Assembly: GCA_964016885.1 (NCBI GenBank) | Contig: OZ024740.1 | Span: 376,216,001 to 376,280,000, forward strand | From: Eledone cirrhosa | Lineage: Eukaryota | Direction: 5' to 3' | Length of the DNA: 64,000 nucleotides | In this document: positions 1 to 64,000 of the stretch, in pieces | How the letters are laid out: the number at the start of each line of letters is the position of its first letter | Numbering within the stretch: position 1 is the stretch's first letter | The notes under the pieces: generated by a model | What the model saw: only the letters and a program-made list of their open reading frames with translations | The model's database searches: none | Told to the model about the DNA's origin: nothing | Position numbers and translations under genes: made by a program

Positions 1-5
1 CCTAC

Positions 6-1252
6 TCATCTCTTTTGTGAATTGGAGAAATGGTGTAGGTTATTCAGGAGGATATTGAACTCATCCAGAGTATCTAGAGATTCTGTCCAGATGATGAAAC
101 AGTCGTCAAGGTATCTCTTCCAAGATTTTTCAATGTACTTTCTAAAGTCAGTACTATATTTTTCCTCTATTTCTTGGTATAGTTGTTGTTCTAAGTATCC
201 CATTACAGAGTTCGCGTAAACGGGAGCAAACTTCGTTCCCATCGCTGTGCCTCTAATTTGGATGTAATTCTTTACATTGAAGAAGAAAGTGTTGTTTTCC
301 AGAATAGGTTTAACTGCGTCTAATATAAATGGCGCTGTGAATCTGATGGGAATCACTTCTCTATGTTTTCCACCCAGTATTTAACCGTCTTTATTCCTAA
401 ATCATGTGTAATGTTGGTGTAAAGTCTTACCACATCAAAACTGAGTAGAAGTGAATTCGATTCCGTGGTTTTGGGAAGATGGGACAGGAAGTCGATATCA
501 TCCCGGATGAAATTGGGTATGTGAATACATAGTGGTTTCAAAATAATGTCAACAAAATTGCTTAGACGGTGGATGGGGCATGTTGGACAAGCTATAATAG
601 GTCTAAGTTTTAAGTCTTTTGGGTGTAGTAATTTAATGTACTCACTGTTTTGTTCTCTTACTGCCAGTTGTATTTCTTTTGACTTATGAACTTTCGGTAG
701 GCCATACAGGTTGCTGGGTTTTGGCTCAAAATTGGTGATGTAGTCTCTTTCCTTATCAGTAAGTGAGTTGTGGTATTTTGAAGCCAGATTGTTGATCTTC
801 TTCATGATGTTGTGGTCTATATTTGACGGTATTTCATGATAGAATGTTGTGTCTTTCAGTTGTTCCTCAAACAAATCCTTGTAGTATTCAGCATCCATTA
901 TAACAACTGCACCCCTTTTATCTGCTTGTTTAATTATTATTGTTTTATCATTTTGTATCCGTTTAAGTGCAGACATTTCTGATTTGTTAATGTTTGGCCT
1001 AACATTAGTATTACGTCTAAGAGGAAATTTAGACAGGATGCCAATGTATTGATCGAGATAGATATGTCTTCCTTTTGGCGGAGTGAAATTTGATTTATTC
1101 TTTACTAGTGATTCATCACTCTCATTACTTTTATCAGCGAAGAATTCTACAAGACGTAATTTTCGACAGAATTCTTGGGTATCCTCCTTCAGTTCTTGGT
1201 GGTTGACTGTTGGAGTCGGTGTGAATTTCAGTCCTTTTGACAGAATTTGCAT
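6..1252 (-). pseudogene. Penelope-like element reverse transcriptase (Neptune/Poseidon-like), frameshifted near 353
   Basis: ORFs 353-1252 and 6-356 contain LSKGLKFTPTP, IIIKQADKRGAVVIMD, LYGLPKVHK, LRPII, SFDVVRLYTNI, GTAMGTKFAPVYAN and RYLDDCF, which are PLE RT motifs. Confidence 0.9.
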
Positions 1253-1999
1253 TTCATCATTGTCAATATCTCTTTTGGATAAATTAATTATTTTAGGATC
1301 TACGTGTACAGTTGTTTTGGGTATGTTTCCTCCTGGAGTTTTTCTTTTTCCGGTTTTTGTCCTGACGTTAAAAAATGGATTTTTCTCTGTTCAGGATTTA
1401 TATTCCTGTTGGTGTTCGCGTGATGAACTTTTGGTCGTGATATTATATTTGGTTTCGTTATGTATTTAGTCCTATTTTTGGTATTATGTATATTATTTTT
1501 CCATTTCTTGTTAGCATTATTTTCCACAATCTGGGGAAATGTCCTAGGTTTGCTTTCAGGTTTAGATCGTTTTTTCGCCCATTTTCTTGTGGGTAATCTC
1601 TGTTGAGATCTTGAGAGTGATCTGGTTATTCTACGTTTTGTTTCCACGTTCCTTGTGGGTAGTATCTTGAGAATGATCTACTGGTTTTACTACTTCTTAT
1701 GGTCTGGTCATAGGAATATCTATCGTGTTTGTGCTTTTTGTTCATGTTGTCTGCAATAGGGTGTTTTTGTAGAAAAAGCGAAGAGTTATTACCGTAGTTC
1801 TTCTTTGATTCAAGGTAAGGTGAGTGTTTGTGTTGCCACGTGTTCTGGCGTATGTTGTGTTGGTGAGAATGTCCACTTTTAATGCTTTTTATAATATTCC
1901 CATTCTACAAATTACACAGCCCAAGTGAAATCAAGAGAACAATCAAAGAAAAGAATGTTATTGATAAATTCAAACCCAAGCTAAATGAACAATAATAAT

Positions 2000-2185
2000 T
2001 GTTTCTACTTTTGGCACCAGGCCAGCAATTATCCCAGTGCATTACTGGTACTTTATTTTATCGACCCCGTAAGGATGAAAGGCAAAGTTAACCTCGGCTG
2101 GATTTGAACTCAGTTCGTAAAGGGACGTAACTCTATGCTTCAAAGCATGGTGTCCGACCCTCCACCGATACTGCCAATCCGCCCT
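2000..2185 (-). mobile_element. tRNA-derived SINE with a 19-bp target-site duplication
   Basis: Minus strand has A-box TGGCAGTATCGG, B-box GAGTTCAAATCC and core TTTGCCTTTCATCCTTACGGGGTCGATAAAATAAAGTACCAG (Meta/Nin-like). It is flanked by the direct repeat CTAAATGAACAATAATAAT at 1981-1999 and 2186-2204. Confidence 0.88.
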
Positions 2186-2425
2186 CTAAATGAACAATAA
2201 TAATGCTTAGGGGTATTACTTCTACTATGACTATGACTACGACCATGTCAACTACGACCTCTAACAACAACAACAACAATAATAATAATAATGAAAGTGA
2301 TGTTGATGGTGGTGATTACTAGAAAATGCTATTTTCATCATTTCTAAAAATAGCAAAACAATTGATGCTTTTTATAGGATCAATTAGTGGTCGATAGACA
2401 TGCTCAACCAACCGTGACACCTAAA

Positions 2426-2548
2426 CCAATCAGCTTTAGCAATTCAGTGAAACTACACACCGATTGGTCGAAATGCAGTTTGCAAGATTTAGCATTCTGG
2501 AGCCACTTTTCACTGTATATAAGGTACAAAATTTACCCATCTCATTAC
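2426..2548 (+). promoter_or_regulatory. Putative pLTR Pol II promoter (CCAAT boxes, TATA, Inr)
   Basis: CCAAT at 2426, ATTGG at 2463, TATATAA at 2516-2522 and TCATTA about 28 nt downstream; the hammerhead follows about 40 nt later. Confidence 0.45.
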
Positions 2549-2585
2549 AGTTGAAAATTGCAAACTTGACTGTCACCACACATTA

Positions 2586-2624
2586 TGAACCTGAAGATTG
2601 CGAAAGCATGAAAGTACTTGTTCA
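2586..2624 (+). ncRNA. Minimal type I hammerhead ribozyme
   Basis: TGAAC-CTGAAGA-T-TGC GAAA GCA-T-GAAA-GTAC-TT-GTTCA: 5-bp stem I, GNRA-capped stem II, palindromic stem III (AGTACT); the cleavage triplet CUU is suboptimal. Confidence 0.8.
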
Positions 2625-2867
2625 ATTAACACTTAACATTTAATATTATATCATACTATTTCATTATAATACCATTAAAAATATTAAAGGATTGTAAATA
2701 AAACGAGTAAATCAGACAAAGTTGGAATTCCTCTTATTAATATAATCTTCTACACACAATCATACACACCCGTGTATATTTATCTATCCATCTATATTTA
2801 TATATATATGTATATATATATAGATATATAAGTTATAATAATCAAAGTTCTGTTCAAATCATTTATA

Positions 2868-2914
2868 TGCTTACAATTGTTTCCTCCAAACCGAGGTTTG
2901 GTTTCTTCGGAGCA
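2868..2914 (-). ncRNA. Hammerhead-like motif, CCGAAGA core variant (copy 1)
   Basis: Reverse complement of the motif at 3459-3505. Confidence 0.6.
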
Positions 2915-3458
2915 ATTTATTAATTAATGATCACATATATGACCTTTTCAACCCAAGAGACATACAGATACATATGTATATATTGTTGCTTGGTGGGTCG
3001 ACATCGATTATAACATTTAGCGTGGCAGTATACATTTAAAGATTACATTCATATCAAAAGAGGATAAAATTAAAATTAATGTTAAAATACAACATGAAAT
3101 TAATGTGATAGGATAGTCAGAAGCAGTAAGTGTGTGCAATAGTTATACGTGTGGCAAGCACGTGTGTCTTATTTATAAATATTATAGTGCGGCAGGGTGT
3201 TACAAGTAAAACAAGCACTATAAGCGGGTAAACAAGATTATTTAGGGGGTTGTACTGGTAGTGTATCATTTATATGAATGTTATAGAAGCTTGTGTGTAG
3301 AGAAATATTATAAATATTTATATTTCTCTACTAAATGTATACTGCCACGCTAAATGTTATAATGGTTATCGACCCACCAAGCAACAATATATACATATGT
3401 ATCTGTATGTCTCTTTGGTTGAAAAGGGGGTCATATATGTGATCATTCATTAATAAAT

Positions 3459-3505
3459 TGCTCCGAAGAAACCAAACCTCGGTTTGGAGGAAACAATTGT
3501 AAGCA
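3459..3505 (+). ncRNA. Hammerhead-like motif, CCGAAGA core variant (copy 2)
   Basis: TGCT-CCGAAGA-AA-CCAAACC TC GGTTTGG-AG-GAAA-CAATTG-TA-AGCA; palindromic stem III, GUA triplet, U4 replaced by C. Confidence 0.6.
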
Positions 3506-3799
3506 TATAAATGATTTGAACACAACTTTGATTATTATAACTTATATATAACTGCTCTGTAAAACAACTGATGTTATTACATTGAGCTATTTATCTTATT
3601 GGTAATAAGGTAGTAATATATTACTGGCTATCACTATTTAGGGTTTGTAAAAATATATATGACTACAAAAGGTTTTTGTATATGCATAACCATAAATAGT
3701 ACCCTTAATACTATATATAGATACGAATCTTACTAACACTAACTTCCTTGATAAACAATCTTGGTCTACTTACCGTCTCTTGATCTACTTACCCTTATG

Positions 3800-3839
<40 letters not shown>

Positions 3840-4073
3840 GTATATATCTGAGGCCATATTCAGTTGTTCCGGTATATTTATAATTTGTTATATATATTTC
3901 TATAATACTTCGGCTTCATTTCATCTACTTCACAACCGACAGACCATACTGTGTCCCACACATCAATGTTCAATTAACGTCATACTATAACTATATATCT
4001 ATATATTATTTCTTTAAATCTATTGCAGTTTACACGCAAATGCTATAAAATTAACCGCCCACACACACGGACA

Positions 4074-5189
<1,116 letters not shown>

Positions 5190-5372
5190 TCAATACATAA
5201 ACAGAAAAAGCCTTAAGCGATACTCCGACCAACTCCATCTCACTCACCAAACATTAGGATACACTTAAGTATTATCCCAATTTAGTGTTTGGGGTGCTAA
5301 CTAATCAGTATTTCGTGGATTGTTGGTTGTATTATTTTATATGAGACATTATGAAATAAATATCTATTTCCT

Positions 5373-5496
5373 TCCAGACGGCCGTTTCGTTATAAGATTT
5401 CTACAATTTGGGATAAATAATTTCCAGGTTATGTAGAAACTTGTATATAACTCGTAGTATTATACACAAGCGGGATCTTAAAAACTCATCAGTGGA
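5373..5496 (-). ncRNA. Type I hammerhead ribozyme with branched stem II
   Basis: TCCA-CTGATGA-GTTTTTAAGA..two hairpins..TCTTATAAC-GAAA-CGGCCG-TC-TGGA; GUC triplet. Confidence 0.85.
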
Positions 5497-6130
5497 TGCC
5501 CAAATTAATATCGATATAAGGATTATATTCACATTAATAGAATGGTAATGGTCTCCCTCAGCGCTAAGAAGAGACTGGTAGATTAGAATCCAGCAGTTCT
5601 CTCAAAGAAAAATTACACGCTGTCCCCAAAAGGGTAAAGGGAGTAATCTTAAAATAAAACAATATACACGCTGGACAATTAAACCTCTTAGGTATTAACC
5701 ACGTGTATATGACCTCAATTGGAAATTTAAAAGAATAATCATATGTATATATAACCAATGACACACAGAGATATTAAAACATAATAAATATATGTATGGA
5801 TCACCCACACATACACATAGTTATTCTCTAAGGCTACATCAGACATGGGTAATAAGGAAGATCAATCAGTATTTCATATAAAAAAGAATAATAAAGAGAG
5901 TCATACCTTATATCTGGAATACATATCATGCTCCCAAGAGTATATATTCAATACATAAACAAAGAAAGCCTTAAGCGATACTCCGACCAACTCCATCTCA
6001 CTCACCAAACATTAGGATATACTTAAGTATTATCCTAATTTAGTGTTTGGGGTGCTAACTAATCAGTATTTCCTGGAGAGTTGGTTGTATTATTTTATAT
6101 GAGACATTATTAAATAAATATCTCTTTATT

Positions 6131-6254
6131 TCCAGGCGGCCGTTTCGTTATAAGATTTCTACAATTTGGGATAAATAATTTCCAGGTTATGTAGAAACTT
6201 GTATATAACCCGTAGTATTATACACAAGCTGGCTCTTAAAAACTCATCAGTGGA
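6131..6254 (-). ncRNA. Second copy of the branched hammerhead, GUC changed to GCC (probably inactive)
   Basis: Same motif as 5373-5496 with U16.1 replaced by C. Confidence 0.75.
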
Positions 6255-6589
6255 TGCCCAAATTAATATCGATATAAGAATTATATTCACATTAATAGAA
6301 TGGTAATGGTCTCCCTCAGCGCTAAGAAGAGACTGGTAGATTAGAATCCAGCAGTTCTCCCAAAGAAAAATTACACGCTGTCCCCAAAAGGGTAAAGGGA
6401 GGTCATCTTAAAATGAAACAATATATACGCTGGTCAATTAAACCTGTTAGGTATTAACCACGTGTATAAGAACTCAATTGGAAATTTAAAAGAATAATCA
6501 TATGTATATATCTCTTTCCTTACAGACGGCCGTTTCGTTCTAAGATTTCTACAATTTGGGACAAATAATTTCCAGCTTATGTAGAAACT

Positions 6590-6657
<68 letters not shown>

Positions 6658-6741
6658 CATATATATATTAGAAAGTAAGGTTTTTTACAAAATGACAAAA
6701 ATAACGAGGTGTCTTACACGAGTGAAAGTATAAGGAACAAA

Positions 6742-6853
6742 CATGAAATCGAAAATGCAACTGGAGTCATTTTTTTTTAAATATATTTATTTTGTTCCCT
6801 TACCGATTTGGCAGTTCTTGAGCTTTTCAAAAGTAGAATTAAAATGGAGGGTT
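6742..6853 (-). repeat. Dispersed approximately 110-bp repeat with a degenerate U3-A8 hammerhead (6797-6833)
   Basis: Reverse-complement homology to 48312-48423. Confidence 0.7.
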
Positions 6854-7168
6854 TGTGGTTTTTCTCACATCTTTTTTATCATATATAGGTAGTGCATTAT
6901 AACCCTTCGCCCCCTCACCAGATATTCATTAGTAGCTTCAGTTGCCAACACTTTGAGGGCGACTGGCCGAAAAGCTAGTTTGTCACTCGTCCTCGCTGTC
7001 TCTATCTCTGATTTTTCGGACCCATGCTTTTTTACATATTCCTTTGTTATATTCCAATACCTGATGATATCACCGGATTCATATGGAACCTGGTCATTGA
7101 AATGATCATAGTATAATAAACCTTTCAAGGATTTACACCAGTCCAGCCTCCTGTTATTTTATTTCAAA

Positions 7169-7248
<80 letters not shown>

Positions 7249-7384
7249 CAATATATATAGTTATTCATTTGAAAAAAGTTGGCCCATCAAAAATTATTCT
7301 TAGGATTTACTCCGTAGTATAATTGTTTCTACTTTTACTACTTTTTTTAGAGACTGTTATATATATATATATATATATATATAA

Positions 7385-7449
7385 CAAGGGCGGTGCCCCA
7401 GTATGGCCTCAGCCGGATGGCTGAAACAGGTAAAAGAGTAAAAGAGTAT
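7385..7449 (+). mobile_element. 5'-truncated SINE tail
   Basis: GGCGGTGCCCCAGTATGGCC...GCTGAAACAGGTAAAAGAGTAAAAGAGTA has a short tandem 3' repeat and resembles octopus SINE tails from memory; a decayed relative lies at about 50600-50745. Confidence 0.5.
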
Positions 7450-7561
7450 ATATGTAGGAGGTGAGTAATATGTAGAACAATAAAACTATGCATATATCAG
7501 ATAAGTAGCACTCTACAGTTGGCAGAACTGGAGTATATATATATAATAACAATAATAATAA

Positions 7562-10500
7562 AAACGATGGTTTCTGTATTGGCCACAAAGGCTAACATGA
7601 AGAAACATGAACAAAAACATTACAGACTGCACAGAATGGTACAGAACGATACCAATTGGGTTTGGGCCGTGTAAAATGTTTATAACAAGAGCATCAAAAT
7701 GTGTAAAAACAAATTAAAAAAATTCAAAAAGAATTCAAAAAACCACACAAAAGACCATGGCCACCCTGACCACCAGGACAAGCGCCCTCTCTCAATTCTC
7801 CCACTCCTCGGTCTACAGTCTACGGGCCCGTTCACTCGGACCAGACTCGCCACTTTCACCCACTTTTCAACAAACTTACTTGAAGACAGCACTTGCCTCT
7901 CCACCCTCATTTTTCTTCTTCGAGTGAAATTTGAAAACGTTAATTAGGTATTCGCCGGAGAGGAAATTGTCCATCATCAATCCTTTCAACCTCGTCCACC
8001 AGCATATCTCTTTCGCCATGGCCACCAGTCAGATGAAAACTGCCTTCCCTTCCTCCTCCTGAAAGGAGGAAGGTGGGGCTATCTGCACAATGAACTCAGT
8101 CGATAACCTTATCCGTCCTACACACGACAACAACAGTTCGACATAGCCCCACAAGACTGCAATACTTGGGAACTGAACAAGTCCATGCAGAACGGATTCC
8201 TCGCCCTGCGCACAGGCTCGGCTGACAGCACTTTCTTGTCTGTAGATCTTATCTCGGACCGGCAACGCTCCTCGATAGCACTGCTAGGACAGGTATTTCT
8301 GGAAGTTGTCCATCAGCCCCGGGCTGAAAGTTCTCTCGAGGAGAGCGAACAGCTAATCGTCTTCGACGCCCAGGGTCTCCCCGAACGCCGAGGTGGATAT
8401 TCCACCTATACTAATGCCCAACTGGTAGCGGTCGGTGAGCGCTTGGAGACATTCCAAGCGCTATCTCTGTCTTTTCCTCATCCAGGAGTGCAACTCTGTC
8501 AAGGAGACGAGCTGGGGAAAAGCGTGTCTGGCAAACGGCGACCACACCTTTTCACCGTCAAGGAAGCACCAGAATGTCGCAGTCCCAGCGGGTATTTGCG
8601 TATCAAGAGCCATCGTATGCCCAGTCCTTCACGCAATGGTTGTTGACGGCAGAGGCTCTACAATATGGTCAGAGTTGGGCGGGGGCAAGGTACGACGGTC
8701 AGGGGGTAGCAGATGACGGATGCGATGTACGCATTCGCCACCTCCACACGACCTTTCACTGACAGCTTCCTTTCGGCCCATTTCTGGGTGAGAGAGAACA
8801 CCTCGCTCGAACCAGATCCGAGCAATTTAATCGGTCTTTCCGTCCAGCACCCCCACAACGCTGCCGGACGCCATGGACATGCCTCCCCAGGTGCCGAGAT
8901 GCAATCCCACTGAATTTGATGGTGTATCTTTGCTCCTGTCACCGCTTCGCATTCCTTGAGAGCGATGCGCAGCATCTGTACGTGTCTGATGCACGACACC
9001 ACTGCAGTGACGTCGTCAGCGTAGGTCGATACGGACCTCCCACGTCCCAGTTCGCGTGGGACGCCCCTCATCGATTCCAATTTGTGCAGTAAGGGCTCGA
9101 GTGCCAATACGTACAACGCAGACCGGCTGCGACAGATTGACCGTTCACCCCCACAACCGAGCAAAAGTCGTTGTGCATCGCAGCGATCCAACTCTGCAAA
9201 GGAGCTCGAAGCCGGCCGCTTCGAGGACTGCTGCGAGGTACCGACGATTGACCCTATCAAATGTATTAGATTGATCCAAGTTGATCAGGGACCCACCCGT
9301 GCCAGGTCCTTAACTACCCTCCCTAGGATGTATCGCATGAGCTGGAGGTTGTCGTGGATGGATCACCTCCACCAGATCACCCATGACAAGCAGCAATCAG
9401 GTTGCTAACAGCTTGACCAAAATATTGGACTCTGCGTTTAACAGATTTAGGGTCTGAAGTTGTCTATAACGTCCCATTTGTTCGGGTCCTTTCACAGCAG
9501 CGCCACCGCTCCCCGGCTCACACAACTGGGAATGCTCCCGTTCTGCTGCCAGTTGCAGTAGACGTCTGTCAAGAGGTTGCTGAACAAGTCTGGCATTTAC
9601 GCATAAAGCTCGTAGGGCAGACCATCCAAACCTGGCGATTTAGCCCTCGTGCAGTCAGACATCGCTTCCCGTAGTTTACCTGCTGTTAATGGCTTTCGTA
9701 GCACTGCGCTGCAGTAGTCGAGACCCGCGGCAGTCCGGCGAGGTATGCACCGAAGTCCATAGTCCGGTCCGGCCCGCCGCTGCTCCCAAACAATTGAGCA
9801 ATGTTCTGTTGAAAAGCCTCACACATATGCTCAGTTTTGAGTAACATGCGCCCGTTTTGGTCAGGCAAAGACTGAATTGTGGCTTTGTTGCCACGTCGTG
9901 CTTCCACGACCCGGGCCCATTGGACGGCAATTGTTCCCACGTGTTTTAGAGCATGTGCTCTAGCTCTGACAACGCAGCCTTCGTGCTTTGAGTTGAAGAA
10001 CTGGTCGAGTGCCAATCTCGTCGCAGCACCTCGGTTGCGATGCCTGTTCTAAACGCCTCTTCTAGCTTTCTAACTAGCTCTCCCTCTACTCTATTTTCCC
10101 CTAAGGCTACTCCTTTGCTAAGCCTTATCGATTCTACTCTAATTGCCCTTTTCAGGGTAAACCACAACCTGCTGTTGACGATCTCACCCGTCAACGCATA
10201 CTTAACTAATTCACTTATCCGGTCTCTGTATGCTTTGCGCGCCGGGAACCACACGTTCACCTTCCAGTAACCGGCTCCTTGCCTAAAAAATCTATCTAAG
10301 TCGACTTCACAGATCACAAATTTGTGGTCCGTGTAGACGACTATTTTAAATTGGGGACAACCTACTGGGGACATCCTTATCTGTTTCCCTCCAGAATACC
10401 CTATCTAGATGTCATCTGGATGACCCGAAGCGGTTTGCCCATGCCCACAATGGCACATACGGTTAATCCAGTCGGTACCTGTCAGACAGTTGAACACGTC

Positions 10501-12563
10501 TGAGCAGATTGGTGAGGCTTTTAAATCCTCCTCCCTTATTTTCTAGCCCCACATAATCCCAGTGTGCATCTATAATACCGTTCCAATCGCCCACTAATAC
10601 TAAAGAGCGGGACGTTCCTAGAAACGTCTCTAAACGTCTGAAGAAAATCTGGCAGTCCTGCCCCTGTTGGAGCGTAGACAGCTACTAGCCTAAAAGCATT
10701 GCCTTCGCTGCCGGTCAAGTCCAGCACGACCGACTTACCTACTGGGTCTAGGAAGATGGCCCGTATGGCGAGATCCAAGCCTCTCCACAAAATCAAAACA
10801 TCTTCAACACCCCCTCACCGTACCGCCGCTCACGGACGACTGGGAGCTCATAGCTGCCGAAAATCGGTGTGAAGGCTCATGCTTCGGATTTCTGGTCTTA
10901 CTGATGGCCTCCTCATCTATGTTTAGTGACATGAGGTCGGTAAGAAGGGGGCCCTGCTTCCATGATGACCACAGGTCATGTATATTTACACTGGCTATTC
11001 TAAGTAAGGCCATGTTGGGTGAGGAACGGGTAAGTGAGAAAGGATCATTTACCTTTATAGTGTGAAAACGGACAGACGAACCGTCCCTTCGGCTGGTCAT
11101 GGGTGTCTCCAAGATAATGTCCATGTATATTATTTTGGTAAGCTACCCCGTGATTTCTATTTTAAATGTTTATAATTTTCCAGTTTAATCTTGACAATGT
11201 TTATATTTTTTGGTAATGTTCTTGGTGTTGATGGTGTATAGTAACTGTTGTCTCTAATGCCTGTGTGCGGCTTTATACGTTCCATGAATTCTTTATTTGC
11301 AATGTTTATGCCTGTGTAACGTTTTTTGGTTGGGTTTGGTATTGTTGCTGTGTTCTTGTTGCTGCTGTTGGGTATGTGTGCCTTTTGTTTGCGATGATGG
11401 TGTTTGTGGTGATGCTGATGGTGGCGTGGTTGTTGTTGGTTGTGATGATTGTGGTGATGGTGGTGGTGTTTCAGCAAGTTGGTTTTCAGCCTTTACCCCT
11501 CTTTTTTTGCTCTCGGTTTCGGAGGGCGAAGTCAAGGAATTTTTCCTTTTCTTTTTATGGCAGACCTTTTGCCACTCCACTGCCGCCTCACAGGCCATGT
11601 CAGATTCCGTGGGGTCTGGGAGGAGTATGAGCTCCATGGCTGTTGGTGGTGGTAGTGGAGCCGGATCCCGCGACTTTGCCACCCGTGTAGCTACTGCGAA
11701 TGTTGGTGTTTCCGCCAATGCTGCGGTCCCTGTTTTAGTTGTCCGTGGCGTGGTATGGGTGTCATGGACGTTTCCCTCCCAGTCACCGCATAAGGGTCTG
11801 ATGCCTTTGTTGTCTGTCTTGTTCCTAGTAGCAACAGACCAGGCGTCGGAAAGAGGGTGGGCCTTCTTCTTTGTTGTCTTCTTCCAATACCTGACCAGTT
11901 CTCCCTACCTACTCTGCAGTAGCAGCTTGGTCATCCTGCCCTCGACTCCGGCGATGACAGACGTGGCCAGCCAATTTATGGGCATGTCGGGCGGGACCTG
12001 GCTTAATTTGACCCTCACAATCTGCTGCGCGCAGTAGAAGGGCACTAACACTATCTCCTCACTCTTTAGGGTTACCAAAGAGTCAGTCTTCGCTTCTTGA
12101 AGTCTGGCAAAAAGTATGTCTACTGTGGCATAATTTTTGCCTTGGGGGATGAGGGTTTTGCGTGCACACACGCACCTTAAAACCTTTTGAATTTGCGCCT
12201 CCGTGTCTCTTTCCATCCGATGAGCTTTTTTGCTTATTGTGCGGTAATTAACCGTCCGCAGCCGTTCATCTTTGAAAAAACCATGGTGGAGGTTTCAGGT
12301 CGACTCTATTTTCTTTCCAAGTCACCACGTCTCTTGCGACTGCCATCTCCTCCTCCGTGACTACCACTGTCTTTATATTCCGGATCACCTCCGCAAAAGA
12401 AAAGGTCTTTTTCCGTGGCACCATTTTTGCTGCCGCTACTGCTACTACTGGTCTTGTTGTTGGTGCTGGGATCTTTGTTACTGTTATTGATGTTATTGTT
12501 TTCGTTAATACTGTTGCTACTGCTATTGTTGTTGTGGCTGTTGTTATTATTGTCATTGTTTCC
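7562..12563 (-). mobile_element. Tx1/L1-clade LINE copy 1, decayed and 5'-truncated in ORF1
   Basis: APE motifs (RIASVNIHDL, LVAVYAP, TDHK), RT YADD, C-terminal zinc-finger remnant; ORF2 ATG at 11013; AAT-like tracts at 7543-7561 and 12564-12575. Confidence 0.9.
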
Positions 12564-12575
12564 AATAACAATGAT

Positions 12576-15500
12576 GCAAGTCACCCAGTCTCGGTTTCTT
12601 CTTGATCCAGGACTGTAGCTCAGTCAAAAAGACGACAAACGGCGACCACACCTATTCACCGTTTAGGCGGAATATCTGGAGATGCCGCAGCTTCAGCACG
12701 TGTTTGCGCATCATTAGCCACGGCATGCCCAGCCGTCCACGTAGAGGGTGCTGGCAGCAGATGGACCGCCTCACCAACGGAACCTGAACAACTTCACAAG
12801 AATTTGAAGAGAACCCGTTCCAAGCCCGACCTTTCAGTGATAGCTTCCTCGCAGCCCATTTCTGGGTGAGACTGGCTACCCTGCCCCTCACCACGTCCCA
12901 ATCCTTATCCACCTGGAGTTCTGGTCCGAACCAAAACCCGAGCAACCTTACTGGTCCGTCCGTCCAGCGCCCAACGACGCTGTTGGACGGCATGGTCTTG
13001 CCCCTGCAGGTGCCGAGTTGCAAGCCCACCACTTTTCCGGGTTAAGTTTTGTTCCCGTCAACCTTTCATATTCCTCCAATAAGTTGCCGACCACCTCGAT
13101 TTCTGAGGTGTCCGACACCATCACGGTGATTCCGGCACAGTCTTTCGCGTCCAGGTTCGAGCGGGATACCCTGCAAGAGCTCCAGCTTCCTTAGTAAAGG
13201 CTCCAGAGTCAATACGTATAGAAGGGAGGAGAGAGGGCACCCTTGACGGAACTATCGGGAGATCTGAAACGGTTCCGAGAGGTGGCCATTAACTTTGACC
13301 ACTGAGCAGATGCTGCAGTGCATTGCAGCGATCCAGCTTCTGAATACGAGCCGAAGCCAGCTGCCTTGTGGGCAGCCTCCAGGTACATATGGTCGACCCT
13401 ATCGAATGCTTTCGATTGATCTAAATTGATCAGAGCCCCACCTAAACCAGGTTTACACCCTCTCTATGATGTATCACACCAGGTGGAGGTTGTCGTGTAT
13501 GGACCTGTTTGGGATTGCGCAAGTTTGCGCGGCCCCAACCAAATCCCCTCGACGACAAGCACCATCCTCTTCACTAACACCTTGGCCAAAATCTCAAATT
13601 CTGTGTTGAGCAGAGTTATGTGCCTGAAGTTGTCTAATGTGTCCCTCTTTTTCTCGTCTTTCCTTATCAGCGTCACTACGCCCCGGCTCACAGAACTGGC
13701 AATACTCCCGTTCTGCTCTCAGTTGCAGTAGAGCGCTTTGAGGAAATAGGAGAACACATCTGGCATTTTTACGTAAAGCTACAAGGGCAGACCATCCAAA
13801 CCGGGTGACTTGCGCCTCATGCAGGTGACAAGGGCATCCTGAATCTCTGCTGAAGTAATCAGCCTTTCGCAGCGCCCAGTATCGGCCGTCTACAGTTGCG
13901 GCAAGCCATAGAGGTAGGGACTAAAGTCTGCCACCGTTTCTGTCGCGCCACATCCCTCGAACAACCGACCAAAATATTGGCGAAAGGTCGCACACGCCCT
14001 CTTGGAATCGCTCAGCTCGTGTCAAAGACCGAATCTTAGTTTTATTACCACGCTGCGCCTCTGCCGCGAACAGCTTTGGTTCCCTCGTTTCTCAGAACAC
14101 GTTTCTCTTAGCTCTGACAATGCAACATTCGTGTTTCGAATTGAAGAGATGATCTAATGCCATTCTCGCCGCTAGCACGTTAGTTGCAATGCCACTACAA
14201 ATATCCTCGTCTAACTTATCTACCAACTCCCCCTCCTTTCTATTTTTCTCTAACGCTAATTCTTTACTAAACTCTATTGACATTACTCTAATCTCTCTTT
14301 CGAGAGCAGCCACCATCTATTGTTGACGAGTCCCCCTGTCAACCTTTTCTTAACTAAATTTTGACCCGGTCCCTCTAAGCCATACGTGCCGGAAATGACA
14401 TGTTCAGCTTCCAGTAACCAGATCCTAACCTACGCGTTTTATATAGGTCGACCATACAGATCACAAACATGTGATCTGAATAGGCGACCTGTTTAAAACG
14501 TGGACACCTTACACTATTTCTGTCAATTTTCCTAATGAATATCCTGTCTATATACGATCTAAATGACTCTATGTGGTTGGTCCAGGTCCACACTGGCGTA
14601 TTAGGGGAATCTAGTCGGTACCTGTCAGACAGTTGGAACTGGCTCATCAGGTATTTGAGGCTTTTGCACCCTGCGCTCCTATCGGATACTCCCACACAGT
14701 CCCAGCGTGCGTCTAAGATTCCATTTCAGTCAACCGCAAACAGTAAAGGGCGAGACGTACCCAGAAAGACTTCCAGGCGTCTAAAGAAGTCCGGTCGTCC
14801 TGCCCCAGTGGGGGCGTGGCCGCCCACCAGTCTAAAGACACCACTTTCGCTATTGTTCACATCCAGGACTACCATCTTACCTCCGGGTCCCGGAAGATCG
14901 ACCTTACCACGAGATCCAGGCCTTTCCTAAACGGCACTGCCACCCCATCTCCCATCCCCGGCTAACCAACAGATACGAAGATCTGATAGTCGTCGAAAAT
15001 GGGGGCTAGTGCGTGCGTGTCGGAAATCCTGGTCTTGCTGACAGCAATTACATCCATTTCTAGAGACATGAGTTCGTTGAGCAGGTGACCTTGCTTCCAG
15101 GATGATCCCAGGCCTCAAATATTTTAAACTACCTATTCTTAATACGGCCATGTTGGCAGTCTTGTGAAGATCGGGTAGTTTGATCTCCATAGTGGTGGGG
15201 TTACTTTTGGGAACCCCTTTAAAAATCTTGAAGTGGGTTTTACGTTCGGGGTTCCCACGTCCCGACGAAAGCTGTCTCGTATCTATTTGTATAAGTCGAG
15301 CAGTATTCGCACAGGAAACAAATCTTCCGGCACGCGAAATGTGCTCTATTTTAAAATTTCCCCCTTTTTTTGTATTTCTTCACTTCGTTCTATGAGGGCC
15401 GTAAGTTCCGTGTTGGCTCTTCTCACGAGCACGAAGTTTTGTATGCTTTGTTGGTATGATTTTATTTGTTTGCATGGCCGTGGTGGTGATGGTTTTGATA

Positions 15501-17306
15501 GTGTTGTTTCCGTTGTGTCTGTGTTTGTTATGAGTGCGGTGTCTGTGCTTTCAGATGTGTGGGTGTGTATTTGTTCAGGCGTCTGTTTAGGTTGTTTGCG
15601 TTTGGGGAATTCTGGTGATGGTGATGGTGGTCTTGGTGTTGGTGCTGTTGTGACGATGTCTGCGTGGGTGGTGTCTATTTTTTATTATGGATGTTTTTGT
15701 ACTTTGTTGAGTTTTTTTCTTTTTGTGTTTCTTTTTTTGTATTTTGGGGGATTTTGTTTTTCTTTCATCTTCACTATTGGTAGATGAGGGGTCTGCGTCT
15801 GTAAGTGTGTCTGTATCTGTGTGTGTGTTTGTGTTTTTATTGATCTGTGTATTTTGGGGGGAGGGGGAATTGATCAACATTCCTCGTTTCCCTCCTGGGT
15901 GGTCAATGTTGGTGGTGGTGTTTCTATTGGTGTTGTTGATTGTGGTTTTGCCGGTGCTAGTGTTGGTTGTGATCCTCGCCCCGGCGTCGGCAGCAGTGGA
16001 GACCTTCGACCCATTGCATCTTTCAGCAGTTGAGGGTGAGTGCAGAAGGCTCGCAAATGGGTTTTTTCCCACAAACGAAACAATGCGGCCTTTTGATCTC
16101 AGTCATAATGTGAATGACCGTCTCATTCTGAAGATGTATGTGGTCCGTGATTGTTTTGACATACCCCGGCATGATCTGGAGAAGTATCTCCAGGTCAACT
16201 CCGGACCAGTCCTCTCTGGCAGTTCTTGTTACTTCTATCGGGACTTTATCCGTCATCTCCACAATCATACATCCCAGAAGTCACGACATGTCAAGTGCTG
16301 TTGGGATTCAGGTAAGGCGGAGACGGGCTGTTCTTTTTCCTTGTTGGTTTTGCAAGGTCTCATAGTATGTTTCATAGCAAGGGCTTCTGACTTAAACAGC
16401 ACCGAAATGGTGCCGTATTGTCTGTCCCTCGCTATGTATTATTCGGTATCATCCCTGATGCACCTCAGCTCGACTTCGACATCTGTTTGTGGAACTAAAT
16501 CTGCCCCTTAGATTTCTGCTGAGATGCATATGTAATGCACAGTTCTGCGCTCCACTGCTTCAATGGCTTCTACCGGGACAGTTAAATTGGCCCAGGTTTT
16601 CTCTTGCATGATGAGCTTCCAGGCCTCGGCCAAGATTTCATTTTTGTTCAAGAGGTCGAAGCTGAAGCATGGCCTCTTTTTGGCTGCTACCGCAACGAAA
16701 GTATTATTCTTGTTGTCGTTGGTGGTGTGGTTGTTGTTGTCGTTGTTCTTCTTGGTGTTGTTGCTGTTAATACTGTTGCTGATGGTTATATATTTGGTGC
16801 CGCCGTTGTTGTTGTTCTCGGTGTAGTTGGTATTGTTGCTGTTGTTTTCATGTTAGTGGTGTTAATATTGTTGTTGCATTTGTTGTCACTTTTTCTGTTG
16901 TCTGTATTTTGGTTGTCGCTGTTACTGTTGAGGTTGGTGTGGTCATTTTTTACAAAATTAATGTTCTCAGTGTTGTTTTCATTGGTGTCTTTCTTCACGT
17001 TGTTTGTGGTGGTGGTTGTTGTATGAATTTCTGTAAATTTCGCCGTGATGCTCCTCTCAACTTTTACGTTGTTGTCACACGAAAGCAGACATATCGCTGG
17101 GGGCGTGGCTCAGCCATGTTCTTTTTATTTTTTCCATAATATGTTAAAATGTAAAAAGTTCAAATATTTGGGCCCAAAAGCCTTTCCCCTCACAGAGCAA
17201 AGTCCAAGTCTTATATCTCTTGCACAACAAAATTAAACAATAAATAAGTTTTGACAGGTAAATAAAGAGACTTATGGGAGCGAGCAGAAAGACGTCCGTT
17301 CAGACC
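12576..17306 (-). mobile_element. Tx1/L1-clade LINE copy 2, 5' end present, 3' end missing, decayed
   Basis: ORF1 with zinc-knuckle remnant (RPHCFVCG..THLRAFC); ORF2 ATG at 15151 with APE and RT fragments. Confidence 0.88.
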
Positions 17307-17324
17307 AATAATAATAATGATAAT

Positions 17325-20300
17325 GATTTAATGTATTAGCCACAAGGGCCGCCGACATGTAGGGGACAATACAAAGACAGGGAGAGTGGGGGTTTACAAT
17401 AAAGTCGAGTAAAAGTGCACAATGGAAAGACTAATTTAACAATGAAGATTTAAAAAATATAAAATAAACTATGCATAAATATAACAAAATAAATTACCCG
17501 ATAGGGGGTGGAAGACCCTGGGGTGACTCGGGTACCCCATCAATCCTGAACCACCCTGCGCTTCTAGGGCACCCAGGGAGAGCACCCCTCTCCTCAAGTT
17601 AGCTAGCCTATAGGCGCATGGTCAGAGTAGGCCCATTGACACGGGCCATTCTCGCCACATTCATCCACCTTTTAGCAAATGTACTGGGGGGCAGCACTTC
17701 TCTGTCCACCCTCACCTTCCTTTCCAGGTGAAACTTGAAGAAGTTGCTGATGGATTGGCCGAAGAGAAAAGGGTCTGTCTTCAGTCCTATTAATCTGGTC
17801 CACCATATAACCTCTTTTGCAACTGCCACGAGACAGAGGAAAGTTTCCTGCTCTTCCTGACCTAAGGAAGGCGGCGGTTCGATCTTCACTATGGACTCGC
17901 CCGATAGCCGGATTCGTTCCACACGCGACCGTAGATGTTCGACATAACTCCACAAGTCAGTAATGCACGGACATTGGACAAATGCGTGCAGAACGGTTTT
18001 GTCGTTCTGTGCGCATCTTGGGCAGGTCCGTCTGACAGCACTTCAGTGCCCCCCGATAGCACTCAACGCATGTCTGCGAATCATTAACAACGGCATGCCC
18101 AGCCCTCCGCGTACAGGGTTCTAACAGCAGATGGAGCGCCTCACCAACGGAACTTGTCTCCTCCACAAGAATTTGAAGAGGAACCGTTCCGATTTGACGA
18201 GGCGCGGACGGGGGAAAGGCACGACGGTCAGGCGGTAGTAGATGACGGACGTGATGTACGCATTCGCCACCTCCGCGCGACCTTTCAGTGATAGCTTCCT
18301 CCAAGCCCATTTTTGAGTGAGACTGGCTACTCTGCTCGTTACCTCGTCCCAATTATTTTCTACCTGGAGGTCTGGTCCGAACCAAACCCCGAGCAACTTT
18401 ATCAGCCTGTCCCTCCAGCGCCCCACGACGCTGTTGGACGGCATGGGCTTGCCTCTCCAGGTTCCGAGCTGCAAGCCCACCGACTTTTCCCGGTTAAGTT
18501 TGGCTCCTGTCAACCTTTCATATTCCTTCAATAATGTGCCGACCACCTCGATTTCTGAGGTGTTCGACACCATCACGGTGATGTCGTCCGCATAAGCCGA
18601 CACCGCCTTTCCATGCCCCGGTTCGATCGGGATGCCCTGAAACATTTCCAGCTTCCGCAGTAAAGGCTCGAGAGTCAATACGTACAGAAGGGAAGAGAGG
18701 GCACCCTTACGGACTGATCGGGAGCGCCGAAATGGTTCCGAGAGGTTGCCATTAACCTTTACCACCGAGCGTGTACCGCTCTGCATTGCACGATCCAGCT
18801 TCTGAAGACAGGGCCGAAGCCAGCTGCTTTGAGGACAAACTCCAGATACCAATGGTCGACCCTATCGAATGCTTTCTATTGATCTAAATTGATCAGTGCC
18901 CCACCGAAGGCAGGTTTACACCCTACTCTCTCTATGATGTATCGCATGAGATGGAGAGTGTCGTGTATGGACCTGGCTGGGATTGCGCAAGTTTGTGCCT
19001 CCCCAACCAAATCCTCGACAACAAGCGCCAATCTCTTTGCAAATACCTTGACCAAAATCTTAAACTCTGTGTTGAGCAGAGTTATGGGCCTGAAGTTTTC
19101 TAATGTATCCCTCTTGTTCTCGTCTTTCCTTATCAGTGTCACCACTCCCCTCCTCACAGAACTGGGAATACTCCCATTCTGCTGCCAGTTGCAGTAGAGT
19201 GCTTCGAGGAGATCGGAGAACAAGTCTGGCATATTTACGTAAAGCTCATAGGTCAGGTGACTTGCGCCTCATGCAGCCGACAAGGGCATCCTGAATTTCA
19301 CTGAAGTAATCGCTCTTTCGCAGCACTCAGCATCGAACGTCGAGATGCGCGGCAAGCCTTCAAGTAGGGACTGAAATCCGCTACTCTCTCTGACTTGCCA
19401 CTCTCCACGAACAACCGAGCAAAGTGCTGGCGAAAGGCCTCACACATCCGCTTGTAATCGCTTATTTCGTGTCCGTCTCGGTCCGCCAAAGACTGAATTG
19501 TGGTTTTATTACCACGCTGCGCCTCCACCACGCGGGCCCATCGAACAACTTTGGTTCCCTCGTTTCTCAGCGCACAACATTAGCTCTGACAATGCAACCT
19601 TCGTGTTTCGCATTGAAGAAATGGTATAATGCCATTCTCGCCGCTAGCACGTCAGTTGCAATGCCACTACAAATACCCTCATCTAACTTATCTATGAGCT
19701 CACCCTTCTTTCTATTTTTCTCTAACACTACTTCTTTGCTGAACTCTACCGAAGTTACTCTAATCTCTCTTTTGAGAGCCTCCCACCATATGATCCCCCT
19801 GTCAACTTTTGCTTAACTAAATTGTTGACTCGGTCTCTGTAAGCATTACGTGGCCGAAATGACATGCTCAGCTTCCAGTAACCCTGTCCCAACCTACGCG
19901 TTTTATCTAGGTCGACCATACATTTCACAAATTTGTGATCTGAATAGGCGACCGTTTTAAAAAGTGAGCAACCTACACTATTTCTATCTATTTTCCTAAT
20001 GAAGATCCCGTCTATATACGATCTAGATGACCCCATTCGGTTGGTCCATGTCCATACTGGCACATTGGGGAAATCTAGTCGATACCTGTCAGACAGTTGG
20101 AACTGGCTGAGTAGGTGCTTGAGGCTTTTGCACCCCCGCTCCTATCAGCTACTCCCACACAATCCCAGCGTGCGTCTAAGATGCCATTCCAGTCCCCCGC
20201 TAACAGTAAAGGGCGAGACATACACAGAAAGTTCCAGGCGCCTAAAGAAGTCCGGTCGTCCGGCTCCTGTAGGGGCGTAGACGGCCACCAATATAAAGGC

Positions 20301-22147
20301 ACCACCTTCGCTACTGCTCACATCCAAGACCACCAACCTACCGTCCGGGTCCCGGAAGATCGATCTTACCTCGAGATCCAGTCCTTTCCTAAACAGCACT
20401 GCCACCCCACCTCCCATTCCCGGTCTGCTAACAGATGGGAAGATTGATAGTCGTCGAATATGGGGGCTAGTGCGCGCGTCCCACATCCATTTCCAGCGAT
20501 CTGAGGTCGTTGAGCAGGCGACCCTGCTTCCAGGGTGACTCCAGGCCGCGAACATTTAAACTTCCTACTCTTAATATGGACATGCTGGCAAGCTAAAAGA
20601 GAGCGGGAAGGTTCACTTACCTCTCGGGGTCTTGTGAAGATCGGGTGGTTCGACCTCCATGGTTGGTGGGGTTTCTTTTGGGTACCCCTTTAAAAGTCTC
20701 GGTGTGGGTTTCACATTCGGGGTTCCCACGTCTTGAGGAAAGCCCTCCCGAATTTCTTTGAAGGAATCGAGTGACATTCGCACCAGAAGCAAAATGTGCT
20801 CATTCCAAAAACCTCCCCTTCTGTTTGAATGTCCTCGCTTCGTGCTAAGAGGGCTATCAGTTTATCGTTGGCCCTTCTGACAAGCACGAAGTTTTCGACA
20901 TTTTGTTGGTGTGGTTTTATTTGTTTTCGTTTTGGTGGCGTTGTTTCGTGTAAGTCTGTATTTGTTGTAGGTGTGGTGTCTGCAATTTCAGGTATTTGTG
21001 TGTTTATTTGCACTTGTGTTTGTTTAGGTTGTTTGCGTTTCGGAGATTGTGGGGGTGGTGTCAATGTTGTTGTTGGTGCTGATGTTATTGGGGAAGTGTT
21101 TGCGTTAGTGGTGTCTGTAATTTTTGTTGTGTATGATTTTGTTTTGATGGGGCTTTTTTTGTGTGAGTTTTCCGCTGGAAGACGAAGGGTCTGTGGCTGT
21201 GAGTGTCTCTGTGTCAGTGTGTGCGTTTACTGTTTTGTCTAATTGGGGGTGGTAGGGGGAGTGGGAGATCTTTCCTGGATTTCCCCTTGGATTGGTTTCG
21301 TTGTTGGTAGTGGTCCGGCTGTTTTTGATGTTGGTGTCCGTGTCTTTGTTGGTGTTGTTTTTTGTGGTGGTGGTGGGGCAACTTTCCGTGCTGACACTGG
21401 CGTTGGCCACAAAGGAAGTTTGCGACCCCCTGCACTTTTGCGCTGAGGGCAGGAGGCCGGCAGATGCGTTGCTTCCCCGCAGACGAAGCAGTGCGGCCTT
21501 CTTCCCTCAGTGATTAGTTGGATTGTTGTCCCGTCCTACAGGCGGGCAAAATCCGGGATGTTGTTCATGTCCTCCGGTTTCATTTGGAGAAAAATCTCCA
21601 AATCCATTCCGGACCAGTCTTCTCTCTCTGTCCTTTTGATATCAAGGAGGGTAGTGTCTCTTCCCTCCTTGATTACGCATCCCAGCAGCCACCATATGTT
21701 CATTCCTGATGGGATGCTGTGAATGCGGACCATTACTGTCCTTTTACCCATGTAGGACGGGTGCATGATAATGCGTTCCAATCTGCAGGGGGTCACCGAG
21801 TGCTTAATAGCAAGTGCCTAGGTTTTAAACAGTACCGAGATGGTACCGAACTGTTTGGCTCTTGCGTTATACTCTATGTCACTTCCGATGCACTCTAACG
21901 CAGCCTTGACCTCTGCTTGGCTGGCAAGTTCAACTTTTCGTCTCTGCCCCGAAATGCATCGAAAGTACACCGTCCTCCACTGCATGGCCGCTATTGCCCC
22001 GTCCAGGATGGTCAGGTGTGCCCAGGACTTCTCCCTTTTAATTAGCCTCCACTACTAGAAAATACAAAAAATGATACATTAAAACAGATTTAAGTTACGA
22101 ACCTTTTCCCCCGCAGACTTGTACTGTCTTCACACATGTGCGTCCAC
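17325..22147 (-). mobile_element. Tx1/L1-clade LINE copy 3, with an internal deletion in the 5' part of ORF1
   Basis: ORF2 fragments from 20583 to 17608 (FRPITLLNTEFKIL, SAYADD); related to copy 2; AAT tracts on both sides. Confidence 0.9.

Positions 22148-22203
<56 letters not shown>
22148..22203 (+). repeat. (AAT)n tract between Tx1 copies 3 and 4
   Basis: Pure AAT repeat. Confidence 0.97.
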
Positions 22204-22204
<1 letters not shown>

Positions 22205-22446
22205 TTTTCTTTATTAACCACAAGGGTTCACATAAACTAGACATTAAGGACAGTACAGGACAATACAGGACGGTAGAAATGGGCATTTCTACGTGTAAAA
22301 AAACAGAGGTTGAAATAAAATAACAAAGAAAAATTCCCCAATAGGGGGGAGACTTCCAAGGGACATTTGTGGAGAAAGCCCATTAAAATACCACAGTGGC
22401 CCTGACCACCAGGGCAAGTGCCCTCTCCCAGTTTTCCACCTTTAAT

Positions 22447-25400
22447 TTACAGACACATACTCAGAAAAGGCCCATTAATTCGGGCCATACTTGCTTCTCT
22501 CACCCATCTTTCAACAAAATGCTGGGAAGAGAGCACTTCCCTCTCTACCCTGATTTTCCTTTTCAAATGAAATTTGAAAAAGTTAATCAGGGCATCACCG
22601 AAGAGGTAAGTGCTCGTCTTCAGCCCTTTCAAACGTGTCCACCATACTATCTCTTTCGCCATGGCCACCAGACAGATAAAAACTGCCTGCCCTTCCAGGC
22701 TAAAGGAAGAGGGCGGGGCAATCCTCACGATGGACTCAGCTGATAGCTGGAACCGTCCTACACGTGACAGCAGGTGTTCGACATAAACCCACAAGTCAGC
22801 AATGCTCGGACACTGGACGAGTGCGTGCAGGACGGTTTCGTCGCCCTGCGCGCATCTCGGACATGCCCGGCTGACGGCACCTCCATGCCTGTAGAGTTTA
22901 TCCCGAACTGGCAAAGCTCCTCGGTAGCACTGCCAGGCCAGGGATTTCTGGAAGTTGTCCATAGGCCCCGGCCCGAAAGTCCTTCCGAAGAGATTGGCTA
23001 GTTGATTTTCGTCGACGCCTAGAGTTTCTCCAAGTACGTCGTCGCTCTTCCCCTCCACTAATCCCCTATAGAACGCCAAGGTGGAGTTTCCACCGATCAC
23101 ATTGCCCGATTGGCCGAGGGCTGTGAGCGCCTGAAGACATTCCAGTCTCCAAGCGCTCCCTCTTGGTCTTCGCTTGACCCAGGACTGCAGCTCCGTCAAG
23201 GAGACGAGCTGGGGAAAAACGTGTCTTGCAAACGGCGACCACACCTGATCACCGTCGAGGAAGAGGTGGAGATGTCGTAGCCTGAGCGCGTGTCTGCGCA
23301 TCATCAGCCACGGCATGCCCAGCCCTCCACGTAGCGGGTGTTGACAGCAGATGGACCGCCTGACCATCGGAGCGCGTCCCTTCCACAAGAAGCGAAAGAG
23401 CAAACGCTCCAGCGCAGTCAGGCGGGGCTTAGGACAAGGTACGACGGTCAGGCGGTAGTAGATGACGGATGCGATGTACGCATTCGCCACCTCCGCTCGA
23501 CCTTTCAGGGATAGCTTCCTCTCGGCCCATTTCTGGGTGAGAGAAGCCACCCTGCTCGTCACCTCGTCCCGGTTTTTGTCCGTCTGGAGGTCTGGACCGA
23601 ACCAGACCCCTAGCAATTTAATCGGTCCGTCCGTCCAGCGCCCAACGACGCTGTTGGACGGCATGGACCTGCCTCTCCAGGTGCCGAGCTGCAGGCCCAC
23701 TGACTTTTCCTGGTTGATCATTGCTCCTGTCACCGCTTCGTATTCTCTTAGTGTAGTGCCGATCGTCTCGATGTGTTTGGCGTTCGACACCACTACGGTG
23801 ACATCGTCGGCATATGCTGACACGGATCTTCCGCATCCTAGTTCGCGCGGGACCCCCCTCAACGTCTCCAGTTTGTGCAGTAATGGCTCGAGAGTCAATA
23901 CGTACAATAGGGACGAGAGGGGACATCCTTGGCGGACCGAGCGCATGATGTTGAACGGTTCCGAAAGGTGACCGTTCACTCTCACTACAGAGCAGATGTC
24001 GCTGGTGCATGGCAGCGATCCAGCCTCTGAAGACGGGCCCAAAGCCAGCCGCCGTCAGGACTGCCGCTAGGTAACGATGGTCGACCCTATCGAAGGCTTT
24101 CGACTGATCTAAATTGATCAAAGACCCACCCGTGCCAGGTTCCCTAGCTACCCTCTCTACGATGTATCGCATGAGGTGGAGGTTGTCGTGGATGGATCTG
24201 TCGGGAATGGCGCATGTCTGTGCCTCTCCCACCAGACCACCAACGACAAGCGCCAACCTCTTTGCTAGCACCTTGGCCAAAATCTTGAACTCTGTGTTTA
24301 GCAGAGTTATGGGCCTAACATTATCTATGTTATCCCCCTTGTTCGGATCCTTTCTCAGCAGCGCCACCGCTCCTCGGCTCACAGAGCTGGGAATTCTCCC
24401 GTTCTGTTGCCAGTTGCAGTAGACGTCCGCCAAGAGGCCTCAGAACAAGTTCATAGGGCAAACCATCCAAACCAGGCGATTTACCCCTTGTGCAACTAGT
24501 CATTGCATCCCGTACTTCAGTGGTTGTTATCGGCTTTTCGCAACACTCCGCCTCAGTGGCCGAAAGCCGCGGCAGTCCGTCGAGGTAGACACTAAAGTCC
24601 ATCCCTCGATCCGGCCCGCCACTGCCCCCGAACAGTTGAGCGAAGTGTCGCTGAAAAGCTTCACACATTTGCCCGGGATCGAGTAGCATGCGCCCGTCGT
24701 GGTCCACCAAAGACCGGATCGTGGCTTTGTTGCCACGACGCGCCTCCGCCACTCGGGCCCATTGAACGGCTTTCGTCCCCTCGTGTCTGAGAGCACGCAC
24801 CCTAGCTCTGACAACGCAGCCTTCGTGCTTTGCATTGAAGAATTGGTCAAGGGCCAATTTCGCCGCAAGTACGTCGGTCGCGATGCCTTTGCTAAGCGCC
24901 TCATCTAATTTTCTAACTAATTCTCCCTCTGCTCTATTTTTCTCTATTGCTAAAGTCTTACTAAACCTAATGGACTCTATTCTAATTGCTCTTTTCAGAG
25001 CAAACCACCACTTGTTGTTGACGATGGCACCCGTCAACGCCCGCTTAACTAGTTCGCTAATCCGGTCTCTGTAGGCCTTGCGCGCTGGTAAGGACGCGTT
25101 TAGCTTCCAGTAGCCGGGTCCTCGTCTATGAAGCCTATCTAAGTCAAGCACACAGATCACGATTTTGTGGTCCGTGTAGCTGACTATCTTGAATTGTGGA
25201 CAGCCTATGCTAGACCTATCTATTTCCCTACAAAGTACTCTATCTAGATATGATCTGGATGACCCTATGCGATTTGTTCAAGTCCACATTGGTACATTCG
25301 GGAAATCCATTCGGTACCTGTCAGACAGTTCAAAACGTCTGAGCAGGTTGGTGAGACTCTTGCACCCTCCTTCCCTATCCACTAATCTCACACAATCCCA

Positions 25401-25847
25401 GCGTGCATCTAAGATCCCGTTCCAGTCGCCCACTAACACTAAAGAGCGGGACGTTCCAAGAAAGGTCTCCAGACGCCGGAAGAAATCAGGCCGCCCTGTT
25501 CCTGTCGGGGCATAGACGGCCACTAACCTGAAAGCTTGCCCGTCTCCGCTGGTCACGTCCGGCACCACCAATTTACCTTCTGGGTCCAGGAAGATGGCCC
25601 GTATGGCAAGATCCAAACCTCTCCGAAAAAGCACAGCAACTCCTCCCCCCGATCCCGGACGGCTGGGAGATGCGTACACATCGTAGCCGCCGAAGATCGG
25701 TGCGAAAGCCTGTGCTTCGGAGATTCTGGTCTCGCTGATGGCCACTACATCTATGTTTAGTGACCTGAGGTCGTTGAGCAGGTGGCCCTGCTTCCATGAC
25801 GACCCCAAGCCACGCGCATTTATGCTGCCTATTCTGAGTGAGGTCAT
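22447..25847 (-). pseudogene. ORF2 (APE endonuclease, RT, C-terminal zinc finger) of Tx1 copy 4
   Basis: SINARGL, ISETRI, LVGDWN, SPGLDGLPYE, LDQSKAFDRVDH, SVRQGCPLS, YADD, CPRC..ETVLHALVQC. One TGG to TGA nonsense change at 25278 and frameshifts near 24450 and 24005. Confidence 0.93.
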
Positions 25848-25881
25848 GTTGAAAAGGAATGGAAAAGATGGGAAAGACCAC

Positions 25882-27837
25882 TTACCTTACTTCTCGTAGG
25901 GGAGGGACGGCTTTTCCATCCTTTTCACTGCTTGTGGCCTCCTCAGGAAGGATGTCCTTATAAATCCTCCTGGAGAGTGCTTGTCGGAAGTCTCCGATGT
26001 CTTTGGGGAATTTTTGTTTTAGTGTCATGTACGTTTTCTGTGTGATGCGAGTGATTTGTATGTGTGGAGGTGGTGTGAATTTTGGGGTTGTTGTGTAGTC
26101 TTTTTCTGTGATGCTGGTGTTGTGTTGGATGTAGTGTAATAATTGCTTGTTGTTCAAATTTAATGCTGTGTAGTGTGTATCGTTTTGGTTGTTTTGTTTT
26201 GTTTGCGTTTGTTGTGGGTTTGTTTCTGTTTCGCATTTTGGTGACTTTTGTGGTGTAGGTGATGGTGGTGTTGGAGTTAATGATGGTGATGGTGTTGGTG
26301 TTTGGGTTGATGGGGTTGGTGATGCTGGTGTGGATGGTGGCATATCTGTCCTAACTTTTTTGTTTCTTAGTTTATTTGTTTCCCTCTGTGTTTTGTTTTT
26401 GGAGGGAGAAGGAAGAGAATTTTTTCTTTTTTGGTTTCTTTTTTTTTTCCGGATATCGTTTCCCACTCCTCGTCGTCACAATCTGTCTCCAGTTGTGATA
26501 GGCCGGGGAGTGGAAATTCCTCCACAGCCGTTTGTTTTGGTTGTGGTGTGGTGGATGGTGTAGGCGCTGGTGCTAGTTCTGAAGCGTTGGGTGGTGGTGG
26601 TGTTGGTTTTCCTGGTGGTGGTAGTGGTGTTGGTTTTGCTACTGTTGCTGGGGTTGTTGCTGTTATAGTTGCTTCTGTTGTTGCTGCTACAGTTGTTGCT
26701 GCCATCTCTGCTACTGGTGGTGTTGATGGTTGTGTCACTGGGGTGGGTAGGAGAGGTGGCCTCAACCTTTTAGCCTGAGGGCAGAAAGCCCTTAGGTGGG
26801 TTCCTTCACCACAAACGACACACCTAGGTCTTCTGCCCTCGACAATTACCGTGAGGTGGCTGCCGTCAGTGAGATCTCCTCAATGCTTTTTTGGTCCGCT
26901 TGGATCAGGAGCTCCATCCCAGATCCAGACCAGTTTTCTTGCTTTTCTTTTGCTACTGCTATTATTTTCGTGTTGGCTTCGATGCCGGCGAGGACAGCCG
27001 CTATTAGCCAGGGAATTTCGATGGCCGGTGGAACGTGGGTTACCCTGATCTTTACGAGTCTCTGGCCACAATAGCTTGGGACGAGTGTGAGGTCGTCACT
27101 TTTTAATGGGGCCATGGAGTGTTCTCTAGCCTCCTCTGGTGTTTCAAAGAACACATCCACGGTTCCATACTTTTGCCCACGTCTGATGTTGGTTTTTCTT
27201 GCCCACACATGTCCCAAAGCTTTTTGGATTTGGGACTCGGATGCCCGTTCCACTCGGCGCGATTTTACATTTATTGTTCTATACGACACGGTGCACAGGC
27301 GCCGATGCTCCATTTTATTAGGTGTGGGGGGGGGGGGGTGAGGCTGACCCTGTACCCATCTTTCTTTACCATTTGTTTGGCATTTTCTAAATCTTCTTGA
27401 GTTACCGTGAACGCTTCGAATTGTTTTGCTACGATGGCGAAACTGAGGGTCGGTTTTATAATGTCATTGTTGTTGTTGTTGCTATCGTTAATATTAATTT
27501 TATTTTCAGTTGTGGTGGTGGTGACGTCAGTCGTCTTTGGTGCGGAAGAGTCCATTTTGCTTGATTTCATTTCGACATCACGAGTTAATTTTTTTTTTTC
27601 TTCTTTTGTTTCTGTTGTCGCGGTGGTGGTGGTGGTGGTGGTGGAGACTTTAACACCTGCAGTCATTGGTAATGGCGGGAAATGAATGTCTGCCTGAGAC
27701 AAATTTAAAATATTGCTACTGCTTATATTTTTTTTTGTGTTGGCAAACGTAGTAACATTTACAATGGTGGTGTCGGTGTGAGGTGTTATTTTGTGAGGAA
27801 GGCTTTCAGCTGCTTCGTGCAGAGGTGAAGTAGCCAT
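25882..27837 (-). pseudogene. ORF1 (gag-like, CCHC zinc knuckle, Pro/Thr-rich) of Tx1 copy 4
   Basis: ATG at 27837; VEGRRPRCVVCGEGTHLRAFC (CX2CX4HX4C) at about 26785-26842; frameshifts include one at the G-run near 27330. Confidence 0.85.
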
Positions 27838-28045
27838 TTTTTTTCAAAGAAATTTTTTGATAATAATAAAAGTTAAGATTTTGGGCACAAGGCCCCAATC
27901 TTTTTGGGTGTCCTTTTCGGAAAACAATCTATGTGTGCTTATAAACAGTTAACAATAAAATTTTCCATAAATGGCAATTTTTAACAAACGGAAATAACAA
28001 ACTTTTGCGGAGCTCACGATGATACGATTTACTACGTAGGTCGCC

Positions 28046-28095
<50 letters not shown>
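28046..28095 (+). repeat. (AAT)n tract between the Tx1 copy 4 head and the Dong head
   Basis: Pure AAT repeat. Confidence 0.97.
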
Positions 28096-31000
28096 GGGAG
28101 AACGACCCCTCTAGTCTTGGTTGACACTCATTCTAGAAGTGGTAACACGAAATGATTACCCCTTGGCGGATAAGGATAAAACGGGACAAAATAAAGTAAA
28201 TGTCTAATGATAAAATCTCATACCGGATCGGCCGTCACCCGGGTAAAAAAGGGCCGCGTCCCTCAGAGAGGAACCAGACTGGGGTCGAAAAATCAGCTAA
28301 TGGTTCAAACCTGCCCATCACTTCGGAGCTGGAGACCTCGCATAACCGGAATACTCCTACTGTTGGCCCTCCATGCTCACCACCAAGAAATCCAAAGAAA
28401 AAGAGAGAAAAATGGTCAAGGGAAGATAATAAAGAAGTCCTTGAGGCTTTCTACACTGCCATGTACTACCCATCAAATACATCGAATACAGAACAGACAT
28501 ATATCCACTGGAAAAAGAAACATCCCGAAAACAGCGGCTATATTGACAGCAACAAACTAGCCAATATACGAAGAAATATTGTAAGAAAAAAGTTACTAAC
28601 TGATATAGAAATTGATCAGATCAAGCTATTAGCACAAAGTCAGCGAAGGGAAAATGAAACATGTGTCAGTGAAAACGAGGTAAACTGTAATACTTCGAAT
28701 CCCAGGGTTGGGGCGGAATCACTGGCAACAGAAAAAATTAAAGAAAGGATCGAAAAAGTGGAGGGAGTGCATGCTCAGGATGAAACTCCAAATGAAAATA
28801 ATGAGATCGTAAATGATAAAGAAATGAATGAGAATGAACTTGCCAACTTGAAGGATGAAATTATGATCGAATGGATGAAAATGAAAGAATCTGACATGGG
28901 GAAACGAGACACCCTCCCTAAGATCCAGAACTCCAAACAGAACCAAAAGATAATACACAAGACTAACATAATTCTCAAAAACATTATCATCACAAACAAA
29001 CTAAACATTACTGATTTAAATCATCTCTATTATGCATCGGCTAAAGTCACCACTCACTTATGTGGAGTGAAGATGAACAAACAAAGTAATTCCCACAAGA
29101 AATCTACTTGGCAAGAGAACATCAATCGCCAAATAAACCTTCTCCGATCTGACATAGAAATTTTAACAAACTATAAAGTGGATGAACATGTTAAACAAAC
29201 TAAACTTAGAAAATTGAAAAAAAAGTACAGTATAAAATCAACATGTGACATAGACATGCTGATAGAAATAATCAAGCAAAAAGTGTCGGCCAAAGCTGCT
29301 CGTATAAGGCGCTTTGAAAAACGATCTAGATTCTATAAGGACAATGATATGTTCAAAAACAACCAAAGAAACTTCTACAGAAAAAGTGGTAAGTCAACAA
29401 TAACTGCTAAATCAATACCACCCAAGGAGGAAGTGCAAGAATTCTGGGAAAAGATCTGGACCGAAGAAAAAGTTCATAACATACATGCCCCATGGATAGA
29501 CAGACAAATGAAAGATACAGTCACCTTGAGGAACAAACATGGGAAAATATAACAGTTGAACAGTTGCGCTTGGCTCTAAGAAAAACCAGCAAATGGAAAT
29601 CCCCAGGAAAAGACAAAATACAAAACTTTTGGATAAATGCCTTCACAGAGTCTCATGAGCTGTTAGCCCAACTTTACAATGAAATAGTTGAGGAGCCAGA
29701 AAAGATACCTTCATGGCTAGTTAACGGCATTATATTCCTGCTTCCGAAGAATGATGAGACAAACAATCCCAAAAATACAGACCGATAACTTGCTTGACCA
29801 CAATGTATAAAATTTTAACATCAGTCCTAACTGAATACACATATGACCACCTGATAACAAATGACCTATTTCCCATTGAGCAGAAAGGGTGTAAACGAGG
29901 CTCATATGGCTGTAAGGATCAGCTTCTGGTTAACAAAATGATACTGGAAGACTGTCATAATAGACACAAAAATCTATCGATTGCTTGGATAGATTATAAA
30001 AAAGCATTTGATAGTTTGCCACACAGTTGGATTGAAAAATGTTTAGAGATTTTCAAAGTATCCCCCGTTGTCAGGAGGTTTTTGTCATTCAGTATGAAGA
30101 CATGGAAAACGACACTCCTTTTGAATAGTGAAACAAAATCACTGGAAGCTGGAGAAGTTAATATTAAGTGTGGAATTTTTCAGGGTGACTCTTTATCACC
30201 GCTTTTATTCTGCATCGCACTTATACCATTAAGTAAAATGCTCAATGAAACAAAACATGGATATAAAGTCTATGACAAAACCATTAATCACCTGTTCTAC
30301 ATGGATGACCTGAAACTATTTGCAAAAAATGATGAACAATTGCAAAGGCTATTATCCACTGTGAAGCAGTTCAGTGATGACATTAAAATGGAGTTTGGAC
30401 TAGATAAATGCGCCAAAGCAACGTTCACCAGAGGAAAGCTGCTGAAGAGTTCAGACATTAATCTTGATCGGGGGAACGTGATAAGAGAACTTGATCAAGA
30501 AAAAACTTACAAATATCTAGGTGTTTGTGAAGGAGACGGAATCAAGCACTCGACAATGAGGGAAAGGATAAGGAAGGAATGTTACCGCAGAGTGAGGGCA
30601 ATCTTAAAAACGGAATTGAATGCAAGGAATAGGATCGATGCCATAAACACGCTTGCCATACCAGTAGTAACCTACAGTTACAATGTCATCAACTGGTCAA
30701 GCACAGAGATCCGTAGGCTCGATACAAAAATTCGAAAATTCTTAACCATGCACAGAATGCATCACCCTAAAGCAGATATAGATAGAATATATCTCCCTAG
30801 GAAAGAAAGAGGACGTGGGTTAATCCAGTTAGACATTGCGTTGAAAACTGCAACAATTGGATTATCTACATATCTAAGGGAATCACATGATTGGATGATC
30901 AAACTCGTTTTGAAACACGAAAGCATCAAAAGATCATATTCCATTACAAAAGATGCACAAAGATACAGTAATGGACTACAAATTTCAGAAGTCCCATTTA

Positions 31001-31992
31001 CTGCTGAAATGGAAAACACAGAAAAAGCAAAGCAGGTAAAAGTAACTGCAAAGAAAGAACTGCTACAGAAACGGGCTAAGAAATGGCAAGAAAAGCCTCT
31101 GTATGGAAAATACCCAGAGCGAGCTAACAATCCTGATGTTGACAAAACTTTAACCCATCAGTGGTTGGCATCCTCTGGACTGAAATCGGAGACTGAAGGA
31201 CTGATTATATCGGCACAAGATCAGTGTCTGCCAACAAAAAATTACCAAGCCAACATAATAAAAAATGGGTGCAGCCCATTATGCCGTGTATGCAAAAAAC
31301 AACCAGAGACCATTGACCATATAATTTCAATGTGCAGTCCTATAGCTCCAACCGAATACCTAAACAGGCATGACAGAGCTGCACAATACATACATTGGAT
31401 AATGTGTAAGCATTTTGACCTGCCCCATCAAAAGAATTGGTGGGAGCATCAACCACCTCCCATACTTGAAAAAGATCACATCTCAATCTTGTGGAACTTT
31501 AGCATCCAAACAGACCGAAAAATAGATGCAAACAGACCTGATATAATATTGAAAGACTTTCAAAAGAGGGTATGGCTGCTAATTGATATGTCTGTTCCAA
31601 TAGACAAGAATGTATCTATAAAAACATTTGAAAAATTGAGCAAGTATAAGGACCTGGAGATAGAAATTGGAAAAATGTGGAAATTGAGAACTAAAACAAT
31701 ACCAGTGGTTGTAGGCGCTCTGGGAATGATACCTAAGGGGTCTAATGATTACATATCGCAAATCCCAGGAAAACCGCGTATAGGAGAAATACAAAAGATA
31801 GTACTAATGGGAACTGCCCATATACTAAGGAAGATTCTGTCAATATAAGTACATCACAAGTCTAAACACTAAAGATGCATGTGTGAATATGTATGTTCTT
31901 TCTTGAACATGGCGGACCTTGTTGTCTCTTGAGGTCACTGGTTGTGACTTGGTGATAACTCGTATGAACATAAAGCAAGATAAATGCAACTG
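28096..31992 (+). mobile_element. R4/Dong-clade non-LTR retrotransposon 1, full length, in (TAA)n
   Basis: Single long RT-RLE ORF; (TAA)n at both ends (28046-28095 and 31993-32011). Confidence 0.92.
28200..31848 (+). pseudogene. RT plus restriction-like endonuclease of Dong 1 (two frameshifts, near 29510 and 29775)
   Basis: WKSPGKD, EQKGC, WIDYKKAFDS, GIFQGDSLSP, YMDD, CRVC..ETIDHIISMC, RHD, RPDI..D, EKLSKY. Confidence 0.93.
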
Positions 31993-32011
31993 TAATAATA
32001 ATAATAATAAT

Positions 32012-34599
32012 GTTTTCTTTATTAACCACACGGGTTTACATAAAGTAGACATTAAGGACAGTACAGGACAATACAGGACGGTACAAATGGGCATTTCTGC
32101 GTGTAAAAAAAACAGAGGATGAAATAAAATAACAAAGAAAAATTCCCCAATAGAGGGGAGACTTCCGAGGGACATTTGTGGAGAAAGCCCATTAAAAGAC
32201 CACAGTGACCCTGACCACCAGGGCAAGTGTCCTCTCCCAGTTTCCCACCCTTAATTTACAGACACATACTCAGAGAAGGCCCATTCATTCGGGCCATACT
32301 TGCTTCCCTCACCCATCTTTCAACAAAATGCTGCTACCCTGATTTTTCTTTTCAAATGAAATTCGAAAAAGTTTATCAGGGCATCACCGAAGAGGTAAGT
32401 GCTCGTCTTCAGCCCTTTCAAACGTGTCCACCATACTATCTCTTTCGCCATGGCCACCAGACAGATAAAAACTGCCTGCCCTTCCCGGCTAAAGGAAGAG
32501 GGCGGGGCAATCCTCACGATGGACTCAGCTGATAGCTGGATCCGTCCTACACGTGACAGCAGGTGTTCGACATAAACCCACAAGTCAGCAATGCTCGGAC
32601 ACTGGACGAGTGCGTGCAGGACGGTTTCGTCGCCCTGCGCGCATCTCGGACATGCCCGGCTGGAGGCACCTCCATGCCTGTAGAGTTTATCCCAAACTGG
32701 CAAGGCTCCTCGGTAGCACTGCCAGGCCAGGGATTTCTGGAAGTTGTCCATAGGCCCCGGCCCGAAAGTTCTTCCGAAGAGATTGGCTAGTTGATTTTCG
32801 TCGACGCCTAGAGTTTCCCCAAGTACGTCGTCGCTCTTCCCCTCCACTAATCCTCTATAGAACGCCGAGGTGGAGTTTCCACCGATCACATTGCCCGATT
32901 GGTCGAGGGCTGTGAGCGCCTGAAGACATTCCAGTCTCCAAGCGCCCCCTCTCGGTCTTCGCTTGCCCAGGACTGCAGCCCGTCAAGGAAACGAGCTGGG
33001 GAAAGACGTGTCTAGCAAACGGCGACTACACCTGATCACCGTCGAGGAAGAGGTAGAGACGTCGTAGCCTGAGCGCGTGTCTGCGCATCATCAGCCACGG
33101 CATGCCAAGCCCTCCACGTAGCGGGTGTTGACAAGGCGGGGCTTAGGACAAGGTACGACGGTCAGGCGGTAGCAGATGACAGACGCAAAGTACGCGTTAG
33201 CCACATCCGCTCGACCTTTCAGGGATAGCTTACTCTCCGCCCATTTCTGGGTGAGAGAAGCCACCCTGCTCGTTACCTCGTCCCTGTTTTTGTCCGTCTG
33301 GACATCCGGACCGAACCAGACCCCTAGCAATTTAACCGGTCCGTCCGTCCAGCGTCCGACGACGCTGTTGGACGCCATGGACCTGCCTCTCCAGGTGTCG
33401 AGCTGCAGGCCCACTGACTTTTCCTGGTTGATCATTGCTCCTGTCACCTCTTCGTATTCTCTTAGTGTAGTGCAGATCGGCTCAATGTGTTTGGCGTTCG
33501 AGACGACTACGGTGACATCGTCCGCATATGCTGACACGGATCTTCCGCATCCTAGTTCGCGCGGGAGGCCGCTCAACGTCTCCAGTTTGTGCAGTAATGG
33601 CTCGAGAGTCAATACGTACAAGAGGGACGAGAGGGGACATCCTTGGCGGACCGAGCGCATGATGTTGAACGGTTCCGAAAGGTGACCGTTCACTCTCACC
33701 ACAGAGCAGATGTCGCTGTGCATGGCAGCGATGCAGCCTCTGGAGATGGGCCCAAATCCAGCCGCCCTCAGGACTGCCGCTAGGTAACGATGGTCGGCCC
33801 TATCGAAAGCTTTCGACTGATCTAAATTGATCAAGGACCCACCCGTGCCAGGTTCCCTAGCTACCCTTTCTACGATGTATCGCATGAGGTGGAGGTTGTC
33901 GTGGATGGATCTGTCGGGAATGACGCACGTCTGCGCCTCTCCCACCAGACCACCAACGACAAGCCCCAACCTCTTTGCTAGCACCTTGGCCAAAATCTTG
34001 AGCTCTGTGTTTAGCAGAGTTATGGGCCTAAAATTATTTATGTTATCCCCCTTGTTCGGAACCTTTCTCAGCAGCGCCACCGCTCCTCGGATCACAGAGC
34101 TAGGAATTCTCCCGTTCTGTTGCCAGTTGCAGTAGACGTCCGCCAAGAGGCCTCCGAACAAGTCTGGCATCTGTACGTAAAGTTCATAGGGCAGACCTTC
34201 CAAACCAGGCGATTTACCCCTTGTGCAGCTAGTCATTGCCTCCCGTACTTCAGCGGCTGTTATCGGCTTTTCGCAACACTCCTCCTCAGTGGCCGAGAGC
34301 CGCGGCAGTCCGTTGAGGTAGACACTAAAGTCCAACCCTCGATCCGGCCCACCGCTGCCTCCGAACAGTTGAGCGAAGTGTCGCTGAAAAGCTTCACACA
34401 TTTGCCCGAGATCGAGTAGCATGCGCCCGTCGTGGTCCACCAAAGACCGGATCGTGGCTTTGTTGCCACGACGCGCCTCCGCCACTCGAGCCCATTGAAC
34501 GGCTTTCGTCCCCTCGTGTCTGAGAGCACGCACCCTAGCTCTGACAACGCAGCCTTCGTGCTTTGCATTGAAGAATTGGTCAAGGGCCAATTTCGCCCC
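32012..34599 (-). mobile_element. Tx1/L1-clade LINE copy 5, 5'-truncated, same subfamily as copy 4
   Basis: Closely similar to 22204-24864, with small internal deletions near 32335 and 33133; (AAT)n on both sides. Confidence 0.95.
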
Positions 34600-34665
<66 letters not shown>

Positions 34666-34686
34666 AAGAAGAAGAAGAAGAAGAAA
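34600..34686 (+). repeat. Compound (AAT)n(GAA)n microsatellite
   Basis: Direct reading. Confidence 0.95.
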
Positions 34687-35519
34687 AAAAAAGAATAGGT
34701 AAGAAAACGCACACGGTGGAGATATATCGTTATGGAATCGCTCCCTAAGTTTTTGATTTTTTCTTATTTAAAACAACTGTGATAGAATAATTCTTATTAC
34801 AGATGAAATATAAGATTACAGTTTTTTACCCTCAGCAGGCGACAACACATCACATTACGGCATAGGACACCAATATTTAATATTTAATTTTGGATCAGAA
34901 ATGTTATAGTCGAAAAAGAGAAAAATGACTAAGTGAACAGACAGGCAAATAATTTCACCACCAACACCACCACCACCACCATTACCACTACCACGCCAAA
35001 AACTCTAGTGAAGTTACCTCAACTTCTATTTCTACTTCAACTTCAACATCATCACTACAGTACTACGATCACATCACCACCACCACTGCCTCATTATCGC
35101 TACCGCCGCTATTCTCTCCCACTACGTCCTGCTAAGTACTACTAGCACATCACCACCACCACCACTGCCTCATTATGGCTACCACCGCTTTTCTCTCCCA
35201 CTACCTCCTGCTAAGACAGGCATCATAGTATTCCCACTAAATAAGGGAGGCATCAAAAGATATAAATAGACTGATTTATTGACCCGGTCAAAAAATCAAA
35301 AAAATCAAAAATAAAAATAAAAACAGCACAGCAGCAACAAAAAACGTAAAGAAAAGAAAAAAAAAGAAAAGATAAACAAACAGACAGACAAGCAAACAAA
35401 CTAAGTCAGACATTCAAACATTACATTACAATGAAACTTATGCTTATTTTTTGGGGTTTTTACCTATTTGTTTGTTTGTTTATCTTAGCTGTTGTTTCTT
35501 TTTACTTTTTCCTGTCTAC

Positions 35520-38500
35520 AGTGTGATTGTGCCACGCTAAAATCACCGAGGGTGATCAAATCACCGGAGGTGATGAAATCACCGGTGGTTATGTAACCAT
35601 ACATTCACCAATCCTCGATAAGAGTGTTCCAATGTCGATCCTAAACAGTTCGAATAACGGTGAAGTGGAGACTGGAATGTCATGTGACAGACTCTCACCC
35701 AGCAGGTGCTCCCTGGCTCAGCAGCAGGGACCTGGCTGTCAACCAAATACTGCTGGTGTCGGAGGAGAAGAAGGAAAGGGACCAGAACCAACTGGACGAA
35801 AGAATTGAATAGAACTGTTATGCAATGTTACCTGAAGAGTAACCCCAAGGAGAAAGGCTATAGGAAACGGATGCATAACATCTGGAAGGAGATTGGTCTC
35901 TTTAAATTGATGAACAACAATTGGCCGGCAGGCTCGGGTAATAAGAACTAATGGGTGGATAAGCGAGCTGGAATTGGAGGAACTGAGCAGAGAGATTAGG
36001 TTGGAAATGGAGAGTGGAGTATGCCAGGCAAACGAGCCAGTGGGAAATGAAGGTGAAGAGGTTGAGAGAACGGAGGAACCTTCCGAAGCAGACAATGATC
36101 TGAATGCTGAAACAAATAATACCTAGAACAGAGATACGGCCATTGAGGAGATGAATGCTGACGGGCTAGGACAAGATTTGTTTGATATCCTAAACTTAGT
36201 GGTAGATGAAATGAACAATAATAGTGGGAAAACTATGAACCTAAGATTTGTAGACAGGAAAAAGTTAAAAGAAACAACAGCTAAGATAAACAAAATCACC
36301 CCATACCTTGAGGCGAGGAGCCTTCACCAGTGCAACAATATCCTCAAAGCAACAGCAAATGCGGTGAGGAAATTACTTGGCATAAAAGCGAGAGGAAACA
36401 ACAGACAAGAAAGATCAGAACCTTGGTGGAAGAAACGACTGGATGGTAAAATCAGGGAAATGAGAAATGACATTGGAAAGCTTGAGTCCCTATTGAAGGG
36501 GACACTAAAAAACATAGACACTAAAAATATACTGGTAATAAAGTACAAAACTCTGAGGAAAAGGCTAAATATTATCATAGAGGAACTGAAGCAACGCATT
36601 GTAGCAAAGAGTGCAAAAATTAGGCGATACGAGAACAGAGTCAGTCAGTATGGACAGAACCGCATGTTTGACAACAACCAGAGGATGGTGTTTGGACAGC
36701 TTGAAGGGATTGAAAGACGCAACGACTTGATCCCTGAGGCGGAACAAACTAAGACATTCTGGAGAGGAATATGGGAGCAGGATGTTAAACATAATGACCA
36801 GGCAGTGTAGATTGAGACAGTACAAAAGGAGATTAGTGAACAGGCACACCAACAAACTGATTTGAGTATCACAGTTGAAACTCTTAAGGGGCAGGCCAAA
36901 AAACTAACCAACTGGAAAGCACCAGGCCCAGACGGTGTGCAGGGGTATTGGATTAAAAATATAACATCCCCCCACCCGAAACTGACAACCATGTTCAATG
37001 ACCGCTTGATGTCAGGTGAGGTACCAGAGTGGTTGACAAAAGGTACCACTGTTCTGATAATGAAAGACCGAATCAAGGGTAATGATGTTACCAACTATAG
37101 ACCTATCACATGTCTGTCCGTAATGTGGAAACTGTTGGCAAGCATTGTGTCTAAGGAAATCTACCATCACCTCCACATAAACAACTTGTTACCGGACGAA
37201 CAGAAAGGATGCCGAGAGAAGCCCCGTGCTACAAAGGACCAGTTACTTATTGATAAGATGCTAATGAGGAATTGCAAGAGGAGGCACACTGGTCTTGCCA
37301 TGGGATGGATAGATTACAAAAAGGCATTTGACATGGTGCCTCATTCTTGGATCACCAAAAGCCTAGAGATCTTCAAGGTGGCAGATCACATCAGACAGTT
37401 GTTGAGCAAAAGTATGAAGTCCTGGAAAACAGAGTTAACATCAGCTGGAGAATCCTTGGGAGGCGTGAAGATCAAGAGATGTATCTTCCAGGGAGATAGT
37501 CTGTCCCCTCTGTTGTTTGTCCTTGCCCTGATGACCCTGACCATTATACTGCAAAAGGTGAGAGCAGTATACAAGTTGGGAAAGGGAGAGCTTACCATCA
37601 ATCACCTCCTCTTCATGGACGATCTTAAGCTTTTCGGGAGGAGTGAGAAGGAGTTGGATGTGCTTGTTGACACTGTCGGTATTTTCAGCAATGATATATG
37701 TATGCAATTTGGTATTAGTAACTGTGGAATCCTTGTGATGAAGTGGGGTAAATTGAGCAGAATCAACGGAATCCAGGTACCAACAGGTGAGATGATAAAG
37801 GAAATTTACACTGAAGAAGGATACAAGTATTTGGGTGTTCTGGAGGCTGATGACATCAATAACAAAAAATGAAGGAATTGATAAGATCTGAATACATTCG
37901 GAGAGTAAGGAGCGTATTAAAGTCACATCTGAACAGTAGAAATGCCATAAGTGCAGTAAATTCCCGAGCTGTGTCTATTATTAGGTACAGTGCGGGAATT
38001 CTGAGATGGAATGTTGCTGAACAAAAAGAAATGACTAGGAAGCTATTGACTATCTACAACATGTTCCACAAGAGGAGTGATGTCGATAGACTCTACTTAA
38101 GGAGATCTGAAGGTGGAAGAGGTCTTATCAGCATAGAGGACTGTGTTCAGATGGAGAAAAACAACCTACACAAATACGTGACTGATAGTAAGGAGCCAAT
38201 GTTCAGAATTGTACTGAAGGAGAGGACGATAGACCAGGGGATGTCCAAGGAGTAAATAACAACAAGGAGAAAGAGCAGCCTTCATTAAAAATCCCTTCAT
38301 AGTACCTTCTTTGAGAAAACTTAATTCAGAGACCCACAGACATGGAACTGGTTGAAAAGATGTGACCTTAAAAAGGCTACAGAAGGAATGTTAATGGCTG
38401 CGCAAGAGCAGGCCCTCAAAACGAAGTCGCTGAAACACCATATTTACAAGGAGGGGGCTAGCCCACTGTGCAGGATATGTGGAGAGAGAGAGAGGAGACT

Positions 38501-39120
38501 GTGGCTCACATTGTATCCGAGTGTAAACACCTAGCCCAGTTTCACTATAAAGGCTGGAGACATGATATGAGGGGCAGGCTGATCCACTGGCACCTATGCA
38601 AAGTAAACAATTTACCACATTCTGAGAAGTGGTATGAGCATAAGCCAGAGTCGGTGAAAGAAAACGATCAGGTGAAGGTGCTGTGGGATTTTAGGATACA
38701 GACGGACAAGAAACTGGAACACAATAGACCTGACCTGGTGGTTTTGGACAAGGAAAAAAGATCGTGCCTGATAGTGGATGTGGCCTGCCCATTCGACACG
38801 AGAGTGCAAGAGAAGGAGAGGGAGAAAATTAACCGATACCAGGACTTAAAGTGGGAGGTAAAAAGGATTTGGAACTGCCATGAAGTCAAAGTGGTCCCGA
38901 TTGTCATAGGCGCACTAGGTACTATCTCAAAAGGTTTCCAGGGATGGTTAAAGAAAATTAGCCCCGCCGCGCTGTTTGCAACACTTCAAAAGGCATGCTT
39001 GCTGGGAACAGCAAGAACCCTTCGATACGTCCTGAATATCTGAGGCTGCAGGCAGTGGCTTGATATTCATTTCAACAAACTTTCCAGTTAACTAACATCA
39101 ATGACTGAGACTCAAAGAAC
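35520..39120 (+). mobile_element. R4/Dong-clade element 2 (different subfamily), multiply frameshifted; 5' boundary uncertain
   Basis: WKAPGPDGVQGYW, YRPITCL, FMDD, CRIC..ETVAHIVSEC, RHD, NRPDLVV..D; ends in (AAT)n at 39124-39205. Confidence 0.9.
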
Positions 39121-39123
39121 AAC

Positions 39124-39193
<70 letters not shown>

Positions 39194-39207
39194 GTAATAA
39201 TGATGAT

Positions 39208-39593
39208 CCCGTGGTTTTGGACAAGGAAGAAAGATCGTGCCTGATTGTGGATGTGGCCTGCCCATTTTACACGAGAAGGTAAGAAAAGGAGATGGAGAAA
39301 ATTAGCGGATACCAGGACTTAAAGTGGGATTAAAAATGATTTGGAACTGCCATGAAATCAAAGTCGTCCCGATCGTCATAGACGCACTAGGTACTATCTC
39401 AAAGAGTTTCCAAGGATGGTTAAAGAAGATTAGTCCAGCCCCGCGTTTTTGGAACACTTGAAAAGGCATGCTTGATGGGAACAGCAAGAACCCTCCGATA
39501 GGTCCTGGTTATCTGAGGCTGAAGGTAGTGGCTTGATATTCATTTCAACAAACTTTCCAGTTAAATATCATCAATGACTGAGACTCAATGAAC
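39208..39593 (+). mobile_element. 5'-truncated copy of Dong 2
   Basis: Repeats 38738-39120 with substitutions; followed by an AAT tract at 39594-39613. Confidence 0.9.
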
Positions 39594-39881
39594 AATAATA
39601 ATGATAATAATAAGGACGATCTGTTATGTCTTCATTACATTTATTGAGTAGTGACACGCGTTTCACTATTGGTCAGCTGACGGTTCAATCTGTAACGATC
39701 TAGCTCGACTCTGGAATCAAAGGTTTGTCGGTCCTCTCCTGTAATGACAGAATGAACCTCTTAGGGCGTAGATAAAATCTCTCTAGTGAACCTACAGTAA
39801 CTTGACGGTACAATCCCTATTTTTGCGTTTCACTTCGCTTTTCCTGCCCGCCGAAAATGCGATTCTCGCTGAATCTTTATT

Positions 39882-39883
<2 letters not shown>

Positions 39884-39957
<74 letters not shown>

Positions 39958-40278
39958 TATATATGCACGTATGTATGAATGATGTATATATGTATCTATG
40001 TATGTATATATGAAAGAATGTGTGCGTATTTCATATACGCGACCCTAGACAATATTTATATATATGGATATGTTTACATGGATATCATATATTGTATAAT
40101 ATAAGCGAGTTCCTGATTTACAAATACATTCCTTAACAACCTTAAACTATTTTAGTTAACGTTTTCTCCTTTTTATAATTGTTATTGTTGCTGTTGTTGC
40201 TGTTGTCGTTCTTCTTCTTCTTCTTCTTCTTCTTCTTCTTCTTCTTCTTCTTCTTCTTCTTCTTCTTCTTCTTCTTCT
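39884..40278. repeat. (TA)n and (TTC)n microsatellites
   Basis: Direct reading. Confidence 0.9.
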
Positions 40279-43129
40279 AGTGTCCTTTTTATAGTTAAAA
40301 TATAAAACTAAATACACCATGCAGACCGATGGTGCATTAGAATAATATGTGGTTAATTAAATGTTTATTTCATTGAAACATTTTTGTTACACGACTTCTG
40401 AGCTCGCTATGTTATGTTTGGCTTTAGTTTAACCTTGTTATCTTATTCAATTTTTTTAATGATTTTATGTTGTAATGTTTAATATAATTTTATTACCAAT
40501 TTTGAAAACCATAACTTGCTAATTCAACAATAGCATATTGATTATTTTCCCTGATATTAGCAAGTCAAATCTCAAATACATTTTTGAATAGTTATACCGT
40601 TGCAGGACAGCAATTATCTTAATTAAAATTTCTGAACACAACTAGTGTAACGCAAAGATAAATTGTTGCTTTCAAATGAAAAATGAAAATCAGTATGGTA
40701 GAATTCACTTCTTTCAAAAATTGCGAATCAGTGCGTTGGCAATGAACGTACATTTTATACTTGAAACTAACGATTTCCCTTAGCGCTGCTAACATGGTAA
40801 TTCATTTTTAATAGTACATTTTCCAACCAACTTTTCTAAAGAAGAATTAATTGTATTATCGTGTACTAATGGTTATTTTTCAATGTAGTAATTTATACGT
40901 TTTAAGAGACATATCGCTATACATGCGTAAGGGTTTTAATCCAACGCCCGGTTTAACACCGCCATTTAACCGTGGAGTGGCTTTAACGCACTCCAAAATC
41001 TTGAAAGCATAGCGTAAGGGTCTGTATTCTGATGATAATTCCCCATTCCCTTCTACACCGCCAGTCACGTAGAATGAGTAGCGCTGCACTTTCTTTAACT
41101 GAGCTTTTATATCGAGAATCTATAATATATGCACAAATATTATGGGTATTTATTCCTGACTTAGATGTAACGAAGAATTTGCTTGTGTTGTTCTAATTAC
41201 TTATGTGAGACAAAGAGACACGTTATAAAACAACCATTCATATTCTCGCTAGAATTAATAAACGTGGGTTGAGTCTCGTTTAAATATTTGATATCTGTTC
41301 CATCAAGAAGGACCTTGCCAGAACAACTACTGAATTTCATTTCTTAGTAAGTTTTAAATTGTTTGTCTCAGAGGTAGATTAACTGTCAGTTCAAGCAATC
41401 GTTTTATATGTGTATTTAGCCAATATGCAACGTATATGATGTAAGGTATTTGATTGATGATTCGAATAAAATAATATGCGTAAAACTTTAACTAACAAAC
41501 TGAAAATGTTGTTTTGTCTAGACAGCAACTTATATGTATATATTTGTCTGAACATTAAAATGGGATCAGATGTACAGTTGGTTATTTCGATTAATCTACA
41601 GTACCGACACTTTTTTACTACTGGTATAATACGTGGAGTTCAAAATACTGAAAAAATCTCTCCGCTTTCGTGTAAGACAAATCCTTAATCAGGGAGAACA
41701 CGTACTGTGTCTCGTTGCCGAACTCCAGCCTAATCATTTCGATCGCAAACACTGACACCACAACCCGCAATGCAGGAAAGAGAAAGATAACCAAATGCCG
41801 GGGCTTTAGTGACCTTTCCGTTTCAGACCGGGCACCCTCAAGAGCTCAGGTTTCATCGGTATTCGAGTTGCTATTACATCTGTGAAATCAAAAAGATAGG
41901 AGCCTGCATTAGAAAGAAGCCTAATGAGATGGGGGTGACGGCAACTGGGCATTCCCCATGGCAATGAGGCAATGCCTGCTCTATTTTAACCTCGAGGTGC
42001 AGCTGAAACATACTCCTCAGACTGGGGTGTAGGATCTCTCGCATCCTTCCAATTTTCATTACTTTCTCTGCTTCATTTCATTTACTATTTTCTTTTCCTT
42101 TTTATTTCGTTCCCTTAGTGCCATTTGTATTGTACACTATTTATCACATTTAATCCTGTACTAAAAATGCCGATCATTTACGTAATAATATCCGAGAATG
42201 TATATCTTTTTAAACTTCACACAGCTGTTTTTTGCTACACTTTAAAATAACTTGCTTACTTATTTATAAAACTAGATATATTCGGTCGTGAGACAAAATA
42301 TCAACATATCTAATCTATTTCTTTTTTACATGCTCTGCACAATATAGTTATACGTTTTAGTGTTTGATCCACTAATGTAGAGCTTAGATGCAATTGTGAG
42401 CTTTCTTTTCGAATTGTGAGGTGAAAATTGTCAGGATTAACGTGCTTCGAGCGATGTTCGGTACAATCCTCCTTGTATAAATGGACATTGCAAAATTACG
42501 AGCAGCATGATCTGTCAGGATAAGTTGACAGGAAGCTAGCTAATAATGCTTTCGGGTAAAGTTCGAGAACGTCTACATCGCTTTAGGATGCTATTTAAAC
42601 ATTGACATAATGCCATGGACCACATTAGGGTATTTATTCCTCATCTCTTTTGCTTAAGGCAATATTCTGATAAGAAGAAACGCCTATTTGCTATAAATAG
42701 GCACATAATTGACGTGGGAAATAGCCATCTTTGAATATGTGCAATCCTGTGTATTGATTGTGATTGCTGCCTACATATCTGACCACGGAGTAAGGGTAAT
42801 CTTCTAATGTGACACGTAGCTTTTCACCGTTCATGTCTGATAATAATGCTGGAAGATATGCTACAAAAGATATGACTGAAATTATAAGAGAAATGTTTCT
42901 CCTATCTGGATAAGCCCTCCTCGATATTTTCAAGTGTGACCTGAATAAAAGTTAATATGTTCTATATGTCCTTAGTACTTTTCATCACATATATTCATAG
43001 CTGTTTTCGCGAGATTGAAAAGACAGATCTATCTTTATAATGTTCACTAATAAAAGTGGCAATTATCAGGATGAGTATTACTATTCACTGTTACATACAA
43101 GACCTGTCTACAAGAGCCATGGAATACTT

Positions 43130-44870
43130 CTAGGCCAATTGATAAGAGACTAGAAATAATCCAAATCATGTGACTTGCGGGATTTTGACGCTGATCGAAA
43201 AGAGGCGAAGAAGGGGGCAAAATTAAAATTTTGAATGCCTTATGACAGAGCTACATACTTTGTCATAGGCATTCTACTACAGAGTCGCTCATGGCGTGGA
43301 TAGTAAGAAAACCCCAAACCCTCCACATGTGATACATTGTTGAGTGAGTTGCCACCTGATCTTGCTTCAATTCAAATGGGTCTAAACTGCATGGATGTGG
43401 GGAACATTGATACCTAACTGCTGTCTTAAGAACATTTGGTTTCGGCCACTACAATGCACAGCGGCTTCTGCTCGGTGATAAAGATTAACGGCCAGGATTT
43501 ATCACTGACAGCTCGAACCGAATCTTTTGAACATCTTGTCTTTAATTATTCTGTTGCAGATATTGAGTGTTGAATAGCATTCTGCAAGAATTGAGACAGA
43601 CGAGAGCCATATCTACATTTACGGATGGTGTTACCGTCATAGTGTTGGGAATATGGGAAGACTAGGTGATTGGTATTTGTTGTGAGAAATCCCCAGGCGT
43701 AACTGGAACATGCATTAACAACGAAAGGTTACTGGTACTGTAATTCAGCCACTAGAGGTAGTGGTCTATGAAGGACGGTGGTTTATGTCACTTGGCGGAT
43801 GGTAGAGTTAAATTGCTCCAGGTTTGGTTCGGACAAGAGATGCAGGTGGACAAAACCATAGAAGCGGTCCCCTTTAGACTGGAAAATCTTTAAAATGGTT
43901 GGTTTGAAAGCAGATTAGAGAATTATCTAAGGTGTACATTGCTTTTTCCGGGTCACCTAACCAGATTGGAGAGTAGGCTCCTTCAACGTCTGTGGATCCT
44001 ATTGATACCACAGCACAGAAGATTTAGAAACTTCCAATGCCCAATACAGCGGCTTCTGGTATTGGGGTCGTTGATGATATGCAGGTACTCGGTAAGGCAG
44101 ACACATCTGCAAAAGAGCCCTGGACAACGTGGACGGTAAATAGGTGTGAGTATTATTCCAGCGGAATGAGTTCCCGCTTCTTACCTTCATGTTTCATGTT
44201 TCATCTGCAATGTTTCATCTGCAATCCTAGGTCAAGCACATATTGATGTTGGACTCCTGGCGTCAGGAATGTAACCAGGCACTCAGTGAATTCTAATAGA
44301 CTGGTTATGTACACAGGGAAAGTGAACTCTCACATATTATAGTGGACGATAAGAGCGATGAAAGATTTTGAACGATTCTGGGCATCAACGTCGAATCACG
44401 TCTCATCAGAGGGATTTTCAAGTAAGCTATTAAGGATGATTTTTAAACTTCCTTTTCTAGATGTGCCACAGAGTTACGTTACCTCTTTGGGTTTACCTGT
44501 TCAATGTTGATGTGCTGAAGATGTCAGAACGAAACCTGTCACAATGCTCGGAGCGTGCCGAAACTTTCCGATATGCACGTGTTTAGTAACCAGGCTTTGC
44601 AAATACATGGGTATATGACGAGCAATTGTGATCACCTGCGGGATGTATCCCACCCAAAGCAGAGTCTATCTAAAATATCAAACCATGGCCTTTCCTTGGG
44701 AAAGAATTGAAAATAGTCTGGGGATTATGATGAAGCTCGCGATGACGTTGGTGAAAAGTTTGCGGATAAAATGTTCCTCTCCGGTCAAGCGCTCAGGATC
44801 TTCATTAAATACAACTTCCAAGGGTAGAAAAGGATATACTGCTCTCCAGTATTCATTATTCAATCGTTCT
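43130..44870 (+). mobile_element. Ancient, heavily decayed Tx1-family ORF2 remnant
   Basis: Patches match the younger copies, e.g. GGATGGTAGAGTTAAATTGCTCCAGGTTTGGTTCGGACAAGAGATGCAGGTGGACAAAA (about DG.VKLL.VWFG..MQVDK). Confidence 0.65.
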
Positions 44871-45045
44871 GTCTCTTTACTTCTTTGTGTAACAGAATTA
44901 TACACATATACTATATATGAATCTATTGAGAGGGGTTGAGATGATGAAAGGTGGAAAAATCTATATAAGTTCTCAGTTGTCTCCATGTGGTGCATTTCTC
45001 AATTTAAAGTGCTGACACAATTTGTATTTATTTATTTCTACTTAG

Positions 45046-45209
45046 GTAATCTATATTTCCATGGTCCTCATCCAGAATTCCTTGTTTGTGAATCTTTAAC
45101 AGTTAGTGAAGTTATACAAGTGGATTCATACTCATTTCTGGCACTTTGCGAATTTTTCTGTTTAACAAAAGAAGGAAAAGACACTATCAATACTGCATTT
45201 TGGAAATAA
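45046..45209 (+). other. Candidate terminal coding exon of a host gene
   Basis: Branch-like GCTGAC at 45011, pyrimidine tract, AG at 45044-45045, then an open frame GNLYFHGPHPEFLVCESLTVSEVIQVDSYSFLALCEFF...AFWK*. Confidence 0.3.
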
Positions 45210-45789
45210 CTTGATTGTGATTAGTTCCTCGGTGTCAATGTCATCCACATGAATGAGACGAAAACTTATTGTAGTCAGCCAATTAAATATAGCCAGAAGA
45301 TCAGTGTATTTTTTAAAAAGCTGTATTTTATTACTTTTCTTCTAAAACTTTCATTATACAAAGCCTCGTAACCACGTGGCTTAAAATTCACAGCTGGTCT
45401 AAAATTGTACGTTTATTAAAGATATGCTTCACACTACATTTCACATTATACAAACATATTATGGAATATATTTGTATTTGATTATTATACCGCGTTGCCA
45501 GAGTACGTATTGTAATCCATATTAGATGATCTTCTGCCGGACAGAAAAGGTGTACTTTTTCCCTGAAATCTTTCAAGAATACTAGAATATACGCCAATTC
45601 GTTCGGCTCTTCCTGCTCAAAGATTAAAATTAAATCCTTATTGAGTGAATACAGAGTTGATTGTCTAAAGAATGGTTGTCAAAAGTGCATTAAAATAACA
45701 TATAGGTATATGCAATTATGACTGTTAATTCCTTTAACATAAATACAAACAAATCGAAAATAACAAAATAGCAAACATAAGTTATTAAC

Positions 45790-47462
45790 TTGGCCCGCCA
45801 GATACATACCATACTACACAAGACATGTTTAAAAACATACACGATCCATGAAGCAATAAGGTGGTTTAATAACATTACTGATAAGAAAAAATCAAAATTT
45901 ATTCAGTTTGATATTGATGAATATTATTCCTCAATTTCACCTGATACTCTACATGAAGCTCTTTCGTTCGCTAAGGATAATTCCGAACTTACGGATGCTG
46001 AAATTAAAATTATTATGGAAGCGAGGAAAACTATAGTTAAATTCGATGATAGCTACTGGGTTCGCAAAGATAGACCTTCTAATTTTGATATCACTATGGG
46101 TTCTAATGATTCGGCGGAAGTAACAGATCTTTTGGGAATTTATATCACCCACAGATTACAAGGAAAATTCAAGGATCTCCACGGTGGAATCTACCGTGAC
46201 GATGCGCTCCTATTAGTTAAGCATATGAATAACCAGAATTTAGAAAGGATGCGTAAAAATATCAGAAAGCTTTTTAAGGAACTAGGATTAAATATTACAT
46301 TTGAATATAACCTCAAAGAGGTCAATTTCCTTGATGTTACTTTGAATCTCAATACAGATACGATTAAACCGTTCCATAAACTAAATGAGAACCTTAAATA
46401 TGTAAATACGAGTTCTAACCATCCACTCTCTATAATTAAATCCATCCCTAGAAATGTTTCTCTTAGAATCTCCCGCCTGTTGTCCAACCTACAAACCTTC
46501 AAAGAACATGCCGAATATTATGATGATGCACTTAGGAAAGCCGGTCACCTAGATAATATAGAGTATATAGTCGAAGATCACCAAAACACCCAAAATAAAT
46601 CCCATAGGAGTAGAAATAGCACAGAATCACCACCATACATACACTACCGCAATAGACACAATAATAGTCGCACACCGCCAAACAGAAGGCGATGTAAGGA
46701 GTATATTTGGTATAACCCGGTCTATAACAAATCTATTAAAACCAATCTACCCTCAAAATTCTTTCGATTAGTTAAAAAACACTTTCCAACATCACATAAA
46801 TATAATAAAATCTTAAACCCTAACACTATTCGACTTTCATATTTAACCGCCCCAAATATTGAACAACATATAAAAAAGCTTAACGCAAAACGGTTGTATA
46901 AACGCCTTCCAACACATAACAATACACGTAAAACATTAGCTATAACATCACAAAACAACAAACAACATCCTGTCCTACATAAGCAACCTCATCAACCCAT
47001 CCATGACAATACAACAACGCAAAATTATAATTGCAACTGTGTCCAACCAGGAATGTGTCCGTTGAACAATCAGTGTCTTGAACGCAACATCGTATACAAA
47101 TGTACTATCGAATCGGATAGACAGAAGTGGTACTATGTGGGATCTACAGCCACCTCTTTCAAATCACGCCTTTATAGACATCGTTACTCGATAAAACATG
47201 AAAACCAGCGTTATGTAACAACACTCGCAGACAAGGCTTGGCAGCTGTGTGAAAATAACCAACAATTTCACCTAAAATTGGATATAATAGCGGCTGCCCC
47301 CCCATATCCCATGGACAGGAATTTTGTAAATTATGTAATGTAGAATTATTTTGTATTATGAAATCCAAAAACATGTTATTAAATAACAGAATAGAGCGAT
47401 CGTTATACTGTAACCATCGCTTAAAATCTACATTTTCATATTATAAATACTACCAGGATTGA
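45790..47462 (+). pseudogene. Naiad-type PLE: RT plus GIY-YIG, 5'-truncated, frameshift near 47305
   Basis: FIQFDIDEYYSSI, FDITMGSNDSAEV, GIYRDDAL, IWYNPVYNKSIKTN, CNC..CPLNNQC..NIVYKC..YYVGST. Confidence 0.9.
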
Positions 47463-47930
47463 ACGCCTGTCTCTATCTCCGTTTGATTGTCAAAATAGAT
47501 ATTAACATTCTTTATTAGTCTTAATTCTATCAACTCTTCTATTATTTACCTTTTAATATAAACTGCTATAGATAAAATGAGATTTCTGATTTCTTGATTC
47601 AATTCCCTAATGCATATACCAGCTGGCTACTATCATTGATGTTATTCAGTAGCAATCGAAATCTCCCCCTTCCCCAATTGACACTTTATAATTAATACTA
47701 CTGCACCAAATGACCAGCCCTGTCCACTGTCCAATTGGTCAAGTAGAGATTAAAATTGGCACTCCCAAAATTCTTATTTAGATTTACTCATGGTATTCTC
47801 ATTAGAAACCCATTATATACTTGTTTAGCAGTAAATTAATTTACCATCTGTCATATACTATCCCCTCTTTTTCTTCCTCTATTACTAATATAAATACTTC
47901 AATTTTACTGATTTTATCCAATTTATCCAA

Positions 47931-48050
47931 AATCTCTGAAGAAGTCACAACTGATTATACATTTGCTATCGAATACTTGCTAACATTATATGATTACGCA
48001 AGCAGCGATACATAGGTATTCCGTCTGTTACAGAAACATATGTCAATACC
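47931..48050 (+). ncRNA. Decayed hammerhead in the Naiad pLTR
   Basis: CTGAAGA..GTCACA/TGTTAC..GAAA-CATATG-TC followed by AATAAA; stem I no longer pairs. Confidence 0.5.
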
Positions 48051-48209
48051 TAATAAATTCCTTTTTAAAAAAAGCACTTTCATTTTATATTCATCCTTTC
48101 TACATTTTCTCCGGAATATAATTTATACTCGTTGAGCTAACCTGCACGTACGCTGTTCATCTCTAACGTAACGATATATTATCACTACATTATTGATAAC
48201 CTGAAATTT

Positions 48210-48312
<103 letters not shown>

Positions 48313-48333
48313 AAAGCCTCCATCTCAATTCTA

Positions 48334-48370
48334 CCTTTGAAAAGCACAAGAACTGCGAAACCGGTAAAGG
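48334..48370 (+). ncRNA. Minimal hammerhead with U3-A8 core
   Basis: CCT-TTGAAAA-GCA CAAGAAC TGC-GAAA-CCGG-TA-AAGG followed by AATAAA. Confidence 0.65.
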
Positions 48371-48459
48371 AATAAAATAAATATATTTTTAAAAAAAGAC
48401 TCCAGTTGCATTTTCGATTACATCTTTTTTCCTTATATATATATGTATATATATATAAT

Positions 48460-48504
<45 letters not shown>

Positions 48505-49849
48505 GATTATATATATGCGTATATATATATATATGCGTATATATATATGTGTATGTATATGTAAGTGTGAGTGTTTCTGTGCATGCGCGTACGTATGTAT
48601 GGATGAGTTGATCAGCTGAACATTAGAGGAAAGAATAGATAAAAAATTTAGAGTAGCTATCGAAATAATGTTCTCTTTCATTAATCGGAATTGACGCGTG
48701 TTCAATCAAGTCGCACTGACGACAACGCACTGCTATGCATGATCTGTGTATGGAAACAATGCAAATTAATAGTTGCATTTGGAAGTTTGCATTAATCCAT
48801 GCGGTGTATCGGCTTATACAATCGATGCTTTCTACAGTTCCTTCTGTTCTATCATGAACAACAGAACTTCAGTCAAATTTATACCTCTTGGATCAAGAAA
48901 TGCAATTAAAGTATCGTGTGAAAAGAATAGAAACTATGGTTTATTTCGAAACAAAGGAGAACACGAAAGAATAATTGTCGAAAATATGTGAAAATGCTTT
49001 CTTGAAATGCCATCCTTTTAGAAGCTGTACTGTTCATGAAATAACTTTCACAGTTAGTGTCCCATAGTTCACTTTCTCTACGTAATTATAAACTGAATGT
49101 TAGGAGCATTCAGACTAAAGTGTTATTATGTAACTTATCATTGTTTTACTTTTCATGTAACACTTATACCACCTTCCCGGATATCCTCTCATAACCACTA
49201 ATTAATTTATTGTTCAGTTTTATCAACCTTACCTACCGACATTCTTGTAGATGTTATAACTATCCTAGTTAACTCTTTCCACATATTAGAAAACCATATT
49301 CTCATATGACACTCGGGAATAATCTTTCACTAACTTGCAATCTTACTAACCGTATCGTAAAATTCAGAAAGCATCATTATTAACAGAATATAAAATATAA
49401 ACCTTAGGTAGAAGAGTAGTTAGGAACTGTGAGCTAATCTTGTTACATTTTATGAATTCGCGCTCATTATGCTTAAAGTTCAAAATTCATTTAAGTCTCA
49501 AAAATAATATAGTCGAATTGATTCAAATGATTGGGAACACTTTAGATGTAATATATTCAAAGTTTGATTTGAAATGAGTTAAGCGCGTATCTTCATTTTT
49601 TTAATGGTGCAATTAAACTTTTGTCTCGACTGGAAGTAATTTTCCCACGCATATTGTATCTAATAGTACATTATAAAATGTATAATTTTCCTAACACAGT
49701 TTGGTGTGAGTTGATGAGGATTGGATATTACTTCTAATTCAAGTGACAGCTGTTAATATAAGTACGCCAAAATCTTACAATGGCTTCAGAGAGCGGAGAT
49801 CGCAGTTATATTCTTTTGTTAACAGCCACTGGATTTTAGGCCGTCGAGC

Positions 49850-50525
49850 GATGGGTACAGAGCAAAAAAACAACCTGAATTTTCTGTTCCAGCTGCGGAA
49901 AACTCTGTCAGAACCATTCGGAATACGGCAGTAAGTGTATGGAGACGAGACGGTGTCCCGCTCACGAATTTTGATACAAAAAGTTCAGAGAGAAGCGAGG
50001 ACTTGGAAGACGAACCCAGAGGGAGGCCTTCAAGGAGAAAGACTGTAGACAACATCGAGCGTGTGCGGCAAGTGTTGTGTGGCGATCTTCGGCTGACTGT
50101 TTGACTGAACGCAAGTGATCTGGTCATGAACGGTGACAGCGTTTAGAAGATTATCACCAAAGATTTGGGCATGCGAACAATCGTCGGCTCAAAACGCCCT
50201 GTGCATCCCGCAGTTCTTGGCCGGGAGGAACATTGCCTTACTGGAACAAACTCCTTGTGAGTATTTTTCTTTTCCCCAACCTTAACGGGGTCCTCAATGG
50301 GACACGTTTTGAAGGCATGGAGGCCATCAAGAGGGCCATATCGAAGGAGCTGACGGGCATCCCAGAAGAATTCTTCCAGCAGTGCATAAAAACCGTGCCA
50401 AAGAAGGATGGCATTAAACTCGGAGGTGATTACTCTGAAGGGGAAACCAAAATGTAGTTTGTTGTTTTGAATTGAAATAAATTGTTTGTGATATCAGTCC
50501 CGTTATTTTTCAGACAGACTTAGTA
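49850..50525 (+). mobile_element. Mariner transposase remnant
   Basis: Frameshifted N-terminal HTH: EQKNNLNFLFQLRKTLSE, VYGDETVSRSRIF, EDLEDEPRGRPS, NIERVRQVLCGDLRLTV; C-terminal FLFPNLNGVLNGTRFEGMEAIK...GGDYSEG. Confidence 0.8.
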
Positions 50526-52123
50526 TATGTGTGTGTGTGAATTACTGTGGTTATATGAGTATGTGAATTAGTGTGTGTATGTGTTTATGTCTGCGATTTG
50601 TTCTTCTCTCCACAAAAACCTGATCGATGAAATAAGTATGAGATTTCTCTAATTAAGTACTGATGTAGTTATAATCGTGTGCATGCAGTCCATGCTATGG
50701 CACAGTCTGACATAACTACCATGACTGAAACCTTTAAAAGAATAACATATCTATACTAAGACCTAGACTATGGAATTTTCTGTCGCAATTTAGCATGAAA
50801 ATAGCAAATTTACTTTTATGAATCATCATTTATCTCTAGTAAGTAAAAGTTGCGACTAGGCTACAGGCTGTTATATATATATATATATATACACATATAT
50901 GTGAGCTTAAATCTATGTTCGGAACATATTAAGTAAGAAGCATTTCGTATTATGGTTGTTAAATAAGGCTATCACACCAAATAAATTATTGTCCTTGGCT
51001 GCCGAAATGCAATACACAATAGTGTATACACAATAGTGATACTATGAAATTTTTTAAATGTTAAGTTGCCAAAATAGAAAGTGTTACTCTACCTTTTATT
51101 GAATATAGAGATTTCAATGTTCAATTCTGACCGAAGCCGATTTTGACTGTTATATAGATACATTAAATTATAGAAATCGTTCATTAACATTCATTGCGAA
51201 CATGAATTCAGCGCTTGATAATATATGGAACATTTCAGTAGATTATTACAACTGTCTCTAAAATATGTGGCCCGTGTCTAAAATTGCATAAATGTTATAT
51301 GGTTAGATCATCCGGTGAAAATCAAGCATAAATTGCATGAAACCTCCCATAAATCTGATGACGTCGAAGATACGGCAAGACATCTCTGTCTTTAATGGTA
51401 AGAAATATGACAAACTTTTCAGCCAACCCCATATTTAAGGATTATATTTTTGTTTCATTCGCTGTGAATACAGGATGATACTAATTTAATGAGCTTTAAT
51501 AATCAAAATTTGGTATCAACGTATGAATTGAACCTATGTAAATTAATTTGATTGAATATAATTTCAGCATTGCATAACGGGTGTGTATGTTACAATTGTT
51601 ATCCTGACGTTAGGCAGGTATATATTTGTGTTAAAGTGACATCTAATATGTCAAATGTGAGTGTACTCTATATGGCTTATTGGTGTTGCTTTCTAGTTAT
51701 TATCTGTTCAGTAATGTTTCTCGTGTGTGTTGTCATAGAATGCTAAATTCATGTGTCATATGTTATAAATATAATTATACTAATTTATGCTGCTACTTGT
51801 TCTAGTCATTGATTCTAGCAATACTGGCCCAAAACGAATGACTTGCCGTAATGGCATTATCTAAATGAGAAACTTTGTTACCCTGCCACAATATATTGTA
51901 CAGCAATCTAGGTTCCCATAAGTTGAGTATAATATTTAGTTTACATATGTTGTTAAGTAAATCATGAAAACAACTTGAGCTTCCTGGCAGAATATTGAGA
52001 ATGGCCTATCCATTGAAGAATTGTTGCACTGTCTATTACTAAATATAAACTTGGGGGGGGGGGGGGTGCATGTTTGTGTGTACTCTTGAGAAGGAGTGTC
52101 CAATAGCCTGAGTCCGGCCTCGA

Positions 52124-52900
52124 TCATTTCTTCAAAATTAATTTCACTCCATATGCGTAGGGGTTGAAGAAATCAAAACGTGTATTCAAGCATCGCTTAT
52201 TGGAAGACAGGTTTGCGAGAATATTCCTTATTTCATCTGTACATAAATAAAATGTTCTCGATCCCTTTATATAATGTCTCGAACTTTCTAAGGTCTTCAA
52301 TTTAATGGAGAAATCCATGGCATGCGAGCATGGTGGCATATCTGTTGTCTGGTTGCTTAAAGGTCGTTTAGAGTAAAGAAAACAGCTTTTGAAGCTGCTC
52401 TCCGACATGCCTACATATGACGAAGCCTCGTTTTGGTGTCTCTGATTAGTGGATATTACCCATGCTTTAGCTATCACTTTTGGCGTGTTACATTGTTAGT
52501 GAAGTAAGAAACGTTTCTGGCTTTCTGTATGAGCTAGGAAGACTCTTGGGTTTATTTTTGATGTGGTGTTTTACGTTCTTTTACAAAGGAATAACCGGTT
52601 TTCACACTGTGGTGGTTGAATATTTGAAAATAAATATGGCCTACAGAGAAATGATTATCAATGAGAGGTAGAATTGTTTATACACATCTGTTTTAACAAG
52701 AGGGTGAGAACCATATAGAATTATTATATGATTATGTCAAGATCTTTTCTCTGCTAGTTTTAGGGTGGAGATCTGAATAGTAAAATTATTTATCAGAGAA
52801 GCCGCTGTTGCTTAACGCTATATTATAGTAGTGGGCTGCTGTGTCAAAGATAACATTGTTAGCAGAGATGTTAGAGATGCCCTCACTAATGAATACTAAT
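52124..52900 (-). mobile_element. Decayed Naiad-type PLE C-terminal region
   Basis: SYVGMSESSFK (GIY-YIG) and upstream WFSP..KTDVYKQF..IDNHF..HIYFQIFNHHSVKTGYS. Confidence 0.7.
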
Positions 52901-53129
52901 AATGATGTTTTTGAAGACTATATATGATGGCATGATTTGTGTGTGTGTTTATCCGAGGATTTAGCTTAGCTTTTAGAAAGGTCTGTGTTTGTTTGTGCGT
53001 AGATGACAATTTATGTTTAGAACATGAATGCTAGTGAAGATGTGAAGATGTGAAGATGTGGTTAAAATAAGTTTTGTGATGAATCTTTCAATAAAATATA
53101 CAACTCTAATATATAACAAACGGAAGAGG

Positions 53130-56115
53130 GGCCGGAACTGATTGGGGTGCGGCTGCTTCCACCACCTCACCTGCGTTGAATTGACTCGTCGAGCTTCCAA
53201 TGCCCTCGCAGCGTAGAGGTGCAGAAGCTGCCTCTTCCCTACCTCTTCCCAGCCACGGCCGTCTAGCACACCACCAGATGGGACAGCTAGCTTGCCTGAC
53301 GCCCGAGCCTCGCTGATCAACATCGCTCGGCTCAGGCGGCTCCGGAAGATCCCACTCAGGATCCCGAGAGCGGCACGGGTGCCGGTAGCCGATGCCCTCG
53401 CTTTCTCGATTGAGAGCGCCCTGGACTCCAATCGAGCCAGTGACTGGGAGCGGCTGTTCTATTTCGCCCCACTCGCCCTCGGCCTCCCCAGCTCTGGCGC
53501 TGACCGGGGCGGCCGATCAACAGCAGCCTTCGTCAAGGCCAATGTCTCGTCATTTGGGCGAGCGCTCATTCAGAGCGTGCCCAGGGACGCCACACACCCC
53601 ACCCTCAGGTACCCCCTATCCTCCACCCCCGAGGCCAGCGCCAAGCGTTTGCGTGACCTGGTAAACGCAAAGCTTATCATGGGGGATGTCTCGGCCGCAG
53701 TCAGAGTTGTTGCCTCAGAGGACACTGTCCTCCAATCCACTGAGGAGATCCTGGCTGCTCTGCGGCTCAAACACCCTGAGCCACCCACTGATCTCAGACC
53801 CATACCCCCAGCCGATCCCCACCGGCTCCTTGTGGCTACTGATGCAGATATCATGTCCGCCATCAGGTCCTTCTCATCTAGCAGCTGCGGAGGTGTTGAT
53901 GGTCTCCGATCAGGCCACCTCAAGGTGTTGACATCTCCCCTCTCCGGTGAGGCCGGGCGCCGCCTTCTGAGTGTAATTGTGGCGCTCACCAATAGGCTCA
54001 TCCATGGTGCCCTCGACCCTTACGCCCGAGGCCTCTTTTTTTCGGCCAGCCTCAACGCTCTCAGGAAGAAAGAGGGTGGCATATGCCCCATTGCTGTGGG
54101 CAATCTCTTCCGCAGGCTGGCTGCCAAGGTGATCTGCAAGTCTGTCACACACTAACTAGGTCAGGAGTTTAGTACGGTGCAACTGGGTGTCGGCGTGTCC
54201 GGTGGCTGTGAGGGAGCCTCACATGCAATCAGGCAGTTCTTCAGCAGCAGCCCATCGGTGCCGGCATCCAGGGAATTTCAGACACCTCATTGTGAAGCTT
54301 GACATGAGGAATGCCTTTAACTCTTTACGCTGGGATCATCTGCTCGAGGCCTGCCTCAGCCGAGCGCCCTCTGCCTACCCGCTGGCCTACCTGTCATATG
54401 GAGCCCCGAGCATGCTCCTAGCTGCTGATACGGTCATACCCTCGGCTACTGGGGTCCAACAGGGTGACCCTTTGGGACCCCTCCTGTTCGCCCTTGGTAT
54501 TGAACACATAGCCCGGAGTATCACGGCCGCTCTCAACGTTTGGTATCTGGATGATGCTACGATGGGCGGGGCCGTACGGACGATCTGCCATGACCTTCAA
54601 TCGGTGATTCCTGCCCTGGCGGGAATTAGCTTCCAGGTCAACTCGGCCAGGTTGGAGGTGGGGAACGTCAGCCTCGATGCTGCGAGCTTTGCAGCCTCCG
54701 TATTGGACCTGAACCTGGCGGTCCATTCTCCGCCAGGTTCAGGTGACCCCCAAAGAGGATGTCCTCATCCTCGGGTAACCGATCCACCCGCCGGCCATCC
54801 GCTCCACCATCAGGTCCAGGCTTCAACAGCTCCAGACTCTCAAGAGCCGACTGGGCTTGATTGACAGCCACCCAGCTCTTTTTCTGCTGAGGAGCTGCTT
54901 CGCCATGCCGAAGCTCCTCTATACACTCCGCAGCGCTCCATGCTACACCCAGACATCTCTCCTCGCCGACCTCGATACTTGTATCCGAGCAGCAGCCGAG
55001 GGGATGTGCAACGTCAAGTTTTACGACATAGGGTGGCAACAGGCCACTTTATCGGTCAGGTATGGCGGCCTAGGCCTCCGGTCCCCGATCTCACTAGCTT
55101 TGCCGGCGTATCTTTCGTCGGTAACCTCCTGCCGCGTCCTCGTCAGCAGGGTTCTTCAAAACACAACAGAACCCTCTGTGTTCAGAGATCGTGAGGCCGC
55201 ATGTGAGACGTGGGACCGGCTGGGATCTAGCCCAGTAGACGTCCCTCCTCCTTCTCCCCCTGTTGACGACAACTCCCCCCAACGCACTTGGGATGCCATC
55301 CAGTGCAGCCTAGCCTCAGACAGGCTCACGCGCCAAGTCGACCAGCACCGCCTTGCTTGTTTTCGTGCGGCCTCCAAACCCCAGAGTGGTGCCTGGCTCC
55401 ATGCTCTGCCCTCCTTCTCCACTGGCACGCAGCTAGACAACCATAGTCTGCGAATAGGCGTTTCCCTGAGGCTCGGCCTCCGGATCTGCCAGCCACACCA
55501 ATGTCGCTGCGGTTCCACCGTGGACTCTTTCGGCCTCCACCCGCTTTCCTGTCGCCACAGTGCCGGTCGCATTCCACGCCATACTGCTCTGAACGAGGTC
55601 ATTAAGCATGGCTTGGACGTTGCAGGCTTCCCTTCCCAGCTCGAGCCGGTGGGGCTGGATCGAGGGGACGGCAAAAGGCAAGATGACATGACCATCTTCC
55701 TGTTCTGCGGTGGCAAACCCCTCGTCTGGGATGCCACTTGAACCGACACTTTCTGCAGCCGTAACCTGGTGCAGTCTGCGACTGACCCAGGTTATGCTGC
55801 ACGTCGGGCTGAGGGGGCCAAATTCCTCAAATACTGGTCGCTCTCCGACAGGTTTGCGGTCGTTCCCCTGGCAGTGGAAACTTCTGGTGTCCTCGGCCCC
55901 AGAGCTACCTACCTCCTTACCCACCACCATAGGCGCTGAGCTGGCCAGCCGTAAGTGTGATGCCCGCGAGTTGGACTTACTTTTCCAGCGCGTCTCCCTT
56001 GCCGTCCTCCGGGGAAACGCCTTCTCCATTCTGTCCGCCGGGGCCGTGGGTGGGCCCCATCGCGTACCAATACATTAGTTAAATACCATACCTTCATCTG
56101 ATACAACACAATAAA
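53130..56115 (+). mobile_element. CRE-clade non-LTR retrotransposon (RT plus RLE), GC-rich, frameshifted
   Basis: PIAVGNLFRRLAAK, KLDMRNAFNS, GVQQGDPLGPLLF, WYLDD, GGLGLR, CRCG..HPLSC..RH, EP..GKR.D, WDAT; ends with AATAAA at 56110. Confidence 0.9.
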
Positions 56116-56144
56116 GTCTCTCTACGACTTCTTTTATACCATTA

Positions 56145-56180
<36 letters not shown>

Positions 56181-56197
56181 TAATACATGTATATAAA

Positions 56198-56262
<65 letters not shown>

Positions 56263-56341
56263 ATAATAATAATAAATTTGAAGACTAAAATCCAAAGAGG
56301 GCTCGATAAGGATACATATAAATATATAAGAACCGTAGAGC

Positions 56342-58026
56342 AAATATTTATTAAAATAACAGATTAAAGATTAAGCAAAAAATCGCTGCTTTCACCCTTA
56401 ACGGGATCTTCTGAAACTAACAAAGTCAATCTGTGATCGCGGAAGTGAATATTTCAAAAAACGTTGAAACCGGAGGAAGACAGGAAGACGATACTTTGGA
56501 ACACGTGCAACCCTGTAGTTAGTACTAACTGTAATTGTAGGAATCGGGTTGACTGCTCCCTATCCGGGAAATGCCTCTCTAGTAACATTGTCTACACATG
56601 TAAGGTTGAAACAGCTACATCCCGTAGGGCCTACATAGGGTTAACCGCCAATAGATTCAAGCAGCGTCTTTATATGCATACTCATTCTTTTCGTTACACT
56701 TTAAGAAGTAATATGACGTCACTTTCAGCTTATATCTGGAGTCTAAAAGACAACCATACCCAATATAAGTTAAACTGGGAGATCCTAGCTAGGGCTAGAT
56801 CGTATAACGGAAATAAATCCCCATGTGACCTCTGCGCCGCTGATGCACTGGAAATACTCTACGCCAATGACCACATCTTAAACAAAAAATCTGAGGCAAT
56901 TTCGACTTGCAAACATAAATTGCACAAAACTTTCCTGTATTACAGCCCCACATTATACCCTAACGGATAGTACGAACTATACGCGGATATTGTAGGTCTT
57001 TATGTGGTAGCTAAGTATATATTATGTTTATACCATTACTTATTTGTATAGGTAAGTATATATTATCTGTATGTTTTGTGAAGGTACGTCTACTTCCTCG
57101 TACGTATATTTGATTGTATGTGTTTTGGCGTATATATTATATATTCTGGTACATATGCTTTTGGTTATGTGTATACGGGAGTTTGGCGTCTGTGTGAGTA
57201 TGCGGGTCCGTACGTATGTAGGGTGTGTGTATATGTGTACTTCGTGTTTTGGTTGACGTAGTCTCCGAACATTGTTATATACGTATTTATTTATTTATAT
57301 ACGTTTATTTAATTATATGTATACACGCTCACACACACATTTATATATTAATATGTATATTTTTATATATAATTTTATGTGTATTTGGTGTATATATTCG
57401 TATGCGTTGCGTCGGTTCTGTATGGGCGTGCCGTTTTCTTTTTTATCTTTCTTGTGTACGTTCGTGTATCTGTATACCTTTGGCGAGTGATTTCGCGTAT
57501 GCTTGTGTATGTACGTATATGGATGCGTGTATGTATTTATTTATTTTCGATTACCTCTGTATTTTATTTACTTTATTCTTAACTCTGAAGCCGAGAATCA
57601 TTCGGTTTCCTAGTTAGAATTTTAGTCTACGACTTCAGTTATACCATTTACGTGGTTTTGTCTTTGCGTGCTATTGTTCTCAGCGCTCCACATATAACGT
57701 ATTATCTTCGTTTTTTCCGATCATTGCCAGAGAACGTCTCTATGAACCACCTAATAGAATATTAGTCTACGACTTCTTTTATACCATAAACGTGGTTTTT
57801 TCTTTGCGTGTAATTGTTTTTCACCGCTCCTAATAATGACGTATTATATTCGTTTTTTCCCGTTCTTTGCAACCAAACTATCGTCTTCCTCTCTTCCTCC
57901 GATTGCAAAGTTTTTTAAAATATTCACTTCTGCGTTCACAGATTGATTTGTTAATTTCAGAAGATCTCGCTAAGGGTGAAAGCAACGATTCTTTGCTTAA
58001 ACTTTAATCTGTTATTTTAATAAATA
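56342..58026. mobile_element. Naiad-type PLE 3' fragment bounded by approximately 155-bp inverted repeats
   Basis: Inverted arms at 56342-56498 and 57872-58026; internal tandem of about 140 bp at 57611-57870. Confidence 0.75.
56464..56970 (+). pseudogene. PLE GIY-YIG endonuclease domain, open but detached from its RT
   Basis: CNCRNRVDCSLSGKCLSSNIVYTC..AYIGLT..FKQR..H..CDLC..LNKKSE..CKH. Confidence 0.85.
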
Positions 58027-58029
58027 TAT

Positions 58030-58585
58030 ATATATATCATAAAACATGTCTATAGAATCACCAAATAAAATATATACCATTTCCTCTCCCAATTAGCATA
58101 ATTAACCATATAAAAAATCCAATAGACCAAGCTATAAGAATAAGGCTTCTATGAAGAAATCTCCAACAAATAATCGAAACCAGCCGTTCACGTCGGCTGC
58201 GACGGAATATTTATCGAATATTTCGACAGCGTAATCGCCCAGATATACAGTCAGTTAAACAGAATTAGGTGTAAAATAAACTAGGAGAAAAGTGAACACA
58301 TTTAGATACCTCGACCATGGTTTCGTCCGCATTTTAAGATATCCGATAACTTCGGAAACTAGAGCACCGGACTCTTCAGGAAGTTAGCTCAAATTTAGAC
58401 AATAAATTTTCCAAAGTGATCGCGCCAAGAATACATTCAAAAATTGCTAAGAATCGTGACGTAGCAGCGGTCAGATTAGAAGGAATGTGGTTAGTTGCTT
58501 ACGGCTGGTGGCTTTTTGCCAGAAAGCGCAGCACAATACAGCCAAATTTGTATCTCAACCTAACGGGAGATTATTACAAATAAAG

Positions 58586-58664
<79 letters not shown>

Positions 58665-59068
58665 TACGTGCTTTGCAACGGATCACTTTGTGGCTCAATG
58701 AAAAGTTAATAAATTAAATAATCAGAGCTATATATCATAAAACATGTCTATAGAATCACCAGATAAAATATATACCATTTCCTCTCTCAATTAGCATAAT
58801 TAACCATATAAAAAATCGAATAGACCAAGCTATAAGAATAAGGCTTCTATGAAGAAATCTCCAACAAATAACCGAAACCAGCCGTTCGCGCCGGCTGCGG
58901 CGGAATATTTATCGAATATTTCGACAGCGTAATCGCCCAGATATACAGTCAGTTAAACAGAATTAGGTGTAAAATAAACTAGGAGAAAAGTGAACACATT
59001 TAGTTACCTCGACCATGGTTTCGTCCGCATTTTAAGATATCCAATAGCTTCGGAACCCAGAGCACGGG
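58030..59068 (-). mobile_element. Tandem (1.5 units, period about 700 bp) non-coding hammerhead repeat, family H-CCATGG
   Basis: 58030-58370 recurs at 58730-59068; homologous to 4110-4890. Confidence 0.85.
58309..58383 (-). ncRNA. Type I hammerhead ribozyme
   Basis: CTTC-CTGAAGA-GTCCG..loop with TCCGA/TCGGA hairpin..CGGAC-GAAA-CCATGG-TC-GAGG; GUC triplet. Confidence 0.88.
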
Positions 59069-59495
59069 CTATATATAGGCATGCGTATGGTAAAACCATT
59101 GTATGAATTAATTTGTGCGTGCTTATATATTAATGGTTCTAGATTCTGATTGTTTAGAGGAGAAGAGAAGTGGTATAATATTCGATAATCGTGTACATTA
59201 TCGTGTACATTATCGTGAGCAAGAATATATTATCGTGTACTGTTAGAGTTTCACATACTTATGATTGAACAGTGAAGAAAAAATGTTCATGATTCGATGT
59301 TAATAGAGTTGTCAGTGATATATGTATTATTTGATATGGTACGATTTTAGTCAGAAGTATTACGTGTGTGCACTCATTTCTTTGGTAAAAATTTTCAACA
59401 TCTATCTTATATTGGACTGGAAGGGTGTGGCTCTATTGCTGTATGTGATTACGCATTTGCGTTCGTGTATATAATTATGTATATAAATATTATTT

Positions 59496-59506
<11 letters not shown>

Positions 59507-59527
<21 letters not shown>

Positions 59528-59536
59528 AGAGAGAGG

Positions 59537-59608
<72 letters not shown>
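59507..59608. repeat. (TG)n(GA)n compound microsatellite
   Basis: Direct reading. Confidence 0.95.
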
Positions 59609-59613
<5 letters not shown>

Positions 59614-61179
59614 AATGTGTGTTTGATCTTCCATTAGACATCAATAATGACTTGTCGCAGATGTTTAATCAGTGTTTGAGGCGATAAGCGAAAGTAAAAA
59701 TGTGTCATTTTCACATAAAATATTCAAACAATTGGTAGTGAGCGAATGAAAAATTAAATGGTGCAATTTCGATAGACCACTTTCTATATTCATATCACAC
59801 TTACACGAGTTGGTAGATGTGACTTGCTTATTAATGATTTGTTATTCACAGGCTGAGATCTCGATGAAAGTAAGACGAACAAAAATATTGAGTAATTCTA
59901 TACGTGTTTCTACTTCCAACTAATTTATTAATCGCAACAGCTGATAAAAATGCCTCATAATATATAAGTTAGTCCATCAGAATTACTTTAATATTTAATA
60001 TTTGTTTATAGGCAATGCCTATTGAGAGTTAAAGTAGCTACTAATTCACCGAGAACCTATCAACGGATGACTAAACCAATTCGCCTGAGCTTGTTTCCGC
60101 GAATATATAGTATTTGATAATGATGGATGTGCATATTTCGTAGTAAACAAAAAAAAAAACGTGTATGGCACCAAGATCATATGAACTGAATTTTCTCAAA
60201 GAATTGTTTATATTATACACTTGGTTTTATCCAATTTAATTGAGCACTTGATAACAGTGGGATTATAAGCAATGTTTCTGTGGACATTTAGTAAATTACT
60301 CAATAGCTGATGAAATCCCAACGCAATATAGCAGCTATACAAGCTCATCCCGTTTTATGTTTATCAATATGAAATCTAGGTGTTTACATATTTTTGAAAC
60401 ATGCAGTGTAATATACCTTGTCCAGTCATCAGCAATTAAATCATTGTGTTTTTACATAGCCAAATTCCCTATAGCCTCTTTATGTACAATAGTTGTGTAG
60501 AAGAGGTATATCGAGAAATTAATTGCCTTAATCTCGAGGAATTAATATTAACGTGATGTACCTCAGTTTTGAAATTCATATAGTTTCGAACGAGATGTTG
60601 GAGGGAACACTAGCAGATTTGTTGTACGATGTTTCATATTCAAAACTGAAAATAAAGCGAAAGTGCTTGCAAGCCCTAGACGCCATATGTTTGTCTGTAG
60701 GATTGTACCTCAGATCTTTAACAGAGAGAAATGCAAAGATCACAACGTTGTAGAAGTAGATCCTCATATACATTCCAAATGCGCAACATCATGGGAAAAT
60801 GGAGGGAATTTCGTGTTATGAAATACAAAGTGTCTACATGTGTCTCCAGATCTCGATGACCATGTCTCCAGATCTCGATGAACACCATCAACTGTATAGC
60901 GGAAGTAAACCCCATTGCTGAACCTCAGAGGTAATCACTAAAAATGCTGGTACAATGTAAAAAATCCAGGTGCTACCCGTATTGAATATGATCCCAGAGC
61001 TGACAGATTTGCCAAACGTAATAATAGGTAAGAAAAATGGAGACACACAGAATAAAAACCTAGTCACTGAGGAGGTCACAGAATCTGTGGTGAAAGAGCT
61101 GTGACAATATATAAATAACCGTCCGGTTATCGAACCAAGCAACCGGAAATTTATAATAAATTGAAGTGAAAACAACAGC

Positions 61180-61412
61180 GGCATGGGTTTCTATTGGCAG
61201 CATGACCCTTCCAAACTATAAAAGCATATATAAATATATAAATATATAAAGAGGCAGAAGTTTGAAGTGTGTCCGAATGATTGCTGAAACGATTTAGTTA
61301 AATAAAAGCTGACAGGTGGGGTTGTCAATAACATGTGGTGGGAGTGGGCTCTCAAAAGAGAGATTAGAGTAATTTCGATAGGTGTTAGCAAAGAGGTAGC
61401 GTTGGAAAAAAC
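61180..61412 (+). mobile_element. Short Tx1-family ORF2 fragment
   Basis: AAGCTGACAGGTGGGGTTGTCAATAAC...GCTCTCAAAAGAGAGATTAGAGTAATTTCG matches the reverse complement of about 19720-19810. Confidence 0.7.
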
Positions 61413-61599
61413 TTGTAAGCCTGTAGGATGGTTAATTTGAGGGGTGAGGAGTGCTCTTGCCGGATGCCTTCTTATCGTCAGGGGATTTAGGATTAGTGGT
61501 GTGTCAGAGCCGCTTCTGCGGGGTTAGTTCCTTCTATTGGGGAATTTATTTGTTATATTTTATAGATATAAATTTGAGTATGAGCTGGTTGCTTACAGA

Positions 61600-62300
61600 C
61601 ACTTCCGTATGCAGGAACGCGTAGTTGGGCAGCAGCAGTACGAGAAGCCGTGAGACCCCAACAACTCCCCAATGGCCTGGTACGTGCCCAATAGCTAGTA
61701 TCAATAAGAATAGGATTGGCACATTTAGACAGACAAAAGCTGATCCTACAGACATCCAGCAGAGTCATGACAGGGTAAGTGGTGAACCTGGGACGGAACC
61801 GTGCAACAGCAACCGACCCAGGGACCCAGTACTAGTCACAGGGATAGACCACGCCAACGTACCCAATAGGAACCCTACAGTAAGCATACAGGGGTTCGGC
61901 CACTTCATGCAACTGCAAAAACCTGATCTTATGTCCCCTTACAAATGAATGCCTGGTGAAGAACTAGTCTACCTTTGCAGGGTTACAACCCCCAACTCGG
62001 AGCATATTTACATAGGAGCCACGTCGATGAGCTTCAAGGACAGGTGGTATTACCACCGCCATTCCTTTAATTGGATCGACAAAAGGAAATGTACGGCCCT
62101 TTCCGAACTGATCTGAAAGTTAAAGCTGGACAAAGTCCCGTACTCTTTGGCTTGTCCAAAGTTAGCGATGCACCGCAAGACGGAGCCGGATCAGACATTT
62201 GCAGCCTCTGCCTAAGTAAGACATTCCAGATATTCAGTGGTGGAATAAATCTAATCAATCGTTGGACAAATTTCTCTGGTAGACACCTAAGGAGGGGACT
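61600..62300 (+). mobile_element. Decayed Naiad-type PLE GIY-YIG region
   Basis: SCNCKNLILCPL..CLVKN.VYLCRVTTPNSEHIYIGATSMSFKDRWYYHRHSF..CSLCL across frameshifts. Confidence 0.8.
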
Positions 62301-63484
62301 TTGCCGAAGCTATACGGATAGAAACCCCACCACACTGAGTCATAGAAACACCAACCCGGCCCACTGTACTTACCTCACGTCTCTCATCTCTTCTTGCCTC
62401 GACTAACATTTAAAATACCACAGAGCAGCAATTACTTAGCGGCTAGGCCCGTGCCTCGCATTGCTGTGCTTCACCCTTCTTTCTCAGTTCCTTAGTTCAA
62501 AACCAAGTTACCAGCTACTAGTTAATTAGCGAGTTAGTATACGTTTGCAGGGTCCTACTCTGGGGGATCTCAATGCACCCCACATTTCCATCTACCCCAG
62601 GCAGTGATCCGGTTCTCGGAAGGACAATCTTCATCAAACCTAACCCCTTTCGCACACAACAGTCAGGTTTAACAGTGATAAGTAAATACGAAGCACCTAT
62701 TATTTCTTTTCCCACCCCTGCAAAAGGTACATGTGTGTCTGTGTATGTGTGTACGTATATACGTATGTGTGTGTATGTATTTGTGTGTGTGCGTGTACAC
62801 ATGTGTACACAGATATGCTTAGGTATAGATGTATGTGAATGTATAGATGCAAGTGTGTTTGTGAAAGCATGTATATATATATATGTGTGTGTACGTGTGT
62901 GTGTGTGTGTGTGAACGTGTGGGGATATGTAGATGTGTGTATGTGGGTATGTACTAAATGTTTAAAATATCAATTATAATTTTTAACACTTGTTAATTTT
63001 TAACACTTATAAATGTTTACTGGTATAGGTTTTAACACCTCCAGTTATAATTCTAAAATCTACTATTCGGATATGGATAAACACTTACGCTCCCAGATGA
63101 ACCCATATCAGGTTACACGCATGAATTCTTCGCGAAAAATTACAATACCACCGAAAAAAAGAGATAGTGTCTGACCTGTTTACACCACTGCCACTATAGT
63201 AAAATTGGTCAACTAGACCAAAAAGCCGCAGTTAATATAGTTGATTGTTAGAATTAACCCTAGCAGGCTGACCGGCTTCAAGGACAACTGACCTGTTAAG
63301 ATATTATCGGACCAATGAGAAGGAAAGTATACCCTTCGGAAGCTCGAATTTGTTAATTTTAGTTCATATGCCACCAGCTCTTTGAATAAACAACACCTCA
63401 TTTCAGATCTTGGCATATCAACGAATTAACATGGTAAACTTTATTCGACCATTATGTTTCCCTGTTTTTTCTATTTAAGTCTAG

Positions 63485-63541
63485 CTGTCTGATGAGGTCA
63501 TAACTGGTGAATAATGGTTATCACCGAAATATATATTGCAG
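63485..63541 (+). ncRNA. Type I hammerhead ribozyme
   Basis: CTGT-CTGATGA-GGTCATAAC..GTTATCACC-GAAA-TATATA-TT-GCAG; AATAAA at 63550; same strand as the upstream PLE remnant. Confidence 0.7.
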
Positions 63542-64000
63542 TGAGTATGAATAAAGGAAGTTAATTTTAACCTGTTGGATTCACATGTCTTCTGACAACT
63601 ATATAATGCAGACCAAGCAACCGCATAGAAACACCCAAATTAGCTAGTCCTTGAGGACTTTCACGGGGATAATCGGATAAACAGGAGCATTAAGGTGTCA
63701 AACTAAATGCTTTACAATATGTACGGCCCAGTACGTTTTAGCTTTGAATCCCACCGATGTCATCCTTCTTTCTCATCGTTCATGGGTCTACAATATATTT
63801 GGTTGGTTGCTTTCCCGTAATAGAATCGATGAAATCCCTTTTCTCCATTTCCCCGAATCTGGAAGTTTCTGCTAAAGATGGAATTAGTATTTCAGTAACT
63901 CTGAATCTTTTTTGTGACAAAATCACAACGTCAATGGTGATGATTACTTCTAAGATAAAATACCCAGATAGTTATTTTTAGAAACAATCACCCCTCCCGC

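Follow-up and report, generated by a model that had tools for sequence, protein, structure and literature searches.

The window analysed here, a 64,000-nt stretch of Eledone cirrhosa DNA, contains between positions 7543 and 39613 eight non-LTR retrotransposon copies lying nearly end to end with AAT tracts between them, and we consider this array, at a probability of roughly 0.8, a long example of genome-wide serial target-primed insertion into AAT repeats by L1-group elements with an APE endonuclease (Tx), a SINE and Dong-like elements with an RLE endonuclease. Position, polarity and AAT at both flanks were directly observed, as were duplications of 7-21 nt for Tx and the SINE. The copies lie in the places and on the strands given by the first-pass annotation, and its assignment of five APE copies to the minus strand and three RLE copies to the plus strand was borne out for all eight.

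At the left edge, a degenerate AAT tract (7545..7568, plus strand) beside a (TA)n run forms the 3' flank or tail of Tx copy 1 (7569..12563, minus), an old and heavily broken element that is 5'-truncated in ORF1. Between it and Tx copy 2 (12573..17306, minus), a member of an old subfamily with its 5' end present and its 3' end short by about 0.9 kb, lies the 9-bp spacer AATAACAAT (12564..12572, plus). Nine AAT tracts had been proposed, eight of which are indeed AAT runs; the one at 12564 was ruled out as a true tract, being just these nine bases repeating 7545-7553, and is possibly a target duplication of Tx copy 1. An AAT tract of four perfect units plus degenerate ones (17307..17324, plus) leads to Tx copy 3 (17325..22147, minus), which is of intermediate age with frameshifts and internal deletions, and an (AAT)18 tract (22148..22203, plus; perfect run from 22150) leads to the full-length, 5.84-kb Tx copy 4 (22204..28045, minus), whose ORF1 carries a CCHC knuckle and whose ORF2 (APE-RT-zf-RVT) is spread over several frames. 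The following (AAT)16 tract (28046..28095, plus) stands head to head and is not the 3' tail of either neighbour, because it is flanked by two 5' ends. To its right, a Dong-like family 1 copy (28096..31992, plus) encodes RT, a C-terminal zinc knuckle and RLE with two frameshifts, and falls short of a full copy (4932 bp) by about 1 kb of 5' UTR. An (AAT)6 tract (31993..32011, plus; run from 31994) then lies tail to tail between two 3' ends, the second belonging to the 5'-truncated, 2.59-kb Tx copy 5 (32012..34599, minus), and another head-to-head tract, (AAT)12 that gives way to (AAG)16 and then an A run (34600..34693, plus), precedes the Dong-like family 2 copy (34694..39123, plus), which is full length (4.43 kb) with a long 5' UTR and a broken ORF. 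AAG expansions at the 5' ends of Dong copies are recurrent. On the right, (AAT)23 with degenerate units (39124..39201, plus) is followed by a short, older, 5'-truncated Dong family 2 copy (39205..39593, plus) and by the degenerate AAT tract at the edge (39594..39613, plus). Next to it, without assigned strand, lies the terminal part of an abundant, older repeat of no assigned class (39614..39880; 4218 first-look candidates, about 85% identity), which is mostly found after TA/AAT runs. The tracts are not a matter of chance: in 20 evenly spaced 10-kb stretches of C1 and C2, 0.1% of positions started a 13/15 AAT match on one strand.

In the Tx ORF2, PF03372 (APE) is followed by PF00078 (RT), and its best match among solved structures was human L1 ORF2p (residues 17-868, E 3e-50). 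The traits of the L1 group were present, namely an APE-RT ORF2, a separate upstream ORF1 (483 aa with a CX2CX4HX4C knuckle in copy L193) and target-site duplications of 7-20 nt. CCHC knuckles are known from Tx1 ORF1, and the element is termed Tx1-like on this trait and its architecture, its matches including no named reference sequence. Its nearest named protein relative came from the octopod Argonauta hians (65%), and the protein atlas returned generic RT clusters only. The Dong-like protein matched R2 proteins best (E 6e-30), the RLE being covered by a second, weak stretch, and displayed the R2-group traits of a single ORF (a 1141-aa open frame in copy L232), a C-terminal zinc knuckle and a PD..D..K endonuclease motif. 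R4 elements, unlike R2, NeSL and HERO, are not known to carry an N-terminal zinc finger, and a pattern scan detected no C2H2-type motif in the N-terminus of either Dong family. These copies are inserted into TAA repeats, with TAA flanking either end on the sense strand, and they are termed Dong-like, the RT matches including no named Dong or R4 reference. Dong of Bombyx carries an HDV-like ribozyme; no such ribozyme reached the Rfam gathering score within 7000-40500.

What was originally described as two families is two lineages: the Tx copies fall into at least four subfamilies that are 67-78% alike, with copies 4 and 5 reaching 94%, and the Dong copies into two families whose proteins have about 50% identical amino acids in RT and 40% in the C-terminus. 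From left to right, the best identities of the eight copies to the other copies compared were 85, 90, 94, 99, 99.7, 97.5, 98 and 92%, with Tx copy 3 at about 93-94% and the Dong-like family 1 copy at about 99.5-99.7%, and the short Dong copy was 90% identical to the 3' end of the Dong copy before it. A one-way age gradient, from decayed copies on the left to young ones, had been suggested; these values instead place the youngest copies in the middle and older ones at both ends. The mutual divergence of the copies is too high for them to be an assembly duplication. All eight (8/8) are broken by frameshifts, stops or truncation, and open natural ORFs of these elements are present elsewhere in the genome, for instance in the Tx copies L373 and L350, which retain the GDWN and YADD motifs, and in the Dong-2 copy L232.

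When flanks and orientation were tabulated genome-wide, as the first-pass annotation had proposed, the polarity was fixed: exact Tx 5' ends were followed by AATAATAA in 633 of 682 cases and by the opposite strand in none (0/682), to be compared with the criterion of more than 20% same-type flanks for sequence-specific insertion (PMC4494074), and Dong-1 3' ends were followed by TAATAATAA in 2320 of 2478. In best-match sets of 30 that include the window's own copy, AAT adjoined 30/30 Tx 3' ends and 29/30 Tx 5' ends; for the subfamily of Tx copy 2, flanks of only four other copies were available, all (4/4) with AAT or a short AAT-like run. Truncated Dong copies, chosen by their 3' end and with 5' junctions judged by eye, had AAT at that junction in 13/17 (family 1) and 20/25 (family 2) cases. 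A classified neighbour was present at 108 of 150 junctions, in the wrong orientation at none (0/108), and the next neighbour of 24/30 unselected Tx 5' ends was another member, head to head in 15/30. Only 9/33 '5'-truncated' Tx ends adjoined the repeat, which counts against serial insertion into AAT, in a set that mixes in internal deletions, inversions and subfamily breaks. In an unselected 200-kb sample, the two clades covered about 7% of the sequence and touched at least 11 of 17 AAT tracts. Dong-AAT-Dong joints were present in raw reads of another study, as were loose AAT ends where Dong-2 terminates at its 3' side, and the metagenome contigs scanned yielded no confirmed locus of a relative. 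The locus is less unique than first presented, the same arrangement occurring at hundreds to thousands of places in the genome.

Among 37 non-full-length Tx copies, eight showed a non-periodic duplication of 7-20 nt ending in AAT, and many had neither tract nor duplication. Outside tandem arrays, only 2/14 full-length Tx copies whose left flank was informative had the expected duplication; part of the 5' AAT of such copies may come from the element itself, or the flank may have been altered later. A SINE with the polarity of Tx was also found in this target; its 3' end resembles that of Tx, and its head is weakly tRNA-like when the ARAGORN threshold is lowered. In a set of 36 SINE copies with both ends, of which 11 in pure AAT were left aside, 15 of the 25 informative copies had a 10-21 nt duplication, always ending in AAT and followed by A (12) or G (3), and in 10/25 it was absent; mismatched pairs gave a mean of 1.0 and a maximum of 5 in 200 shuffles. 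One nick inside Dong-2 was used by three separate SINE insertions, and other copies show this site empty. Given the alike 3' terminus, target and orientation, the SINE is likely mobilised by the Tx element. Dong copies are nearly confined to pure tracts, and the 107 with both ends yielded no duplication that was clearly informative, so that renewal by Dong rests on the tracts at both ends. Taken with the AAT at truncated Dong 5' junctions, the duplications of truncated Tx and SINE copies, which end in AAT, support the earlier claim that AAT is the target and not a tail only.

Judged from the duplication ends, the first nick of the Tx-type machinery likely falls at AAT^A/G. Target-primed reverse transcription is established for both clades, and with the orientation of the copies it requires Tx to be primed at a nick in the AAT strand and Dong at one in the ATT strand, as proposed earlier; the exact Dong nick could not be mapped. 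We propose that the Tx protein would nick the AAT strand at this step, with priming from the left flank, and that a second nick some 14-21 nt off would duplicate the intervening bases; duplications of mostly 14-21 nt suggest that about six AAT units are renewed per insertion, in keeping with the self-renewing landing pad put forward earlier. For the Dong protein, priming would start at the ATT strand within pure tracts several units long. RNA 3' ends reaching into the repeat may anneal to the nicked end and, along with the preference of the endonuclease, set the orientation, and since each event would leave a tract at both sides, later elements of either clade could adjoin earlier ones. The unclassified repeat at 39614..39880 may have supplied the seed tract of the array, into which insertion would have continued over a span from about 85% to more than 99% identity, the latest events falling in the middle.

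Two other accounts of the array are highly improbable. If AAT were merely a tail, the tracts would be by-products of one clade and the neighbours would gather in AT-rich open DNA, a weak hotspot; the 3' tracts are partly RNA-derived, the expected duplication is often absent in full-length Tx and some truncated copies have no 5' tract, yet the head-to-head tracts at 28046 and 34600 are impossible as tails, AAT stands at arbitrary truncation points of Dong copies, the duplications ending in AAT contradict it, and none of the 108 neighbours violates the polarity. Tandem duplication, unequal crossing over or misassembly is as improbable for the array at 7.5-39.6 kb of the window, C1:376.22-376.26 Mb, whose copies come from six subfamilies, are 67-94% alike and differ in truncation points and spacers; tandem duplication was rejected for this locus. 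Such arrays do have counterparts in the genome: at least eight Tx units at C1:441.09 Mb are 98.3-99.9% identical and have a common spacer, and at C28:114.44 Mb a Dong array is 100% identical over 3.3 kb. Among the pieces listed, no contig or read spanned the window's array and none showed an empty allele; the X1 and X2 runs, which contain little of the flank, were left out of the evidence.

A different question is what selects the strand. The endonucleases could nick AT-rich TpA on either strand, with only the tail-paired strand priming, so that the RNA would set the polarity; this is a variant of serial insertion without 'convergent enzymes', and we regard it as a real possibility at somewhat below even odds. 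TpA lies on both strands, and the SINE sites need no repeat beyond the nick and just 6-7 AT-rich bases ahead of it, resembling L1, whose primer is T-rich. RNA-target annealing has moreover been proposed for SART1 (PMC7265360). However, a swap of endonucleases between TRAS1 and SART1 shifted target choice in the accounts of PMC7265360 and PMC1919474, which makes the enzyme the main determinant in the closest studied pair, and the near confinement of Dong to pure tracts suggests real sequence recognition. The view of the first-pass annotation that the enzymes are 'convergently specialised', each for its own strand, does not follow from these data, since RNA tail pairing alone could fix the polarity, TpA steps being present on both repeat strands. 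We consider it improbable that APE and RLE elements evolved independently for opposite AAT strands, creating two-lane pads behind much of the genome's AAT tracts and LINE clusters and sometimes head-to-head chimeras from one break. Also improbable is the idea that some head-to-head pairs are single events, in which a break in the repeat was primed by a Tx and a Dong RNA (twin priming). The geometry fits, at least five of the 37 non-full-length Tx copies abut an interior position of a Dong element head to head without AAT (L006, L027, L195, L209 and L349), and both clades also show ordinary 5' inversions (L217, L156, L168); but R2 5' junctions are well documented to have upstream target deletion with microhomology (PMC3774820), internal deletions are common to both families, and head-to-head neighbours are frequent anyway, as the 15/30 above illustrate.

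Several components of serial insertion into AAT are already published: Dong in TAA, Tx1 in microsatellites, opposite polarity (TRAS/SART) and APE-RLE convergence (Keno/Utopia). For Dong, the target is given as the TAA microsatellite (PMC3812793), with TAA upstream on the sense strand as taken from primer design (PMC3774820). The present copies resemble Dong of Bombyx mori, DongAg and DongBg (of the snail Biomphalaria) in their TAA target and single ORF with RT and C-terminal RLE, and differ in forming two families with thousands of copies whose tracts are shared with an APE clade and a SINE. Described Tx1 targets include (TC)n for Kibi, (TTC)n for Koshi, (TTCC)n/(TTTC)n in crocodilians and the telomeric repeat for Tx1-1_ACar, and SINEU is mobilised by Tx1-Mar (PMC4494074, PMC10088271). 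Like these microsatellite Tx1, our Tx elements have an L1-group APE, target a simple repeat, insert in tandem around a duplication and are accompanied by a SINE as passenger, whereas ATT/AAT is not among the targets listed above. TRAS and SART enter Bombyx telomeric (TTAGG)n oppositely and form arrays, with the TRAS1 nick between T and A (PMC7265360, PMC10088271); both, however, are R1-clade APE elements confined to telomeres, unlike the unrelated endonucleases and interspersed microsatellite found here. Keno (Tx1, APE) and Utopia (RLE) are reported to have arrived in parallel at U2 snRNA genes (PMC4640811), with an equal 3' flank and hence equal orientation in a gene target, in contrast to the opposite strands of a 3-bp repeat and the mixed trains described here. 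Octopus vulgaris is reported to have 1129 recent Dong-R4 and 421 recent L1-Tx1 insertions, along with TE hotspots of unexplained origin, in a paper whose main text lacks the words 'target' and 'nested' (PMC13282606). The full-text literature searched contained no report of Tx1 on AAT/ATT or of mixed Tx1-Dong trains; subscription papers or Repbase may list such a target.

Collectively, ATT/AAT is likely a new target for Tx1-type elements, and young open copies of both clades occur here naturally side by side, a setting in which to ask whether strand and orientation in target-primed reverse transcription are decided by the endonuclease or by the RNA tail. Serial insertion into AAT may also provide a simple cause for LINE clusters and for the abundance of AAT microsatellites in octopod-like genomes, in which AAT markers and short-read insertion calling are unreliable.

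Self-alignment and translated searches recovered eight retrotransposon copies between window positions 7569 and 39593, each on the strand assigned to it by the first-pass annotation, together with AAT runs at eight of the nine spacers it had proposed; the ninth, at 12564, is just 9 bases repeating 7545-7553. The five minus-strand copies (Tx, numbered 1-5 from the left) code for an APE endonuclease and a reverse transcriptase (RT). A copy of this family with open reading frames has human L1 ORF2p as its top match and a CCHC knuckle in ORF1. Among named relatives, the one nearest to the Tx protein comes from the octopod Argonauta hians (65% identity), which suggests an octopod-like cephalopod host. 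The three plus-strand copies (Dong) carry a single ORF with an RT best matched by R2 proteins and a C-terminal PD..D..K motif. Assignment to the L1 and R2 groups was thus tested through domain make-up and best protein matches, and the narrower clade labels, Tx1 and R4/Dong, are putative. The Tx copies fall into four subfamilies and the Dong copies into two families (Dong-1 and Dong-2); every copy is broken (0/8 intact), and Tx copy 2 has lost ~0.9 kb of its 3' end. Best identities to other genomic copies were, from left to right, 85, 90, 94, 99, 99.7, 97.5, 98 and 92% among compared loci enriched for young families; as genome-search queries, copies 1 and 2 gave top matches of merely 81-90%. 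Five loci (L197, L201, L213, L350, L352) hold a Tx subfamily with a copy-4-like 3' 3.7 kb and a differing 5' UTR and ORF1, an arrangement pointing to modular 5' replacement. Outside the array lie decayed, distant L1-group fragments with no adjoining AAT tract (43567-44685 and 61288-61419, both plus strand), a GC-rich segment (53217-55791) with an RT match of another LINE type (PF00078, 54160-54864), and two long frames with no Pfam match (45781-47343, plus; 353-1390, minus).

Across the 3.0-Gb assembly holding the window (C1:376216001-376280000), whole-genome pattern counts found Tx 5' ends followed by AATAATAA in 633 of 682 cases and by its opposite strand in none (0/682), and Dong-1 3' ends followed by TAATAATAA in 2320 of 2478, the AAT background being 0.1% of positions. 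Read in element sense, AAT never occurred at Tx ends, and there were three cases of ATT at Dong ends, which seem to be copies whose 5' part is inverted. At 108 of 150 junctions (five sets of 30) the neighbour was classed as Tx, Dong or SINE, a short element that is the likely Tx partner, with none in the wrong orientation (0/108). Along C1, the first 30 exact Tx 5' ends include 24 with another member adjoining; at such rates of continuation, a train of eight is long yet expected. Twenty evenly spaced 10-kb stretches had at least 11 of 17 AAT tracts touching a member and at least 14 of 200 kb covered by the two clades. The strict opposite polarity claimed from the array is borne out by these tabulated flanks and orientations. 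Two more unclassified repeats recur right of AAT tracts, at 6 and 7 junctions (window 56262-57000, L042, L110, L209, L231; and L036, L096, L230, L270), and may be further AAT-targeting families.

Whether AAT is target or element tail can be read from the junctions. The tracts at 28046 and 34600 are each flanked by two 5' ends, and Dong copies chosen by their 3' end alone, whose 5' truncation may fall anywhere, meet AAT at that point in 13/17 and 20/25 cases. The SINE (190 bp) shares the Tx-like 3' end and Tx polarity; among 36 copies with both ends, 11 lay in pure AAT, 15 had a 10-21 nt duplication and 10 had none. All 15 duplications end in AAT (200 shuffles average 1.0), followed by A in 12 and G in 3, and one nick site inside Dong-2 is common to three independent SINE insertions with differing duplication lengths. 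A non-periodic 7-20 nt duplication ending in AAT also marks 8 of 37 non-full-length Tx copies, and several Tx insertions enter an identical position of another repeat. Since the duplications end in AAT before A or G, the Tx machinery likely makes its first nick at AAT^A/G, and their lengths imply that about six AAT units are renewed per event, which upholds the proposed self-renewing pad. However, many truncated Tx ends have neither tract nor duplication, and full-length Tx copies with an informative left flank show the expected duplication in just 2 of 14; later insertions may account for this, or the RNA may carry a leader of repeat sequence like the one that a passage of PMC3774820 describes for R2. 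No Dong target duplications were readable in the copies examined. Same-site Tx entries of varied truncation length occur in a repeat with an AAC/AAT-rich stretch (L310, L311, L320, L322, L328; empty form, L230). Truncated Dong 5' junctions at L048, L088, L114, L195 and L247 bear short, locally templated duplications resembling repeated priming attempts, the purine-rich Dong start bears (AAG)n expansions at its extreme 5' end (window 34636-34693; L113, L152, L155) that are likely slippage, and the Dong-1 5' UTR at L220 contains, at ~850-900, a segment similar to the SINE/Tx 3' end and then a short ATT run.

Under target-primed reverse transcription, an established process, Tx and SINE orientation implies priming from the AAT strand and Dong orientation priming from the ATT strand. 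We consider it probable (about 0.82) that the train arose by serial insertion, elements entering the AAT repeat one after another, with nick preference and RNA tail pairing together setting orientation. Passages of PMC7265360 and PMC1919474 report that TRAS1/SART1 endonuclease swaps transferred specificity, and that RNA-target annealing was also proposed for SART1. Enzymes specialised for opposite strands, the stronger claim of the first-pass annotation, are a candidate cause of the polarity. At least five head-to-head Tx/Dong joins lack AAT (L006, L027, L195, L209, L349), as does a join at L060, and several of the partners overlap by 1-3 bases. Upstream deletions at a 5' junction explain them most simply; twin priming, with a Tx and a Dong RNA each primed in one event, could also produce them, but we regard this as improbable. 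At L006 and L122 the Tx copy is broken at an identical position.

Trains can also form by tandem duplication of one unit, as seen elsewhere in the genome, but this does not match the heterogeneity of the window array and was rejected as its origin. At C1:441088000-441147999 (L372-L377), at least eight tandem ~6.05-kb units of one Tx subfamily, 98.3-99.9% identical and with a common degenerate spacer, point to tandem amplification after insertion, and C2:188.06 Mb has similar spacing; a tandem Dong-1 array at C28:114441535-114459689 (L092-L095; period ~4955 bp), in which three units show 100% identity across 3.3 kb, is either a recent duplication or an assembly artefact. A 10-kb degenerate short-unit satellite (L228, G000:C1:295000001-295010000) retains open frames of great length, the longest reaching 2961 codons. 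No piece spanning the window array was found in the four runs examined. Raw reads from another study join a Dong-2 3' end, AAT and a truncated Dong-1 or Dong-2 5' end, and this matching junction type shows that assembly did not create the pattern; the order of copies in the window is as assembled.

The component behaviours have published counterparts. Passages of the cited sources describe Dong on TAA (PMC3812793, PMC3774820), Tx1 on other microsatellites (PMC4494074, PMC10088271), opposite polarity of TRAS and SART within one repeat (PMC7265360, PMC10088271) and APE-RLE convergence of Keno and Utopia on one site (PMC4640811). In the literature searched, a scope that excluded Repbase and one target figure with its supplement, neither a Tx1-type AAT/ATT target nor a mixed two-clade train was found. 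The window system works like TRAS/SART, but on an interspersed microsatellite and with elements belonging to neither family. Collectively, the pattern is real, strictly polar, genome-wide and self-renewing, and the Tx/Dong AAT trains represent a new combination of known behaviours.

Follow-up and report, generated by a model that had tools for sequence, protein, structure and literature searches.

The window, a 64-kb stretch of DNA from the octopod Eledone cirrhosa, contains a 27-kb block (7562–34599) in which five copies of one LINE family (c1–c5) are arranged head-to-tail, each junction being an (AAT)n run (Table 1). Copies c1, c2, c3 and c5 were found by BLAST within the window, besides copy 4. 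This stack architecture goes beyond what the earlier note had described, as do a Dong-like co-occupant of the runs, the finding that the 3' motif is a hairpin, and a SINE that carries it.

Table 1. Features of the window, with positions counted from its first letter
Feature	Position	Strand	Remarks
Copy 1 (c1)	7562–12563	-	5'-truncated inside ORF1; most decayed, with copy 2
Copy 2 (c2)	12576–17306	-	full 5' end; 3' ~0.9 kb deleted
Copy 3 (c3)	17328–22147	-	3' end intact; internal deletions; ORF1 N-terminus missing
Copy 4 (c4)	22204–28045	-	full-length L1/Tx1-group LINE; six lesions
Copy 4 3' hairpin	22210–22228	-	4-bp stem, 5-nt loop, then AATAAA
Copy 4 ORF2	22447–25847	-	APE endonuclease, RT (YADD ~23814), C-terminal CX2CX8HX4C
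Copy 4 ORF1	25882–27837	-	low-complexity N-terminus, tandem RRM-like region, one CX2CX4HX4C knuckle, T/P-rich C-terminus
Copy 4 5' UTR	27838–28045	-	208 nt; homologous to copy 2 5' UTR
Copy 5 (c5)	32012–34599	-	5'-truncated; starts after endonuclease (~ORF2 codon 329)
Interrupted AAT run	7545–7561	+	copy 1 tail/TSD; abuts (TA)n run; stack left edge
Interrupted 12-nt AAT run	12564–12575	+	11/12 identical to 7545–7556: TSD-like pair around copy 1
Degenerate (AAT)n, 12 nt perfect	17307–17327	+	copy 3 tail and copy 2 5' flank
(AAT)n 56 nt, perfect	22148–22203	+	copy 4 tail and copy 3 5' flank
(AAT)n 50 nt, perfect	28046–28095	+	between 5' ends of copy 4 and D1; tail of neither
(AAT)n 19 nt	31993–32011	+	tail-to-tail, common to D1 and copy 5
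(AAT)n 38 nt joined to (AAG)n 50 nt	34600–34685	+	copy 5 5' flank; stack right edge
D1, R4/Dong-like LINE	28096–31992	+	RT, CCHC, restriction-like endonuclease motif; two frame changes near 29.5–29.8 kb
D2, second decayed R4/Dong-like family	35500–39123	+	30–50% aa identity to D1; then (AAT)n 39124–39201
D3, 5'-truncated D2 copy	39202–39593	+	inside AAT run; then degenerate (AAT)n
tRNA-type SINE	2000–2185	-	A/B-box-like motifs by eye; ends in lineage hairpin (2013–2023)

LINE copies and the runs that join them

Copy 4 had been called near-intact and is indeed full-length, but its ORF2 carries a stop at 25278 and frameshifts near 24434 and 23995, and its ORF1 three frame changes (~27330, ~26880 and ~26430), all of them in or next to homopolymer runs. 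All catalytic motifs of the endonuclease are present, and ORF2 matches the Pfam families Exo_endo_phos, RVT_1 and zf-RVT. The suggestion that ORF2 could be rebuilt from copies 4 and 5 fails, since copy 5 lacks the endonuclease and cannot cover the stop in that domain of copy 4. The 5' UTR of copy 4, which contains a copy of the 3'-type hairpin (27884–27894) followed by a 10-nt ATT run (27860–27869), aligns globally with that of copy 2 at a score of 26 (shuffles −49 ± 12; 0 of 1000 reach it). The 5' end of copy 3 has no significant homology to either UTR (70 and 205 of 1000 shuffles for copies 2 and 4), and for this reason copy 3 is not called full-length. The knuckle of ORF1 recurs in copy 3. 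An alignment-based model of ORF1 (pLDDT 75) best matches tandem-RRM proteins (prob 0.97–0.98, E 0.01, TM 0.37), with no PDB match at E ≤ 0.001, and a piece of ORF1 folded as a single sequence reached a pLDDT of 35 only. The ESM Atlas provides a lead for ORF1 in one cluster with RRM_1 in 18%, and otherwise generic RT clusters only; the plasmid collection gave no match. Scans for Rfam families and tRNA genes were negative in the window, and likewise in 13 and 23 loci out of a collection of 45, and thus point to no RNA-gene target.

Pairwise identity is 94.3% between copies 4 and 5, 77.8% between copies 2 and 3, and 67.8–73.1% for the remaining pairs, which bears out the claim of at least three diverged subfamilies. 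Lesion load amounts to 2.2, 2.2, 1.2, 0.27 and 0.52 per 100 codons in c1–c5, and, being 6–32% apart and unequally damaged, the copies represent separate insertion events. They had been taken as multiple instances of one behavior; five insertions they are, but all in one stack rather than at independent loci. Along the stack, an apparent trend from older to younger copies falls short of significance (Spearman −0.8; 16 of 120 permutations).

The claim that AAT lies on both sides of full-length and truncated copies holds: copy 4 is flanked by perfect runs of 56 and 50 nt, and all junctions are (AAT)n. A perfect ATT-phase run stands directly 5' of four of the five copies (c2, 12 nt; c3, 56; c4, 50; c5, 38), and the run 5' of c1 is an interrupted one of 12 nt, whereas the background outside junctions has ATT-phase runs of at least 9 nt at 19 of 127,302 positions (1.5 × 10−4). 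All five perfect AAT runs of at least 18 nt within the window are LINE junctions. Three of the five 5' runs double as the tail of a neighbor, so that only two are independent, and the runs at 28046–28095 and 34600–34637 are the tail of no copy. The TSD-like pair flanking c1 preserves the same interruption on both sides. No copy lies inside the AAG part of the run adjoining copy 5 (34636–34685), the AAG/TTC run at 40209–40278, or the long (AT)n, AAG/TTC and TG runs of the window, and two AAT runs of 15 nt (at 2278 and 56261) are unoccupied. At 61288–61419 lies a 130-bp piece from the interior of the family, its own ends lost, with no AAT run nearby.

The 3' hairpin, the SINE and the Dong-like elements

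The deletion in copy 2 leaves only four copies that retain a 3' end. The conserved 3' motif proposed earlier is present in all four and is followed by (ATT)n and never by poly(A) (0/4), although its strict pattern fits three of them, copy 5 differing by one T>G. This motif forms a predicted hairpin that stands, with AATAAA or AATACA, just ahead of the ATT run. Across 16 ends, three of the four stem pairs are altered on both sides and 0 of 500 shuffles match the score, a result inflated by relatedness; on the four window ends only, covariation is not significant (167 of 500), and the folding of single 3' ends does not surpass that of shuffled sequences (z −2.0 to +0.5). The covarying 3' hairpin is lineage-wide. 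An early hairpin scan gave 9 matches against 2.3 expected, but it was built with the matches in view and, like the first regular expression, is not counted as a test.

The tRNA-type SINE is bounded by a TSD of 19 bp (1981–1999 and 2186–2204) that begins exactly with (ATT)3. A motif derived from the sister lineage matches the window only at the end of this SINE and in the copy 4 5' UTR, with 0.06 matches expected. The end-anchored score of the SINE against c1, for an anchor picked by eye, is equalled or exceeded in 14 of 20,000 background windows, and local unanchored SINE–LINE similarity is not significant (603 of 5000). This single SINE copy is a candidate passenger of the LINE lineage.

AAT runs lie on both sides of D1 and D3 and 3' of D2; at the approximate 5' boundary of D2 no AAT run was seen. 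D1 has a single ORF whose best matches among solved structures are R2 proteins, and C-terminal CCHC and nuclease motifs are visible in its translation. We take D1 to be R4 rather than R2 on the grounds of motif style and target. These elements share the (TAA)n microsatellite, and indeed the very runs of the window, with the LINE family, but differ in having a single ORF, a restriction-like nuclease, the opposite orientation and an RT only ~22% identical. Their orientation implies that the opposite strand would be nicked first. In most insects, molluscs and cnidarians, Dong targets (TAA)n (PMC7998251).

Relatives and classification

The family RT scores 127 bits against L1 ORF2p and 85 bits against R2, the only two groups represented among solved structures, and the named relatives of the family are proteins from Argonauta (69% identical) and cuttlefish (44%), which points to an octopod host. 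Four trees, of 130, 44, 28 and 36 rows, drew on 384 candidates, from which the rows were picked manually and with a redundancy filter; three are a polytomy of the family, L1 and a Tx1L-like proxy, and the other places the cephalopod clade outside the L1-like and Tx1L-like rows at an unstarred 88/86. Pairwise scores favor Tx1-like rows, with Tx1L-like proxies, rather than named Tx1L, Keno, Kibi or Koshi sequences, as the reference: the read-through of copy 4 scores 315 bits on a Tx1L-like turtle protein versus 240 bits on an L1-like frog protein. The proxy P0419 itself scores 80 bits on a Tx1L-loop chimera versus 72 on the wild-type L1 endonuclease. The earlier assignment to the Tx1 clade stands for the broader L1/Tx1 group and in domain layout, but none of the four trees joins the family with the Tx1L-like proxy to the exclusion of L1. 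The predicted APE, RT and C-terminal zinc motif place the family in the L1/Tx1 group in the broad sense, with an RT nearer to L1 than to R2. Type I ORF1, with RRM and CCHC knuckle, is a Tx1-clade trait (PMC5203782), although it is not unique to Tx1, and the modeled RRM-like region and the knuckle assign the family ORF1 to this type; Transposase_22 (type II) had no Pfam match in window ORF1 pieces or intact sister ORF1s.

Vertebrate L1 provides the best solved-structure match for RT and endonuclease, and its tail–primer logic and TSD length would resemble those of the family. Unlike vertebrate L1, the family has no poly(A) at its preserved 3' ends, an ORF1 of RRM and CCHC instead of Transposase_22, a conserved 3' hairpin and an ORF2 of ~1130–1155 aa. 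APE LINEs that occupy microsatellites include Kibi in (TC)n, Koshi in (TTC)n and crocodilian Tx1 in (TTCC/TTTC)n (PMC4494074). These, like the family, belong to the L1/Tx1 group and have the repeat on both sides; the Kibi/Koshi branch, compared for kinship by target descriptions only, differs in that the family has an AAT/ATT target and an invertebrate host and leaves the TTC-type run beside copy 5 unused. Targeting of TTC in the manner of Koshi was ruled out, the AAG run being empty. Xenopus Tx1L, a sequence-specific APE LINE, targets a DNA transposon (PMC1950540, PMC4494074). In Octopus vulgaris, 80 L1-Tx1 families are reported, 13 recently active, and Dong-R4 is active too; these families share the annotation class and probably the host group of the window family, a likeness of description rather than sequence, and in the searched parts and supplement of that account no target preference, tail or SINE link was found described (PMC13282606). 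The literature, which was compared rather than Repbase or Dfam, yielded no AAT-specific Tx1 family, and AAT is apparently an undescribed repeat target for an L1/Tx1-type LINE.

The sister lineage (loci L001–L038, L041, L044 and L045), a tree neighbor of Acanthosepion protein P0167, shares with the window family a homologous ORF1, in which zf-CCHC was found, 45% RT identity, the same 3' hairpin loop with AATAAA and head-to-tail stacking, but has intact, near-identical units and a long 3' UTR with a second hairpin. Its ends lack AAT (0/51) and any microsatellite or poly(A) (absent at 51/51). Its arrays, of up to tens of kilobases, contain array-specific spacers of 15–20 nt; in L007 the last unit is also followed by the spacer, in L019 the first is preceded by it, and in L028 and L018 it stands ahead of truncated units. 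A bacterial origin of the 'MAG' loci was rejected, these being eukaryotic LINE arrays with (AT)n-rich flanks. That this lineage stacks in the absence of any microsatellite indicates that AAT recognition is no prerequisite for stacking. A hairpin loop of the endonuclease has been implicated in the choice of target, although on its own it did not transfer specificity in an L1/Tx1L graft (PMC1950540). This loop has 9 residues and is similar in c1–c4 and Argonauta, and has 11–13 residues (mostly 11) in 29 of 32 sister proteins, the other three also having 9; the Tx1L loop is 2 residues longer than that of L1, whose length the family shares. Since the sister lineage forms tandem arrays without a microsatellite, AAT use looks derived, and it coincides with the shorter loop.

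Probable insertion into AAT runs and its alternatives

Most probably, the family is an octopod branch of a cephalopod-containing L1/Tx1-group lineage that inserts by target priming into (AAT)n runs. Targeting of AAT at this locus is strongly supported by five separate insertions (68–94% identical) in AAT runs, by the two 5' runs that are the tail of no copy, by the TSD-like 11/12 repeat around c1 and by the presence of a Dong-like element in the same runs. A preference has been recognized where more than 20% of flanks carry the target (PMC4494074); here, at one locus, ATT runs flank four of five copies, or five of five with the interrupted run. The earlier claim of (ATT)n specificity is supported for this locus as a preference: short runs of 3–4 units probably suffice, which implies a strong preference rather than exclusive specificity for long microsatellites. 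In this mechanism, transcripts would end a few repeats inside the ATT tract. Their 3' hairpin would be gripped by ORF2p (stringent recognition), while the APE would nick the AAT-reading strand, whose 3' end would pair with (AUU)n of the RNA and prime synthesis, as the T-tract does with poly(A) in L1. A second nick 12–19 nt away would duplicate the run and leave a fresh target 5' of the new copy, slippage would lengthen it, and later families would insert there, so that the stack grows. Dong-like elements would have arrived at these runs on their own, by means of a restriction-like nuclease that cuts the other strand. More tentatively, the lineage may be a cephalopod one that belongs to the L1 group but not to Tx1 proper, with 3'-hairpin RNA recognition and arrays, whose octopod branch switched to AAT with a loop 2 residues shorter, converging on the Dong target from the opposite strand and mobilizing the ATT-tailed tRNA-type octopus SINE.

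With one locus, a local hotspot may also account for the AAT enrichment. A single multimeric insertion was ruled out for the stack, as the copies are too diverged. Elements inserting beside their own copies, or array recombination, with the AAT run as the founder's spacer copied at each step, would find a parallel in the recurring array-specific spacers of the sister lineage and in the uniform head-to-tail polarity of the window stack. Nevertheless, we consider this unlikely: sister units are 93–100% identical against 68–94% in the window, which does not fit recombinational amplification, copy 5 abuts the 3' end of an unrelated element instead of a sister copy, the SINE, which lies 5 kb away from the stack, has an (ATT)3 of its own and ends in the lineage hairpin, and Dong-like elements chose the same runs.

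It is improbable that the family merely has an (ATT)n tail and uses opportunistic nicks in A/T-rich DNA by tail–primer pairing with no nuclease preference, the cluster reflecting survival in a gene-poor hotspot. The loop of L1 length, the naming of RNA–target pairing as a possible selector (PMC1950540) and the TE hotspots of octopus genomes (PMC13282606) are consistent with this explanation, but the many long runs of other repeats are empty and all junctions are AAT in one polarity; moreover, selection through pairing would amount to an AAT preference in its own right, differing from targeted insertion mainly in the selecting step. Lastly, simple-repeat junctions and frame changes at homopolymers, typical of read error, could recall an assembly artefact joining unrelated LINE copies through AAT runs. 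This is very improbable, given that two junction runs have at most 12 perfect bases, too short for a false overlap, that the TSD-like pair spans c1, and that chimeric joins would still require ATT at each copy's own 5' end.

Microsatellite targeting by Tx1-type LINEs being already known, a new repeat unit is an increment rather than a surprise. In preferential insertion into AAT runs, however, two unrelated nucleases, an APE and a restriction-like one, would meet on one microsatellite in opposite polarity. Moreover, close lineages, one AAT-bound and one not, differ in a target-linked loop, which makes the origin of APE specificity testable. The family is also a candidate for the autonomous partner of an octopus SINE, SINEs making up ~11.6% of DNA in such genomes (PMC13282606). 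Finally, targeting of this kind would account for the growth of AAT microsatellites into LINE stacks of multiple kilobases, which is relevant to cephalopod genome assembly and marker design.

The LINE stack and its AAT runs

The AAT-junction LINE finding is real, and the actual unit is a stack of LINEs: five copies of one L1/Tx1-group family (c1–c5) lie head-to-tail across 27 kb, bounded on the left by a (TA)n run and on the right by an (AAT)n(AAG)n run. Copies c4 and c5 are 94.3% identical, c2 and c3 77.8%, and the remaining pairs 67.8–73.1%; in the RT tree c1 joins c4/c5 while c2 joins c3. The window contains 11 perfect AAT-type runs that are 10 nt or longer. Eight are LINE junctions (six touch c1–c5 and two touch Dong-like elements only), one lies within the c4 5' UTR and two are free; all five runs of at least 18 nt are LINE junctions.

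Elements and fragments in the window
Feature	Position	Strand	Remarks
Presumed Penelope-like RT/GIY-YIG-type fragment	353-1390	-	assumed from motifs
tRNA-type SINE	2000-2185	-	lineage hairpin at 3' end
Unclassified repeat	2824-3549		218-bp inverted pair (96%)
Unclassified repeat	4073-4907, 58020-58780		associated with (AT)n runs
Unclassified repeat	5188-6597		566-bp local duplication (96%)
c1	7562-12563	-	from self-comparison of the window
c2	12576-17306	-	from self-comparison of the window
c3	17328-22147	-	from self-comparison of the window
c4	22204-28045	-	LINE, perfect AAT runs on either side
c4 ORF2	25847-22447	-	APE, RT and zf-RVT domains; catalytic motifs in place
c4 ORF1	27837-25882	-	split into four frames
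3'-end-like module, c4 5' UTR	27860-27894	-	hairpin, A-run, short ATT run
D1, Dong-like LINE	28096-31992	+	single ORF
c5	32012-34599	-	from self-comparison of the window
D2/D3, second Dong-like family	35500-39593	+	ends in AAT
RT fragment of another LINE	43448-44287	+	heavily decayed, about 30% identical to the family
Presumed Penelope-like RT/GIY-YIG-type fragment	45781-47343	+	assumed from motifs
GC-rich decayed RT element	53217-56074	+	presumably CRE-like, by motifs; Pfam RVT_1 only; ends near (AT)n run at 56147
Presumed Penelope-like RT/GIY-YIG-type fragment	56449-56970	+	assumed from motifs; preceded by (AT)n and a 15-nt TAA run
Lone 130-bp fragment	61288-61419	+	75% like c2/c3; no AAT run nearby, ends lost

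The three fragments taken as Penelope-like gave no Pfam match. As the earlier note had it, c4 has AAT on both sides (56 nt and 50 nt), and all four preserved 3' ends (c1, c3, c4 and c5) carry the conserved motif followed by (ATT)n and no poly(A). Its count of AAT-flanked copies stands in part: a perfect AAT run lies immediately 5' of four of the five copies, against 19 of 127,302 background positions, but at three of the five copies the 5' run also serves the adjacent copy as its tail and, therefore, the count overstates independence. The main rival explanation is self-stacking, in which the AAT spacer was the founder's and was passed on at each step. The AAT runs at 28046 and 34600, for their part, are the tail of no copy, and a 12-nt pair, 11/12 identical and with the same interruption in both members, flanks c1. 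Every later copy had to find an AAT run of less than 60 nt. Moreover, D1 sits between c4 and c5, reversed relative to them and flanked on either side by AAT, and D2/D3, in which D3 is a 5'-truncated copy of D2, likewise ends in AAT; Dong elements of most insects, molluscs and cnidarians target (TAA)n, according to the searched text of PMC7998251. The closest solved relatives of D1 are R2 proteins. D1 is near-intact, with two frame changes, and its protein is just 30–50% identical to that of D2/D3.

Lesions per 100 codons from c1 to c5 (2.21, 2.23, 1.23, 0.27 and 0.52) suggest that the stack grew at its 5' side, in an order that is not significant (16/120 permutations). Four of the five Tx1-like copies, among them truncated ones, show ATT followed by GG at the 5' junction (12563, 17306, 28045 and 34599, minus strand), and D1 likewise opens with GGG after its AAT run.

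Coding state, 3' hairpin and likely insertion route

The 5' UTR of c4, 208 nt long, and the 5' UTR of c2 are homologues that share their start point after the run (0/1000 shuffles); therefore, both 5' ends are true. No link was established between the c3 5' end and these UTRs. The 3'-end-like module in the c4 5' UTR, similar to a stretch in c2, may be a 3' end captured during a past in tandem arrays. The near-intact c4 of the earlier note has four frames in ORF1, whose frame changes fall at or beside homopolymer runs, and one stop (25278) plus two frameshifts in ORF2; none of c1–c5 within the window is intact. ORF2 cannot be rebuilt from c4 and c5 alone, as had been proposed: c5 covers both frameshifts, but it starts near ORF2 codon 329 and thus leaves the c4 endonuclease stop uncovered. 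ORF1 carries a single CX2CX4HX4C knuckle, and an alignment-based model of one of its regions (pLDDT 75) has tandem-RRM proteins as its top, weak matches (E 0.01).

The 3' motif is a hairpin. Its 4-bp stem and 5-nt loop are just suggestive on the four window ends by themselves; over 16 rows (four window ends, ten ends of the sister lineage, the SINE end and the c4 5' UTR copy), three of the four pairs vary on both sides and 0/500 shuffles match, a result that kinship inflates. Since the hairpin is followed by AATAAA (c4, c5 and sisters) or AATACA (c1 and c3), the AATAMA of the earlier note is probably a polyadenylation signal. A motif built from sister loci has two window matches against 0.06 expected, in the c4 5' UTR and at the SINE 3' end. 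The 19-bp SINE target site duplication opens with (ATT)3, in the polarity of the LINE tails, and the first nick would lie at the 3' end of the AAT run if the LINE made this insertion. This SINE is a candidate passenger of the window family. Weighing against the link, the unanchored SINE–LINE test is not significant (603/5000), the anchored score (14/20,000 against c1, about 2% against c3 and c4) used an anchor set by eye, and the SINE is a single copy.

The most likely route is that a transcript would run into the ATT tract and ORF2p would load via the 3' hairpin; the AAT strand would then be nicked, (AUU)n pairing would prime synthesis, and a second nick 12–19 nt off would regenerate an AAT run ready for the next insertion. 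Anatomy, polarity and duplications are seen; where the RNA ends, where the nicks fall and that the hairpin is bound are inferred.

Placement and the sister lineage

Among named proteins, those of Argonauta hians (69%) and Acanthosepion pharaonis (44%) are the best relatives, which points to an octopod host, and one further protein reaches 74%. In the trees, window copies and Argonauta proteins form a starred clade, and the sister clade contains the cuttlefish protein. Among solved structures, the RT is nearest to L1. Pairwise scores of the c4 read-through favour the Tx1-like rows (315 bits, against 240 for the L1-like side), but three trees give a polytomy of the cephalopod clade, a turtle protein as Tx1L proxy (80 bits on the chimera with the Tx1L loop that the searched text of PMC1950540 defines, 72 bits on wild-type L1 endonuclease) and a frog protein as L1 proxy (555 bits to L1); a mixture-model tree places the cephalopod clade outside both proxies with unstarred support. 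In how it works the family resembles a Tx1 element, and it is a candidate member of the strict Tx1 clade.

No AAT/ATT-specific Tx1 family was found among the papers listed by literature searches or in the searched text of PMC4494074, PMC13282606, PMC4640811, PMC5035012, PMC9115989, PMC7998251, PMC5203782, PMC3747384, PMC1950540, PMC4758252, PMC10294476, PMC8967140 and PMC8869645. The microsatellite targets named for Tx1 families in that of PMC4494074 are TC, TTC, TTCC and TTTC, and an AAT family could be in its figure 3 (targets of further Tx1 families) or supplements. The window family is probably one of the 80 O. vulgaris L1-Tx1 consensus families mentioned in PMC13282606.

A genome_contigs scan yielded 45 loci, 40 of them in a single assembly that carries a bacterial MAG title; these (L001–L038, L041 and L044, contigs CAXXMW01...) are eukaryotic sister-lineage LINE arrays. 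Their units of 6.4–6.85 kb are head-to-tail, 93–100% identical and mostly intact in their ORFs, with array-specific spacers of 15–20 nt that behave like target duplications. This sample comes from a single host and favours arrays; in it, none of the 51 distinct 3' ends (50 from the MAG-titled assembly) leads into an AAT/ATT run or poly(A). Stacking therefore characterises the lineage, while AAT use is not common to it. The endonuclease loop between conserved T and S anchors has 9 residues in c1–c4 and Argonauta vs 11–13 in 29 of the 32 readable sister proteins (35 examined); such a loop affects L1 nicking specificity but does not set it alone, in the searched text of PMC1950540.

The MAG-titled contigs that hold these arrays are up to 94 kb long. 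L039, L040, L042, L043 and L045 are more eukaryotic LINE sequence within MAG records, with an A-run close to the contig end in L039 and L040. Animal LINE arrays in a MAG-titled assembly are a contamination flag, and the arrays deserve their own study. As one claim, SINE link included, it is a tentative and rather doubtful reading that a cephalopod L1-group lineage has a 3' hairpin and forms tandem arrays, and that its octopod branch may have switched to AAT and may mobilise a SINE.
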